Translations under genes and position numbers: made by a program | Shown here: positions 1 through 64,000 of the stretch, one piece after another | How positions within the stretch are numbered: position 1 is the first letter of the stretch | Layout of the letters: each line of letters starts with the position of its first letter | Source of the DNA: Phaeosaccion multiseriatum | Lineage: Eukaryota > Protista > Ochrophyta, other classes | Length of the DNA stretch: 64,000 nt | Reading direction: 5' to 3' | Assembly (NCBI GenBank): GCA_965112735.1 | Contig: OZ218963.1 | Span: forward strand, 2,666,001-2,730,000 | Notes under the pieces: generated by a model | The model's database searches: none | Told to the model about the DNA's origin: nothing | What the model saw: only the letters and a program-made list of their open reading frames with translations

Positions 1-3000
1 GATGGCCAGTCACACACAGCCTCAGGTGCATGTCTTCCGCCTTGGCTCCCACCGAGGGAATTCAAATGCGGGTGCTGTCAGCGGGGTTGCTCGTCGGATG
101 GCACGCTCGAATCAACCCGTCGTCGCCAACTGATGAGAGGAGCAGGCGGCGCCCGTTCTCTCCCACCTCCTTGCTAGCCTGCTGGAGCTCCTGAAGAGCG
201 TCGGCCTGCAGACTGGCAATCTCAGTTGTGGAGGGCCAAGTGAAGTCGTCACACATAGTGTCAAACACTTGCATGGGTCCAAACTTGCCCAAGGCGAGCA
301 CACTAGGGGTGAGGCTCACCGGGTGCGTGTACCGCCTGCTAATGGGGTCGGCCCAATCATGGAGATGACCAGGGAAGTGGACAATGACGTAGTCAAAGCT
401 CTGAAGGCGCACGGCCTGACGCTGCAGCCTGTCCCTCATGGGCTTAGTCATGCCAGGGTACTTGCTGTCGTTGCTCATCATGAACGCCAAGTTGCGATGG
501 TCGCAAAAGATGTGCACTTTCTGTGCCCCGACCAAAGCGTACTCGTTCTGGATCAAGCCTCGTAGTGTCGCGTCTCCTTCCTTGTCGATGGTGGCACGCC
601 TCAGCTCTGCGCCTTCAAAGGCGCCTGAGCCGAAGGCCACCGGGATGTGGTTCATCTCATGTACCGGAAGGCACAGCTCTTTGGGGTCTATGTATGTAAT
701 CATACATCCCCAGTAGAGGTCACTAGCATCTGGGAATACCAGTGCCAGTTTGGTTGGGTCTGGGTGCGACAGCACCGTGTTCTGTGCAAGAACGCGCTTG
801 ATCTGGAAGAAAGCGTCGTCGTGCTCTGTGCCCCACCCCACAGAAGCCAATGGAATCGTCTTGGCCACTGCCTTGGAGCGCTTGTGCTGATGAGGCTTAG
901 CGTTAGCCTGCCCGAGGGCTTTGTTCAATAGCGCGTTCAAAGGACCCACTAGCTTAGCGAAGTCCTTGATGTATCGATGAAACCACTGCAGGCTGCAGAG
1001 GAAAGTCATCAAATCTCCAGCCGTCTCTGGGGCCGCGAGACTGGTCAGGCCCTGCACTCTGGCGGGGTCATGTCGCGTGCCGCGTCGGTCGTGCACGCGG
1101 CCAAGGAACTTGAGCTCGCTACCGAAACGGAACGAGTTCAATCCTATCTTGATGTTGGCACTGTGGAGGCGCTTCATCGTCAATCGAGTGAGACTCACCA
1201 TCTCCTCTCCCACCTTTGCCCAGTACGCTACGTTGTCAATGTAGACGGCGTGGGTCTTGCACAACTCTTTGCGAAAGAGGTGGGTCATCTGGCCTTGGAC
1301 GTAAGCGCCCGAGTTCTTAGCCCCCTGGGGTACTCGAGTTGGCGTCACTTTGCCATTTGGGAATATATAGGTGTGAGCAACTTGGCTCAACTTGCCTAGT
1401 GGGAATTGCCAATACATGTCAACCCCATCTATCTCGATGAATCATAGGCAACCCAACATGGAGGCTACGGCGTCTTCAATGTTCATCATCCCAAAATCGA
1501 CCTTCTGTACCTTTTCATTGACTTCGCGAAAGTCGCAGACGATACGGTACTTGCCTGGCTTGCCGGGTTTGCCCACTGCAAACGCCGGGCTGCCATGAGC
1601 GCTCTGCGGGTTGCTATAACCCAGGCCTTTGTCTATCAACTTGTTGCAAAAGTCATTTACAAAAGCACCCTTTGCGCCTTGTTGCCTTATGGGGAGACGG
1701 GAGCTCGGTACCTTATTGGTAAACGTCACCTCCATTGGCTCTACGTTAGCGGGGCCGTCGCTAAAGAGCAACTCTTCCCGCCACACGTCGAACTCTAAGA
1801 GAGCTTCCATCATTGGCTCTCTCAGCTCCGCAGGGAAATCATGATCAGTGACTGCTTTGTCCACAATGGGACCTAGCACCTCTCTACGGCGTGCCTCAGA
1901 AGGGGGAACTCCCTCTGATGGCCCTTGAATAGTATCCGGTACACCTTCACACTCTTCACGGTCTTTATTATTAAGCGGTTGGCCGCCTATGGCGCTAACC
2001 TCTGGTGCCTCTGCACTGGCGACAGGAGGGGGGCTCTCGGCCGCAACCTCCTGCGCTCCTACCCCCAATACTTGCACGGGGAAGTTGCTTGCCTCAAAAT
2101 CAGCATAGTCTTGGATGGTCTCAACGCCCATAGAACACACGCTCTTCTCAACACTCTGCTGCTTAGTCGGGGCAGCCCCTGTCGCAGGGGAAGCGTCGTC
2201 ACGCTCCCTCTGCAGGGTCTCCTCCGACCGTTTCTCGTGCACTCTGTGCAACTGCTCAGTCAAAGACTCCAAGCCAAGTGCCTTATGCAAAGGCCGGCCC
2301 AGAATCAGTCTGCTGCCCAAGCTCTCAAGAACCAATATGGATCTGAACTCCTTGTCCAGCTGCGCTGTACTCACGCTTCCATGACTCAGCTCTATCTCAA
2401 GGTGACTGCCGCACAACACTTCGTTGGCAGTCACAGGTCCAGCAGTAGTGACGCACTCCGAAGGCTCACAGGCCTCTAGTACGCCACCACCCTTTCCGAC
2501 CCACGTGCGAGCCAGGTCACCACCCATGACCATACCCACATCGCATCCGCTGTCAAACAGGGCTTGCGCCGACATCCGCACCTCCGGAGTCGTGTCATTC
2601 ACGAGAACCACGCTCATGCGGTCTCCCGTGAGGTCCATAGCAACTGGCCCTGGCAAAGAAACACCTGCCGTAGCCGAAGAAGATGAGACGGACGTCACCC
2701 CCGGTTTCTTCGCCTCAGCCTTCCTCTGCTCCCATGCCTTCTGTTTCTCTGCCTTGATGCGTTTCTTGTCTTCGGCAGTGGTTGTAGGGCAGTCGTCAAT
2801 CCGATGCGGCTTGTCGCAGGCCCAGCACTTCGGAGTACGGGCCTTCTTCAATGGGTTGCTGGCTGTCTCTTTGCCCGCTGCTGTCTCCTTCGAGGAGGTC
2901 TCTGCACCCGTACGCTTTGGCTGCTGCTCCTGCTGCCACTTGCGCTTGCCGCCTGCACCTTTGCCTTGCCCACCACCGCCTCCCCCGCCGCCTCCAGATG

Positions 3001-4034
3001 CCCCTTGGTCACCCTTGAGTCCGGGAAGGAAATGTTCGGCCTTACCGCCGATACGCCGTGCTGCCGCTCTCATGGTGGCCCACTGGCACAAGTGTCTGAC
3101 GAATTTCTCCATCCACTCCCCGTGATGCTCTCCCCAGTCCTTCTGTCCATCTTTGAACGCGTCCACCAGCATCTTCTCCATGCATGGGTCATAATTCTTG
3201 ATGATGGTAAGCAAGCCTCGCTGCATCCCTTTGGCAGCGTGCTTTCCGTTCGGACCAAGGAAGTTCGTATCGGTGGGGTTCAAGTTCAGGTACTCCTTCC
3301 TTGCTGCCGACTCGTGGATCATGCGAAGGTATTGCTGGCACATGTACTGAAGATTGTGCTTGAATTGGAGAGGGTCCGGATCATACACGAGTACCGTCTT
3401 CCTGATTATCTCGTTGAGAGTGGCGTTTCCGTTGACGTCCTCCCTGCGATTCTTCTTCAACCACCTCTCCAAGTAATCCCGTACCATCTTGGACGTGAGC
3501 TGAGCCTCCGACACTTGATTGGCGATGGCTATTCCAAAACGATGGGCTGGGTCGATGAGCTGCACCATGCTGGGGATATCCAGCCAGCGGCTTGTCCCTA
3601 TCCCTGAGCGCGGACTGATCGTACTGCAGTAAGAACTCGCTGATGACTTCCGCAGATAGAGGCGTCCGTATCTCCGGATAATGGGTTGGGTCCCTCATGA
3701 TGATGCCTTGAACCGCCATGATGCCGCTCCTCCAATCGGTCCGAGAAAATCCTTCTCCAAAGCTTTTCTAAAGCGAGAACTAGTTCTGTGCTAAGCTGAG
3801 ATAGTAGAAACGTTAAGGGGTTTGGACTAAGTATATGCTGCGCCTATGGTGGGGCGTCAGTGTCCGTATTGATAATATATCTCTACTACTTGCTGATGCA
3901 AAGCTTGTGCCCACAAAGAGGAGGGTGAAACGCCAGAGCCGTTGATCCCCCTCGGGGCGTGCCTAGGAAACAGACATTCTTATTATACCCCAGAATGTGT
4001 GACCGGAAACCCTCAGGCAGGACAATCTACCACA
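1..4034 (-). mobile_element. Ty3/Gypsy LTR retrotransposon G1 (5' part; runs off the window), inserted into Gy-EXO copy W
   Basis: Starts TGTGGTAG at 4034 (minus), exactly where the Gy-EXO ORF2 sequence is interrupted. Putative 5' LTR ~3847-4034. Encodes gag, protease, RT and RNase H. Confidence 0.85.
62..3719 (-). pseudogene. G1 gag-pol (zinc knuckle, aspartic protease, RT, RNase H), disrupted
   Basis: CWACDKPHRIDDC knuckle; LFDSGC protease; RT motifs YRIVCDFREVN, RVPQG and YIDN; RNase H FPDASD...DHRNL. In-frame TGA at 1442-1444 within RT. Frame change near 3570-3600. Stop at 62. Confidence 0.88.
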
Positions 4035-5243
4035 TGTGCCGCCTGCTCGTCACCCTTGCGCAGCGCTGCCTTCGCCTGCTGGGCACGCCGTCTCAACCAC
4101 TTTGCTGCCACCCTCTGCTCAGTCCTGCTCCGCCCCTCCGCCGGAGGCACCGCTGGAGACGTCAGCGGCAGGGTCCGAAGGCTCTGCTCCTGCTGCTGAA
4201 GCTGAACCTCCTCCTGCTGCTGAAGCTGAACCTGCCACACCCACTGTTCATGTTCCCCCGTGGGAGTGAATGGCGGAAGAGATGCTGCCCCGAGCGGCAA
4301 GGCCCGCACGAGGCCCATGGCCTTGGCCTGGCGAGGCGTCACCAGGGAGCACAGCTGCTGAGGCTGAAGCTCATCGCTTGACGGTGGGCTGGCTTTTGCA
4401 ACCTGGACGGCAGCCTCGACAGCATGACCCTGCTGCTGCTCCAATTGCTCCTGCTGCCCCCCCGCCACCTGCGGCTGCTGCTCGGCAACCTGGACGACTG
4501 CCTCGACAGCAGGACCCTGCTGCGGCTCCAGTTGCACCTGCGGTCCCGCCGGCTGCTGCTGCAGCAGCTGCTGCTGCTGTCCCAGCCGCTGTTGCCGCTC
4601 CTTCGCCGCACGCAGTGCGCGCTGTTCCGGGAAGGCACACGCACGCACCCGCTCCAAACCCCTTGCATCCATCCAGACAGACTCGTGTTGCGCAACGGTT
4701 GCCGCCTCGCACTCAACCTCCCCCACTGCCGACGGTGGCACCTGCTGCTCCGGACACTCACCCGCAACGACTGCATCCTCCTGGCGCAGAGGCAGCGGCA
4801 GCGCGACGTCAGGTCCGCTCGACGGCTCGACGGCAGAGCCGGGCTGCGGTGCTTCGACTAAGCACACGGAGCGTACCACTGGACACGGCTGCTGCTGCTG
4901 CTGCTGCTGCTGCTCCGGCGGCGGCAGCTGCTCGACTGCGGAAGCCGCTGGCGCAGCCTCCTGGTGCACGCCCTCCACGACTACCTCTACTGCACGCTGC
5001 GCCTGCTGCTGTACCGCCGTCATCTCCGTGTGCTCACCAGCAACGACTGCATCCGGGCCGTCAGTGCCCCTCGACTGCTCGACCACAGAGCGTACCACAG
5101 GACCCGGCTGCTGCTCTAGCTCCTCCCCGACTACCTCTACTGCACGGCGCTGCTGCTGCGCCTGCTGCTGCACCGCCGTCACCTCCGTGGACGCACTACC
5201 CACTACTGCATGCTCGGGACACCGATGCTGCGGCAGCTCTGCA

Positions 5244-5276
<33 letters not shown>

Positions 5277-5530
5277 TGCTGCCGTCGTAGCCGAGCACGT
5301 CTGAGTCTGTTGCCACACCACATGTCACTCCGATAAACTCTGATGGCAGGTGACTCCTGCTCTACACGACTAGCCTGACCGCTCCTACGCTGAGCGTCGG
5401 CATGGGGCAAAGGTGGGTCTGACAAACAAGATAGGTGCGAAGTACATTCATTATCTTCTACACTGCTCTTGCCTGCCCTCCCCCCCTGTTCCCCCACGCC
5501 GACGCTATCCTCACGCGCTGCGGTCGTGGT

Positions 5531-5569
5531 CCCCAGGGCTGCTGGCCAAGCAGCCCCGGGGCACCGTCA
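5531..5569 (-). promoter_or_regulatory. Putative gag-pol stop-codon readthrough signal (UGA-CGG plus 13-bp stem-loop)
   Basis: GGC TGA CGG TG CCCCGGGGCTGCT tggcc AGCAGCCCTGGGG. The downstream ORF is in frame with gag in this copy. Confidence 0.65.
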
Positions 5570-5867
5570 GCCTTCGAACTTGAACCCGTCCTGCGCCGCC
5601 AGAGTGCCCGCCACCATTGCTGCTACGGCTTCAGACATGTCGGACTCCTGGTGCAGCGCTCTGACCGCCTGCCGCCGCTGCACGCGACTCACAATGCCGA
5701 GCAGCTCCTCACGCGTAGCGGGAATGGCGTTGCATTCTATCCATCCATGGCCGGCGCGGCGACAAGTCATGCAGTTAAATGGGGCATTGCCGTTGCCACG
5801 CTGCTTGACCGAGCCGTGGAACAGCAAGGGCCGCTGCTGGGTGGGCGTGAGCCGCGGCTGCTGCGCC

Positions 5868-5902
<35 letters not shown>

Positions 5903-7813
5903 TGCATTCACCCCCACCTCCTGTGACGGCTGATGGTCCAGATGCTGCGCCACCGAATTCACGGCCACTGCCAGATGCTGCTCCACCGCATTCACGGCCA
6001 CTCCCCCGCGCGGAGTGCGCAGACCACCACCACCACCACCACGGGCCCGCGGAGCCCCACCAGTAGAAGAGAGCGTAAGTGGGCTACCAGCCTGGAGCAC
6101 CCGAGTCGCGGAAGGAAATGCCTTCTGGAAGGCGGCGTAGAAGTCACTCCACGAGGGAGTCGCCGACTCCCAGCGCAGCCAGAAGTTGGTCATGCCATCA
6201 GTTAATGGCAACGAGCCGTGACGAAGCCGAATCTCGACCTCTGGCCGCAGCACCGCCAGCAGGCCCGTAACCAAAGCTTGCTCATCCGTGGCCTGCCCCG
6301 TCACCTGCGCCAGACACAGAGAGAGTTCCGCCAGCTTGGTGAGCAGCCTGGCGAGCGCCTGGTTCACCTCGGCAGGAACGGTTGACGCTTCCAGAGGCTT
6401 GGCCTCCCGCACCAACGTCTGGACAAGCTGCTGGAGGCCGTCTCGCGCAACAGGAACGCCGAAGAGACGCAACAGACACCTCGCGAGCAATTGGAACTGT
6501 GCACTCTCCGTCTCCCACTCCAATGTGACGTGCTGGTCGCCCTCCATCCACGACGCACCCTTCTGAGCCTCCGCCAGGACAGTGGCCCGATCCACTGCAC
6601 CCAAGTCGGCCAGCACTCGCTGCTCCATCACCCGCCCTTGGCCCGGAAGCACGGACCCAGTAGAAGTCAAGATCTCCTGGCCTTGCAGAATGCTCACCCA
6701 GTTGTACATGGTTGCGAGCACCACAGCACGAGGTTGAGGCTGTCCAGCCGCATCGAATAGAGAGGGAAGTTTCTGCTCCTGGAGCACACGGATAGCACCC
6801 ACGGGCGGCGTGATCGTCTGCACCGTATGACGGGCGGGCGCCTGCAGCGCACCCAGTGCCTGCTGCCGTGCCCGCTCCCGCTCCCGTTCCATGTCCCGCT
6901 GTAGCATATCCTTAACCTGCTGCTGCAGCACCTCTACCCCCCCCGGTGCGGCATCCTTAACCTGCTGGAGCTGCGCCGCTAACAGCTCCCGCTGCAACGT
7001 CTCCACCTCCAACTGGGCAGCACCCTCAGGCGGCCGCTTCGGCTGCGGCTGCGCCGCCATCTGTCGCTGCAGCTCCGCCGCCACCTGCTGCTGCAGCTCC
7101 ACCGCAAACTCCCGCTGCTGCTCCGCCCCCCGCGAGAGCCGCAGCACCTCCAGTTCCCGCTGGAGGGCCGCCGTCTCCGCCTTGCTCTCCCGCAGTTGGG
7201 CCGCCATGAGCTGCGCAGCTTGGTGCTGCGTCAGCATCTCAAGCCCCTCCTGGAGAACCCGCGTGTCCTCCTGCTCCGGTGTCTTCTCTCCCTCCGCTGG
7301 CTGATCCACCACCCGAGCCCCGCCAGACGCACCAACAAGAGGGACCAAGGGCGTTCCAACCACATCCCACACCGTGCTCTCCTCCTGGCCCACCGACTCT
7401 GCATCCCCCGAGTCCTCCTGGCCCACCGACTCTGCATCCCCCGAGAGGAAGGAAACCTCCGACTCCGCCACCGGCAGCGGACTCACCCCAGCAGCAGGAG
7501 GGGAAGCGGCAGCAGCCGTAATCGCAGACCCCTCAAAAAAAGAGGGCGACTCCAGGGACTCCTCCCCCCTACGCAACGCCACCCGCACACGGTCCACAGC
7601 CCCAGGGCTGGCAGTGACCTCCGCAGGAGGAGCAGCAGCTGCCGATACCACAGACCCCACGTCCGCAGCACCACCATCAGCTCCACCGCCCTCAGCGTCA
7701 CTCGTAGCGCCCTCCGCCGATGAAAGACTCAGGAAGTCCATCCCCTCCTCAGCCATGGCCACCCTAGCAGCGTGGAAACGCAGGAAGTCCATCCCCGCCT
7801 CAGCCAGTGCCAC
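5567..7813 (-). CDS. gag: Gy-EXO gag (copy W)
   Basis: 748-aa ORF with coiled-coil region and CMTCRRAGHGWIEC (CX2CX4HX4C) knuckle. First ATG at 7792. Confidence 0.88.
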
Positions 7814-8128
7814 CCTAGCAAGCCCAAAGCTGTCTACGGCCTAAAGCTGGGCAGCTGGAAGCAAAGCTCAAGCCAACACAATAAATCAGCCTCAAAGCTG
7901 GATCTCAGACCTGTGTCTTTCGGGTCTTCCGGGTTGTCGAAACTACCGACAGCTAGCCTCAAAGCCAAGCTAGAGCAGAGCAGAAGCTGAAGCAAGCACC
8001 CGGAAGCCAGCCCACACGCAGGCTGCGCTTCCTTTCTTTTATTACTGATTTACGTCTGTTGGCCCGTTTTCCGGCCGTTACACTACTGATTGGGTCCCCA
8101 AGGGACCCCAACTAGGCCACTTCTAACA

Positions 8129-8740
8129 GAAAATCCCACGACTCAAACTCACCCACACAGGCTCACGGATGAGAAGATCCCACGACTCAAACTCACCCGC
8201 TCCATTTCTCCACTCCTACTCGCCACCAGCGTTGCCAAAGCCTCGTTGCGCACCACCAATGCTGACTGCTCAAGTGTTTACTGGTGTGCCTACAAGGCAC
8301 CCAGACAGTCCCTAAAGCAGCCTTGCGAGTATCCTTCTCTGTCTCCCACCAAGCTCCGTGCAACAGCAACAGCCGCGCTGCTGTCACACTCGAAAGCCGT
8401 GCCCGCTGTAAGACACCGCTCCCGGCATTTCTCTGTCTCCGCTCCTACTCGCCACCAGCGTTGCCAAAGCCTCGTTGCGCACCACCAATGCTGACTGCTC
8501 AAGTGTTTACTGGTGTGCCTACAAGGCACCCAGACAGTCCCTAAAGCAGCCTTGCGAGTATCCTTCTCTGTCTCCCACCAAGCTCCGTGCAACAGCAACA
8601 GCCGCGCTGCTGCCACACTCGAAAGCCGTGCCCGCTGTAGGGCACCGCTCTCGGCAATTCTCTGTCTCCACTGCCCACCAACCTCCAGCATCCATTTCCG
8701 TGCAACAACAACATCCGTGCTGCTGCCACACTCGAAAGCC
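8129..8740 (-). mobile_element. Internal half of non-autonomous LTR element E, with a 229-bp tandem duplication
   Basis: Reverse complement of the E internal region (~34880-35228). Duplicated unit at ~8215-8443 and ~8444-8672. Confidence 0.85.
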
Positions 8741-9262
8741 TTCCAGGTGTGTCGCCGTCACGCAGTGACAGAGGATGAAATCAGCTTGCAAAGACGCGGG
8801 CCCGCAAGGTTGCTAGCACCCTGTGTAAATGAGGAAGGAGGAGGAGAAAGAGAAAAAAGAGGAAAAAAAAACCGTGAAAAATTTCCTTACCATCACATGC
8901 GTAGGTCCCACCTTCCGCGGTGTGTTACGGCGCGGATCTTCATCGCAGCGTTCGGGCGTGTCTTTGTCTGTCTCGGTCCCTGCAATGCACACGCTCCCCG
9001 CTCACTGTGGTTGTACAGGAATTTCAGCAATAATGCAAAGCGGTCACAATATAGCATTAGTAGAAATGCAAAGCGGAAATTCCAACTCAACGATTGATTG
9101 GGGGACAGCTGCCAACCCAACACCCTTGCAGCGATAGAAAGTTTTGCCCGGCATGGGAGAGAGAAAGAACTGAGGTATTCTCTCGCACGCGACTGTATGC
9201 TGGCATACCCTAATATTAGTTTTTCTTCCCTCCGCTTTCCTTCCTTTCTTTCCTTCAAAAAC

Positions 9263-11188
9263 ATGTTGCTCTGCTTACTGTGGATATTTGTAAGTGCGGT
9301 AGTAGCAGTGCCCGAGAGTGGCTTGGAATGGAAAGTCGATATTGTGTTCACGCTTGTGACTTCGACCGAAGTTTCTGGGCGGTTCGATGCACTCTCTATG
9401 CTGCAAGCCTTGGTGGCTCACACCGTGCGGGCAGCTCCCAACGCTCGAATCCACGTCTTGACAAACGATGCTCAGAGCGCCTCCGCTGCGAAAAGTGGCG
9501 GAGCATTTGTGGGTGACTTGGTGGCGTTTAGTTCACAAGCCGCCTCCTTCCGAAATATGTACCTCGCTCAGAGCGTGAATCCGTTTAAGTACGAGCGCTG
9601 GTGTTTCGAGCGCTGGTTTGCGATTTCGGAGTATGCGGCCTTCTTGACCGAAACTCTCGACGTGCAAGTGGTAATGGCTATTGACTACGATCTGGTTCTT
9701 CTCCGGGATCCCAAAGAACTCTTGCTGTCGTTGCATCCTGCTCTCAAGGACACGTCTCGCATAGATGATCACTTTGAGACCCTTTCCCTAATCTATGGGG
9801 CGTGTACCTTCTGGTCGCTTACGGGCCTCAAGAACTACACCACTTTCCTGTTGGGCATCTGGCGGGATCGCGACGTGGAGCTCATCATGCGGGCAGGGGG
9901 GAAAATTTCTGGGAAAAGGTACACAAGTCAATCGCCAGACCACTACCAGTTCATTCCGGTGAAGCAAAATGACACCTTCGTCTACCATTTTTCGGATATG
10001 CATGCGTGGATTGAGTTCACCAAATCAGCCCCGACGGTCAGGTACATTGATCGTGGGACCATAGAACAAGACTTCATAGTGGTGCCTCAACTTGCCGCGA
10101 TCTTGCCCCCGAAGGAAGTTTACACCTTATGGGTCGCACATGGAGAGCTTGTCGCCATCCCTCGCTTCCCCGAGTGGCCTGCCAAGTCGTTGTTTACCCC
10201 TCGAGGTGTTGGGATAATTCACTTCAACGGCGGTAACAAGAAGGGCATTGTGCCATTCTTTGCCGAGCTGGAGGCCCTAGGCTGGGGGCCTTCTCTCCCC
10301 CCCACCCCTTTGACTGAAATTCAGGCCAGCAGTGCAGCAGAGCTTTCTACCATCCGCCTCGTATTCGTCCACGGAGTTGAGCACTCAGGAGGGCTTATGC
10401 TTGTCAGAATGCTGGCTAGACCCTTTCTGGACACCATTTGTAGTCCGGAGGGAGCCATTACTGGAGGCGCAGACGCACAAAGTGTGTATCCGACCTTGTC
10501 GGTCCGTCGCGACGAATCAGCGAGAGTTTGCGGATGCGAAGAAAACTTTTGTTGGTACCGATGCCCAAAGCTGCTTGAAGAGCTTGCGACAGACGCGAAT
10601 CGCCATGAGATCTTGTCCGCGTGGATGGCGGGCAGGTGCAACCATGCTCAAACCCCGCAAGTCATGGTTGTGCAGGACGACGATTTTGCTCTTACTTTCA
10701 AACACACACTATTCCCTCTCCGTTCTCGTAGCCTTATAGTTGTTCGCCATCCTATGTGCACTGAAGATGGGGGTCTGCCCGGATGGGAGAGAATTTGGGT
10801 TAACTTTCTGTCCAACGACATCCTTGTTGTTGGGGAATCTGTCGTTGTCGTTCGCTGGGAGGACATTATGCGTGGACCAAATGCCCTACGAGAGCTGCTG
10901 GAGCAGGAGTTGAGTTTGCCAGCGCCACCCCGCGTCATGTTTGGTGAAGACCCCCCACATGATTCTCTGGCAAGGGGGCTATATAACGGCAAATGCTCCC
11001 CTCAGTGCACCGCAGCAGGCGGCTCATACTCTGAGTGCCAAGCCTCTCCCCAGGGTATTGCGCTTGCGTCTCACTTCGGATATTCTTTCGATGGCATCAA
11101 CGCATTCGAGCTAAGATCCGATGATCCCGTTCGCATATTCTCTGGGAAGCATTTGCTGGAACTGCGTGCCAGTATGTTCCTGTTGTAA
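9263..11188 (+). CDS. Secreted/Golgi protein: glycosyltransferase-like N-domain plus sulfotransferase-like C-domain
   Basis: Signal peptide MLLCLLWIFVSAVVA; ERWCFERWF and AIDYD (DxD-like); C-terminal VFVHGVEHSGG (5'-PSB-like), IVVRHP (3'-PB-like) and VVRWEDI. Intronless ORF. Confidence 0.6.
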   Translation: MLLCLLWIFVSAVVAVPESGLEWKVDIVFTLVTSTEVSGRFDALSMLQALVAHTVRAAPNARIHVLTNDAQSASAAKSGGAFVGDLVAFSSQAASFRNMYLAQSVNPFKYERWCFERWFAISEYAAFLTETLDVQVVMAIDYDLVLLRDPKELLLSLHPALKDTSRIDDHFETLSLIYGACTFWSLTGLKNYTTFLLGIWRDRDVELIMRAGGKISGKRYTSQSPDHYQFIPVKQNDTFVYHFSDMHAWIEFTKSAPTVRYIDRGTIEQDFIVVPQLAAILPPKEVYTLWVAHGELVAIPRFPEWPAKSLFTPRGVGIIHFNGGNKKGIVPFFAELEALGWGPSLPPTPLTEIQASSAAELSTIRLVFVHGVEHSGGLMLVRMLARPFLDTICSPEGAITGGADAQSVYPTLSVRRDESARVCGCEENFCWYRCPKLLEELATDANRHEILSAWMAGRCNHAQTPQVMVVQDDDFALTFKHTLFPLRSRSLIVVRHPMCTEDGGLPGWERIWVNFLSNDILVVGESVVVVRWEDIMRGPNALRELLEQELSLPAPPRVMFGEDPPHDSLARGLYNGKCSPQCTAAGGSYSECQASPQGIALASHFGYSFDGINAFELRSDDPVRIFSGKHLLELRASMFLL

Positions 11189-11528
11189 TTGGGTGTATGC
11201 GTGGGAAATTTATTTTGGATTTGGAGTCGGTTTTTACCGGGGGGGTGCACAGCAGGCGTAAACTCAAATGAGAGCCAGATTTGAATGCTGCGGAGGGTCA
11301 CCCACCACAGACTCTGATTTATTTATATATCTTAAACAGGTAGGCTTCATATATTTTTTTCAGGTACTTCGCCTTGCCCCCCGTCCTGGATTTGTCACGG
11401 CGGTGCTCCTTCTCCTCTGGTGCCGTGGGCTGACCGTGTCATGGAGCAGCAAGGCAATGCAAACGACGGCGTTGACGGTAACCCTGCCCCCCCCCTGTCC
11501 CCATCTTGCCGACCCGCAGCACGCGCCA

Positions 11529-12578
11529 ATGACGAAGTTTGGTTTCAATGAGTTCGAGGCGTTGACGGACGCTTTCCTAGAAGTGGATGTGCATACTAAG
11601 AAGCATGGTGTAGACGTCTATACTAATCAAGGAGGCGGGGTGGAAAAGAACGTGGAGGCGCAGCTGCAGGAATCGGGGAACGCTGTGATGGTTGCGTACA
11701 GCACGGAGGGTGATGGGCCACAGAAGAGCAGCCGCAAGAAACGGTACACCGACTTTTACACGTCGGGTATAAAGGCGACAAAGGCATTGGACGATGCCGT
11801 GAAGGCTGAGGCGGCGAAGGACCGCGGTAGTTATTGTTACTTCCAGGGTGACCACGACGGCACGAACCCGGAGTGGTACGACGTTTTGGACCCGGATGCG
11901 AACCTAGGTCACATTCCCCAGGGGGCGGGAGTGTCCGCCGCTAAAGGTGACTGGTACAAGCAGTTGACGGGCTGGGAAATGAACGAGAACACGGGTGTAC
12001 CTCATCTCTTCCTAACCCAAAACCTACCACTCGACTACATAGCCAAGTGGAGACGGTTGTACGAGAGACAGGTGAAGGAGGATGCCCGTGTCCAGGCAAA
12101 CAAGGACGCGGCCACGAAGGCAGGGGCAGAAAAGACATGAAACGACGCGGTGGCTGAGGCAGCAGCGAACACCGGCAAGACGAAGGTGCCGGATGAGGGG
12201 ACGCCTGCCTCGAAGCGCAGCAAACCGCACTTGACACCTACGTCTGCGCCGATTACTGATGCATTTCAGATATATTCCCAGACCAAGGCCAAAGCCGACG
12301 AGGTCAGGGCCGAGGAGAAGATGCGCGAGCGGGAAATGGAGAGGGCGTCCATCGAGGCGCAGGCGGCATCGGCCAGGGCTACTGCCGAGGTGCAGACGGC
12401 GGCGGCTGAGCGTATGCAGGGTGCCCGCTTGGAGGTTATTTCTTCAGTCGGGGGCGTTTTGGGCCGCATGGGCGAGACGTGGTTGAAGGCCCAGGATAAG
12501 AAACTGGAAATTCAAAAAATGGAGGCGGAAACCAAGCTCCTTGAAGCTCGGGCGGCTGCTCGCAACAGCAAAGACTGA
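11529..12578 (+). pseudogene. Hypothetical protein with coiled-coil C-terminus, split by one in-frame TGA (12138-12140)
   Basis: ORFs 11268-12140 and 12150-12578 are in the same frame and have protein-like composition. No family recognised. Possibly associated with the adjacent Crypton. Confidence 0.4.
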
Positions 12579-12855
12579 CGTCGACGAGATGGGACAGTGC
12601 CAGTGCGATTGGGTGTTGGAGAGGACGGAAGTGGGGCAGCAGGGCCTGGGGTCCTGGGGGAGCTGCGAGTGCAATGCTGGCTGAAGCGAAGCGGGAGGGA
12701 TGGTTGGGGGCGTGGCGGGGATAGGAAGGAGTACATTTACGTCCGAACGCCGGCTCATCCAAACCCCTTAGTGTAGTAGGTACGAATACTACTCTTATCT
12801 TTTTGCTTTAATATATAAAGTTCTCTGTAGTCCGTATGTCTAATAGTACCGTGAT

Positions 12856-12873
12856 GTGGGGCACCTGCCCCAC
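12856..12873. repeat. Palindrome GTGGGGCA-CC-TGCCCCAC upstream of the Crypton ORF
   Basis: 8-bp inverted arms; matching motif at 16359-16377. Confidence 0.7.
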
Positions 12874-13128
12874 GAAATTATGGTTTTGGATATTTTATGG
12901 GCCACAAATGCTCGTTTTTCAAGTTTTTTATCCAATATTTTTTGGTTGTGGGGCATTCTCCCCCCCCTCCCCACATGGATTTTTATTCATTCACAGCATC
13001 AGCATATTTGCACAGGGCAGCTATGTAAGAGGAGCAGCGGCTGCGCGGACGATACCCGGCTGTAACAGCTGATGCCAGTGGTGGGAGGGGCATCTCCCAC
13101 GTGAATTTGTAGGAGAACAGAGCATACC

Positions 13129-15768
13129 ATGGCTGACGTCGCTGTTGCTACGGTTCCGGAAGCACCAGCAGCAGAGGGGGAAGAAGCACCGCTTACTGCA
13201 GAGCAGCAGCAGATTCAGAACCTCCGAAACAACACCATCGCCCCACGCTCGAGAAGTGGATATGCATGCGCCTCCACCATGCTGATCCGATACCTCTTCC
13301 GCAAGCACCCGGAGCTTCTGGACCCTGACTTCAGGACAGCATTTGCTCCACCGGAAGGGGAAGAGGAGGAAGACGGGGAAGATGGGGAAGAGGAGGAAGC
13401 ACAGAGGAGAGCAGCAGCAGCCGCAGCAGCCGCCGCACCTGGCGGAGCGGGTGGTGCCACTGCAGCGGCACAGCAGACGCCGGCTGAGGTGTCGAGAGCA
13501 GCGAAAGCCCAAGCAAAGGCCAAGAAGAAGGCTGAGGCGCAGTGGACGAAGCGGGTGAAGGCACACTTGATCCAAGCACCTCGGGCGCCGCACCCTTTGC
13601 TGTTCCATCTGCTGACAGCCGACGCGTTCTTCGGGTGGCTGCTTGAAGTCAAGAAGGGGCCGAAGGGCTTATCCAAGGCCGGTGCACAGTCGAAACGCTC
13701 TGCACTCTTCAATCTGTACAGAGACTACCATCAGGAGGAACAGCACCGCAAATTGCAAAGCGACCTTGCGACGCTCACCAAGGGGCTGAAGAGGACGATC
13801 GCAGGAGAGAAGCAGGAGGGAAATGTCGAAGTCAGAGAAGGGAAGGCTCCCATGCCGTTCGCTCTCTACCGCGCTCTTGCCAAAGGTAAATTCCCAGCTG
13901 TGTGGAGTCAGTGGACAGTGGAAACTAGTGGAGTGGGTGGAGACAAGTGGCTGATGCATTGAATGCCCCCTACTCACTTCCTAGCCCTGACGCCGTCTTT
14001 GGTTGCCACTGTTTCCTTCGCTTGTGTACATCGCAGCAATGCTGAGCTCGGCAGTCTGTGAGAACGGGCACAGACAGGGCGCCTTTGGCCACCCCTTCCT
14101 CGTTCTCTCCTGGAATCTGATGTGCCGCGCCACCAACTGTGTGGAGATTTGTCTCGATCATCTCGAGTGGAAGGGGGACGCGCTCTGCGTCTATTTTGGG
14201 AAGCAAAAGGGCGATCAGCTGGGAGAGAAGGCCCGACATCCTCGCCACGTCTACGCGAATCCAATCATGCCGGAGATCTGCCCCGTCCTCGCGCTTGGTG
14301 TTTACCTCCTGAGCTTTGGTTTTGAGAAGAACGCGCTGTTCGCTGGCAACAATCAGTACGATAGGTATTGCGGCTTCCTCAGACGTACGGCGGCGGCGAA
14401 CTCGTCCATTTTGGAAGGCATGGGGCTGACTCCAGAGGACCTCGGCACTCATTCTGGGCGCAAGGGCGCTGCCTCGCACGTCACAAGCGGCTCGTCCGCT
14501 GCTCCCAACCCAATAGCTGTGCAACTTCGAATGGGATGGTCTCTTCCCGGCGTGCAGGGCATCTACGTCAACCCCATCAATGCAGCAGATCAGTATGTGG
14601 GCCGGGCTGCCTCCGGCGCGAACATCTCAGCGAAGGAGTTTGCATTGCTTCCTCCCTTTTTTCAGCGCCTCAAGGTGGACGGCACAGCGAAGGAGGGCAT
14701 TGAAGACGTGCTCGCGGGAGCCATTGTGAGCTGCTTCAGGGACGTGCCGCTGAGATTGAGGAAGGTGGCTGAATTCTGTCTTGCCAGTGTGGTGTACCAC
14801 GCCGGCTTTCTGCGCAGCACTCTTCAGGAGAATCACCCTCTTTTCACGACACAGCTCTTCCGAGATCAAAGGTTGCTGGCGGACCTTTCAGAGCATGTCG
14901 TGCTGAAGTATCCGGACGAGACGGACGAGATTTCTGCAACCGGGATTCCTCCCCACGTCGTGCAGCTGAGGCAATTCCAAGTCGTGGCGGACAGCGTGGC
15001 CTCTCTAGGCGGCAAGCTTGAGGTGTTGGGCCAGACGATCAAGGTCGACTTGGAGACGCTGATCCGTGACGTTCTGGAGGAGAATGCACAGGCCTCTGGC
15101 ACTGTCACCAGTCTGGGTGTGAGCAGGGCCCTGCAGACGACCCTCGACGCAGCCTTTTCTAAGAGTGGGCTCAGCGACCTTCTCGCGGCTCACCAGGCAG
15201 GCACTCTGGGCCTTGGTGAGGGTTCGAGCAGCGCCCCGCCCTCTTCTTCTTCTTGTGCAGGTGCAGATCAGCCACCTCTATCTCTACAACGGCCGGTGGC
15301 ATACCCTTCCCGAGCACTTTGAGGTCCCTAGCTTCACTGTGCGCGCTGCTTGGGATGCTTGGATGACAGGCACTCCTCGCCTTCGAGAATTCACGACAGC
15401 AGACGTGCAGGGGAGGGCGGAGAAGCGAAGGATGTCAAAATTTTGCTGTTTGATGGGTGCGATTGAATCCGCGGCGAAAGAAAAGGGGCTCTGGAAGGAC
15501 AAGCCGACGCTTGAAGAAGCGCGAAGCATGTTTGACGCAGTCAAAGACGCCTTTGACATCAAGTCTCGTTCTGATTCTCACAAGCGCCGCTTCAATCAGC
15601 TGGTGTGGACCACCGTGTATAATTTATGGAGCGCGCAGCAGGCGGACGCGAAAAAACGGGCGAAGCGGGCGAGGGCGAAGGAAAGTGGCACTGGTGCAGA
15701 CGAGTCGAAGGAGGGGGATGGAGGTGATAGCGGTGCAGAGGACGACGAGGAGGGAGGTGGCAGCAGCA

Positions 15769-15799
<31 letters not shown>

Positions 15800-16184
15800 A
15801 ACAGGAGGAGGCGGAGCCGGAGGAGGACGAGGAGGAAGGGGTGGGGGAAGGGGGGCCCAAAAAAAACAGCGTACTGGTACTGGTACTGCTTCTGATGCTG
15901 CTTCTGCTGCTGCCTCTGATGCGGCCGCTGCGGCCGCTACTGCCGCTGCTGCCGCGTCAGCAGCGCCGTCGTTGGGCGGCTTGAGAGAGGGAGACATGGC
16001 CTTCACATGCTCGTATGGCTGTACTAAGCCCTCGCAAGTCAAGCTGTTCCTCTGCCCATCCGAAAGAGCGTGTGGAAACCTCGTGCACCACATGTGCACC
16101 GTCGAGTTTTGCGACAGCAAGGGTTTTGCGGAAGGCGATTTTGACTACTACTGTAAGCCATGCATGATTGAGGACGGACACTAA
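13129..16184 (+). CDS. Crypton (CryptonF-like) tyrosine recombinase, spliced, with C-terminal PHD-like zinc finger
   Basis: GT-AG intron 13886-14036 restores ...LYRALAKAMLSS. Catalytic motifs WNLMCR, KGDQ, HSGRKG, MGWS and GIYV; also HVYANP...CPVLAL. A second frame change near 15200-15260 has a pyrimidine tract and CAG, but the donor is unresolved. Ends CSYGC...C...C...HHMC...CKPC. Confidence 0.88.
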
Positions 16185-16358
16185 GTGTGTCTGTAAATAT
16201 GAATACCATTGTTATCGTGGTAATACCATTAAATCGTCATATCATAGCGTAGTATATTTTGGAGGAGGAGGGGAGAGATACAAAAAAAAGGAGGGGGGGG
16301 GGGAGGGGCGCTACTGGTCCATATTGGGTACTGTACTAAAAATACCCACTTTCACCGA

Positions 16359-16377
16359 GTGGGGCATCTCGCCCCAC
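16359..16377. repeat. Palindrome GTGGGGC-ATCTC-GCCCCAC downstream of the Crypton ORF
   Basis: 7-bp inverted arms with the same arm sequence as 12856-12873. Confidence 0.7.
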
Positions 16378-17202
16378 CAAAACCGGTCATCAATAGATAT
16401 ATATAACCCTAACCCTAAGTATGTCATATTTCACGGACGTCAGCTTTTTGACTATTTGAAATAAAGGGATACGAGCATGACGAAAAGGCCTAAAAGATGG
16501 GGGTGTTTCGGTGCTGCCTGTAGGCGACGGAGGTCTCCCCAGAGGCGCACGCGCCCCCACCCACACCGTTGGGTGCCTTTACGTAAGCATGGTGAAGGTC
16601 GTTGGAATTTGACCGGCCGTTTGGCCAAGATCTGCGAATTTCCGCGCATGTGTTTGCCGACGCGAGCATTGCCAATTTCAAACACAGACGGGCGTTGGGG
16701 TGGGGGAGGGCCAGGGAGGGGGTGCTCCAGGGGCCAGGACTATCGGCTGCCGTCGGCAGGCTGTGGCTCAGGCCAGTTGTAGGTCATGGCGCGCGACGTT
16801 GTCCATGACTGCTGCGGCTCTAAGATGCAAAAGCACAGAGTGGGTTGCCGTGAGCACCCCCCCTCGAACGACCAACAGGGGGGAGGCGGCAGCAGCTCTG
16901 CTGGCGGGGACGGGGCAGTGGCACAGGCTGCTGGTGGGCAGGCGGCGGCACCAGCTCCCAAGAAGGCAGGCGCGGCAGAGAGGCGGCGGCGGCAAACAGA
17001 GGAGGAGCAGTGGCAGGTCGACCCGGACTGCCCCATAGTGCTGGTCATGGAGAAGGCCTTTAAAGGTGTTACGACAGACGAGAGCGCACAGGCGTCGGCA
17101 GAGAGCATTGCTAATGGCCTGGGCCAAGCCCTCAGAGCTTCTCGGATGGATGGCCGTCCGGGAAACGTCCTCAGGACCATGTTAGACGACGAGCACTACG
17201 CG

Positions 17203-18423
17203 GTGAGTGAAGGGAAAGTGCCCACGCTGGCGAGGATTGTGAAGTTCCGCTGGCGCAAAGCCACGGGGCTGCCACTGCGGCGAGAGTATAACGTGCGGTG
17301 GGCGGTGGCGGACGGCGGCACTTTCCAGACCTGGGAATGGGCTGAATGGTTGCTGGAGCGGGAACACGCCAAGGCCATAGAGGCGTTCGAGAACGCCCTT
17401 CCGCACACTGCCCTTGATCCAGGAGTGAATCTCAAAAGAGGGCATAGGTCTAAACGGGAAAGCACGATCCGTCTGCGGCAACATGAGAAGTGGGGCAGCG
17501 GTCTGGCGCACGAGACGCAATTCTATCGCTCGCATCTCGGCTTCTGAGTGTTAGAAGTCGTGCTTTTGCTAGACTGGTACCTACCCTCTGAATTCAGACC
17601 GGGAGGTACCAGTCTATCAAAGCACGACTTCTAACAAGCCCATTGCTAGAAGTCGAACCCCCCCCCCCCCACCGCACATAGTGGAGAGAAGTAACTCGCA
17701 GTCTGGGAATCAGACTAATGGGTGCCAGCCGGTACCAGTTTTCGCCGAAAAACACGCTTTTTTCACAAGCTACAGCCAGGGTTCGAACTCGCAATGGCCT
17801 TGTTAGAAGTCGTGCTTTTGCTAGACTGGTACCTCCCGGTCTGAATATATCCTGAACCTGAATATATTATATTATATTCAGACCGGGAGGTACCAGTCTA
17901 GCAAAAGCACGACTTCTAACAAGGCCATTGCGAGTTCGAACCCTGGCTGTAGCTTGTGAAAAAAGCGTGTTTTTCGGCGAAAACTGGTACCGGCTGGCAC
18001 CCATTAGTCTGATTCCCAGACTGCGAGTTACTTCTCTCCACTATGTGCGGTGGGGGGGGGGGGGTTCGACTTCTAGCAATGGGCTTGTTAGAAGTCGTGC
18101 TTTTGCTAGACTGGTACCTACCCTCTGAATATTTTTATTATAATTCAGAGGGTAGGTACCAGTCTAGCAAAAGCACGACTTCTAACATGAGGGAGCTGGC
18201 GGAAGAGGCGGGGGCGTAGTGAGGGGGATGTTAGAAGTGGCCTAGTTGGGGTCCCTTGGGGACCCAATCAGTAGTGTAACGGCCGGAAAACGGGCCAACG
18301 AGACGGTACATCAGTAATAAAGAAAGGAAGCGCAGCCTGCGTGTGGGCTGGCTTCCGGGTGCTTGCTTCAGCTTCTGCTCTGCTCTAGCTTGGCTTTGAG
18401 GCTAGCTGTCGGTAGTTTCGACC
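17203..18423 (+). mobile_element. Gy-EXO 3' fragment V (chromodomain, PPT, 3' LTR 18229-~18423), carrying an HP-A dimer
   Basis: Matches 59575-60675 once insertions are removed. Confidence 0.92.
17549..18187. mobile_element. HP-A head-to-head inverted dimer (hairpins 17549-17636, 17801-17921, 18086-18187)
   Basis: TGTTAGAAG...CTTCTAACA ends. TSD TGAG confirmed against the empty site near 59917. The whole unit is a ~640-bp palindrome. Confidence 0.93.
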
Positions 18424-18901
18424 AAGACTATGTATAGGTAGGCATCTCAAAGAGCTACACGAAGAGCTATAGCGCTCCTCCCAGCCAGCGTCATTTTCCT
18501 GCAAATGCGCAAAAACCGTTTTGGGCCGGAAATCCGGCGATTTGGGCGATTTTTGATTTTTACGCAAACGGAGTGTTAAAAAATGAATGAAAGAGAATCA
18601 ATCTCAGTTCTCAATGTGGTTATTACTGTGACATTTCATTTATTTTAATTAATTGAATAAGGCTAGCTTAAATAAGGTGTTAAATAAGGCGGGCTAAATA
18701 AGCAGAACCAGGCGGGGCTTAATTAAGGCCTAAAGGTTCTGACATAAGCTCAAATTTAAAATTAAGCCCTATTTTGGCCTAATAATTCGTTTTCGTTTTT
18801 GTGATCCTGGGATTAGCAATGAATGTAAACCCCTCTTTCCGCCCCTTTCTACATCCTATCGGTCTTTATTGAGCCTCTCTATCCCCTTTCGGCATCGTGG
18901 C

Positions 18902-20113
18902 ATGGCGTTGTCCTTCACTTTGGCGTATATTATCTTACTGCTGCAAGCAGTGAAGCACTTCGCGACTCCATTACCTCATGGTGCTAGTAGGCGGAGGGTA
19001 GAGGAAGGCGAAGGAACAGCACAATTGGGGGACGAGAAGAAGCGAGAGGGGGAAGAGGGTGAAGTAGAGAGAGTCTGCGCTGACCTTGGACTGCCCGCTT
19101 GCCGCCCACCTTCCACCGGCTCTATCTTTGTTACTAGGGAAGACCCGCGCGGCCCTTTGCACTATCTTCATATTCCAAAGACAGGATCATCTTTTGAGGG
19201 CTTGTTAATTGAGTATGGGTGTAATACAGAAACGATGGCGGTGATTGATGGCGGGAAGATGAATCACGTTGAACCTATTTCGCGTCTTGGCAACGTCGTG
19301 CACAAAACCGGAAAGCCATGGTATTTCTTCTGCTCTGTGGATCTATTTTCCGACATGGGTCGACGGCCAGACGACTACATCAAACTTCCAACCGGGGTGC
19401 GGTTGGGGCACAATGGGCTGACCCCAGAACTGACAGTAGCTGCCGCAAGCAACACGATAAGCCTTGTGACAATGCTGCGTGACCCGCTGGACAGAATTGT
19501 GTCCGGGTTTTTCCACAATTTTCACGACTGCGGGCCTATGCAGCGAGAGTTCGGCATCAATGAGCACGCATCCGTCTATGATGCCGATTTTGGCATAGAG
19601 AAAGTATTCCCAACTGATATTCGCCCAGGGCACGCCAGTAATAGGACGGGTGCTTCACTGGAGCTGTTGATTCAAGAGTATGCACAGTGTGTGGACGGTC
19701 TCCCCATCATGATGATGGTGCCTGAAGTGCTACGCAGCCCTTTCCATCGGCCTTCTGAGGAAGAAATCGACATGGCTGTGCAAATGATTGAGGACAACAC
19801 TTTCGCGTACATTGGGTTCACTAATCGGTGGGAAGAGAGTATGTGTCTCTTTCGGAGGAAGTTTCCCGCCATTTACTCGGCTCGCATCTTCCACAACTCA
19901 AGGCCAGGGTTCGCCTCGAAGAAGGGAAGTAACAACGCTGCGTTGGCGGGCAGCGAGGATGAGAGGAGGGGGGATAACGACAGAAGCCCTGCGGTCATGA
20001 GAATGAAAGCACGTGAAATTCTTGCAGTGAAGGGCTTCTCAGCGGCCGAGCAGCGGGTGTATGATGCAGCACTGGCGGTCTTTGACCAAGCAGTTGCCCC
20101 ATGTACACAATAA
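18902..20113 (+). CDS. Membrane-anchored (Golgi-type) sulfotransferase
   Basis: N-terminal hydrophobic anchor; YLHIPKTGSS (5'-PSB); TMLRDPLDRIVSGF (3'-PB); FAYIGFTNRWEES. Confidence 0.85.
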   Translation: MALSFTLAYIILLLQAVKHFATPLPHGASRRRVEEGEGTAQLGDEKKREGEEGEVERVCADLGLPACRPPSTGSIFVTREDPRGPLHYLHIPKTGSSFEGLLIEYGCNTETMAVIDGGKMNHVEPISRLGNVVHKTGKPWYFFCSVDLFSDMGRRPDDYIKLPTGVRLGHNGLTPELTVAAASNTISLVTMLRDPLDRIVSGFFHNFHDCGPMQREFGINEHASVYDADFGIEKVFPTDIRPGHASNRTGASLELLIQEYAQCVDGLPIMMMVPEVLRSPFHRPSEEEIDMAVQMIEDNTFAYIGFTNRWEESMCLFRRKFPAIYSARIFHNSRPGFASKKGSNNAALAGSEDERRGDNDRSPAVMRMKAREILAVKGFSAAEQRVYDAALAVFDQAVAPCTQ

Positions 20114-20550
20114 GCCCCACATGGGATGAGGATGCATGAAGTGAATGGCGGCGAGTAAGGAGGCGGGCATCGTAACTCATTAATGCAATACTAGGTTCAG
20201 GATAATTTGACGTTATCTGAGCCTAGCTGTTGCGATATCTCCTCTACGATGACAGGGACAAGCTAGAGTAGTGTCAACTCGTGTATTAATAATACCTACT
20301 GAGAGATGCGTTCAAGGAAGTGATGGCCGTGGCCATACATGAATATCGATATCCACATCGATATTGTACGTCGATATAGTGCTCAGTCACAAATGGCGAT
20401 ACTTATCACAACACCCTCCTATGACTGAATCACTATCTCTCTTGATAGCTGACACTCTACCACAAACACAATGAGGAAACACCTGACTTGCCCTAAAACC
20501 CCCCCGAGACAAAGTCCTGAAAACCTCATACTAAAACTACTGAACTAAAA

Positions 20551-20990
20551 CTAGTCCCCCCCTTTCCTGTTTCCCTTCTTGAGCATCTGCCCCGCCAGAC
20601 CGCTGTGTACCTGAGGTGCCAATGCCTTGGTCATGATGTCCCCAAGCTGATCCTTTGTGCTGATGTACTGAAACCGAACGTGTCCCTTATCCACGTGGTA
20701 CTGCAGGAAATGATAACGAATGTCGATGTGACGTACGCGCTTGGTGCCCGCGTTGCCATTTGCCATCTGAATGCACCCTTGATTGTCCTCGTGCAAAATC
20801 GACTCCGTCATGTTGGCTCCTGGAAACAGAAACTCCAGAATCCCTCTGTGAAACAGTAACTCCTTCACTGCTTCCGCTTGCGGCCATGTACTCACTCTCC
20901 ATAGAGCACTGTGCTATGACCTTAAATAGTGTTGCCTTGTGAGCAATCACTCCCCCGCCGAATGTCACGACGTATCCCCCTGAGTTCCTG
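20551..20990 (-). pseudogene. Copia RNase H, frameshifted
   Basis: SGGYVVTFGGGVIAHK...SMESEYMA, then EDNQGCI...RHIDIRYHF...STKDQLGDIMTKAL. Confidence 0.9.
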
Positions 20991-22256
20991 CGCCTGTCGA
21001 CCTTGGTCCTGCTTCCACGTTGACCTCTACTGTACAGATCTCGCTCGCACCGAACCCTCGTGCCACGCTGACCCCTTCCGTACTTCTCTGTGGGTAGCGC
21101 ATCCCAGTCCGTCTCATGTGCGCCTCTGTCACCCTCACTGGTTGTCTCATACGTCCAATAATGACTGGCCTGCATAGTCTCCAGGTTCTGCTCTGCCTTG
21201 CTGTAATCTGGTTGCTCTGCTCTTGCTGCTCCGCTCTGCCTTGCTCTGATATGGCTGCTCTGCTCTGCCTTGCTCTGCTCTGGCTGTTCTTCTCTTGCTG
21301 CTCTGCCCTGCCTCGCTCTGCTCTGGCTTGCTCTGCTATGCCGCACTTCCTGCCGCTGCTCGGCTGTTGGACACCTCTGTCTCTGCTGGCTCTGCCTGCT
21401 GCCGCTTCCGCTGTGCGACTGGCTCTGCCTGTCTGTTGTCTTTGCCCCTTTCGGGAGTGGGCCCGTCCCTGCACGACGCTGCATATACTCTCCCGCCCGG
21501 CAGCGGAATGTCCGATGCTACCTGTGCCTCGAGTCTCATAGACTTTCTCGTTGGTGCCACTGCCTCTCCGTGCAGGTCTGCTTTCCCTACTTCTGTCTGC
21601 TTTTCTTCCTGCGCTGCCTGCTGCTGTTTGCGCTGCTGTTCGCGCTGCTGTTCGCGCTGCTCCACCAGTTGCGCCGTGTTTTCTCTGACTCCCTCTCTCT
21701 CTGTGGGACTCACGTCAGTCCCCACAAGCCCGCGGCTTGCTCCTACCCCTACCAAGTTCTCTACTCCTGGGTATATCTGGATGGCCTCCAACTCTGCCAT
21801 CGACTCTGTTTTCCCCGGCTCTCGCTGCCGTGGCTCAGCCTGTTTCGGCTCTGGTTGCTGCTCTGCCTCTTCCGGCTCTGCACGCTCTGGTTGCTGCTCT
21901 ACCGCTCCCGGCTTTGCACGCTCTGGTTGCTGCTCTGCCGCTCCCGGCTCTGCACGCTCTGGTTGTTGCTCTGCCTCTTCCGGCTTTGCGCGCTCTGGGC
22001 CCTGCTGTTCCTCGGGCCGGTCTACTGACGAACCTTCTCCGTGGCTCCCGCTGTCACCACTTCCCCCCTCCGCACTGCTTCTACTTCGTCCCCAGGGTTG
22101 GCTCTCATCCTCCCTGTCTGCTCCCTCTTGCGACTGGTTTGACACCGATACTTCCGGTGCCATTGCCACCCCCTCCTGGCTGCTGCTGCTGCGTCCCCAG
22201 GGTGGGTCTTCTTCCTTCCGCGAGATCTGACTTCCCGCATTTTGCTCATCGTCCCC

Positions 22257-22796
22257 TGTAAGAAGGCATCCTTTTGCTAGGCTGGCAGCTATCCACTGAA
22301 TATTCACGGGATAGCTGCCAGCCTAGCAAAAGGAAGCCTTCTTACATGCCTGTCAGTTAAGGTCGATCCTTCCCCCCCCTCCGAAAACTCCTCCGAAAAC
22401 CTTGGGGGGGTAACTACCTAGGATTTCTCCCACACCGAGCCCGTGAATTTCAGTGTCATGCCCAACTTTCGCCCTCGGAAATTTTCTCACCATCCACAGA
22501 ATCGAACCCCGTCTGGGCATGTAAGAAGGCATCCTTTTGCTAGGCTGGCAGCTACCCCCGTGAATATCGAGGGCGAAAGTTGGGCATGACACTGAAATTC
22601 GAGGTAACGGGCTCGGTGTGGGAGAAATCCTAGGTAGTTACCCCCCCAAGGTTTTCGGAGGAGTTTTCGGAGGGGGGGGAAGGATCGACCTTAACTGACA
22701 GGCATGTAAGAAGGCATCCTTTTGCTAGGCTGGCAGCTATCCACTGAATATATTCAGTGGATAGCTGCCAGCCTAGCAAAAGGAAGCCTTCTTACA
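22257..22796. mobile_element. HP-B head-to-head dimer with a partially deleted central hairpin
   Basis: TGTAAGAAG...CTTCTTACA ends; CCCC on both sides; two inverted internal copies. Confidence 0.9.
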
Positions 22797-23051
22797 CCCC
22801 CCCACCCCCTGTATCACCAGGTGGGGTATTTCGTGCTGGCGCCGCTGCACTGACCTTCCTGACGCTGTATCTTGGGGATGGTGCTTGTGCACCGCCCCCC
22901 CCTACTCTGTAGTAGTCTGAGGGTTCACTGATAGACTCTGCACCAGTGTTCCACTCTCTCCGCGGGATCTGACTTCCCGCATTTTTTCTCATCCCCCCTT
23001 CCCCGGTATCGCCGGGTGGCTGGGGTGCGGGGGACTGGTGCCGCTGCACCT

Positions 23052-23203
23052 TGTTAGAAGTCGTACTTTTGCTAGACTGATACCTCCCGGTCTGAATTCT
23101 TCTAGCAACGGTCTTGTTAGAAGTCGTACTTTTGCTAGACTGATACCTCCCGGTCTGAATTCAGAGGGCAGGTATCAGTCTAGCAAAAGTACGACTTCTA
23201 ACA
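23052..23203. mobile_element. HP-A deletion derivative (half hairpin, short spacer, full hairpin)
   Basis: TSD ACCT; interrupts the Copia-1 gag-like ORF. Confidence 0.9.
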
Positions 23204-24111
23204 ACCTGTCCCTCCTCTGCCCGAGCTGCTACTGCCACCTCTGCGGCTGCTGCTCGAGTTTACTCTGGCCTTTGTGGCCCCCAACACTGTTCCTCCTCCC
23301 GAGGTCTTGCTGGCCGACGCTGCCGCGGTCTTATTTCCCCCGCGCAGTGCCCTAAGTGCTTTCGTCTCGCTGTTCTCTGGCGTTGACGTTAGCTCCAACA
23401 CCTGTTGTGCTGGCCTCCCCCCACTGGGAGCTTCTATTCCTCCTCTTGAGGAACTGGTGGCTGGCTCTGCGGCGGTGTCTCGCCCCGCATCTGCTGCCTC
23501 CCACTGGTTACGGAGTTCGGCAAACTCTTCCTCCATTTGCTTCATCTCTCTCCGCAACTTTAATATGGCGATCTCTTTCGCCATCATCTCCAGCTGTTTC
23601 TTCAGCTGCTGCATTTCGTTTCTCTCTGTCTCTGAAAGTGCACTGACGGGCGCCGCTGCGTCCGCCTTTCCAACGCCTTCTTCTTCCGCGCCTGGCATGG
23701 CTAACGAAAGGACTCCCTTCTCTCTCACGTGAGTTATCCGACCAAAACTCGCCTGTGTGCCGTCGCCGACTACTCGTAGAACCAGCTAGCTGTGAAGTGT
23801 CGCGACAGCTGTCGTGTTGCGATATCTCCTCTACGATGACAGGGACAAGCTAGAGTAGTGTCAACTCGTGTATTAATAATACCTACTGAGAGATGCGTTC
23901 AAGGAAGTGATGGCCGTGGCCATACATGAATATCGATATCCACATCGATATTGTACTTCGATATGGTGCTCAGTCACAAATGGCGATACTTATCACAACA
24001 CTAGCACATACTATACCATTAGCAATGACAAGGACGTGAATTTCGCCGACACAGCGGTCGTCGCGTAGTGTTGTGAGATGATTCTTAGTGGGGTCTGTGG
24101 GATGCTCAGTA

Positions 24112-24235
24112 TGTGGTGTGGGGCCGCTATAGGACACGCCGACCATTGACTTATGGTCCTTCTCACTCTGAGGCCTTCCAACATCCCCAATGCCTATCCC
24201 GTAACCTTCCAACATCCCCAATGCCTATCCCGTCT
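24112..24235 (-). repeat. Fragment of an E-related element (PPT/LTR-start repeats and LTR start)
   Basis: Two copies of CCTTCCAACATCCCCAATGCCTATCCCG, as in E (35430-35480), followed by a diverged E LTR start. Confidence 0.65.
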
Positions 24236-24473
24236 CTGCGACCACCACCGCCGCAAGGTCTAGAACCCCAAATGTTGTGCCGTCTCCGCAGCGATGCCCA
24301 TCCCCCACTTCTCGTGCAACATGGCGCGCACGGTGCGCTCTTAAGCCGAGTCAATTCCTCCTTGCAAATGCTATGTCGCTCACAACCATGCTAGCGGCTA
24401 TCACCCACGAACCCACCCGGCTATCACACAGTCAGCCTGTTCGTCTTCAATGCCACTTGCCTCTAGGCGCTTC

Positions 24474-25105
24474 TGTAAGAAGGCTTCCTTTTGCTAGGCT
24501 GGCAGCTATCCACTGAATATTCACGGGGGTAGCTGCCAGCCTAGCAAAAGGAAGCCTTCTTACATGCCTGTCAGTTAAGGTCGATCCTTCCCCCCCCTTC
24601 GAAAAACTCCTCCGAAAACCTTGGGGGGGTAACTGCCTAGGATTTCTCCCACACCGAGCCCGTTACCTCGAATTTCAGTGTCATGCCCTACTTTCGCCCT
24701 CGGAAATTTTCTCACCATCCTCAGAATCGAACCCCGTCTGGGCATGTAAGAAAGCATCCTTTTGCTAGGCTGGCAGCTATCCACTGAATATTCACGGGGG
24801 TAGCTGCCAGCCTAGCAAAAGGAAGCCTTCTTACATGCCCAGACGGGGTTCGATTCTGAGGATGGTGAGAAAATTTCCGAGGGCGAAAGTTGGGCATGAC
24901 ACTGAAATTCGAGGTAACGGACTCGGTGTGGGAGAAATCCTAGGTAGTTACCCCCCCAAGGTTTTCGGAGGAGTTTTCGGAGGGGGGGGAAGGATCGACC
25001 TTAACGGACAGGCATGTAAGAAGGCATCCTTTTGCTAGGCTGGCAGCTACCCCCGTGAATATTCAGTGGATAGCTGCCAGCCTAGCAAAAGGATGCCTTC
25101 TTACA
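24474..25105. mobile_element. HP-B head-to-head dimer (hairpins 24474-24564, 24745-24835, 25015-25105)
   Basis: Three full 91-bp hairpins and two inverted internals. The flanks differ (no TSD), so it sits at a rearrangement junction. Confidence 0.92.
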
Positions 25106-27030
25106 GTCTCATACATCCAATAACGACTGGCCTGCATAGGCTCCAGGTTCTGCTCTGCCTTGCTCTGCTCTGCCTTGCTCTGCCCTGCCCTGATCTGGCT
25201 GCTCTGCTCTCTGTTGTGCTGTACGCTGCCTTCGTTGCACTCTCTGCAGCGCTCTTGCGGCGCTGTCTGCCGCTCTGTCCGACACACTGCCTGCTGGGGC
25301 TCTGCCGGCTGTGGCTCTACCCTCTGCTGCTGCTGTGCTGTCTGACTCTTCTCTTGTGTCTCCGTTGGCTCTGCCTGCTGCCGCTCTCGCTGTGCGACTG
25401 ACTCTGCCTGCCTCTTCTCTCTCTGAGCTGCCGGCTCTCCCTGCCGCTGCTCTGCTGTTGGACAAATCTGTGTCTCTGCTGGCTCTGCCTGCTGTCGCTC
25501 CCGCTGTGCGGCTGGCTCTGCCTGCCTCGTCTCTCTCTGAGCTGCCGGCTCTTCCTGCCGCTGCCCTGTTGTCGGACACCTCTGTGTCTCTGCTGGCTCT
25601 GCCTGCTGCCGCTCCCGCTGTGCGGCTGGCTCTGCCTGTCTGCTGTCTTTGCCCCTCTCGGGAGTGGGTCCGTCCCTGCATGACGCTGCACATACTCTCC
25701 CGCCCGGCAGCGGAGTGTCCAATGCTACCTGCTGAGCCACGGTAGACTTTCTCGTCGGTGCCACTGCCTCTACGTGCCGGTCTGCTTGCACTACTTCTGT
25801 CTGCTTTTCCGCCCGCGCTGCCTGCTGCTGTTCGCGCTGCTCTACCGGTTCTGCCTGCGGCTTCTCCGTCTGCACCGCCGGCTGCCGTACTTGCTTATCT
25901 ACCGGTTCTGCCTGCACCAGATGCTCCGTGCTCTCCCCAATTCTCTCTCTCTCCGTGGGACTCAGGTCAGTCCCCACAAGCCCACGGCTTGCTCCTACCC
26001 CTACCGAGTTTTCTACTCCTGGGTATGTCTGGACGGCCTCTGCTGCCATCGACTCTGTTTGCCCCGGCTCTCGCTGCCGTGGCTCTACGTGCTGCTCCTC
26101 AGACAGTTGCGGCTCTGTCTGCTCAGACTCTGCACGCACTGGTTGCTGCTCTGCCTCTTCCGGCTCGGCACGCTCTGGTTGCTGCTCTGCCTCCTCCGGC
26201 TCTGCACACGCTAGTTGCTGCTTTGCCTCCTCCGGCTCTGCACGCTCTAGTTGCTGCTCTGCCTCCTCCGGCTCTGCACACGCTAGTTGCTGCTCTGCCT
26301 CCTCCGGCTCGGCACGCTCTAGTTGCTGCTTTCTCAGACCTCCGCCTCGCGAAGTCCTCCCAAGCCGCTACCTTCTTTCCAAAGGCCGCTATTTCACTGC
26401 AGTAGGCCGCTATTTCACGACAGTCTTCGACGTTTCCATAGTTCGCTACTTCTATATAGCGCTCCCTCACTTTCTTCATGAGAGATTGTGCCTTCTCCAA
26501 CTCTGTCCAGGCTGCCAATTCCTCTGTCAATAGCTCCAGTTCTTTCGTGTAAGCAGCTAACTGCCGCTCCGATTCGCTTTCATTGTCAGGAACGGCTGTC
26601 TCTCCAACTGTTCCTTCTTTCAGCTCGGAAGAGAAGGTTTGCACCTTTGACTTGTAGCTCAAACAAATCAGAGAGCTGCTGCTACCGCTGCTGCCCCCCG
26701 TGCTGCCTCCCCCTCCCGCTATGGTGCCGCCACTGCTTGACGCACCTCCGGGGTCTCCTGCCCCTGACACAACAGAGCTTCCCGCTGCTGATCCTGTGTC
26801 TAACTTGGCCAATAAGTTGGTCAGGTTTGCTATCTGCTGGCTGCTGTTGCTGCTTATTTTGCTCCTGCATTTGCATAAACAGCTCCTGAGGAGACATATC
26901 GCCTCCACCTGCTCCGACGTCAGCGAACTCTTCCTCCCCATCCCCTTTCTGCTCTGTCCCGCTAGCATGCCCCCCAGGCATGGGTACCGCAAGACAGGAC
27001 CACGTCCCCTGTTGATTTACACTCACTTCG

Positions 27031-30000
27031 TGTTGCCTTCAGATAGGCTACACTACCCACTTAGATGAATAAAGCTTTATTGTAGCCAATCCCGCTATCG
27101 CTAGCAAGTCGGAAAGTGAGCCAATATTTGAAGAGATGGGTGCAAGGTTGTAAAGTTTGGAGGCCTTGCCTCAGCTCTAGTAAAGAATCGAGTCTCCTTT
27201 AGCTTTAGGGTGGATAAGCTAAGAGTGAGGGAGCGCCACAGACTACTACTCCCGGTGGGCTGTGTGCCACCTCATTGTGCCACGTAAGATGTCATATGGG
27301 CATGGTGACAGTTACACGTACTAAGGCAATGAATATGAGGCTGTAGGGGCAACACTTCCCCCTCGAGAGAGAAGCTCGACTAACGAGAGCGTGACTAAAC
27401 TAAATGCTAAAAGAGAAGATGAGAAAGAGAGAGAACATGTTCATATGAATAAAAGTAACCAAAAAGGGTTCCCGAAGGGTTTCCTTATCGGCGGCCTGCT
27501 CGCGGGCGTCGGCGTGACGAGGGGCCGCGAGACCGAAGGAAGCGCTTAGCATCCTCCGCCAAAGAGCGACGAGGGAAAGAGGAGAGGAATTGCTCTAAAA
27601 GAGCAGGAACGTCATCATTCATGACTGTCAAAGGTTCCCAAGTATCGTCGGTGGCATTGAAGCCCTTCCAGGAGGTGTGAACCTGCCAGGGAGCGCCTTG
27701 AGAGGGACGTTGTAGGTCCTTGAAGGCGGAGACGACCCAGGAGGCTGAGTCGTGTGAGATCTGCTTAAGTAGCTCAGTACTGACATTGAGATGCTGGTCA
27801 GCGTAGTAGCGCAAGCGGCAAGCGTGCACTTCAGAGGTTTGCTTCGAGACAAGGTGTTGCACTTTGTAGACCAGAGTGTCAATCTCCTCCAGCACTTTAT
27901 AAGGGCCTTGCCACACTCCAGAGAGCTTGGAGTAGCGGCTGTTGGAAGCGACAAGGACATAGATGCCCGGCATGTAGAGGCCTTCGTAGTTGAGGGCAGC
28001 CGAGAGAGCCAGCTCCTTGCGGTGTTGATGTCCAAGACGAGTAGTGTCCAGACGACGATTGTGACGGTCGCGAGCCGTCGCCCGCGAGCGCTCAAGTTGA
28101 GCAGCAACCCGTTCGTGTCTCTCTTCAAGAACCGCTTGCAGCTGAGCACCATAGTGGTTGAGCTGTTCAAGAGTTGGCGGCGAAGATTGGAAGTCAACAT
28201 CGAAGCTGTCGCCCTGTTGCAGGACGATATCAAGTGGAGTTGTCGAACGTAGGCCAGTGTGCAGAAAGAGTGGAGTCTCTTTGCGGGTCGAGCTGATCGT
28301 GGTGTTGATGGCAGCTTGGACCAGAGGTGTGATCAGATTGTAGTCGTCCGCGTCAATGCGAAACTCAGAGAGGAGAGAGCGGTAGACTGGAACGACAGTG
28401 CGTACAGCTCGTTCAGCGAGACCATTACTCCAAGCAGAGTATGGAGCCGAGAAGCGATGTTTAGCGCGAAGCTCAGTCGCTAGGCGCTTCATCACATGGT
28501 TGAGGAAGTGACTGCCTCGATCACTCTGCCACTTGCTCACTACTCCGAATGTGCTGAACCAGCGCATCAATCCACCGACAGCTGCGTCTGCAGTGGTGGA
28601 AGCGCATTCGTTGAGCATGGTGTAACCACTGAAGGCATCTTGGATGACCAACAGGTATGGCAAGGAAGTGCAGCCCAAGTCATGCATGTGGACGAAGTCG
28701 AAATGAATCATCTGATTGGGCTTGGTAGGGTGGACCGCACCGCGAAGAGGGCGAGGTATGCGATGCCCATGGGAGTTGGTGAGGCAATGGAGGCAGAGGT
28801 CAACAAAGCGAGTCAGGTCGGCACCAATGGTGTGCCAGTGGAATCGTTCCGAGAGAACGGAGAGAGTGGTGTCGGCAGCGCGATGCCCTGCCGATCCTTG
28901 ATGTGCAATGACAGAGAGTCGGACTTGTAGGTCAATGTCGTCATTGGGTATCCACAGAGGACGTGAAGACGGCGATTGAGGTACCACAATGGCGTCGAGG
29001 TTAGCATCATGCTCCAAAGAAGGAAGGTGCTGCTGAGCTGCAAGCGCTTCGAGAGTGAGCGTGCCTTGGGCAGCCGCTTGAGAAGAGCGAATCTCCGCGA
29101 GAGAGGGCCACTCAAAGTCACTGTCCATGGAGTCGTGCACTGATCCTGGAGAGAAGGTGCGTTGGAGGGCACTCACGCGTACAGTGTGGTCTTCCGGAGG
29201 ATCAAGAGGCTTTGTAGCAGAGCCTGGGACTGAGCGGAAGCGAGAGGTCATGTCACCCCACACGTTCAGCTCGCCACTAAGGTGGGCGATTTCATAATCA
29301 AAGCCCGAGAGGAACACAGACCAGCGTTGCAATCGCTCGCGTGCTGGCTTGTGTACGTCACTGATGATGCTAATGGGCCTGAAGCAGTATTGCAAATTGC
29401 GGTGATCAGTGTAGATGAAGAGATGCACACCAGACATCAGCCAAGGCAGGCGTTCAAAGGACTGGAGGATAGCAAAGGCTTCCTTGTCAATGGTGGCGTA
29501 GTTGAGCTGAGCTCCGGCAAAGCTACCGCTGAGGAAGGCAAGAGGCTCATGGCGCTGTTCGGCGATGGGCTTGCTGAGGTCCTCAATGGGCACTTGCGTC
29601 ACCACATTCCCCCAATGGAGATCACTGGCATCAGGAAAGACACAGCGAGCCTTGTCAGGGTCAGGATGAGCAAGCTTGACTTGATCTGCCAGAGCGTCTT
29701 TCAGAGCTTGAAAGGCTTTGGAGTGCTCAGGGCCCCACCCCACCGAAGAGAGGGAGACGGAGCGAGCGACACGCTTGGTGCGAGGAGTAGGAGCGGCAGT
29801 GGCGTCAGGGTGACGTCTCTGCTTGCGGTTGCCAGCTGCGGAGAAGACGGTTTGGTTGAGCTCTTGCAGAGGAGCGACGAGCTCTGCAAAGCGTGGGATG
29901 CAGTCTCGCATCCAGCCAGCAGCGGCGACGAATTGAATCAACTCAGCACCGTTCTTGGGCTCCTCGAGGTCGAGGAGACCTTGGATCTTGACAGGGTCAT

Positions 30001-30614
30001 GTTTGACGCCGTCGCCATCATAGATCTTCCCGCAGAACTTTTGCGAGTTGCCGATGGATACACCCGAGAGCCCGAGCTTGAAACCGGCCTTGGCGAGTGC
30101 ATCGAGCACAGACTGAAGAATGGAGCGGAACTCTTCCTCCGTGTGGGCCCAGATGGTGATGTTGTCGATCCAGGTAACAAGGTTGGTGCCGAAATGTTCA
30201 GAGAGGCACTTAGCTAGAGTGCTCTGTGCAAACTCACTGGCATTGAGGATGCCTTGAGTCACACGCGTGGGAGTAAACTTCCCGTCAGGGGTGCAGTAGG
30301 TGAGGATCTCTTGGCTGGAGAGATCGAGGGGCAGCTGCCAGAACATGTTGGCAAGGTCAAGCTCACAGAAGAAGCGTGCTCCGCGCATCTTGGCACTGAT
30401 CTCAGAGAGATTGGGCATGGGAAAGCGGGAGCGAAGAGTGCGAAGGTTGACCTCTTGGTAGTCAGCTACCTGCCTGAACTGTCCAGGCTTGCCGGGCTTC
30501 TGATCTACTATTTTCCTGTGGACTTGGTGTACCCATAGGACTTCTACATCTTCTTGGATGGGTATCGATACCCTTGAATGGGCGATATTTTTTGTTGCCT
30601 TCAGATAGGCTACA
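27031..30614 (-). mobile_element. Gypsy element G2 lacking gag/PR; 3' LTR 27031-27354; 5' LTR only a 22-bp remnant (30593-30614)
   Basis: PPT GAGGGGGAAG then TGTTGCC...GGCAACA. TTCG flanks both ends. Confidence 0.8.
27485..30505 (-). CDS. pol: G2 pol: RT, RNase H, integrase, chromodomain (open, but 5'-truncated)
   Basis: FRQVADYQEVN, ELDLANMFWQ, RVTQG, WIDN; FPDASD; HHCC; HFDF...SDRGSHF...NGLAER; GPY; SWKGF...DDTWEP. Confidence 0.9.
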   Translation of the reverse strand, partial: DQKPGKPGQFRQVADYQEVNLRTLRSRFPMPNLSEISAKMRGARFFCELDLANMFWQLPLDLSSQEILTYCTPDGKFTPTRVTQGILNASEFAQSTLAKCLSEHFGTNLVTWIDNITIWAHTEEEFRSILQSVLDALAKAGFKLGLSGVSIGNSQKFCGKIYDGDGVKHDPVKIQGLLDLEEPKNGAELIQFVAAAGWMRDCIPRFAELVAPLQELNQTVFSAAGNRKQRRHPDATAAPTPRTKRVARSVSLSSVGWGPEHSKAFQALKDALADQVKLAHPDPDKARCVFPDASDLHWGNVVTQVPIEDLSKPIAEQRHEPLAFLSGSFAGAQLNYATIDKEAFAILQSFERLPWLMSGVHLFIYTDHRNLQYCFRPISIISDVHKPARERLQRWSVFLSGFDYEIAHLSGELNVWGDMTSRFRSVPGSATKPLDPPEDHTVRVSALQRTFSPGSVHDSMDSDFEWPSLAEIRSSQAAAQGTLTLEALAAQQHLPSLEHDANLDAIVVPQSPSSRPLWIPNDDIDLQVRLSVIAHQGSAGHRAADTTLSVLSERFHWHTIGADLTRFVDLCLHCLTNSHGHRIPRPLRGAVHPTKPNQMIHFDFVHMHDLGCTSLPYLLVIQDAFSGYTMLNECASTTADAAVGGLMRWFSTFGVVSKWQSDRGSHFLNHVMKRLATELRAKHRFSAPYSAWSNGLAERAVRTVVPVYRSLLSEFRIDADDYNLITPLVQAAINTTISSTRKETPLFLHTGLRSTTPLDIVLQQGDSFDVDFQSSPPTLEQLNHYGAQLQAVLEERHERVAAQLERSRATARDRHNRRLDTTRLGHQHRKELALSAALNYEGLYMPGIYVLVASNSRYSKLSGVWQGPYKVLEEIDTLVYKVQHLVSKQTSEVHACRLRYYADQHLNVSTELLKQISHDSASWVVSAFKDLQRPSQGAPWQVHTSWKGFNATDDTWEPLTVMNDDVPALLEQFLSSFPRRSLAEDAKRFLRSRGPSSRRRPRAGRR

Positions 30615-30966
30615 TTCGTTTTCTGCCGCTGAACAATTAAATTGCGGAACCAGCTAGCTGTAGAGATGTTCGCGACAATTGTCGTGTTGCGATGTCCCTC
30701 CCGCACTATGATACGTAAGCTATTGTGTGTGTCAACTAATATATATTGCCCTTAACAGAACCATAAACGTAGTACGAGGCCCAGAGCCCCAGAGTTGAAG
30801 ATCCCAAGTGTGGACGTTATCAATATTGGGCATCCCACAGACCCCAATAATGATCATATCACAACAGGTGGCGGTAAGACAGAAGAATCAGATCAATCAT
30901 CTCCACTGACTTAGCGGTCGCTGAGAAATGAAAAGTGGGCTGGCGTGCTCCCGATCGGCCCAATAC

Positions 30967-31270
30967 TGTGGGGCCGCTACCTTCCTCTGCCTAAGAGTAA
31001 GAAGGTATCCCCAAGCTGAGCGCTGCGTTCCGGCCCCAATATGGGGAGAAGATACCAATGCTAGCACCAAGTGTATTGATAATAAGGACTATCCCACCCT
31101 AAGACCCTGGACAGCCTCCTTGTTAAAAGGAGAGCTATCCACTTGGTCTATACGGGTTCAGGAGTGCGGAGGGGCCAACCAGGCCCTCAAAAAGGCCGCG
31201 TCCCACATCATTGACTTACTACTCTACCTACCAAATAATACGTAATTGAGCCTGTCCCATCTCTACCACA
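30967..31270 (-). repeat. LTR of family C
   Basis: TG...CA, 304 bp, homologous to the solo LTR at 52980-53282. Interrupts the Gy-EXO sister pol. Confidence 0.8.
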
Positions 31271-32968
31271 GATCCCCACCCCAGCAGAGACGAACTGCCC
31301 TGCTTGCATTTCAGCGCGCGTCACACCCGACACCCCGCTATCCACTGCACTCACTTCCACCGCCGATGGCACCGGAACGGCACAAGCCCGCATCTGCGGC
31401 AGCAACTGTAGTAATGCTGCCACATCGTCGAAAGCATAGCTGAGCTGAGCCGCAGTGAGCTCCCGCTGAGTCCAGTCAGTCTTCTGCTCCTCCTTGCTCA
31501 TAAAACGCTGCAGGAACATACTAACCAGGTCCGCTAAGCCAATGGGACGGCAGTGCTCTGGCCACACCTCCTTGAATAGATGGGTCGTGTCGACCAAGTT
31601 GGCGATGGCCCACACATGTGGCGCCAACGCCGGCCACTTCCCTAGTGCACGCTGGTCGTGAGGCCAGTGATGCGCCAGCTTCATGATCCCCCCCCGTCGC
31701 CCCACAGCTCACTCAGCACCGCCGCCAGAGCCTCCATCCCACCATTGCCACTCAAACTGTCCAAATCCACCCAGAACCCACAATCACGCTCCGAATTGGC
31801 GACGCCGCTATACTGGACACCCAATTGCAGCAGCGACGCCGGACGAGGAGGGGTGCGTATAGCCCACTCCGAGTCCATGGCCACCACTGTCGCCTCCCGC
31901 AGTGCCGCCCGCATGGCCCATACCTGCTCCTCCGTGCGTATGTACGTGCACCGAGCTGCTGGCACGTGACTGCGAAACGGCGGCAGCTGAGACCACTCCT
32001 CTATCACCCGTTTCTTCTCGTTGATGTGGGACAGGGTCACTGGAGCCCAACCACATTGCCGCATCTGCTCCACGTGCTGCACCCGAGCCGAACCTAAGCC
32101 GTCTGGCGTCTCGACCGCCACACTGTCCACGCACATCGCCTCCAAACCTGCCGACGCCTGCTGTCGCGCCGTGACAGGCGAGAGTCCCTCCAAAGGCACT
32201 GACTGAGCCGCCACCGCCTCCCCTTGCAACTGCTGCACAGCTGCAACAAACCGCAGAACAGCCCCCTCCACCTGATCCTCCCACTCTAACGCGAGTGTGT
32301 CACCCACCACATCCACCAACGCCACCTCCACTCCCACCGCATCACACCACTCAGTCACTGGCAAGGGGTCGCGTGACAAGCAGTCAGGCACCACAAGCTC
32401 CCGCCCTGGCTTGTGGACAAACTTGAGATGATGCGCAGAGAGCCGTTCATACCACCGAAAGAGCTTTGAGTTGGTGTCTTTGTGTGTCGCCAGCCACAGC
32501 AAGGGTTGGTGGTCCGTCACCACAGTGCAGGGATGGTGGCAAATGTACATGCTCGATTTGCGCACACACCAAACCACCGCCAAGAGCTCGAGCTCCGTAC
32601 TGCCGAGCCGAGCCTCCGTAGGGGTAGTGGCACGACTGATGAACGTAACGACTCGCTCCACCCCTTCGGCATCCCGCTGGTTTAGCACACCCCCTAAGCC
32701 GTCTGCTGAAGCGTCGGTGCTCAGCGTGAACACCGATTCCGAGCCGTAGTGAGGGAAGGCCAACGCTGGAGAGCGGAGCAGGTCCTCGATGAGCCCCTCC
32801 CACGCCGCGTCATGCTTCGGCCCCCACGCTGACCGCACGTCCACCCCTTTGCGCAAGAGCTCATTGAGCGGCCGCACCTTCATGGCAAACGCCGGAATGA
32901 ATTTGCCGAAGTAGCTGAGCATGCCTACAAAACGCCTGACCTGTCGCACCTGATTGCTTGGCTGCGCG
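31271..32968 (-). pseudogene. Diverged Gy-EXO sister pol fragment: RT end, RNase H, DEDDy exonuclease
   Basis: TDAS...TELELLA...TDHQPL; VVAMDSEW...SLLQL...HDQRAL...VDT...TDWTQRELTAAQLSYAFDD. One frameshift near 31690. Confidence 0.9.
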
Positions 32969-33163
32969 TGTTAGAAGTGGCCTAGTTGGGGTCCCTTGGG
33001 GACCCAATCAGTAGTGTAACGGCCGGAAAACGGGCCAACAGACGGTAAATCAGTAATAAAAAAAAGGAAGCGCAGCCTGCGTGTGGGCTGGCTTCCGGGT
33101 GCTTGCTTCAGCTTCTGCTCTGCTCTAGCTTGGCTTTGAGGCTAGCTGTCGGTAGTTTCGACA

Positions 33164-33172
33164 ACCCGGAAG
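33164..33172 (+). promoter_or_regulatory. Non-tRNA primer-binding site ACCCGGAAG, complementary to LTR 33092-33100
   Basis: Immediately follows the LTR CA, has no TGG, and pairs with CTTCCGGGT inside the LTR. Confidence 0.7.
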
Positions 33173-35913
33173 ACCCGAAAGACACAGGTCTGAGATCCAG
33201 CTTTGAGGCTGATTTATTGTGTTGGCTTGAGCTTTGCTTCCAGCTGCCCAGCTTTAGGCCGTAGACAGCTTTGGGCTTGCTAGGGTGGCACTGGCTGAGG
33301 CGGGGATGGACTTCCTGCGTTTCCACGCTGCTAGGGTGGCCATGGCTGAGGAGGGGATGGACTTCCTGAGTCTTTCATCGGCGGAGGGCGCTACGAGTGA
33401 CGCTGAGGGCGGTGGAGCTGATGGTGGTGCTGCGGACGTGGGGTCTGTGGTATCGGAAGCTGCTGCTCCTCCTGCGGAGGTCACTGCCAGCCCTGGGGCT
33501 GTGGACCGTGTGCGGGCGGCGTTGCGTAGGGGGGAGGAGTCCCTGGAGTCGCCCTCTTTTTTTGAGGGGTCTGCGATTACGGCTGCTGCCGCTTCCCCTC
33601 CTGCTGCTGGGGTGAGGCCGCTGCCGGTGGCGGCGTCGGAGGTTTCCTTCCACTCGGGGGATGCAGAGTCGGTGGGCCAGGAGGACTCGGGGGATGCAGA
33701 GTCGGTGGGCCAGGAGGAGAGCACGGTGTGGGATGTGGTTGGCACGCCCTTGGTCCCTCTTGTTGGTGCGTCTGGCGGGGCTCGGGTGGTGGATCAGCCA
33801 GCGGAGGGAGAGAAGACACCGGAGCAGGAGGACACGCGGGTTCTCCAGGAGGGGCTTGAGATGCTGACGCAGCACCAAGCTGCGCAGCTCATGGCGGCCC
33901 AACTGCGGGAGAGCAAGGCGGAGACGGCGGCCCTCCAGCGGGAACTGGAGGTGCTGCGGCTCTCGCGGGGGGCGGAGCAGCAGCGGGAGTTTGCGGTGGA
34001 GCTGCAGCAGCAGGTGGCGGCGGAGCTGCAGCGACAGATGGCGGCGCAGCCGCCGCCGAAGCGGCCGCCTGAGGGTGCTGCCCAGTTGGAGGTGGAGACG
34101 TTGCAGTGGGAGCTGTTAGCGGCGCAGCTCCAGCAGGTTAAGGATGCCGCACCGGGGGGGGTAGAGGTGCTGCAGCAGCAGGTTAAGGATATGCTACAGC
34201 GGGACATGGAACGGCAGCGGGAGCGGGCACGGCAACAGGCCCTGGATGTGCTGCAGGCGCTCGCCCGTCATACGGTGCAGACGATCACGCTGCCCGTGGG
34301 TGCTATCCGTGTGCTCCAGGAGCAGAAACTTCCCTCTCTATTCGATGCGGCTGGACAGCCTCATCCTCGTGCTGTGGTGCTCGCACGCATGTACAACTGG
34401 GTGAGCATTCTGCAAGGACAGGAGATCTTGACTTCTACTGGGTCCGTGCTTCCGGGCCAAGGGCGGGTGATGGAGCAGCGAGTGCTGGCCGACTTGGGTG
34501 CAGTGGATCGGGCCACTGTGTTGGAAGGCCTCAGATGAGATGGGCCATAAGTCAATGGCCCAGGCCCAGGCAGATACAGTGAGAACGGGTGGCGTGGCTC
34601 TCACTATCCTATGTGCGAAGGTGGTCGTTTAGGACTAGCATGCGATAAGTTAATAGAGGCAAGGCTGGCTGCTAGGCTGGCTTTGGGGTTGCTGTTACCT
34701 TGTCCGTGTGTCTAGTTCTATCCTATCTGTAGGCGACAGCGCATGTCGGTCGTGCGTACGTCGTTTTACAACCCCAAAGGCCCGAAAGCAGCACTTAGCC
34801 AAGAGGCTTAGGCAGGGAAGGAAGAGGCGTGTTAGGGGAGCACCGTGCGGCACATAAGCAGTGCCGTACGACGTGCGACAGCAGCGGAGTTGTTGTTGCA
34901 CGGAGAGGCGGGAGTGGAGATAGAATTGCCGGGAGTGGTGTCTACAGCGGGCACGGCTTTCGAGTGTGGCAGCAGCGCGGCTGTTGCTGTTGCACGGAGC
35001 TTGGCGGGAGACAGAGAAGGATACTCGCAAGGCTGCTTTAGGGACTGTCTGGGTGCCTTGCAGGTACACCAGTAAACACTTTAGCAGTCAGCATTAGTGG
35101 TGCGCAACGAGGCTTTCGCAACGCTGGTGGCGAGTAGGAGTGGAGAAAGATATGGTGCGGGTGAGTTTGAGTCGTGGGATCTTCTCATCCGTGAGCCTGT
35201 GTGGGTGAGTTTGAGTCGTGGGATTTTCTCATCAATACAGGGGGTGTGTGTGGGAGGAGCGGTCGCACACATCTGGGTGAGTGTTGCATAATGCTCATCC
35301 GTTTTCTTTTTTTGGAAGCAGCATGGAGGCTTGTGCGACAGTCGAGCTTCAGTAGGCGAATCCGCTTGTGTTGCGTGGGGACACGCAACAGTCTTGTCAA
35401 GGGGATGTTGGAAGTGGCGGATAGCTATTGGGGATGTTGGAAGGCCCCGGGATAGGCATTGGGGATGTTGGAAGGCCTCAGATGAGATGGGCCATAAGTC
35501 AATGGCCCAGGCCCAGGCAGATACAGTGAGAACGGGTGGCGTGGCTCTCACTATCCTATGTGCGAAGGTGGTCGTTTAGGACTAGCATGCGATAAGTTAA
35601 TAGAGGCAAGGCTGGCTGCTAGGCTGGCTTTGGGGTTGCTGTTACCTTGTCCGTGTGTCTAGTTCTATCCTATCTGTAGTGTCGAAACTACCGACAGCTA
35701 GCCTCAAAGCCAAGCTAGAGCAGAGCAGAAGCTGAAGCAAGCACCCGGAAGCCAGCCCACACGCAGGCTGCGCTTCCTTTCTTTTATTACTGATTTACCG
35801 TCTAGTTGGCCCGTTTTCCGGCCGTTACACTACTGATTGGGTCCCCAAGGGACCCCAACTAGGCCACTTCTAACATCCCCCTCACTACACCCCCGCCTCT
35901 TCCGCCAGCTCCC

Positions 35914-38900
35914 TCAGAAGCCGAGATGCGAGCGATAGAATTGCGTCTCGTGCGCCAGCCCGCTGCCCCACTTCTCATGTTGCCGCAGACGGATCGTGCT
36001 TTCCCGTTTAGACCTATGCCCTCTTTTGACATTCACTCCTGGATCAAGGGCAGTGTGCGGGAGGGCGTTCTCGAACGCCTCTATGGCCTTGGCGTGTCCC
36101 CGCTCCAGTAACCACTCAGCCCATTCCCAGGTCTGGAAAGTGCCGCCGTCCGACACCGCCCACCGCACGTTATACTCTCGCCGCAGTGGCAGCCCCGTGG
36201 CTTTGCGCCAGCGGAACTTCACAATCCTCGCCAGCGTGGGCACTTTCCCTTCACTCACCTCGTCCAGCTCTAAGCTACGCTGCTCCTGCATTGCGCTGGT
36301 AGCCCACTGAGGAGAGCACCAACGGATATGATACCTGGCGAATCCTTCCGGGAGACCGAAGGGTCGCTCGCTCACCCCATCGATGAACGGCTTCGTCAAG
36401 TCTCTGTGGTACGCCCGTTGCAGCTGCTCCACACCATTGCCGCGCACCCGTTTCATAGACAGATACACTGCGCTGCGCTGCATGACCTGGTAGTGCTCTT
36501 CACTCACCCGCCCATGCTGAGCACAGTAGGCCCCCAGAGCTGGCCAAGGCAAGACTGTATAAGGACCATCCCACGAGTGCTGCAGAGCCTTGAGTTGCGC
36601 TGACGGGGGCCCTTCGAGTTCTTCCCCTTCTTGCTGGGCGGCGGCACCAGGACGATACAACATCACCTTGGTTCCGGGTCGCAGGGGCGTCGGCCAACGG
36701 CGTGAGGCGTTCTTCAGCTGCAATCTCCCGTGGTAGTCGCAGCGCCTCCCATTGACCACCGCCGCAGCCGCAGCCAGACGTGCCCGCAGTTCGTGGACCC
36801 ATGCCGAGGCAGACGAAAACGACCCGTCCTCCACTAGCGCCGGAAGCATCGCCTGTAGAGGCACCGGGGGGTGCCGACCGAACAAGGCGTAGAATGGCGC
36901 CATCCCCGTGCTCTCCTGCGAGCGGCAGTTGTACGCATAGGTGAGCCCGGCGACGTAATCTGGCCACTGCTGCATCTGTGACTCCACGGTCGTCGCCAAC
37001 ATGTCCTTGATCGTGGCCATGAAGCGCTCCACCTGCCCATTGGCCTGTTGGTGCATCGGCGTCGTGAACACTTGCGACGCCGATAGAACTCGCATCACAT
37101 CGCCCATGAGCGCACTGGTGAACTGCGAGCCTTGATCACTCACCAGCACTCGGGGCACACCCAGGGTGGTGACGACATGCCGCACGAAGGCCCGAGCAAT
37201 ACCTTCCGCCGTATAGTCCTGTGCCCTCAAAGGCACCACCACTGTCCACTTCGTGAACCAATCCTGAAACACCAAGAGGTACTCCTCACCGCCCATGCCC
37301 ATAGGAAAGGGGCCAGCCACATCAGCGCCCATGACCGCCCAAGGTCCATCCACCTTGGAAATGGACGACAGCGGCACAGGCTTTGGCTGCCGGCGAGGAG
37401 TCTTGCGTGTCTGGCACGCCAGACAGGAGCGGGCCCAATACAGCGCATGTGCATTCATCTTCTCCCACCATACGCGCTCTTGCAGCGCGTCTAGCATACG
37501 TCCCGGGCCTTGGTGCCCACCTGCGATGGCATCGGTGTGGGCGGCATGCAGCAAGGCTGGCCGCATCTCCTTGGGCACACATACTTGTAGCCGAGTGTGC
37601 CGCACCCGCCACCGAAAGCCCCCAGGAGCCCACTTACGCATCAAGAGCCCGTCCTCATCCACAAAGAACTCACCCCCACCTGCATCCACCACGCCGCCGG
37701 TGGGCCCAGCCTGAACACGGCGACGGAGTGCTTCCAGCTCCGCATCAGCCCGCTGCGCACGCACCCACCACGCGGCCTCGACATGCAGACTGCCACCCAA
37801 AGCTCCAGCCGCTCGTCTGTGCGCCGCGGCAGCAGGCACCGTGCCTGGTAGAGACCACCCAAACTGTCGCTCTGCCTCTCGTCGATGCCCATCAAGCTCG
37901 CGCTGCAAGGTGGACTCCTGCTCCACCGGCTCCTTGGAAACTGAATCCACTGCCTCCTCAGCTTCATTATCCACTGCATCCGCAGCTTCATCACCTGCAT
38001 CCCCCGCTTCTTCCGTGACCAGTAGATCTGCCGTACCAGGCTCCGACGGCGACTCCGCAGCAGGCGGCTCCCCAGGGTGGGTGATGCGGCCCTCCTCCGT
38101 AACAAGCTCCTCCGAGGGCAGACGAGACGCATCCTCCTCAAGCTCGGCCTCCCATGCAGCCCACGCATGAGCGGCCGCGGCACCCGTTTGCTGAGCCTCC
38201 GCTGGTGTGCACATCGAGAAGTAGTCACGCGACACCTGACGGACTTGCTTCCATGGCAACTCGATCATGGTATCTAGATGACTGGCCAACGCGCCCACCA
38301 CCTTCCGCTGGCGCTTATATGTCCGCGTGAACCGCTCCACCAGCTGCATCATTGTCTCCCACGAGCACTGCAGTTTGAATTGCAGTTTGGCCAGGTCGAA
38401 TACCTCCAACGTCTTGGAGTGGACACCAAAGATGTAGAGCGGTGACACGTGGTCGCGATCGCCCCAATAACCAACCGCGGCCTGCATGAACCTGCCGACT
38501 TGCATCTCCTCCTGCTCCGCAGGGGTGTGAGCAGGGCTCATCGCGCTAAGCTCCACCCCCGGGCCACCATGGACGAACGGCACACACTCCGCCATGCGAG
38601 GCCAGAGGCGGAGGAGCGCCGCAGCGTCAGCAAACGCGTACTCCCGTTGAGCGGCGGACAGCGGCCGCTTCGTCCAATCGGTGGCCCGCTCCTCCTTGCT
38701 AAGGTGTTGCTCCAAAAACATGCTGACAAGGTCCTGGAGTCCGATGAACTGAGTATGTTCGGGGCACACGCGCTTAAAGAGGTCACTGGTGTCCACCAAG
38801 TTGACGATGTGCTGGACATGCTCCGCGAGCTCCGGCCATCGGCCCAGGGCACGTTGGTCGTGACTCCAGTGGTGAGCCAGCTTCACAATCGAGGGTTCGG

Positions 38901-41900
38901 TCCACAGGTCCCGCAACACTTGCGCCAGTACCATCATACCCCCCGCCTTCTGAAGCGCGTCTAGATCAATCAAGAGCCCATAGTCACGCGCCACATCCGG
39001 CAGCGGCCCAACCTGCACGGCCAATTGCAGCAGCGACGCGCGCCGTCGGTGACGCGCCCACTCCGAATCCATAGCGACCACTTTGGCTGAGCGCAACTGA
39101 GTCGATAGAGCCTGCACGTGCCTCGGCGTAGACACGTACGTGCACCTCGCTGCGGAAATGTGACTCACAAATGGCGGCATCTGACCCAGCTGCCAGGCCT
39201 CTATCACAGCCTTCTTCACACCCAGCTGGGGTGCTCGCGTAGGCTGCCATCCACATTGCTGAAGACGCTGTGTCCAAGCACGCCGAGCAGTACCCCTGCG
39301 TGACTGCGTCGCCGCCAAGTCCACCTCTGCAGTCTGCCAGGCTTGTAGGGCCTCCGCTCCGCTCTGCTGCTGGTGGTGGCACCGTTGCTGCTGTTGCTGG
39401 GCCGTCACGGCAGGCACAGGAATAGGAAGGCGTGTGTCGGCTTCGCCCTGCAGCTGTTGCGCCACTGCGAGAAAGCGAAGCAGTGCGCCCTCCGTGGGCT
39501 CCTCCCAATGAAGGCTGCACTCGTCCCCTACCATCTCCACCAGGTTCAACTGCACCCCCATCGAAGCACACCAGGTGTGCAAGGGCGACGGCCACTCGCA
39601 CGCAACCATGGCCAAGTCTACCCCCGCATGCGTCTCCCACTCCTGCACCGGAAGCGCGTTGCGAGAGAGGCAGTCAGGCACCACCATTTGCTTCCCGGGA
39701 CGATGCACAAACTGCAAGTGGTGCGTAGAGAGCCGCTCGTACCATCTGAACAGCTTGGAATTGGTATCCTTGTGCCCAGCCAACCACAACAAGGGCTGAT
39801 GGTCCGTCACCACTGTGGTGGGGTAGTGGCAGATGTACATGGCCAGTTTGCGCACACACCACACCACTGCCAGCAGCTCCAGCTCCGTGCTGCTCAGTCG
39901 CGCCTCCGTCTCCGTGGTAGCCCGACTGATGAACGTCACCACACGCTCCTCCCCGGTCGCATCTTTCTGAGAGAGCACTCCTGCTAACCCTTCCGTCGAG
40001 GCATCGGTACTCAGGGTGAAAGTCGTCGCTGGCCCGTACTCCGGAAAAGCCAGTGCAGGGGAAGACAACAAGTCGGCAACGAGTCCATCCCAAGCTGCAT
40101 CGTGCGAGGCATTCCAGGCGGTGCTCACGTCGACGCCCTTACGCAGCAGCCCATTGAGGGGCCGCACTTTGCGCGCAAACTCCGGAATGAAACGGCGAAA
40201 GTAGCTGAGCATGCCAATGAAACGCCGCACCTGCTTAACTCGATTGACGCCGCCATCCTTCGCAAGCAACCTCAACGGCTTGACCAGCTCTTGCACCGCC
40301 GCATGCTTGGCCGGGTCTGTGCGCACCCCATTCTGATCCAGCAAATGCCCGCAGAACCGCACCTCCGGTGCACCCAATACAGCCTTACTCGGCTCCAACT
40401 TGAGCTTGTGCTCCACCAACCGCGCAAGCACAGCATCCAAATGCTCCAGATGCTGCTCAACCGTAGCCGAAAACACAGCAATATCGTCCACAAAGCATGC
40501 CACATGCTCCTGAAGCCCCTTGAGCACCTTGTTCATAAGCCGCACAAAGACTGCAGGCGCATTCTTCGCGCCCTGCGGCATCACTCGCCAAGCGTAAGTT
40601 CCACTGTGGCACACAAAGGTGGATATGTCCTCTTCCGCTGCTGATGCCATCGGCACATTGAAGTAGCCCGACATGATGTCCATCACCGAGAACACCTTGG
40701 AGCCATGCATCTCTGCCAGCAGATCATCAATCACCGGCATCGCAGGGGCCTCCGTGCGACACGCATCATTCAGCTGAGACAAGTCACACGTCATACGTAC
40801 CACAGGCGTCCCATCCTCATGACACTTGGTTTTGCCAGCTGCGTCCGTCTTCAAGACCGCCATCAGCGGAGTAGCCCAGCTGGAAGTGCTGGGGCGAATG
40901 ATGGCAGCCGCGAGAAGCTTGTCAATCTCAATCTCAATCCCCCGCCGCAAATGTGGAGGATACCGTCGAGCGGAGCTCCGAATGGGCTGCTGATTCGCAT
41001 CCTTCAGTCCCCACTCAAAGAAGAGAGTATCCGTCCGACCGTAGTCACCAGGCCTCTGACAGAATGCTTGCGACCGAGCGCGAAGGATCGCCACCAGTCC
41101 CCAGCGTTGCACCTCCGTCCAGGCACCGTCGCCAATCGTGATAGCGTGCAGGGGCGACGGTAGCTCCCTGAGCCAGAACTGAGCCCTCTCCGTAGTGAGC
41201 TTGGCACGGCGCCGCTGCTCCACCACAAGCTCTCCTGCATCCCACGACTCCACTCCCCCACCAAGACAGCGACTCTCCTGCAGCACCGTTCGCAATTGGA
41301 TGAGGAGCAGCAGCGCATTGGTCATATCCTGCTCCACCTTCTCCTGCTGCTGTAATGGGCGACTAGACCACAACGACAAGAGCTGTTGGGCCCATGCGGC
41401 CACAGCAACGTCCCCAACGCCGCTCAGACCCGTGCCAGCGGCTTGGTGTACATGGGGGCGCAGGAGCAGTAGCGCGGTCACAGCCCCTTCCTCTGCCGCA
41501 ACCAAGCACTCGCGCAGACGTCCATACACTCGCTCTGACAGGTGAGGGTACCACTCCTTGATCAACTGCACTCCTGCCATCAGAGTCCCACCGGACGTGT
41601 CACTCTGGCTACCGAGTCGCAAGGCACCATCCGCATCCAGTACCCACCCATCACCGCGTAGGTCAGTCAATGATGTGCCCACCGCCGCCGACGATGAACC
41701 TGCCTCGGACCGTAGTGGCGGTTCCTCCGACGCCACTGACGATGCCGCCCCTGGCGCAGGCCTGCTGGTGGAATCATCAGCCCCCGCCACGTGGTGGACC
41801 TGCAGCTGGCCTGTACGAGGCGGTCGGGGCTCCTGCAACTGTGTCTGACGGCGTCGCGCTACCGCCGCCGGAGCCACCTGCTGCTGTACCGCATTGGACC

Positions 41901-42378
41901 GCTGAACCTGCTGAGCTGCCGACGAATCCGCTCGCTTAAAGAGCTCTTCCCGCTGGGCCTTGTGCCGTCGCTGCAATGCCCACTGGCGTTGCTGCCGTGC
42001 CTGCTGCTGTGCCGCTTGTAACCGCTTGGCCTGCTGCGTTGCCAACCAGGCTGCTGTCTCCTCCTTCGAGTCCACTCGTGGTGTGTCAGCTCGTCTGGCC
42101 GGCACTCGCACTGTCCCCCCAGGAGGGCGCCAAGGGCACGCGACGCTCCCGCGGCACCTGTCGTTGCCCCAAGTCGCTCCCCCAAGCGAGACGAAGCCCT
42201 CGGTGATGCCAGGCGCAGGAGCCGTCAGCGCACAGCTCCCGTCGCAGCGGCAAAACTTGTCGTCGCACTTGCTCATGGCGCTCCAACACTGCTTGCCGAT
42301 GAACCTGGTCCCACAGCACAGGAGACTCCACAAGCATTGATGCCACTCTCCGACGTTGCCGCTGCAACCGCCCAGCAC
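35914..42378 (-). CDS. pol: Gy-EXO pol: RT, RNase H, DEDDy 3'-5' exonuclease, integrase, chromodomain
   Basis: RT SSWATPL, MDIMSGYF, VMPQGAKNAP, FVDD; RNase H STDAS; EXO DSEW/HD/YAFAD (~38590-39140); integrase HHCC, GADV, SDQGSQF, NGQVER, GPY; chromodomain EYNVRW...QTWEW. Confidence 0.95.
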   Translation of the reverse strand: MLGGCSGNVGEWHQCLWSLLCCGTRFIGKQCWSAMSKCDDKFCRCDGSCALTAPAPGITEGFVSLGGATWGNDRCRGSVACPWRPPGGTVRVPARRADTPRVDSKEETAAWLATQQAKRLQAAQQQARQQRQWALQRRHKAQREELFKRADSSAAQQVQRSNAVQQQVAPAAVARRRQTQLQEPRPPRTGQLQVHHVAGADDSTSRPAPGAASSVASEEPPLRSEAGSSSAAVGTSLTDLRGDGWVLDADGALRLGSQSDTSGGTLMAGVQLIKEWYPHLSERVYGRLRECLVAAEEGAVTALLLLRPHVHQAAGTGLSGVGDVAVAAWAQQLLSLWSSRPLQQQEKVEQDMTNALLLLIQLRTVLQESRCLGGGVESWDAGELVVEQRRRAKLTTERAQFWLRELPSPLHAITIGDGAWTEVQRWGLVAILRARSQAFCQRPGDYGRTDTLFFEWGLKDANQQPIRSSARRYPPHLRRGIEIEIDKLLAAAIIRPSTSSWATPLMAVLKTDAAGKTKCHEDGTPVVRMTCDLSQLNDACRTEAPAMPVIDDLLAEMHGSKVFSVMDIMSGYFNVPMASAAEEDISTFVCHSGTYAWRVMPQGAKNAPAVFVRLMNKVLKGLQEHVACFVDDIAVFSATVEQHLEHLDAVLARLVEHKLKLEPSKAVLGAPEVRFCGHLLDQNGVRTDPAKHAAVQELVKPLRLLAKDGGVNRVKQVRRFIGMLSYFRRFIPEFARKVRPLNGLLRKGVDVSTAWNASHDAAWDGLVADLLSSPALAFPEYGPATTFTLSTDASTEGLAGVLSQKDATGEERVVTFISRATTETEARLSSTELELLAVVWCVRKLAMYICHYPTTVVTDHQPLLWLAGHKDTNSKLFRWYERLSTHHLQFVHRPGKQMVVPDCLSRNALPVQEWETHAGVDLAMVACEWPSPLHTWCASMGVQLNLVEMVGDECSLHWEEPTEGALLRFLAVAQQLQGEADTRLPIPVPAVTAQQQQQRCHHQQQSGAEALQAWQTAEVDLAATQSRRGTARRAWTQRLQQCGWQPTRAPQLGVKKAVIEAWQLGQMPPFVSHISAARCTYVSTPRHVQALSTQLRSAKVVAMDSEWARHRRRASLLQLAVQVGPLPDVARDYGLLIDLDALQKAGGMMVLAQVLRDLWTEPSIVKLAHHWSHDQRALGRWPELAEHVQHIVNLVDTSDLFKRVCPEHTQFIGLQDLVSMFLEQHLSKEERATDWTKRPLSAAQREYAFADAAALLRLWPRMAECVPFVHGGPGVELSAMSPAHTPAEQEEMQVGRFMQAAVGYWGDRDHVSPLYIFGVHSKTLEVFDLAKLQFKLQCSWETMMQLVERFTRTYKRQRKVVGALASHLDTMIELPWKQVRQVSRDYFSMCTPAEAQQTGAAAAHAWAAWEAELEEDASRLPSEELVTEEGRITHPGEPPAAESPSEPGTADLLVTEEAGDAGDEAADAVDNEAEEAVDSVSKEPVEQESTLQRELDGHRREAERQFGWSLPGTVPAAAAHRRAAGALGGSLHVEAAWWVRAQRADAELEALRRRVQAGPTGGVVDAGGGEFFVDEDGLLMRKWAPGGFRWRVRHTRLQVCVPKEMRPALLHAAHTDAIAGGHQGPGRMLDALQERVWWEKMNAHALYWARSCLACQTRKTPRRQPKPVPLSSISKVDGPWAVMGADVAGPFPMGMGGEEYLLVFQDWFTKWTVVVPLRAQDYTAEGIARAFVRHVVTTLGVPRVLVSDQGSQFTSALMGDVMRVLSASQVFTTPMHQQANGQVERFMATIKDMLATTVESQMQQWPDYVAGLTYAYNCRSQESTGMAPFYALFGRHPPVPLQAMLPALVEDGSFSSASAWVHELRARLAAAAAVVNGRRCDYHGRLQLKNASRRWPTPLRPGTKVMLYRPGAAAQQEGEELEGPPSAQLKALQHSWDGPYTVLPWPALGAYCAQHGRVSEEHYQVMQRSAVYLSMKRVRGNGVEQLQRAYHRDLTKPFIDGVSERPFGLPEGFARYHIRWCSPQWATSAMQEQRSLELDEVSEGKVPTLARIVKFRWRKATGLPLRREYNVRWAVSDGGTFQTWEWAEWLLERGHAKAIEAFENALPHTALDPGVNVKRGHRSKRESTIRLRQHEKWGSGLAHETQFYRSHLGF

Positions 42379-45300
42379 CCACTCGACTCTGACGACACTG
42401 ACTCCCCTTCTTGCCGCTGCGCTGCAAATGCTGAAACCGGGCCTTCACTGCCGGCTGAGGCACCAGAGTCGATGGCACCCCCACCTCAGTCCGTGGGTGC
42501 GTCAGGGCCTGCACCTGCACAGCTTGCAGCGGAAGCGCCGTAGCCCCCAGCTCAGCCTCCTCTGGTACCACCGAGCAGCGAACTACAGGCCCCTGCGGTG
42601 GGCACCAGACCGGCTCAGCTCCTGCTTCAGCTTCAGCCGGCTGCTGCGACGCCTCCTCCTCCACCACAGACTCAACCGCCTCCCGCGCCTTGGACCATGG
42701 CAGCCTGCGCTTCACCACACGCCTCACCATCCCGCCAAGAGCACCAAGCCAGGAGGAGGGGGCCGCTGCAGTCTCCGGCATGGTATCTGAAGAAGCCGGC
42801 TCAGCGAGCATGAGCGCGGCCACCTCAGCGCTCGCCTCCGAGTCGAGCAAGCAAGAAGCGGTGCCGATGACCTGCCCAGGAACGACCACAATGACCTGAT
42901 TGTGGTGATTCTGCACTGTGATTCGGTAACTCTGCCCCCCAGCATACACACCATCTTTGTGCGCCACTAGAACCTGCTCGTGCTCCAGCCACCATAGAAC
43001 GTCCGCCTCTGCCGCCAAGTGTCCGTGAGCGCCCAGCTCCACCACCGCCTGGACACCCTCAACGATACCCGTAAGCTCGAGGAGAAGGGACCCCGTCTGT
43101 CCAGGTCCCAAGCTCAAAGCCTCCACAGCACGTACCCCCTCAACAGCAGCGTTGCCGTCCACCACTGCCAGCACTTGCACAGCCAAGGCATCGGACGGAC
43201 GAGCATCCGACGTGGCCTCCTCCGAAGGAGTCGGAAGTACGTAGAGCTGCTTCGCACGATGATCGACGACTGCCCCTACTTGGGTGAAGAAATCCTGCCC
43301 CAAGAAGATGGGCCGCGCCAAGTGGTCCACCACATGAAAGGGTAGCACCGGCTGGCACGTCGGCGTGAGTCCCACCTGAAGCCAAACAAGCCCTCTGGAC
43401 ATAGTCTTGGCACGATTGTCAGCGTAAGACACCTGCACCCCCTTCTGCGTGGCGAGCTCTGACCGCTCCACCGTGCCATCCGCCACCAGTTGATTGAAGC
43501 AGGCTGTCGAGATGCAGCCCGCTCCTGTGCACCCACTGTCCATCAAGGCTGTAAAGGCGCTCTTCTCCACGGCGTCGGCGGCACTGGCATCCCGTGGAGC
43601 GGTAGCAGCCAAGCAATGCCGAGCGTCACTGACCTTCACTGGCGAGCGCACCGTAACCTCGATCGTGTGGCCCCGCCCTGCTGGGACTGCCGTACGACCC
43701 GTGGCAGCCACCGCTTCGGCAATCTCAGCTCTCCGCACTGCTGTCTGCAAGGCGGCCACCCCCCCCGGAGCGTCCTCCATCCGCACACGGTAGAGAGCCA
43801 AGGCAGCGCGTTGCACACACCCCTCACACATATCACACTCACTGTCAACAGCCGACGCACAGGCACAAGCTCCCGGACTGGGGGGCTCCTTGAGCAGAGC
43901 GACTCCCGCGCCAGGCTCCAAGGCTACTGCATGACAAGCACGCACAAACGGATCAAGGGCAAGCGTGTGCAGCCCCGCCTCCTCCGTCAACACCGCCGTG
44001 AAAGCAGCCTCCTGCTGATGCTGCTGTGCTGCTGCTGTCGCACGAGCACGCTGCCTCCGCTGCTTCCTCCGTACCCGCCGTCGAAGAGCTACTGCGCGCC
44101 TCGCTGCATCCTGCTGCTCCTGTGCCGCCTGCTCGTCACCCTTGCGCAGCGCTGCCTTCGCCTGCTGGGCACGCCGTCTCAACCACTTTGCTGCCACCCT
44201 CTGCTCAGTCCTGCTCCGCCCCTCCGCCGGAGGCACCGCTGGAGACGTCAGCGGCAGGGTCCGAAGGCTCTGCTCCTGCTGCTGAAGCTGAACCTCCTCC
44301 TGCTGCTGAAGCTGAACCTGCCACGCCCACTGTTCATGTTCCCCCGTGGGAGTGAATGGCGGAAGAGATGCTGCCCCGAGCGGTAAGGCCCGCACGAGGC
44401 CCATGGCCTTGGCCTGGCGAGGCGTCACCAGGGAGCACAGCTGCTGAGGCTGAAGCTCATCGCTTGACGGTGGGCTGGCTTTTGCAACCTGGACGGCAGC
44501 CTCGACAGCATGACCCTGCTGCTGCTCCAATTGCTCCTGCTGCCCCCCCGCCACCTGCGGCTGCTGCTGCAGCAGCTGCTGCTGCTGTCCCAGCCGCTGT
44601 TGCCGCTCCTTCGCCGCACGCAGTGCGCGCTGTTCCGGGAAGGCACACGCACGCACCCGCTCCAAACCCCTTGCATCCATCCAGACAGACTCGTGTTGCG
44701 CAACGGTTGCCGCCTCGCACTCAACCTCCCCCACTGCCGACGGTGGCACCTGCTGCTCCGGACACTCACCCGCAACGACTGCATCCTCCTGGCGCAGAGG
44801 CAGCGGCAGCGCGACGTCAGGTCCGCTCGACGGCTCGACGGCAGAGCCGGGCTGCGGTGCTTCGACTAAGCACACGGAGCGTACCACTGGACACGGCTGC
44901 TGCTGCTGCTGCTGCTGCTGCTCCGGCGGCGGCAGCTGCTCGACTGCGGAAGCCGCTGGCGCAGCCTCCTGGTGCGCGCCCTCCACGACTACCTCTACTG
45001 CACGCTGCGCCTGCTGCTGTACCGCCGTCATCGCCGTGTGCTCACCAGCAACGACTGCATCCGGGCCGTCAGTGCCCCGCGACTGCTCGACCACAGAGCG
45101 TACCACAGGACCCGGCTGCTGCGCTAGCTGCCGCTCCGGCTGCTGGCGCTGCGGCTGCGGCAGCTGCCGCTCCGACGCTGGCAGCTGCTCGACCGCGGAC
45201 GGCGCAGGCACAGCCTCTCTGTGCGCACCCTCCACGACTGCCTCTACGACACGGCGCTGCTGCTGCTGCTGCTGCTGCTGCAGCTGCTGCTGCTGCAGCT

Positions 45301-45550
45301 GCTGCTGCTGTTGCTGTTGCCGTTGTAGCCGAGCACGTTTGAGTCTGTCGCCACACCACATGTCACTCCGATAAACTCTGATGGCAGGTGACTCCTGCTC
45401 TACACGACTAGCCTGACCGCTCCTACGCTGAGCGTCGGCATGGGGCAAAGGTGGGTCTGACAAACAAGATAGGTGCGAAGTACATTCATTATCTTCTACA
45501 CTGCTCTTGCCCGCCCTCCCCCTGTTCCCCCACGCCGACGCTATCCTCAC
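42086..45550 (-). CDS. Gy-EXO pol N-terminal part: Q-rich spacer, aspartic protease, possible degenerate dUTPase-like fold
   Basis: ALMDSGCTG...PIFLGQDFF protease motifs, followed by LSLGPGQT...VQNHHNQVIVVVPGQVIG. Confidence 0.8.
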   Translation of the reverse strand: MRIASAWGNRGRAGKSSVEDNECTSHLSCLSDPPLPHADAQRRSGQASRVEQESPAIRVYRSDMWCGDRLKRARLQRQQQQQQQLQQQQLQQQQQQQQRRVVEAVVEGAHREAVPAPSAVEQLPASERQLPQPQRQQPERQLAQQPGPVVRSVVEQSRGTDGPDAVVAGEHTAMTAVQQQAQRAVEVVVEGAHQEAAPAASAVEQLPPPEQQQQQQQQPCPVVRSVCLVEAPQPGSAVEPSSGPDVALPLPLRQEDAVVAGECPEQQVPPSAVGEVECEAATVAQHESVWMDARGLERVRACAFPEQRALRAAKERQQRLGQQQQLLQQQPQVAGGQQEQLEQQQGHAVEAAVQVAKASPPSSDELQPQQLCSLVTPRQAKAMGLVRALPLGAASLPPFTPTGEHEQWAWQVQLQQQEEVQLQQQEQSLRTLPLTSPAVPPAEGRSRTEQRVAAKWLRRRAQQAKAALRKGDEQAAQEQQDAARRAVALRRRVRRKQRRQRARATAAAQQHQQEAAFTAVLTEEAGLHTLALDPFVRACHAVALEPGAGVALLKEPPSPGACACASAVDSECDMCEGCVQRAALALYRVRMEDAPGGVAALQTAVRRAEIAEAVAATGRTAVPAGRGHTIEVTVRSPVKVSDARHCLAATAPRDASAADAVEKSAFTALMDSGCTGAGCISTACFNQLVADGTVERSELATQKGVQVSYADNRAKTMSRGLVWLQVGLTPTCQPVLPFHVVDHLARPIFLGQDFFTQVGAVVDHRAKQLYVLPTPSEEATSDARPSDALAVQVLAVVDGNAAVEGVRAVEALSLGPGQTGSLLLELTGIVEGVQAVVELGAHGHLAAEADVLWWLEHEQVLVAHKDGVYAGGQSYRITVQNHHNQVIVVVPGQVIGTASCLLDSEASAEVAALMLAEPASSDTMPETAAAPSSWLGALGGMVRRVVKRRLPWSKAREAVESVVEEEASQQPAEAEAGAEPVWCPPQGPVVRCSVVPEEAELGATALPLQAVQVQALTHPRTEVGVPSTLVPQPAVKARFQHLQRSGKKGSQCRQSRVGAGRLQRQRRRVASMLVESPVLWDQVHRQAVLERHEQVRRQVLPLRRELCADGSCAWHHRGLRLAWGSDLGQRQVPRERRVPLAPSWGDSASAGQTS

Positions 45551-45602
45551 GCGCTGCGGTCGTGGGCCCCAGGGCTGCTGGCCAAGCAGCCCCGGGGCAC
45601 CG

Positions 45603-45903
45603 TCAGCCTTCGAACTTGAACCCGTCCTGCGCCGCCAGAGTGCCCGCCACCATTGCTGCTACGGCTTCAGACATGTCGGACTCCTGGTGCTGCGCTCTGA
45701 CCGCCTGCCGCCGCTGCACGCGACTCACAATGCCGAGCAGCTCCTCACGCGTAGCGGGGATGGCGTTGCATTCTATCCATCCATGGCCGGCGCGGCGACA
45801 AGTCATGCAGTTAAATGGGGCATTGCCGTTGCCACGCTGCTTCACCGAGCCGTGGAACAGCAAGGGCCGCTGCTGGGTGGGCGTGAGCCGCGGCTGCTGC
45901 GCC

Positions 45904-45938
<35 letters not shown>

Positions 45939-47813
45939 TGCATTCACCCCCACCTCCTGTGACGGCTGATGGTCCAGATGCTGCTCCACCGAATTCACGG
46001 CCACTTCCAGATGCTGCTCCACCGCATTCACGGCCACTCCCCCGCGCGGAGTGCGCAGACCACCACCACCACCACCACGGGCCCGCGTAGCCCCACCAGT
46101 AGAAGAGAGCGTAAGTGGGCTACCAGCCTGGAGCACCCGAGTCGCGGAAGGAAATGCCTTCTGGAAGGCGGCGTAGAAATCACTCCACGAGGGAGTCGCC
46201 GACTCCCAGCGCAGCCAGAAGTTGGTCATGCCGTCAGTTAATGGCAACGAGCCGTGACGAAGCCGAATCTCGACCTCTGGCCGCAGCACCGCCAGCAGGC
46301 CCGTAACCAAGGCTTGCTCATCCGTGGCCTGCCCCGTCACCTGCGCCAGACACAGAGAGAGTTCCGCCAGCTTGGTGAGCAGCCTGGCGAGCGCCTGGTT
46401 CACCTCGGCAGGAACGGTGGACGCTTCCAGAGGCTTGGCCTCCCGCACCAACGTCTGGACAAGCTGCTGGAGGCCGTCTCGCGCAACAGGAACGCCGAAG
46501 AGACGCAACAGACACCTCGCGAGCAATTGGAACTGTGCACTCTCCGTCTCCCACTCCAATGTGACGTGCTGGTCGCCCTCCATCCACGACGCACCCTTCT
46601 GAGCCTCCGCCAGGACAGTGGCCCGATCCACTGCACCCAAGTCGGCCAGCACTCGCTGCTCCATCACCCGCCCTTGGCCCGGAAGCACGGACCCAGTAGA
46701 AGTCAAGATCTCCTGTCCTTGCAGAATGCTCACCCAGTTGTACATGCGTGCGAGCACCACAGCACGAGGATGAGGCTGTCCAGCCGCATCGAATAGAGAG
46801 GGAAGTTTCTGCTCCTGGAGCACACGGATAGCACCCACGGGCAGCGTGATCGTCTGCACCGTATGACGGGCGGGCGCCTGCAGCACATCCAGGGCCTGCT
46901 GCCGTGCCCGCTCCCGCTCCCGTTCCATGTCCCGCTGTAGCATATCCTTAACCTGCTGCTGCAGCACCTCTACCCCCCCCGGTGCGGCATCCTTAACCTG
47001 CTGGAGCTGCGCCGCTAACAGCTCCCGCTGCAACGTCTCCACCTCCAGCTGGGCAGCACCCTCAGGCGGCCGCTTCGGCGGCGGCTGCGCCGCCATCTGT
47101 CGCTGCAGCTCCGCCGCCACCTGCTGCTGCAGCTCCACCGCAAACTCCCGCTGCTGCTCCGCCCCCCGCGAGAGCCGCAGCACCTCCAGTTCCCGCTGGA
47201 GGGCCGCCGTCTCCGCCTTGCTCTCCCGCAGTTGGGCCGCCATGAGCTGCGCAGCTTGGTGCTGCGTCAGCATCTCAAGCCCCTCCTGGAGAACCCGCGT
47301 GTCCTCCTGCTCCGGTGTCTTCTCTCCCTCCGCTGGCTGATCCACCACCCGAGCCCCGCCAGACGCACCAACAAGAGGGACCAAGGGCGTGCCAACCACA
47401 TCCCACACCGTGCTCTCCTCCTGGCCCACCGACTCTGCATCCCCCGAGTGGAAGGAAACCTCCGACGCCGCCACCGTCAGCGGCCTCACCCCAGCAGCAG
47501 GAGGGGAAGCGGCAGCAGCCGTAATCGCAGACCCCTCAAAAAAAGAGGGCGACTCCAGGGACTCCTCCCCCCGACGCAACGCCGCCCGCACACGGTCCAC
47601 AGCCCCAGGGCTGGCAGTGACCTCCGCAGGAGGAGCAGCAGCTTCCGATACCACAGACCCCACGTCCGCAGCACCACCATCAGCTCCACCGCCCTCAGCG
47701 TCACTCGTAGCGCCCTCCGCCGATGAAAGACTCAGGAAGTCCCCCTCCTCAGCCCTGGCCACCCTAGCAGCGTGGAACCGCAGGAAGTCCATCCCCGCCT
47801 CAGCCAGTGCCAC
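45603..47813 (-). CDS. gag: Gy-EXO gag (copy Y)
   Basis: 736-aa ORF with CCHC zinc knuckle. Confidence 0.88.
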
Positions 47814-48682
47814 CCTAGCAAGCCCAAAGCTGTCTACGGCCTAAAGCTGGGCAGCTGGAAGCAAAGCTCAAGCCAACACAATAAATCAGCCTCAAAGCTG
47901 GATCTCAGACCTGTGTCTTTCGGGTCTTCCGGGTTGTCGAAACTACCGACAGCTAGCCTCAAAGCCAAGCTAGAGCAGAGCAGAAGCTGAAGCAAGCACC
48001 CGGAAGCCAGCCCACACGCAGGCTGCGCTTCCTTTCTTTTATTACTGATTTACCGTCTAGTTGGCCCGTTTTCCGGCCGTTACACTACTGATTGGGTCCC
48101 CAAGGGACCCCAACTAGGCCACTTCTAACAGTAGGCGACAGCGCATGTCGGTCGTGCGTACGTCGTTTTACAACTGTCCTGGCGGAGGCTCAGAAGGGTG
48201 CGTCGTGGATGGAGGGCGACCAGCACGTCACATTGGAGTGGGAGACGGAGAGTGCACAGTTCCAATTGCTCGCGAGGTGTCTGTTGCGTCTCTTCGGCGT
48301 TCCTGTTGCGCGAGACGGCCTCCAGCAGCTTGTCCAGACGTTGGTGCGGGAGGCCAAGCCTCTGGAAGCGTCAACCGTTCCTGCCGAGGTGAACCAGGCG
48401 CTCGCCAGGCTGCTCACCAAGCTGGCGGAACTCTCTCTGTGTCTGGCGCAGGTGACGGGGCAGGCCACGGATGAGCAAGCCTTGGTTACGGGCCTGCTGG
48501 CGGTGCTGCGGCCAGAGGTCGAGATTCGGCTTCGTCACGGCTCGTTGCCATTAACTGACGGCATGACCAACTTCTGGCTGCGCTGGGAGTCGGCGACTCC
48601 CTCGTGGAGTGACTTCTACGCCGCCTTCCAGAAGGCATTTCCTTCCGCGACTCGGGTGCTCCAGGCTGGTAGCCCACTTACG

Positions 48683-49037
48683 TGTAAGAAGGCATCCTTT
48701 TGCTAGGTTGGCAGCTACCCCCGTGAATATTCAGTGGATAGCTGCCAACCTAGCAAAAGGATGCCTTCTTACATGCCCAGACGGGGTTCGATTCTGAGGA
48801 TGGCGAGAAAAATTCCGAGGGCGAAAGTTGGGCATGACACTGAAATTCACGGGCTCGGTGTGGGAGAAATCCTAGGTAGTTACCCCCCCAAGGTTTTCGG
48901 AGGAGTTTTCGGAGGGGGGGGGAGGATCGACCTTAACTGACAGGCATGTAAGAAGGCATCCTTTTGCTAGGTTGGCAGCTACCCCCGTGAATATTCAGTG
49001 GATAGCTGCCAACCTAGCAAAAGGATGCCTTCTTACA
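48683..49037 (+). mobile_element. HP-B monomer (355 bp): hairpin, internal region, hairpin in direct orientation
   Basis: Inserted in X gag at CTTACG|CTCTCT with no TSD (empty site visible in copies W and Y). Confidence 0.93.
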
Positions 49038-49211
49038 CTCTCTTCTACTGGTGGGGCTCCGCGGGCCCGTGGTGGTGGTGGTGGTGGTCTGCGCACTCCG
49101 CGCGGGGGAGTGGCCGTGAATGCGGTGGAGCAGCATCTGGAAGTGGCCGTGAATTCGGTGGAGCAGCATCTGGACCATCAGCCGTCACAGGAGGTGGGGG
49201 TGAATGCAGTG

Positions 49212-49242
<31 letters not shown>

Positions 49243-49836
49243 CGGCGCAGCAGCCGCGGCTCACGCCCACCCAGCAGCGGCCCTTGCTGTTCCACGGCTC
49301 GGTCAAGCAGCGTGGCAACGGCAATGCCCCATTTAACTGCATGACTTGTCGCCGCGCCGGCCATGGATGGATAGAATGCAACGCCATTCCCGCTACGCGT
49401 GAGGAGCTGCTCGGCATTGTGAGTCGCGTGCAGCGGCGGCAGGCGGTCAGAGCGCTGCACCAGGAGTCCGACATGTCTGAAGCCGTAGCAGCAATGGTGG
49501 CGGGCACTCTGGCGGCGCAGGACGGGTTCAAGTTCGAAGGCTGACGGTGCCCCGGGGCTGCTTGGCCAGCAGCCCTGGGGACCACGACCGCAGCGCGTGA
49601 GGATAGGTCGTCGGCGTGGGGGAACCGGGGGGGAGGGCGGGCAAGAGCAGTGTAGAAGATAATGAATGTACTTCGCACCTATCTTGTTTGTCAGACCCAC
49701 CTTTGCCCCATGCCGACGCTCAGCGTAGGAGCGGTCAGGCTAGTCGTGTAGAGCGGGAGTCACCTGCCATCAGAGTTTATCGGAGTGACATGTGGTGTGG
49801 CAACAGACTCAGACGTGCTCGGCTACGACGGCAGCA

Positions 49837-49869
<33 letters not shown>

Positions 49870-52794
49870 TGCAGAGCTGCTGCAGCATCGGTGTCCCGAG
49901 CATGCAGTAGTGGGTAGGGCGTCCACGGAGGTGACGGCGGTGCAGCAGCAGGCGCAGCAGCAGCGCCGTGCAGTAGAGGTAGTCGGGGAGGAGCTAGAGC
50001 AGCAGCCGGGTCCTGTGGTACGCTCTGTGGTCGAGCAGTCGAGGGGCACTGACGGCCCGGATGCAGTCGTTGCTGGTGAGCACACGGAGATGACGGCGGT
50101 ACAGCAGCAGGCGCAGCGTGCAGTAGAGGTAGTCGTGGAGGGCGTGCACCAGGAGGCTGCGCCAGCGGCTTCCGCAGTCGAGCAGCTGCCGCCGCCGGAG
50201 CAGCAGCAGCAGCAGCAGCCGTGTCCAGTGGTACGCTCCGTGTGCTTAGTCGAAGCACCGCAGCCCGGCTCTGCCGTCGAGCCGTCGAGCGGACCTGACG
50301 TCGCGCTGCCGCTGCCTCTGCGCCAGGAGGATGCAGTCGTTGCGGGTGAGTGTCCGGAGCAGCAGGTGCCACCGGCGGCAGCGGGGGAGGTTGAGTGCGA
50401 GGCGGCAACCGTTGCGCAACACGAGTCTGTCTGGATGGATGCAAGGGGTTTGGAGCGGGTGCGTGCGTGTGTCTTCCCGGAACAGCGCGCACTGCGTGCG
50501 GCGAAGGAGCGGCAACAGCGGCTGGGACAGCAGCAGCAGCTGCTGCAGCAGCAGCCGGCGGGACCGCAGGTGCAACTGGAGCCGCAGCAGGGTCCTGCTG
50601 TCGAGGCAGTCGTCCAGGTTGCCGAGCAGCAGCCGCAGGTGGCGGGGGGGCAGCAGGAGCAATTGGAGCAGCAGCAGGGTCATGCTGTCGAGGCTGCCGT
50701 CCAGGTTGCAAAAGCCAGCCCACCGTCAAGCGATGAGCTTCAGCCTCAGCAGCTGTGCTCCCTGGTGACGCCTCGCCAGGCCAAGGCCATGGGCCTCGTG
50801 CGGGCCTTGCCGCTCGGGGCAGCATCTCTTCCGCCATTCACTCCCACGGGTGAACATGAACAGTGGGCGTGGCAGGTTCAGCTTCAGCAGCAGGAGGAGG
50901 TTCAGCTTCAGCAGCAGGAGCAGAGCCTTCGAACCCTGCCGCTGACGTCTCCAGCGGTGCCTCCGGCGGAGGGGCGGAGCAGGACTGAGCAGAGGGTGGC
51001 AGCAAAGTGGTTGAGACGGCGTGCCCAGCAGGCGAAGGCAGCGCTGCGCAAGGGTGACGAGCAGGCGGCACAGGAGCAGCAGGATGCAGCGAGGCGCGCA
51101 GTAGCTCTTCGACGGCGGGTACGGAGGAAGCAGCGGAGGCAGCGTGCTCGTGCGACAGCAGCAGCACAGCAGCATCCGCAGGAGGCTGCTTTCACGGCTG
51201 TGTTGACGGAGGAGGCGGGGCTGCACACGCTTGCCCTTGATCCGTTTGTGCGTGCTTGTCATGCAGTAGCCTTGGAGCCTGGCGCGGGAGTCGCTCTGCT
51301 CAAGGAGCCCCCCAGTCCGGGAGCTTGTGCCTGTGCGTCGGCTGTTGACAGTGAGTGTGATATGTGTGAGGGGTGTGTGCAACGCGCTGCCTTGGCTCTC
51401 TACCGTGTGCGGATGGAGGACGCTCCGGGGGGGGTGGCCGCCTTGCAGACAGCAGTGCGGAGAGCTGAGATTGCCGAAGCGGTGGCTGCCACGGGTCGTA
51501 CGGCAGTCCCAGCAGGGCGGGGCCACACGATCGAGGTTACGGTGCGCTCGCCAGTGAAGGTCAGTGACGCTCGGCATTGCTTGGCTGCTACCGCTCCACG
51601 GGATGCCAGTGCCGCCGACGCCGTGGAGAAGAGCGCCTTTACAGCCTTGATGGACAGTGGGTGCACAGGAGCGGGCTGCATCTCGACAGCCTGCTTCAAT
51701 CAACTGGTGGCGGATGGCACGGTGGAGCGGTCAGAGCTCGCCACGCAGAAGGGGGTGCAGGTGTCTTACGCTGACAATCGTGCCAAGACCATGTCCAGAG
51801 GGCTTGTTTGGCTTCAGGTGGGACTCACGCCGACGTGCCAGCCGGTGCTACCCTTTCATGTGGTGGACCACTTGGCGCGGCCCATCTTCTTGGGGCAGGA
51901 TTTCTTCACCCAAGTAGGGGCAGTCGTCGATCATCGTGCGAAGCAGCTCTACGTACTTCCGACTCCTTCGGAGGAGGCCACGTCGGATGCTCGTCCGTCC
52001 GATGCCTTGGCTGTGCAAGTGCTGGCAGTGGTGGACGGCAACGCTGCTGTTGGGGGGGTACGTGCTGTGGAGGCTTTGAGCTTGGGACCTGGACAGACGG
52101 GGTCCCTTCGCCTCGAGCTTACGGGCATCGGTGAGGGTGTCCAGGCGGTGGTGGAGCTGGGCGCTCACGGACACTTGGCAGCGGAGGCGGACGTTCTCTG
52201 GTGGCTGGAGCACGAGCAGGTTCTAGTGGCGCACAAAGATGGTGTGTATGCTGGGGGGCAGAGTTACCGAATCATAGTGCAGAATCACCACAATCAGGTC
52301 ATTGTGGTCGTTCCTGGGCAGGTCATCGGCACTGCTTCTTGCTTGCTCGACTCGGAGGCGTGTGCTGAGGTGGCCGCGCTCATGCTCGCTGAGCCGGCTT
52401 CTTCAGATACCGTGCCGGAGACTGCAGCGGCCCCCTCCTCCTGGCTTGGTGCTCTTGGCGGGATGGTGAGGCGTGCGGTGACGCGCAGGCTGCCATGGTC
52501 CAAGGCGCGGGAGGCGGTTGAGTCTGTGGTGGAGGAGGAGGTGTCGCTGCAGCCGTCTGAAGCTGAAGCAGGAGCTGAGCAGGTCTGGTACCCACCGCAG
52601 GGGCCTGTAATTCGCTGCTCGGTAGTACCAGAGGAGGCTGAGCTGGGGGCTACGGCGCTTCCGCTGCAAGCTGTGCCGGTGCAGGCCCTGACGCACCCAC
52701 GGACTGAGGTGGGGGTGCCATCGACTCTGGTGCCTCAGCCGACAGTGAAGGCCCGGTTTCAGCATTTGCAGCGCCGAGGCAAGAAGGGGAGTCA

Positions 52795-53411
52795 TGTTAG
52801 AAGTCGTACTTTTGCTAGACTGATACCTGCCCTCTGAATTCAGACCGGGAGGTATCAGTCTAGCAAAAGTACGACTTCTAACAAGACCGTTGCTAGAGGA
52901 CGAACCCCCCCCCCCACCGCACATAGTGGAGAGAAGTAACTCGCAGTCTGAGAATCAGCATCATGGGCCAGCAAGCTGGTGTGGTGGAGCTGGGTTAGGC
53001 TCAATTACGTATTATTAGGTAGGCAGGACAGTAAGTCAATGATGTGGGGACGCGGCCTTTTGGGGCCTGGTTGGCCCCTCCGCACTCCTGAACCCGTAAA
53101 GACCAATTGGATTGCTTCCTTAAACAAGGGAGCTGTCCAGGGTCTTAGGGTGGGATAGCCATAGTCATTAATACACTTGGTGCCAGCATTGGACTCTTAT
53201 CTCTCCCCTTTTGGGCCCGGAACGGAGCGCTCAGCTTGGGGGTGCCTTCCTCCTCATAATCGAGGGAGGTACCGGCCCCACACTGGTAACAGTTTTCGCC
53301 GAAAAATACGCTTTTTCACAAGCGACAGCTAAGGTTCGAACTCACAACTAGCCTTGTTAGAAGTCATTCAGACCGGGAGGTATCAGTCTAGCAAAAGTAC
53401 GACTTCTAACA
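52795..53411 (-). mobile_element. HP-A monomer carrying a nested solo LTR
   Basis: TSD GTCA against the empty site in Y. The right hairpin is partly deleted. Confidence 0.92.
52980..53282 (+). repeat. Solo LTR, family C
   Basis: TG...CA, TSD CTGG, homologous to 30967-31270. Confidence 0.88.
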
Positions 53412-56400
53412 GTCAGTGTCGTCAGAGTCGAGTGGGTGCTGGGCGATTGCAGCGGCAACGTCGGAGAGTGGCATCAATGCTTGTGGAGTCTCCTGTGCTG
53501 TGGGACCAGGTTCATCGGCAAGCAGTGTTGGAGCGCCATGAGCAAGTGCGACGACAAGTTTTGCCGCTGCGACGGGAGCTGTGCGCTGACGGCTCCTGCG
53601 CTTGGCATCGCCGAGGGCTTCGTCTCGCTTGGGGGAGCGACTTGGGGCAACGACAGGTGCCGCGGGAGCGTCGCGTGCCCTTGGCGGCCTCCTGGGGGGG
53701 ACAGTGCGAGTGCCGGCCAGACGAGCTGACACACCACGAGTTGACTCGAAGGAGGAGACAGCAGCATGGTTGGCAACGCAGCAGGCCAAGCGGTTACAAG
53801 CGGCACAGCAGCAGGCACGGCAGCAGCGCCAGTGGGCATTGCAGCGACGGCACAAGGCCCAGCGGGAAGAGCTCTTTTAAGCAAGCGGATTCGTCGGCAG
53901 CTCAGCAGGTTCAGCGGTCCAATGCGGTGCAGCAGCAGGTGGCTCCGGCGGCGGTAGCGCGACGCCGTCAGACACAGTTGCAGGAGCTCCGACCGCCTCG
54001 TACAAGCCAGCTGCAGGTCCACCACGTGGCGGTGGCTGATGATTCCACCAGCAGGCCTGCGACAGGGGCGGCGTCGTCAGTGGCGTCGGAGGAACCGCCA
54101 CTACGGTCCGAGGCAGGATCATCGTCGGCGGCTGTGGGCACATCATTGACTGACCTACGCGGTGATGGGTGGGTACTGGATACGGATGGTGCCTTGCGAC
54201 TCGGTAGTCAGAGTGACACGTCCGGTGGGACTCTGATGGCAGGAGTGCAGTTGATCAAGGAGTGGTATCCTCACCTGTCAGAGCGAGTGTATGGACGTCT
54301 GCGCGAGTGCTTGGTTGCGGCGGAGGAAGGGGCTGTGACCGCGCTACTGCTCCTGCGCCCCCATGTACACCAAGCCGCTGGCACGGGTCTGAGCGGCGTT
54401 GGGGACGTTGCTGTGGCAGCATGGGCCCAACAGCTCTTGTCGTTGTGGTCTAGTCGCCCATTACAGCAGCAGGAGAAGGTGGAGCAGGATATGACCAATG
54501 CGCTGCTGCTCCTTATCCAATTGCGAACGGTGCTGCAGGAGAGTCACTGTCTTGGTGGTGGAGTGGAGTCGTGGGATGCAGGAGAGCTTGTTGTGGAGCA
54601 GCGGCGCCGTGCCAAGCTCACTACGGAGCGGGCTCAGTTCTGGCTCAGGGAGCTACCGTCGCCCCTGCACGCTATCACGATTGGCGACGGTGCCTGGACG
54701 GAGGTGCAACGCTGGGGACTGGTGGCGATCCTTCGTGCTCGGTCGCAAGCATTCTGCCAGAGGCCTGGTGACTACGGTCGGACGGATACTCTCTTCTTTG
54801 AGTGGGGACTGAAGGATGCGAATCAGCAGCCCATTCGGAGCTCCGCTCGACGGTATCCTCCACATTTGCGGCGGGGGATTGAGATTGAGATTGACAAGCT
54901 TCTCGCGGCTGCCATCATTCGCCCCAGCACTTCCAGCTGGGCCACTCCGCTGATGGCGGTCTTGAAGACGGACGCAGCTGGCAAAACCAAGTGTCATGAG
55001 GATGGGACGCCTGTGGTACGTATGACGTGTGACTTGTCTCAGCTGAATGATGCGTGTCGCACGGAGGCCCCTGCGATGCCGGTGATTGATGATCTGCTGG
55101 CAGAGATGCATGGCTCCAAGGTGTTCTCGGTGATGGACATCATGTCGGGCTACTTCAATGTGTCGGTGGCATCAGCAGCAGAAGAGGACATATCCACCTT
55201 TGTGTGCCACAGTGGTACTTACGCTTGGCGAGTGATGCCGCAGGGCGCGAAGAATGCGCCTGCAGTCTTTGTGCGGCTTATGAACAAGGTGCTCAAGGGG
55301 CTTCAGGAGCATGTGGCATGCTTTGTGGACGATATTGCTGTGTTTTCGGCTACGGTTGAGCAGCATCTGGAGCATTTGGATGCTGTGCTTGCGCGGTTGG
55401 TGGAGCACAAGCTCAAGTTGGAGCCGAGTAAGGCTGTATTGGGTGCACCGGAGGTGCGGTTCTGCGGGCATTTGCTGGATCAGAATGGGGTGCGCACAGA
55501 CCCGGCCAAGCATGCGGCGGTGCAAGAGCTGGTCAAGCCGTTGAGGTTGCTTGCGAAGGATGGCGGCGTCAATCGAGTTAAGCAGGTGCGGCGTTTCATT
55601 GGCATGCTCAGCTACTTTCGCCGTTTCATTCCGGAGTTTGCGCGCAAAGTGCGGCCCCTCAATGGGCTGCTGCGTAAGGGCGTCGACGTGAGCACCGCCT
55701 GGAATGCCTCGCACGATGCAGCTTGGGATGGACTCGTTGCCAACATGTTGTCTTCCCCTGCACTGGCCTTTCCGGAGTACGGGCCAGCGACGACTTCCAC
55801 TGAGTACCGATGCCTCGACGGAAGGGTTAGCAGGAGTGCTCTCTCAGAAAGATGCGACCGGGGAGGAGCGTGTGGTGACGTTCATCAGTCGGGCTACCAC
55901 GGAGACGGAGGCGCGACTGAGCAGCACGGAGCTGGAGCTGCTGGCAGTGGTGTGGTGTGTGCGCAAACTGGCCATGTACATCTGCCACTACCCCACCACA
56001 GTGGTGACGGACCATCAGCCCTTGTTGTGGTTGGCTGGGCACAAGGATACCAATTCCAAGCTGTTCAGATGGTACGAGCGGCTCTCTACGCACCACTTGC
56101 AGTTTGTGCATCGTCCCGGGAAGCAAATGGTGGTGCCTGACTGCCTCTCTCGCAACGCGCTTCCGGTGCAGGAGTGGGAGACGCATGCGGGGGTAGACTT
56201 GGCCATGGTTGCGTGCGAGTGGCCGTCGCCCTTGCACACCTGGTGTGCTTCGATGGGGGTGCAGTTGAACCTGGTGGAGATGGTAGGGGACGAGTGCAGC
56301 CTTCATTGGGAGGAGCCCACGGAGGGCGCACTGCTTCGCTTTCTCGCAGTGGCGCAACAGCTGCAGGGCGAAGCCGACACACGCCTTCCTATTCCTGTGC

Positions 56401-59400
56401 CTGCCGTGACGGCCCAGCAACAGCAGCAACGGTGCCACCACCAGCAGCAGAGCGGAGCGGAGGCCCTACAAGCCTGGCAGACTGCAGAGGTGGACTTGTC
56501 TGCGACGCAGTCACGCAGGGATACTGCTCGGCGTGCTTGGACACAGCGTCTCCAGCAATGTGGATGGCAGCCTACGCGAGCACCTCAGCTGGGTGTGAAG
56601 AAGGCGGTGATAGACGCCTGGCAGCGGGGTCAGATGTCGCCATTTGTGAGCCACATTTCCGCAGCGAGGTACACGTACGTGTCTACGCCGAGGCACGTGC
56701 AGGCTCTATCGACTCAGTTGCGCACAGCCAAAGTGGTCGCTATGGATTCGGAGTGGGCGCGTCACCGACGGCGCGCGTCGCTGCTGCAATTGGCCGTGCA
56801 GGTTGGGCCGCTGCCGGATGTGGCGCGTGACTATGGGCTCTTGCTTGATCTAGACGCGCTTCAGAAGGCGGGGGGTATGATGGTACTGGCGCAAGTGTTG
56901 CGGGACCTGTGGGCCGAACCCTCGATTGTGAAGCTGGCTCACCACTGGAGTCACGACCAACGTGCCCTGGGCCGATGGCCGGCGCTCGCGGAGCATGTCC
57001 AGCACATCGTCAACTTGGTGGACACCAGTGACCTCTTTAAGCGCGTGTGCCCCGAACATGCTCAGTTCATCGGACTCCAGGACCTTGTCAGCATGTTTTT
57101 GGAGCAACACCTTAGCAAGGAGGAGCGGGCCACCGATTGGACGAAGCGGCCGCTGTCCGCCGCTCAACAGGAGTACGCGTTTGCTGACGCTGCGGCGCTC
57201 CTCCGCCTCTGGCCTCGCATGGCGGAGTGTGTGCCGTTCGTCCATGGTGGCCCGGGGGTGGAGCTTAGCGCGATGAGCCCTGCTCACACCCCTGCGGAGC
57301 AGGAGGAGATGCAAGTCGGCAGGTTCATGCAGGCCGCGGTTGGTTATTGGGGCGATCGCGACCACGTGTCACCGCTCTACATCTTTGGTGTCCACTCCAA
57401 GACGTTGGAGGTATTCGACCTGGCCAAACTGCAATTCAAACTGCAGTGCTCGTGGGAGACAATGATGCAGGTGGTGGAGCTGTTCACGCGGACATATAAG
57501 CGCCAGCGGAAGGTGGTGGGCGCGTTGGCCAGTCATCTAGATACCATGATCGAGTTGCCATGGAAGCAAGTCCGTCAGGTGTCGCGTGACTACTTCTCGA
57601 TGTGCACACCAGCGGAGGCTCAGCAAACGGGTGCCGCGGCCGCTCATGCGTGGGCTGCATGGGAGGCTGAGCTTGAGGAGGATGCGTCTCGTCTGCTCTC
57701 GGAGGTGTGTCCAGCTGCCGTTGCTGGTGCCACCGAGGGTGAGGAGCTTGTTACGGAGGAGGGCCGCATCACCCCCCCTGGGGAGCCGCCTGCTGCGGAG
57801 TCGCCGTCGGAGCCTGGTACGGCAGATCTACTGGTCACGGAAGAAGCAGGGGATGCAGGTAATGAAGCTGAGGATGCAGTGGATTCAGTTTCCAAGGAGC
57901 CGGTGGAGCAGGAGTCCACCTTGCAGCGCGAGCTTGATGGGCATCGACGAGAGGCAGAGCGACAGTTTGGGTGGTCTCTACCAGGCACGGTGCCTGCTGC
58001 CGCGGCGCACAGACGAGCGGCTGGAGCTTTGGGTGGCAGTCTGCATGTCGAGGCCGCGTGGTGGGTGCGTGCGCAGCGGGCTGATGCGGAGCTGGAAGCA
58101 CTCCGTCGCCGTGTTCAGGCTGGGCCCACCGGCGGCGTGGTGGATGCCGGTGGGGGTGAGTTCTTTGTGGATGAGGACGGGCTCTTGATGCGTAAGTGGG
58201 CTCCTGGGGGCTTTCGGTGGCGGGTGCGGCACACTCGGCTACAAGTATGTGTGCCCAAGGAGATGCGGCCAGCCTTGCTGCATGCCGCCCACACCGATGC
58301 CATCGCAGGCGGGCACCAAGGCCCGGGACGTATGCTAGACGCGCTGCAAGAGCGCGTATGGTGGGAGAAGATGAATGCACATGCGCTGTATTGGGCCCGC
58401 TCCTGTCTGGCGTGTCAGACACGCAAGACTCCTCGCCGGCAGCCAAAGCCTGTGCCGCTGTCGTCCATTTCCAAGGTGGATGGACCTTGGGCGGTCATGG
58501 GCGCTGATGTGGCTGGCCCCTTTCCTATGGGCATGGGCGGTGAGGAGTACCTCTTGGTGTTTCAGGATTGGTTCACGAAGTGGACAGTGGTGGTGCCTTT
58601 GAGGGCACAGGACTATACGGCGGAAGGTATTGCTCGGGCCTTCGTGCGGCATGTCGTCACCACCCTGGGTGTGCCCCGAGTGCGGGTGAGTGATCAAGGC
58701 TCGCAGTTCACCAGTGCGCTCATGGGCGATGTGATGCGGGTTCTATCGGCGTCGCAAGTGTTCACGACGCCGATGCACCAACAGGCCAATGGGCAGGTGG
58801 AGCACTTCATGGCCACGATCAAGGACATGTTGGCGACGACCGTGGAGTCACAGATGCAGCAGTGGCCAGATTACGTCGCCGGGCTCACCTATGCGTACAA
58901 CTGCCGCTCGCAGGAGAGCACGGGGATGGCGCCATTCTACGCCTTGTTCGGTCGGCACCCCCCGGTGCCTCTACAGGCGATGCTTCCGGCGCTAGTGGAG
59001 GACGGGTCGTTTTCGTCTGCCTCGGCATGGGTCCACGAACTGCGGGCACGTCTGGCTGCGGCTGCGGCGGTGGTCAATGGGAGGCGCTGCGACTACCACG
59101 GGAGATTGCAGCTGAAGAACGCCTCAGCCACGCCGTTGGCCGACGCCCCTGCGACCCGGAACCAAGGTGATGTTGTATCGTCCTGGTGCCGCCGCCCAGC
59201 AAGAAGGGGAAGAGCTCGAAGGGCCCCCGTCAGCGCAACTCAAGGCTCTGCAGCACTCGTGGGATGGTCCTTATACAGTCTTGCCTTGGCCATCTCTGGG
59301 GGCCTACTGTGCTCAGCATGGGCGGGTGAGTGAAGAGCACTATCAGGTCATGCAGCGCAGCGCAGTGTATCTGTCTATGAAACGGGTGCGCGGCAATGGT

Positions 59401-60110
59401 GTGGAGCAGCTGCAACGGGCGTACCACAGAGACTTGACGAAGCCGTTCATCGATGGGGTGAGCGAGCGGCCCTTCGGTCTCCCGGAAGGGTTCGCCAGGT
59501 ATCATATCCGTTGGTGCTCTCCTCAGTGGGCTACCAGCGCAATGCAGGAGCAGCGTAGCTTAGAGCTGGACGAGGTGAGTGAGGGGAAAGTGCCCACGCT
59601 GGCGAGGATTGTGAAGTTCCGCTGGCGCAAAGCCACGGGGCTGCCACTGCGGCGAGAGTATAACGTGCGGTGGGCGGTGTCGGACGGCGGCACTTTCCAG
59701 ACCTGGGAATGGGCTGAGTGGTTACTGGAGCGGGGACACGCCAAGGCCATAGAGGCGTTCGAGAACGCCCTTCCGCACACTGCCCTTGATCCAGGAGTGA
59801 ATGTCAAAAGAGGGCATAGGTCTAAACGGGAAAGCACGATCCGTCTGCGGCAACATGAGAAGTGGGGCAGCGGGCTGGCGCACGAGACGCAATTCTATCG
59901 CTCGCATCTCGGCTTCTGAGGGAGCTGGCGGAAGAGGCGGGGGTGTAGTGAGGGGGATGTTAGAAGTGGCCTAGTTGGGGTCCCTTGGGGACCCAATCAG
60001 TAGTGTAACGGCCGGAAAACGGGCCAACAGACGGTAAATCAGTAATAAAAGAAAGGAAGCGCAGCCTGCGTGTGGGCTGGCTTCCGGGTGCTTGCTTCAG
60101 CTTCTGCTCT

Positions 60111-60629
60111 TGTAAGAAAGCATCCTTTTGCTAGGCTGGCAGCTATCCACTGAATATTCACGGGGGTAGCTGCCAGCCTAGCAAAAGGATGCTTTCTTAC
60201 ATGCCTGTCAGTTAAGGTCGATCCTCCCCCCCCCTCCGAAAACTCCTCCGAAAACCTTGGGGGGGTAACTACCTAGGATTTCTCCCACACCGAGCCCGTG
60301 AATTTCAGTGTCACCTCCCGGTCTGAATTCAGAGGGTAGGTACCAGTCTAGCAAAAGCACGACTTCTAACACAAGGCCATTGCGAGTTCGAACCCTGGCT
60401 GTAGCTTGTGAAAAAAGTGTGTTTTTCGGCGAAAACTGGTACCGGCTGGCACCCATTAGTCTGATTCCCAGACTGCGAGTTACTTCTCTCCACTATGTGC
60501 GGTGGGGGGGGGGGGGTTCGACTTCTAGCATTAGGGCTTGTGTTAGAAGTCGTGCTTTTGCTAGACTGGTACCTCCCGGTCTGAATTCAGAGGGCAGGTA
60601 TCAGTCTAGCAAAAGTACGACTTCTAACA
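60111..60629. mobile_element. HP-B/HP-A hybrid head-to-head element within the 3' LTR of X
   Basis: Left end TGTAAGAA (B), right end CTTCTAACA (A), junction ~60313, single TSD CTCT. Confidence 0.92.
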
Positions 60630-60675
60630 CTCTGCTCTAGCTTGGCTTTGAGGCTAGCTGTCGGTAGTTTCGACA

Positions 60676-61135
60676 TTTCTCATCAATACAGGGGGTGTGT
60701 GTGGGAGGAGCGGTCGCACACATCTGGGTGAGTGTTGCATAATTCTCATCCGGTTTTTTTTCGAAAGCAGCATGGAGGCTTGTGCGACAGTCGAGCTTCA
60801 GTAGGCGAATCCGCTTGTGTTGCGTGGGGACACGCAACAGTCTTGTCAAGGGGATGTTGGAAGTGGCGGATAGCTATTGGGGATGTTGGAAGGCCCCGGG
60901 ATAGGCATTGGGGATGTTGGAAGGCCTCAGATGAGATGGGCCATAAGTCAATGGCCCAGGCCCAGGCAGATACGGTGAGAACGGGTGGCGTGGCTCTCAC
61001 TATCCTATGTGCGTAGGTGGTCGTTTAGGACTAGCATGCGATAAGTAATAGAGGCAAGGCTGGCTGCTAGGCTGGCTTTCGGGTTGCTGTTACCTTGTCC
61101 GTGTGTCTAGTTCCATCCTATCTGTAGGCGACAGC
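60676..61135 (+). mobile_element. 3' half of an E element (LTR from 60915), truncated by HP-A
   Basis: Matches 35225-35679 plus the next few bases of the E LTR. Continues the half at 8129-8740. Confidence 0.9.
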
Positions 61136-61530
61136 TGTTAGAAGTCGTACTTTTGCTAGACTGGTACCTACCCTCTGCATTCAGACCGGGAGGTACCAGT
61201 CTAGGAAAATGTTAGAAGTCGTACTTTTGGCTAGACTGGTACCTACCCTCTGAATTCAGACCGGGAGGGTAGGTACCAGTCTAGCAAAAGTACGACTTCT
61301 AACAAGCCCATTGCTAGAAGACGAACCCCCCCCCCCCACCGCACATAGTGGAGAGAAGTAAATCGCAGTCTGGGTATCAGACTAATGGGTCAGCAAGCCA
61401 GCAAGCCGGTACCAGTTTTCGCCGAAAAATACGTTTTTTTCACAAGCGACAGCCAGGGTTCGAACTCGCAATTACCTTGTTAGAAGTCGTACTTTTGCTA
61501 GACTGGTACCTACCCTCTGAATTCAGACGG
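61136..61530 (-). mobile_element. HP-A cluster: partial hairpin, then monomer from 61210 truncated just after the apex of its right hairpin
   Basis: Hairpin and internal sequences of family A. Confidence 0.88.
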
Positions 61531-61910
61531 GATAAGGTAGCAGCACCCCAAAGCTGGCCTGACAGCCGGCCTTGTATCTATTAGCTTATCTATGCACTGT
61601 CCTAAACGACCACCTACAGGAGGATAGTGAGAAACGGGCCCCGTTTCTCACTGCGTTGCCTAGGCCTGGGCCACTGACATACGACTGACTTTCCACATCC
61701 CCGTCAGCCATCCCTGCACTTCTAACACTCCCCTGACAAGACTGTTTGTTAGAAGTCGTGCTTTTGCTAGACTGGTACCTCCCGGTCTGAATATTCAGAG
61801 GGTAGGTACCAGTCTAGCAAAAGCACGACTTCTAACATGTTGCGTGTCCCCACGCAACTCAAGCGTTTTCACCTACTGAAGCTCGACTGTAACCAAAAAC
61901 TGGGAAAAAA
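61531..61910 (-). mobile_element. Diverged E-like element fragment
   Basis: Homologous to the reverse complement of the E LTR and 3' internal region (e.g. CCTAAACGACCACC, CTACTGAAGCTCGACTGT). Confidence 0.7.
61747..61837. mobile_element. Solo HP-A hairpin (91 bp)
   Basis: 34-bp perfect arms, asymmetric bulge, CTGAATATTCAG apex. TSD TGTT against the E empty site GACTGTTGCG. Confidence 0.93.
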
Positions 61911-62405
61911 GTAAAACTCACCCACCAGTGTGTGACGTGGCACTCGACAGGTCACCCTTCCACACACCTGCCAGCCACGGCAGGGTGAGAAAGCCCAAGG
62001 CCTTAAACTCACCCTCCGTGGCTGTGCACGACTGCGCTAGCGCTGGCTCGTCCCCACCGTCAGCTGCTGTCCCAGCGTTGCAACCGTACGAGGCACTCCA
62101 TGCGCGGCCTGCTCCGTTTCCAATTGCTGCAGCCGATCCTTCAGAGAGAGAGAAGGCCCGTCCCACCAGTCCGGAGGATCCGCTTTAAACTCCTGCTGCC
62201 ACCGGCGCTGCCTTGCCGGATCACACTTCATCGCGTCAATCTCCTGCTGCAACTGCCGCTCCTCCTCCAGCTGCCGCTCTGCCGGATCACTGACCCCGTC
62301 GGGCCTTACCTTGCGCTTCTTCGACCGCCGCCCCCTCCTCTTTGGCCGCGCACCAACTTCGGTAGTGGAACCAAGACCACTGAGAACACCATTCACCCGC
62401 ACTAC

Positions 62406-64000
62406 TGTCGAAACTACCGACAGCTAGCCTCAAAGCCAAGCTAGAGCAGAGCAGAAACTGAAGCAAGCACCCGGAAGCCAGCCCACACGCAGGCTGCGCT
62501 TCCTTTCTTTATTACTGATGTACCGTCTCGTTGGCCCGTTTTCCGGCCGTTACACTACTGATTGGGTCCCCAAGGGACCCCAACTAGGCCACTTCTAACA
62601 CCCCCCTCACTACACCCCCGCCTCTTCCGCCAGCTCCCTCAGAAGCCGAGATGCGAGCGATAGAATTGCGTCTCGTGCGCCAGCCCGCTGCCCCACTTCT
62701 CATGTTGCCGCAGACGGATCGTGCTTTCCCGTTTAGACATATGCCCTCTTTTGACATTCACTCCTGGATCAAGGGCAGTGTGCGGAAGGGCTTTCTCGAA
62801 CGCCTCTATGGCCTTGGCGTGTTCCCGCTCCAGCCACCACTCAGCCCATTCCCAGGTCTGGAAAGTGCCGCCGTCCGCCACCGCCCACCGCACGTTATAC
62901 TCTCGCCGCAGTGGCAGCCCCGTGGCTTTGCGCCAGCGGAACTTCACAATCCTCGCCAGCGTGGGCACTTTCCCCTCACTCACCTCGTCCAGCTCTAAGC
63001 TACGCTGCTCCTGCATTGCGCTGGTAGCCCACTGAGGAGAGCACCAACGGATATGATACCTGGCGAACCCTTCCGGGAGACCGAAGGGCCGCTCGCTCAC
63101 CCCATCGATGAACGGCTTCGTCAAGTCTCTGTGGCACGCCCGTTGCAGCTGCTCCACACCATTGCCGCGCACCCGTTTCATAGACAGATACACTGCGCTG
63201 CGCTGCATGACCTGATAGTGCTCTTCACTCACCCGCCCATGCTGAGCACAGTAGGCCCCCAGAGATGGCCAAGGCAAGACTGTATAAGGACCATCCCACG
63301 AATGCTGCAGAGCCTTGAGTTGCGCTGACGGGGGCCCTTCGAGCTCTTCCCCTTCTTGCTGGGCGGCGGCACCAGGACGATACAACATCACCTTGGTTCC
63401 GGGTCGCAGGGGCGTCGGCCAACGGCGTGGCTGAGGCGTTCTTCAGCTGCAATCTCCCGTGGTAGTCGCAGCGCCTCGCATTGACCACCGCCCCAGCAGC
63501 AGCCAGACGTGCCCGCAGTTCGTGGACCCATGCCGAGGCAGACGAAAACGACCCGTCCTCCACTAGCGCCGGAAGCATCGCCTGTAGAGGCACCGGGGGG
63601 TGCCGACCGAACAAGGCGTAGAATGGCGCCATCCCCGTGCTCTCCTGCGAGCGGCAGTTGTACGCATAGGTGAGCCCGGCGACGTAGTCTGGCCACTGCT
63701 GCATCTGTGACTCCACGGTCGTCGCCAACATGTCCTTGATCGTGGCCATGAAGTGCTCCACCTGCCCATTGGCCTGTTGGTGCATCGGCGTCGTGAACAC
63801 TTGCGACGCCGATAGAACCCGCATCACATCGCCCATGAGCGCACTGGTGAACTGCGAGCCTTGATCACTCACCAGCACTGGGGGCACACCCAGGGTGGTG
63901 ACGACGTGCCGCACGAAGGCCCGAGCAATACCTTCCGCCGTATAGTCCTGTGCCCTCAAAGGCACCACCACTGTCCACTTCGTGAACCAATCCTGAAACA
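62406..64000 (-). mobile_element. Gy-EXO copy Z, 3' part (3' LTR 62406-62600; integrase and chromodomain)
   Basis: Near-identical to the 3' region of X, including the same 4-bp frameshifting insertion. Confidence 0.94.

Follow-up and report, generated by a model that had tools for sequence, protein, structure and literature searches.

The question raised by this locus is how small non-coding elements bounded by palindromes could move, and which enzyme would insert them. Within the window, by which we mean the whole 64-kb stretch of DNA that was analysed, HP-A and HP-B form a pair of sister families, both made up of non-autonomous, non-coding mobile elements of ~350 bp, the unit of which consists of a hairpin, a non-coding internal region of ~170 bp and the identical hairpin again, directly repeated. 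The nine insertion loci listed by a sequence-only reading are all present where it had placed them (Table 1), as is its canonical unit, an HP-A copy of 91 + 173 + 91 bp in which both hairpins have the same sequence; its description of the elements as mobile and non-coding, with self-complementary direct terminal repeats, is likewise supported. These nine loci in a single 64-kb window constitute the sample, and an nhmmer hairpin profile recovered from them 16 full and 6 partial hairpins, with no further hairpin copies in the window; other copies of the elements were not found in metagenome or viral collections. The 35-nt arm of HP-A has 17 matches in the window against 0 expected, and the motif TGTWAGAAG has 44 against 0.65 expected. 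Dimers had been named for tabulation but not described; sorted by form, the loci include three inverted dimers, each built around one central hairpin (17549, 22257 and 24474), one A/B chimera (60111), two rearranged copies (23052 and 61136) and, as had been claimed, one solo hairpin with its TSD.

Table 1. Coordinates of the hairpin elements and of the Gypsy-lineage elements in the window (HP, hairpin)
Feature	Position	Strand	TSD or flanks	Parts and context
HP-B inverted dimer	17549..18187	.	TSD TGAG at 17545-17548 and 18188-18191	HP 17549-17636; internal(-) 17637-17800; central HP 17801-17921; internal(+) 17922-18085; HP 18086-18187
HP-A inverted dimer, central deletion	22257..22796	.	CCCC/CCCC in C-run	Left: HP 22257-22346; internal(-) 22347-22519; half hairpin 22520-22567. 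Right: internal(+) 22568-22704, 5'-truncated; HP 22705-22796
HP-B monomer, internal deletion	23052..23203	+	TSD ACCT	Half hairpin 23052-23099 (stops at apex); last 15 nt of internal 23100-23114; full HP 23115-23203
HP-A inverted dimer	24474..25105	.	No TSD (CTTC / GTCT)	HP 24474-24564; internal(-) 24565-24744; central HP 24745-24835; internal(+) 24836-25014; HP 25015-25105
Canonical HP-A monomer	48683..49037	+	Target not duplicated	HP 48683-48773; internal 48774-48946; HP 48947-49037; within Gypsy copy G2
HP-B monomer, reversed	52795..53411	-	TSD GTCA; empty site in G1	HP 52795-52883; internal with nested ~300-bp repeat (52980-53282); 3' HP remnant 53355-53411
A/B chimera	60111..60629	.	Single TSD CTCT	A side: HP-A 60111-60201; partial A internal(-) to about 60315. 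B side: partial HP-B 60316-60371; B internal(+); HP-B 60541-60629. Within 3' LTR of G2
Rearranged HP-B element	61136..61530	-	Right flank lost	HP minus final 15 nt (61136-61209); full HP 61210-61304; internal(-); half hairpin 61478-61530
Solo HP-B hairpin	61747..61837	+	TSD TGTT	
Gypsy G2, 5' part (G1's family)	32969..34518	+		LTR start at 32969, TGTTAGAAGTGG; resumes at 48173-60672
R, ordinary small non-autonomous LTR element, comparison	34519..35679	+	TSD ACTG	LTRs 252 bp, start TGTTGGAAGGCC; 3' LTR completed at 48135-48172
Gypsy G1, presumed helper	35680..48130	-	TSD GTAG	LTRs 196 bp (35680-35875, 47935-48130), 100% identical, start TGTTAGAAGTGG, end TTTCGACA; pol ORF 35914-42378 (RT, RNase H, 3'-5' exonuclease, integrase)

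The hairpin arms, earlier given as ~34 bp between TG...CA, measure 35 bp and have TGT...ACA as their termini, while the apex GAAT(AT)TC and the asymmetry of the hairpin, seen here as an asymmetric internal loop, were described correctly. Folded as single-stranded DNA, the hairpins reach -42 to -60 kcal/mol (z = -15 to -23). The proposed homology of A and B extends over the entire unit, hairpin and internal region together. The internal region holds degenerate inverted copies of the element terminus, as well as a G-run which, lying 22-27 nt away from the 3' hairpin and not abutting it, is not a conventional PPT.

The 4-bp TSDs claimed at six loci are all present, and four are validated by paralogous empty sites: TGAG, GTCA and CTCT by sites in other Gypsy copies, and TGTT by a site that is the reverse complement of 60823-60850. 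ACCT and CCCC are read from the flanks only, CCCC, within a C-run, being weak evidence. Empty sites were found in two Gypsy copies for the 17549 dimer, in G1 and G3 for the 48683 insertion and in both G1 LTRs for the chimera, and an intact one at 34739 corresponds to the 61136 element. Since the insertions occupy one Gypsy copy but not others that match it at 98-99% identity, the hairpin elements and the Gypsy elements were both active in roughly the same period. Two of the nine loci, 24474 and 48683, have no TSD; at the latter, the empty site, in which CCCACTTACG is directly followed by CTCTCTTC, reveals a precise insertion with zero duplication, which is not an integrase product.

The surroundings are a dense nest of repeats. 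G1 is an intact, young Gypsy, and G2 hosts an A monomer, a B monomer and the A/B chimera. The first 10 nt of HP-B (11 of the first 12) are identical to the U3 end of the G1 LTR, and between HP-A and the related LTR of R, 9 of 12 nt agree at the U3 end; such a match of att sequences, expected by chance at a level of ~1e-3 to 1e-4, counts as positional evidence and not as homology of the whole end. Beyond the terminal 10-mer, neither the LTR of G1 nor its 5' leader nor its PPT region has significant similarity to the hairpin elements. Each of the 44 TGTWAGAAG sites in the window belongs to a hairpin, to a G-family LTR end or to one diverged LTR start (61719). The length of the TSD is likewise equal, at 4 bp, for the hairpin elements, G1 and R, as had been claimed for Gypsy. 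In the earlier picture of a minimal parasite of a Gypsy-type integrase, it is the integrase link that is supported, and by the terminal 10 nt and the 4-bp TSD more strongly than that reading could show.

The part of that picture in which the hairpin replaces tRNA priming is not supported. In a Tf1-like self-priming layout, an LTR-internal sequence is complementary to the stretch after the 5' LTR (as cited in PMC6934838). G1 and R share this layout, each with a 9-nt LTR-internal stretch complementary to the 9 nt directly after the 5' LTR (offset 0) and with two compensated differences between their families, and R carries a self-priming PBS, ACCCCAAAG, and a PPT. Judged from its sequence, the presumed helper lineage thus bears a Tf1-type self-priming signature and not one of tRNA priming. 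In the hairpin elements this 9-nt complementarity is absent, so that they cannot simply copy the priming scheme of the helper; no tRNA-type PBS occurs in the internal region, and neither a tRNA nor a ribozyme was detected.

Some features of the hairpins are LTR-like. The orientation of the apex, the asymmetry of which is common to A and B, tracks that of the internal region in 6/6 monomer-type units, which identifies the hairpins as direct, LTR-like repeats, and the two hairpins of a monomer differ little or not at all. The two arms also change together, as had been proposed: paired cells amount to 97.9%, 10 of the 35 arm pairs have changed on both sides, and the covariation score is reached by 0/500 shuffles. 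Variants are concordant throughout an element, with T26 found in each of the four arms of 48683, subtype B2 (A14+A29) throughout the arms of two different elements and subtype B3 in five arms of 61136. Standard LTR replication copies the left arm of a hairpin from one LTR and the right arm from the other, and so on its own fails to explain the same new variant in both arms.

Fold-back priming, as in the self-priming of retroviral minus-strand strong-stop DNA, is a source of inverted duplications. In all three inverted dimers, the same sides of the internals adjoin the central hairpin. The 24474 dimer (192-nt arms, 95%) has the apex forms F2, F2 and F1, the pattern predicted for fold-back at one terminal hairpin; simple fold-back of a canonical unit would not give the apex halves of the B dimer (a/b', b/b', a/a'). 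Symmetric, expanded apexes are confined to dimers, those at 17801, 18086 and 22705 carrying AT-rich expansions. The breakpoints of deletions and rearrangements fall in the apical part of the hairpin in 5/5 cases, at most 7 nt from the apex centre at 22567, 23099, 53366 and 61530 and about 15 nt from it at 60316. Thus the half hairpin of 22257 stops 2 nt beyond the apex centre, the deletion in the 3' remnant of 52795 extends to the apex, and the half hairpin of 61136 ends in a break 7 nt beyond the apex centre, the point at which an inverted R LTR copy begins.

To the explanation that combines att mimicry, insertion by a helper integrase, copying from RNA and fold-back dimers we would, taken as a whole, give an even chance. 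The outermost ~10-12 bp of each arm would imitate the U3-type LTR end (att site) of the co-resident young Gypsy lineage, the palindromic repeat offering the same att sequence at both element termini, and the integrase of that lineage would join a linear double-stranded copy to the target with a 4-bp duplication. Such a copy may be made from element RNA by the helper reverse transcriptase with the hairpins serving as miniature LTRs, which would account for their direct orientation, their near-identity within an element and the solo derivative. If the 35-bp hairpins then folded back during strand synthesis and primed the copying of the fresh strand, this would account for inverted dimers with one common hairpin, for symmetric or expanded apexes in dimers only, for breakpoints at hairpin tips and for the concerted evolution of all arms.

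In foldback elements, the TIRs are long and made of sub-repeats, and the TSDs are longer. The hairpin elements share with them, and with palindromic MITEs, a strong self-complementarity, whole dimers being able to fold back, but unlike foldback elements they are bounded by two direct copies of a short palindrome with an LTR-type end. Small non-autonomous LTR elements (TRIM, SMART, Cassandra, Helenus and Ajax) have terminal direct repeats, a short non-coding internal region, TG...CA ends and 4-5-bp TSDs, depend on an autonomous LTR element and form solo-repeat derivatives and multi-repeat arrays (PMC6934838; PMC10886601). Like TRIMs, the hairpin elements possess two terminal direct repeats, a short non-coding internal region, a solo form and multi-repeat arrays, whereas each of their terminal repeats is a near-perfect palindrome with a 35-bp stem, the same att-type sequence stands at both termini, a tRNA PBS, a self-priming PBS and an abutting PPT are lacking, and the arrays are inverted (repeat-unit-repeat-inverted unit-repeat) instead of direct, TDRx_I(x-1). 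Within the window, the contrast is provided by R, which belongs to the same lineage and is a small LTR element of the ordinary type.

It is possible, and we consider it unlikely though deserving of serious attention, that the elements are MITEs or composite MITEs of an out-of-window Ginger-type cut-and-paste transposon with an integrase-like DDE transposase, the 35-bp arms being TIRs, the solo hairpin a minimal MITE (formally, one of 91 bp with 35-bp TIRs), the unit an old composite moving whole, and the dimers replication or repair errors at palindromes. The termini of Ginger1 and Ginger2 (TDD) are TGTNR, like those of Gypsy LTRs; their TIRs span 40-270 bp, their TSDs are 4 bp long and their transposase derives from an integrase (PMC2836005). 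The TGT ends, inverted arms and 4-bp TSDs of the hairpin elements match Ginger1 and metazoan Ginger2 in these respects, and the absence of a PBS, an abutting PPT and a self-priming signature, the solo hairpin's own TSD, the inverted terminus copies in the internal region, which resemble sub-terminal transposase sites, and the zero-TSD capture, compatible with excised linear DNA, all speak for such an origin. The alternative, already raised by the sequence-only reading, is nevertheless weakened by the TSDs, which are neither the CCGG/CCGT targeted by Ginger1 nor the RTATAY targeted by Ginger2 (PMC2836005), those of GingerRoot being 6 bp, and by the presence of two direct palindrome copies against the one pair of TIRs in Ginger elements. 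No Ginger-like gene and no transposase-bearing element with these arms was found within the window, where the Gypsy copies are the only coding elements with the terminal 10-mer at their ends. Moreover, cut-and-paste gives no route for new variants into all four arms and leaves unexplained the persistence, in both families, of direct-repeat hairpins with a conserved asymmetric apex, while the A/B homology across the whole unit would require the composite to be ancient.

It is less probable still that the Gypsy integrase serves for insertion only, with the linear DNA arising when both palindromes are processed as cruciforms or hairpins, such that hairpin-capped 'dog-bone' molecules replicate as inverted dimers, as in rolling-hairpin replication or origin-dependent inverted-repeat amplification. 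Parvovirus ITRs, which replicate by a rolling hairpin, are terminal palindromes with an asymmetric tip and form inverted dimers via a single palindrome. The layouts of monomer and dimer would then match those that hairpin-ended replicons adopt as duplex replicative forms, and the symmetric AT-rich apexes do resemble hairpin tips that were opened and refilled; the breakpoints cluster at apexes, and closed dog-bone intermediates are documented for inverted-repeat amplification in yeast (PMC4689423). Against this, the coupled apex is not freely flipping or randomised as in terminal-resolution flip/flop, the elements are without coding capacity, and the scanned ORFs yielded no HUH Rep, protelomerase or comparable gene; hairpin caps would deny an integrase free TGT/ACA ends to work on, so that an extra resolution step would be needed, and, unlike in rolling-hairpin replicons, the TSDs and LTR-type ends indicate an integrase and not a Rep nickase. 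That the dimers, and perhaps some of the palindromes, arose as errors of assembly or sequencing, or by local rearrangement of an otherwise ordinary small mobile repeat, is very improbable: the complementarity of the 17549 dimer, 100% over 231-nt arms, could come from a fold-back read artefact, and the region is densely nested with repeats, but a validated 4-bp TSD brackets that dimer, the two A dimers have independent flanks as well as diverged arms (95%), and the 91-bp hairpin occurs in nine different contexts, where its boundaries are exact and are backed by TSDs and empty sites.

As regards att mimicry, the A/B chimera with its one TSD implies that a single enzyme acted on an A end and a B end, which bears out the earlier proposal of one att-type end at both termini and suggests that the HP-A and HP-B families are served by one enzyme. 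From what can be read in the sequence, the hairpin elements are probably non-autonomous parasites of a Gypsy-type integrase, for which the neighbouring G1 would be the source.

All nine insertion loci named in the sequence-only reading for HP-A and HP-B (hereafter A and B), two sister families of non-coding elements in which an internal region lies between two copies of the same palindromic hairpin, are present in the window. A profile built from eight hairpins recovers 16 full and six partial hairpin copies, every one of them within these loci, and no further diverged copies in the rest of the 64 kb. The 35-nt arm of HP-A gives 17 matches in the window against 0 expected, and the motif TGTWAGAAG 44 against 0.65 expected, so that chance is excluded as the source of the hairpin copies. 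Each hairpin begins with TGT and ends with ACA, has 35-bp arms and an apex based on GAAT(AT)TC, which is adjoined by an asymmetric internal loop, and folds as single-stranded DNA with -42 to -60 kcal/mol (z = -15 to -23). The homology of A and B that had been claimed extends over the whole unit in one relative orientation, with a conserved block containing GTTCGA directly after the 5' hairpin and another before the 3' hairpin, in which a run of 9-13 G is followed by GG(A/T)TCGAC and then by about 15 nt. This alignment and these blocks argue that the architecture of the unit is older than the A/B split and no recent accident. As RNA, the internal region of A is no more stable than shuffles (z = -0.4) and that of B is modestly more stable (z = -3.1). 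In Rfam the hairpins (e.g. 18086-18187 and 48947-49037) score as generic miRNA-precursor-like, all far below gathering thresholds; any transcript of them would be an obvious substrate of Dicer, and small RNAs would be a likely product of perfect 35-bp hairpins.

Hairpin-element loci and the neighbouring LTR elements (TSD, target-site duplication)
Position	Feature	TSD	Target-site evidence
17549	B inverted dimer	TGAG	empty site verified
22257	A inverted dimer	CCCC	flanks only, within a C-run
23052-23203	deleted B monomer; deletion/rearrangement derivative	ACCT	flanks only
24474	A inverted dimer	none	flanks CTTC / GTCT
48683-49037	A monomer, canonical unit, 91 + 173 + 91 bp, both hairpins identical	none	two Gypsy copies have the empty site CCCACTTACG / CTCTCTTC
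52795	B monomer	GTCA	empty site verified
60111-60629	A/B chimera: A left end and partial A internal region, then B hairpin fragment, B internal region and B right end	CTCT	empty site verified
61136-61530	deletion/rearrangement derivative		
61747	solo hairpin	TGTT	verified against reverse complement of 60823-60850
35680-48130 (-)	G1, intact 12.4-kb Gypsy with RT, RNase H, 3'-5' exonuclease domain and integrase	GTAG	empty sites intact at 34725-34745 and 61124-61135
34519-35679 + 48135-48172	R, small ordinary non-autonomous LTR element, 252-bp LTRs, ~690 bp internal	ACTG	

Because several hairpin copies sit within repeated Gypsy sequence, paralogous empty sites, that is the same target without the insertion, are available. 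The six 4-bp TSDs read from the flanks were all found, four of them being confirmed by such empty sites, and two loci are without a TSD. Since the A/B chimera is flanked by one verified TSD, it moved as one unit with one A end and one B end. That the hairpin elements are mobile, and that A and B are served by the same enzyme, is supported by this sequence evidence. At 48683 the A monomer went in precisely, with zero duplication and zero target bases lost, as though end joining had captured a free linear molecule ending exactly in TGT...ACA; the outcome does not look like that of an integrase reaction.

The same TSD length of 4 bp, attributed earlier to the Gypsy elements of this stretch, is seen for both G1, the presumed helper, and R. 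The 196-bp LTRs of G1 are 100% identical. The hairpin elements inserted in G2 (32969-34518 and 48173-60672), a copy of the same family, are absent from the same positions of Gypsy copies of 98-99% identity, so that the Gypsy and hairpin elements were active in the same period. The start of HP-B (TGTTAGAAGTCG) agrees with that of the G1 LTR (TGTTAGAAGTGG) in the first 10 nt and in 11/12 positions overall, as against 6/12 for the opposite G1 LTR end (TGTCGAAACT read inward). Likewise, the LTR start of R (TGTTGGAAGGCC), whose LTR is related to that of G1, shares 9/12 positions with HP-A. With TGT taken as given by the class, seven further identical positions have a chance probability of about 6e-5 per comparison and ~1e-3 over the ends compared. 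Beyond the terminal 10-mer the hairpin units show no significant similarity to G1, be it in the LTR, the leader or the PPT region, and an internal-deletion derivative of G1 was rejected, local alignments of these three regions to the A and B units in both orientations being no better than shuffled controls. The sequence data support the suggestion that the ends of the hairpins imitate the U3-type att end of an active Gypsy lineage in the same genome and that the elements produce the TSD of the G1 lineage, and we consider the integrase link to this lineage fairly probable.

The Gypsy pol itself has its closest database matches, at 38% identity, in assorted eukaryotes. In the copy at 35914-42378 (-) a DNA_pol_A_exo1 (PF01612) 3'-5' exonuclease lies between RNase H and integrase (residues 1081-1263), and the domain recurs at 55704-59333 (+); LTR elements with exonuclease accessory domains are mentioned in PMC6338049. 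Upstream of this pol are ~1900 residues of ORFs (42086-45550 and 45603-47813) with no Pfam matches. G1 is nested within the 3' LTR of R, of which there is a second copy at 60676-61135 and an inverted diverged one at about 61530-61900, and the PPT-plus-LTR-start motif of R, GGGGATGTTGGAAG, is present three times at 35400-35480. A Gypsy copy ends at 8130, and its 5' flank (8131-8145) together with the 3' flank (60673-60690) of G2, which ends at 60672, makes up a single target within an R element (cf. 35220-35240), each flank being one half and both having TTTC; the flanks have therefore been exchanged, probably by inversion through recombination between inverted Gypsy copies. A repeat of ~300 bp, 85% identical and on opposite strands, occurs at 52980-53282, nested within the B monomer's internal region, and at 30967-31270, on the upstream side of another, different Gypsy whose pol is at 27485-30706 and whose LTR starts with TGTTGCCCC.

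The hairpin elements work most like TRIMs, in which two terminal direct repeats likewise surround a short non-coding internal domain and TG...CA termini are accompanied by a 4-6-bp TSD, here TGT...ACA and 4 bp. A TRIM has an autonomous partner with matching LTR ends; here the resemblance is that of HP-B to the LTR start of G1 and of HP-A to that of R, with no wider similarity. In priming there is a difference. G1 has no tRNA-type PBS, but the 9 nt directly after its 5' LTR, ACCCGGAAG (47926-47934), are complementary to the LTR-internal CTTCCGGGT (47998-48006), and R has the matching pair ACCCCAAAG / CTTTGGGGT (34771-34779 with about 34681-34689), which differs from that of G1 by two compensated changes. 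This complementary layout of LTR and post-LTR sequence is that of Tf1-type self-priming elements as cited in PMC6934838, and the Gypsy lineage of the window seems, from this base pairing, to self-prime like Tf1. About 30 nt upstream of the 9-mer within the LTR there is an AATAAAAG motif. In the hairpin elements, by contrast, where a TRIM would have a PBS beside the 5' repeat, no canonical PBS is present, with no TGG-type site on reading and no tRNA-like sequence by ARAGORN or Rfam, and no LTR-to-PBS complementarity at offset 0 was found, unlike in G1 and R. The PPT of a TRIM abuts the 3' repeat; the conserved G-run, which A and B have on one and the same strand, would be a candidate PPT, set 22-27 nt upstream of the 3' hairpin. 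The hairpin elements are therefore not standard TRIMs of the G1/R lineage, and R, a few kilobases off, provides the contrasting case of an ordinary small LTR element.

The asymmetry of the apex allows the orientation of each hairpin to be read. Both hairpins are oriented alike relative to the internal region in every one of the six units of monomer type (48683 and 60111 for A; 23052, 52795, 60316 and 61210 for B), and the apex forms of A (CCCCCGTGAATATTCAGTGGA) and B (CCCGGTCTGAATTCAGAGGG), which are homologous, point the same way once the internal regions are aligned. This makes the hairpins true, LTR-like direct repeats. Symmetric apexes, some with AT-rich expansions, occur in dimers only (17801, 18086 and 22705). 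The impression that substitutions usually affect both arms is upheld across 14 hairpins, with 97.9% of arm cells paired and 10 of the 35 pairs changed on both sides, a covariation score reached by none of 500 shuffles and collapsing in slid controls. Seven of these ten pairs are fixed A/B differences, and young within-family variants are likewise concordant: T at arm position 26 occurs in each of the four arms at 48683 and is absent elsewhere, subtype B2 (A14 and A29) is found in each informative arm of two separate elements, 23052 and 52795, and subtype B3 (A14 only) in all five arms at 61136-61530. Discordant arms are found only in dimers and the chimera. It follows that a new mutation must reach both arms of a hairpin and both hairpins of an element, for which cut-and-paste transposition does not provide.

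This last point bears directly on the main alternative, namely that the elements are MITEs of a Ginger-like DNA transposon residing elsewhere in the genome. Ginger elements have terminal inverted repeats starting with TGTNR and a 4-bp TSD, with a target preference for CCGG/CCGT in Ginger1 and RTATAY in Ginger2 (PMC2836005). The hairpin elements, with TGTTA or TGTAA at their ends, 35-bp inverted arms and 4-bp TSDs, agree with this description, and both the absence of PBS and PPT and the degenerate inverted copies of the terminus in sub-terminal positions would fit such an origin. However, the six TSDs follow neither the Ginger1 nor the Ginger2 preference, GingerRoot TSDs are of 6 bp, and no autonomous element with the same inverted repeats and an integrase-like transposase without RT was found within the window; nor would a Ginger-like source explain the concerted evolution of the arms and the strictly direct asymmetric apexes. 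We regard it as somewhat unlikely. Metagenome scans for external copies of the hairpin core and of the G1 LTR start gave 0 matches, as did a viral scan. Long ORFs at 9098-16184 (+), ~7 kb of consecutive frames on one strand (696, 290, 277, 439 and 339 aa), were considered as an autonomous partner and rejected, having no Pfam or PDB similarity; they could be an unknown element or the noise of a GC-rich sequence.

The three inverted dimers consist of hairpin, internal region, hairpin, inverted internal region and hairpin, the central hairpin being common to both halves, and in 3/3 the GTTCGA side of the internal region points to this central hairpin. The palindrome arms extend over 231 nt at 100% identity in the dimer at 17549 and 192 nt at 95% in that at 24474, the one at 22257 being centrally deleted; those at 22257 and 24474 may descend from one transposing dimer. 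In 5/5 cases the breakpoint of a deletion or rearrangement lies in a hairpin's apical part, at 22567, 23099, 53366 and 61530 within 7 nt of the apex centre and at 60316 about 15 nt away. A hairpin-capped 'dog-bone' copied at the DNA level, with an integrase used for insertion only, would match the layouts of monomer and dimer as well as apexes that look healed, yet the apex orientation is non-random and such a molecule would be without free att ends, which makes this route quite improbable. That the elements are an artefact is very unlikely indeed.

Several other known kinds of element were set aside. For a rolling-hairpin replicon of parvovirus type, the ITRs flip freely, whereas apex orientation here is coupled to the internal region in every monomer unit. 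Foldback elements have long inverted repeats made of sub-repeats that account for most of their length, as opposed to arms of unique 35-bp sequence in hairpins that are direct repeats. A retrozyme was rejected on finding no hammerhead ribozyme in the terminal repeats by Rfam at gathering thresholds and at E<=5. Searches for a ribozyme, tRNA or SINE origin, by ARAGORN and by Rfam (gathering thresholds for the full 64 kb, E<=5 for two loci), gave only sub-threshold miRNA-precursor matches owed to the hairpin shape. Although the GGTTCGA motif is B box-like, a Pol III origin was discarded, with T-runs downstream inside the internal region and no fitting A box. The full-text literature, approached by sequence string and keywords, yielded no described element with palindromic direct terminal repeats, a result which does not in itself prove novelty. 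Elsewhere in the window there are 36-bp-period arrays in two paralogous segments ~4.2 kb apart (21761-22049 and 26049-26373), a 229-bp tandem duplication at 8207-8664, and at 18869-20113 (+) a 414-aa ORF with a weak Sulfotransfer_2 match (E = 3e-4), whose sole database relative is one protist transcriptome protein of 24% identity and which is possibly the only host-like gene.

We would thus picture a linear double-stranded copy being inserted by the integrase of the Gypsy lineage, palindromy providing an identical att sequence at both termini. The direct orientation, the identity within elements and the solo derivative fit reverse transcription with LTR-like hairpins, so that the linear copy could arise by this process with the hairpins as miniature LTRs, albeit with no evident primer site; such an RNA route, hinted at by the LTR-like identity and the chimera, we propose tentatively. 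During synthesis the 35-bp hairpins could fold back at 3' ends, giving inverted dimers around one hairpin, and the F2, F2, F1 succession of apex forms at 24474 agrees exactly with the prediction for fold-back at one terminal hairpin. For the apex halves of the B dimer (a/b', b/b', a/a'), simple fold-back or inversion was rejected, no such scheme reproducing the pattern. Tips opened after fold-back would leave half hairpins and apex breakpoints, and fold-back with repair of stem mismatches would homogenise the arms. On the nine loci of one 64-kb window, this overall reading of Gypsy-integrase insertion, reverse-transcribed copies and hairpin fold-back is an evenly poised judgement. A stronger version, 'rolling-hairpin retrotransposition', would need only the RT and integrase of the helper: the palindromic terminal repeat would be the att site at both ends, snap-back of the RNA or cDNA 3' end would replace the tRNA or Tf1-type self-primer, with the inverted dimers, the half hairpins and the homogenisation of the arms as by-products. 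We think this version unlikely; if true, a retroelement parasite would have a way of replicating that has not been described before.

Should the integrase link prove correct, the hairpin elements would approach the smallest possible parasites of LTR retrotransposons, a single att mimic of 10-12 bp, doubled by palindromy, would suffice for integration, and the elements would fall between the definitions of Class I and Class II. Both LTR finders and MITE finders would misclassify them. They offer a natural experiment on the DNA-end requirements of a Gypsy integrase, on the tolerance, breakage and homogenisation of palindromes in a eukaryotic genome, and on whether hairpin self-priming can substitute for dedicated primers of reverse transcription.

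Follow-up and report, generated by a model that had tools for sequence, protein, structure and literature searches.

Analysis of a 64-kb window (the whole stretch of DNA considered here) revealed nine insertions of small elements with hairpin-forming terminal repeats, hereafter HP (hairpin) elements. Four of the nine are inverted dimers. We give a probability of about one half to the reading that the HP elements belong to the LTR retrotransposons, as miniature non-autonomous forms whose LTR is palindromic, and that the dimers are integrated double-length cDNAs. The window is also densely filled with copies of a 12.4-kb Ty3/gypsy-like element, which served as empty reference sites for several of the insertions. 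The coordinates of all features are given in Table 1.

Table 1. Positions of the HP insertions and of one copy of the large LTR retrotransposon within the 64-kb window.
Feature	Position	Strand	Description
Dimer A	17549-18187	.	Family 2 / family 2; arms 100% complementary over 231 nt, 23-nt spacer
Dimer B	22257-22796	.	Family 1, two sub-variants joined
Deleted family-2 copy	23052-23203	+	HP left arm and loop, last 15 nt of internal segment, full HP
Dimer C, whole	24474-25105	.	Family 1
Dimer C, left outer HP	24474-24564	.	Family 1; 3′ LTR of inverted left unit; 91-nt palindrome TGTAAG..CTTACA
Dimer C, left internal segment (inverted)	24565-24744	-	BLAST match to full internal segment, minus strand
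Dimer C, central shared HP	24745-24835	.	Full hairpin; bulge canonical for left unit
Dimer C, right internal segment	24836-25014	+	BLAST match to full internal segment
Dimer C, right outer HP	25015-25105	.	3′ LTR of right unit
Large Ty3/gypsy-like LTR retrotransposon, copy 1	35680-48130	-	12.4 kb; RT, RNase H, 3′-5′ exonuclease and integrase domains
Monomer D	48683-49037	+	Family 1; HP, internal segment, HP; blunt insertion, 0-bp duplication, two empty sites
Monomer E	52795-53411	-	Family 2; nested insertion of ~312 nt; 5′ HP partly deleted
Dimer F	60111-60629	.	Inverted 5′-truncated family-1 unit and family-2 unit; hybrid of two elements
Copy G	61136-61522	-	Complex copy of family 2; an extra, truncated HP, then HP, internal segment, 5′ HP cut in loop
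Solo HP	61747-61837	.	Family 2; own 4-bp duplication TGTT

Organization of the HP elements

The HP elements are non-coding, approximately 355 bp in size, and form two related families, all copies of which have TGT..ACA termini. The terminal repeat of family 1 is a near-perfect palindrome of 91 nt, starting with TGTAAG and ending with CTTACA, and has a stem of 35 bp, a small asymmetric bulge and a tip that is short and palindromic. Family 2 is ~72% identical to family 1, ends in TGTTAG..CTAACA and has an internal segment of its own, which carries inverted sub-terminal repeats. All local hairpins of at least 24 nt detected in the window derive from one or other of these families.

Folded as single-stranded DNA, the HP sequences have predicted energies of −38 to −60 kcal/mol; relative to shuffled sequences, their z-scores lie between −12 and −23. 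Changes on both sides were found in 10 of the 35 stem pairs, and 99% of the cells compared (between and within families) are paired. Compensatory changes have preserved the pairing of the arms, and the hairpin has therefore either been kept by selection or been regenerated by copying. Rfam searches at both gathering-threshold and permissive settings returned only generic sub-threshold matches to microRNA hairpins, with no ribozyme and no tRNA. A 20-nt pattern representing the arm gave only single-arm chance matches, with no hairpin, in metagenome, prokaryote-genome and viral contigs. A reading of the GTTCGA motif as a tRNA-derived SINE found no support from ARAGORN or Rfam.

The asymmetry of the bulge allowed the orientation of individual hairpins to be determined. 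In monomer D the two hairpins match at 91/91 positions as direct repeats, compared with 86 matches, 4 mismatches and 2 gapped nucleotides when one of them is inverted, and direct-repeat identity is complete in monomer E (46/46) and in the deleted family-2 copy (48/48). This is the pattern of LTRs and not that of mirror-image terminal inverted repeats. The orientation of the bulge relative to the neighbouring internal segment is constant in nine of the 11 hairpins located on the 3′ side; in the remaining two the bulge is self-complementary, not flipped.

These observations bear on the possibility that the HP copies are DNA transposons, i.e. Ginger-like MITEs or foldback elements, in which the long inverted structure is either the element itself or a composite moved by its outer ends. 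Ginger1 elements, described in 2010 by Bao, Kapitonov and Jurka, reportedly have TGTNR-type termini and generate 4-bp duplications, so the termini and duplications found here would fit Ginger1 as well, and the sub-terminal inverted repeats of family 2 also agree with a DNA transposon. However, the hairpins of the monomers are direct rather than mirrored (as judged from the asymmetric bulge), a solo HP has a duplication of its own, no transposase is present in the window, and each dimer has a different centre, so that there is no single master. We consider an origin of this kind very improbable.

A perfectly self-complementary bulge was identified in three hairpins, namely the central and right hairpins of dimer A and the right hairpin of dimer B. 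All three (3/3) have an expanded loop, compared with only one of the 14 other hairpins (Fisher p = 0.006). The combination of a self-complementary bulge and an expanded loop is as expected if one arm was copied from the other after a stop in the loop, and this supports the view that these three hairpins are a direct footprint of such copying. The break points of five rearranged copies are located in or beside the loop.

Structure and polarity of the inverted dimers

Dimer C has the layout HP – inverted internal segment – HP – internal segment – HP, the whole forming a 632-nt palindrome whose arms are 95% complementary across 192 nt, with a 15-nt centre. The bulge of its left outer hairpin is canonical (b..a′) in the orientation of the unit. 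The two internal segments (179-180 nt) differ by five substitutions and one indel, and the divergence of the arms amounts to about 3% in the internal segment and 5% across the whole arm. Each of the differences is private to one arm, which fits arms that were identical at birth.

In dimer A the internal segments are identical (164/164). Its central hairpin has a b..b′ bulge and its right hairpin an a..a′ bulge, and the loops of both are expanded, that of the centre greatly. The central hairpin of dimer B is reduced to the left arm and half of the loop (22520-22567), and the right internal segment begins at position 43, its first 42 nt being missing. The two units of this dimer show no substitutions (0), but a 6-nt block present in the right unit is absent from the left; the same absence is common to monomer D and dimer F. 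In the centre of dimer F, a partial family-2 hairpin abuts a family-1 internal segment truncated at position 62.

Base-exact junctions of internal segment and central hairpin were found in A and C; in B and F one side is exact. The truncated centres show microhomology of 0-1 nt. The centres of A, B, C and F are four different structures, which indicates that the dimers represent four independent events and are not copies of one master.

Mapping of every internal segment in the window revealed that adjacent pairs are always arranged minus then plus. In all four dimers the units meet in the centre by their GTTCGA-side ends, with the G-tract ends pointing outward, and no head-to-tail or tail-to-tail pair of internal segments occurs in the 64 kb. 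Four dimers of the same polarity (4/4) have a probability of 0.125 against a 50:50 expectation and of 0.004 against random end-to-end joining (1:2:1); the single polarity is therefore statistically weak at n = 4.

The four dimers had been recognized, with a common layout and one shared polarity, in an earlier sequence-only reading of this DNA. All four sets of coordinates proved right, and the polarity was confirmed within the limits of this sample; the common layout also stands, with the caveat that B retains only half of a central hairpin and F is a hybrid of two families. The same reading had named fold-back artefacts of sequencing as a result that would speak against it. Chimeric reads can indeed give rise to structures like dimer A, a perfect 231-nt palindrome. 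Against an assembly or sequencing artefact, however, stand the presence of four different structures, the asymmetric centres, the divergence between the arms in B (the 6-nt indel), C and F (the family), and the exact duplications found in otherwise collinear flanks for which empty paralogous sites are available. An artefactual origin is thus extremely improbable.

Target-site duplications and integration

Paralogous copies of the large element within the window were used as empty sites, and the two flanks of each insertion were compared with them as separate pieces. Dimer A interrupts a copy of the large element and is bordered by an exact 4-bp duplication, TGAG (three paralogous empty sites). 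Dimer F, inserted within the 3′ LTR of a large-element copy, is flanked by an exact 4-bp duplication, CTCT (empty site in six LTR copies). Duplications of the same length were found for monomer E (GTCA, checked on an empty site), for the solo HP (two empty sites) and for the deleted family-2 copy (ACCT at both flanks, read from the flanks themselves). C runs flank dimer B, so that a duplication of CCCC would fit but stays ambiguous, and the right boundary of copy G is rearranged and hence uninformative. For dimer C no target-site duplication is evident in the flanks; only its right flank matches the paralogous region at 21144 (74% identity).

Since exact duplications enclose the whole of A and the whole of F, each of these dimers was integrated as a single DNA. 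No 4-bp direct repeats flank the central hairpin in any of the four dimers, so insertion of one element into another was not their origin. The conclusion that the dimers entered the genome as units, already drawn in the sequence-only reading, is thereby supported and, for A and F, is now verified on empty sites; the internal duplications that the same reading had named as contrary evidence were found at none of the central hairpins.

The position of the duplications also bears on a chromosomal origin of the dimers, either by template switching during replication at the hairpins of a monomer, or by nested or adjacent insertion followed by hairpin collapse (similar to “double Ds”). Palindromes are hot spots of template switching, the window contains one truncated HP-HP tandem (61136-61304), and dimer C lacks a duplication, all of which could be accommodated by such events. 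However, switching in situ cannot yield the two-family dimer F or the heterodimer B, and should produce dimers of both polarities. From nested insertion one would expect four hairpins and internal duplications of 4 bp; neither is seen, and the duplications bracket A and F as wholes. A chromosomal origin is accordingly judged quite improbable.

LTR-like features and comparison with the large Ty3/gypsy-like element

Copy 1 of the large element is bounded by 196-nt LTRs that are 100% identical and by a 4-bp duplication (CTAC). Searches with pol and with an ORF gave only matches of 24-38% identity, scattered among eukaryotes and metagenomes. The first 10 nt of the family-2 HP are the same as the first 10 nt of the LTR of this element, and a third small LTR element (34519-35679) starts in almost the same way. 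Beyond these terminal 10 nt, no similarity of the HP or of the internal segments to the body of the large element was found.

The polypurine tract of the large element is located directly at its LTR, and the element itself seems to self-prime. In both HP families a distance of 23-25 nt separates the end of a G run from the 3′ HP downstream, and no purine tract abuts the 3′ HP in either family. Nor was a tRNA-type primer-binding site found after the 5′ HP: there is no TGG, and ARAGORN and Rfam revealed nothing tRNA-like. Since no primer site is recognizable and the G run does not abut the 3′ HP, the elements are classed as TRIM-like, with a possibly unconventional priming arrangement.

The ends of the HP elements, the 4-bp duplication and the existence of a solo HP point to an integrase-dependent LTR retroelement, and the parvovirus/poxvirus-like replicon envisaged in the sequence-only reading is not borne out by these features. 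The large Ty3/gypsy-like element is the probable source of integrase and reverse transcriptase, and the presumed helper.

A different interpretation of the terminal repeats is offered by Penelope-like elements. Insertions of these elements often contain direct pseudo-LTRs together with an inverted 5′-truncated copy at the 5′ end, and MRC1, a non-autonomous Penelope-like element, was once mistaken for an LTR element (PMC8557442). The HP copies might accordingly be a non-autonomous Penelope-like or other target-primed element, with the HP as a pseudo-LTR produced by partial tandem copying and with the inverted, 5′-truncated unit produced by a twin-priming-like process primed from both nicked target strands. 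The HP copies share this layout (a pseudo-LTR plus an inverted 5′-truncated copy, with the 5′ ends central), one unit is truncated in both B and F, and dimer B lies in a C run, a preferred target of Chlamys elements. On the other hand, the duplications are a constant 4 bp, a complete hairpin with TGT..ACA termini is present at every outer end, and the HP ends match those of a gypsy LTR. There are, moreover, no head-to-tail multimers, no variable 5′ truncation of the outer ends and no tails; Rfam detected no hammerhead motif, and neither GIY-YIG nor a Penelope-type RT is encoded among the long ORFs of the window. We regard this interpretation as improbable.

Proposed origin of the dimers

According to the reading favoured here, that of miniature LTR retrotransposons and double-length cDNAs, the HP elements would borrow integrase, and presumably also reverse transcriptase and the particle, from the Ty3/gypsy element. 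We infer an RNA intermediate and a step of strand switching: on reaching the 5′ LTR, the 3′ end of the first DNA strand would form a hairpin. It could then continue in two ways. Along the first route, the 3′ end would snap back at the palindromic LTR and copy itself (dimer A, and probably C); along the second, it would switch to the first strand belonging to another template that was co-packaged (dimers B and F). In either case, two first-strand copies would become joined at their last-synthesized, primer-side end, next to the 5′ LTR, so that an inverted dimer would exist as one double-length DNA before integration. With complete hairpins at its ends, this product would be inserted by integrase, generating the 4-bp duplication. 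A free, single-stranded 3′ end exists on the first strand alone and lies on the primer side, which would explain the single polarity.

Self-priming of hairpin-forming minus-strand strong-stop DNA is a documented side reaction in retroviral reverse transcription (PMC6088434). The nascent strand had been assumed in the sequence-only reading to prime itself in all dimers. This part of the proposal fits A, whose halves are copies of one molecule, and is compatible with C, and both of these dimers fit snap-back of one strand; it does not hold for F, which unites two families, or for B, whose units are two sub-variants distinguished by the 6-nt indel. Copying by fold-back or by strand switching is supported, but not self-priming as the sole route: a second template is required in at least two of the four cases.

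Several features stand against the favoured explanation. Monomer D (verified) and dimer C lack a duplication, no tRNA-type primer site is recognizable, and no purine tract abuts the 3′ HP. No single scheme among those tried accounts at once for the centre (b..b′) and the right end (a..a′) of dimer A. In addition, a dimer share of four in nine insertions is high for an aberrant by-product.

The need for two templates may also be met if two incomplete cDNAs were co-integrated by their finished 3′-LTR ends in a concerted reaction with a 4-bp stagger, the ragged inner ends then being joined by the host through end-joining or through annealing of the palindromic hairpin. The notion of two-donor integration in vivo derives from integrase work in vitro. 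Such a process accounts for the 4-bp duplications in the flanks, for the chimeras B and F and for the truncation of centres showing microhomology of 0-1 nt; its polarity follows from the 3′-LTR end being completed first; the chimeras, truncations and polarity are explained equally well by this route and by the double-length cDNA. It fits less well with the base-exact junctions (A, C and one side of B and F), which are unusual for end-joining, and with the perfect 231-nt palindrome of A. We consider co-integration of two cDNAs unlikely.

In a further variant, the palindromic LTR would replace the tRNA primer site and the purine tract, the hairpin would act as the primer, and the inverted dimer would be no accident but a regular intermediate or product. 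Although we hold this to be distinctly unlikely, it would, if true, constitute a reverse-transcribing counterpart of rolling-hairpin replication, and would as a by-product give rise to perfect long-hairpin loci that could feed RNA silencing of the element's own family.

A strict rolling-hairpin replicon would go further: the terminal hairpin would normally prime the second strand, and the dimers would be unresolved replicative intermediates. The lack of a recognizable canonical primer-binding site and of a purine tract, the very stable terminal hairpins, the high dimer fraction (4/9 insertions) with its single polarity, and the arm-from-arm copying with loop expansion in three hairpins are all in keeping with it. 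Two of the dimers are, however, chimeric and derive from different templates; the hairpins are direct repeats without flip/flop; and no nickase, resolvase or Rep-like gene was found among the long ORFs of the window. Intact asymmetric bulges, furthermore, dominate the 3′ hairpins, whereas obligate arm-from-arm copying would erase the asymmetry. Both orientations of the bulge, taken in the sequence-only reading as flip/flop termini, do occur, but the bulge follows the orientation of its unit (fixed in 9/11 cases, and direct at 91/91 positions in D). A replicon of this type is therefore also an improbable explanation.

Discussion

To our knowledge, the multimers of LTR retrotransposons described so far are head-to-tail, and reverse transcription is known to give snap-back products mainly in the test tube, where they are suppressed dead ends. 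In the literature searched, no precedent for a palindromic LTR or for inverted dimers of LTR retrotransposons was found. Under the reading as integrated double-length cDNAs, the window would contain natural insertions in which inverted double-length products are preserved, with one target-site duplication bracketing the product and, in one case, a chimera of two families. The dimers would then preserve, as fossils in the genome, events in which reverse transcription switched to a DNA strand of the same sense, and would also testify that two parasite families were packaged together in a single particle. As a minimal design, an LTR of 91 bp that is palindromic throughout is unusual, which raises the question of how the element is primed. 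Each dimer is, moreover, a ready-made long hairpin gene that could influence the silencing of its family and the stability of the surrounding genome.

Among known systems, TRIMs and SMARTs are similar in being tiny and non-coding, in their direct terminal repeats with TG..CA ends and their short fixed duplication, and in the occurrence of solo repeats and the dependence on an autonomous LTR element. The HP elements differ from TRIMs in their terminal repeat, a near-perfect palindrome of only 91 bp, and in that there is no recognizable tRNA primer site or adjacent purine tract. Their multimers are inverted, with one hairpin in common, in contrast to the head-to-tail arrays formed by TRIMs such as Cassandra (PMC7215508).

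Self-priming of retroviral strong-stop DNA is alike in that the hairpin-forming end of a first strand primes on itself, although here the whole LTR is the hairpin. In retroviruses this reaction is a suppressed dead end, whereas the double-length products of the HP elements appear to have been completed, integrated and fixed, inter-family chimeras included. Penelope-like insertions share the direct terminal repeats and the head-to-head inverted copy, often truncated, with the 5′ end in the centre. The HP elements differ from them in their constant 4-bp duplication and in complete TGT..ACA ends that match a gypsy LTR, and have no ribozyme, tails, head-to-tail partial tandems or nearby Penelope-type protein.

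The rolling-hairpin intermediates of parvoviruses and the concatemer junctions of poxviruses are inverted dimers joined via one particular hairpin end, and the HP dimers resemble them in both respects. Unlike them, the HP dimers show no flip/flop, have direct-repeat hairpins, include two chimeras and were inserted in the manner of integrase; no replication-initiator gene is present among the long ORFs of the window. In the twin priming of L1, two cDNAs are joined 5′ end to 5′ end within one target-site duplication, with truncation at the junction. The HP dimers likewise combine a 5′-to-5′ join and a truncated junction within one duplication, but have no poly(A), a duplication fixed at 4 bp and complete terminal repeats. 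Viewed against these systems, a TRIM-like retrotransposon whose LTR is palindromic, and which leaves inverted dimers behind in integrated form, would be a variant on a known type of element.

Monomer D and the inverted repeat of the family-2 internal

Monomer D, a family-1 copy of the non-coding hairpin (HP) element, is inserted at 48683-49037 in a blunt manner, with neither duplication nor loss of nucleotides (0 in each case). The last 5 nt of the insertion site (CTTAC) are the same as the sub-terminal CTTAC of the element. Monomer D may have been captured at a break instead of being inserted by an integrase.

In the family-2 internal (the segment between the HPs), the last ~24 nt form an inverted repeat of the first ~24 nt, an equal score being reached in 1 of 5000 shuffles; this repeat is only weak in the family-1 internal. 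A long panhandle is a possible predicted fold of the whole monomer strand.

Nested LTR elements and surrounding sequence

The coordinates of the features are collected in the table below.

Coordinates and strands of features associated with the HP elements and LTR elements
Feature	Position	Strand	Details
Family-2 internal	17922-18085		inverted sub-terminal repeats
36-nt tandem repeats; low-complexity tracts rich in C and T	21761-22049; 26049-26373; 25150-25400		around inverted dimers B and C
Second Ty3/gypsy-type pol	27485-30706	-	RT, RNase H, integrase; unrelated to large-element pol
Further small non-coding LTR element	34519-35679 + 48131-48172		214-nt repeats
Large Ty3/gypsy-like element pol with exonuclease	35914-42378	-	domain ~38509-39201
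Large-element 5′ LTR and 9 nt beyond	47926-48130	-	
TGTGG..CCACA segment	52973-53284		~312 nt; nested in monomer E
Further ORF listed with the exonuclease-bearing pol	55704-59333	+	

The repeats of the small LTR element are 100% identical to each other, and its ends begin TGTTGGAAGG. The nesting has three levels, since one copy of the large element (32969-34519 + 48173-60110) houses this element, which is in turn interrupted by large-element copy 1.

The segment within monomer E (family 2), which shares 85% identity with the segment 30967-31270, probably represents a solo LTR from an additional family. The closest relatives of the second pol (30–38% identity) come from oomycetes and metagenomes. 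The regions ~20228-21640 and 23815-25840 are mutually diverged paralogues.

Exonuclease domain and priming of the large element

The large-element pol contains a DEDD 3′-5′ exonuclease domain of the RNase D/Rrp6/mut-7-like type (PF01612, E 8e-21; with relatives in the PDB), placed between RNase H and integrase. Of the 76 pol relatives recovered by a database search, not one has such a domain listed.

Positions 125-133 of the 196-nt LTR are complementary to the first 9 nt located 3′ of the 5′ LTR. The priming of the large element thus looks like self-priming of the Tf1 type, not like the use of a tRNA primer site.
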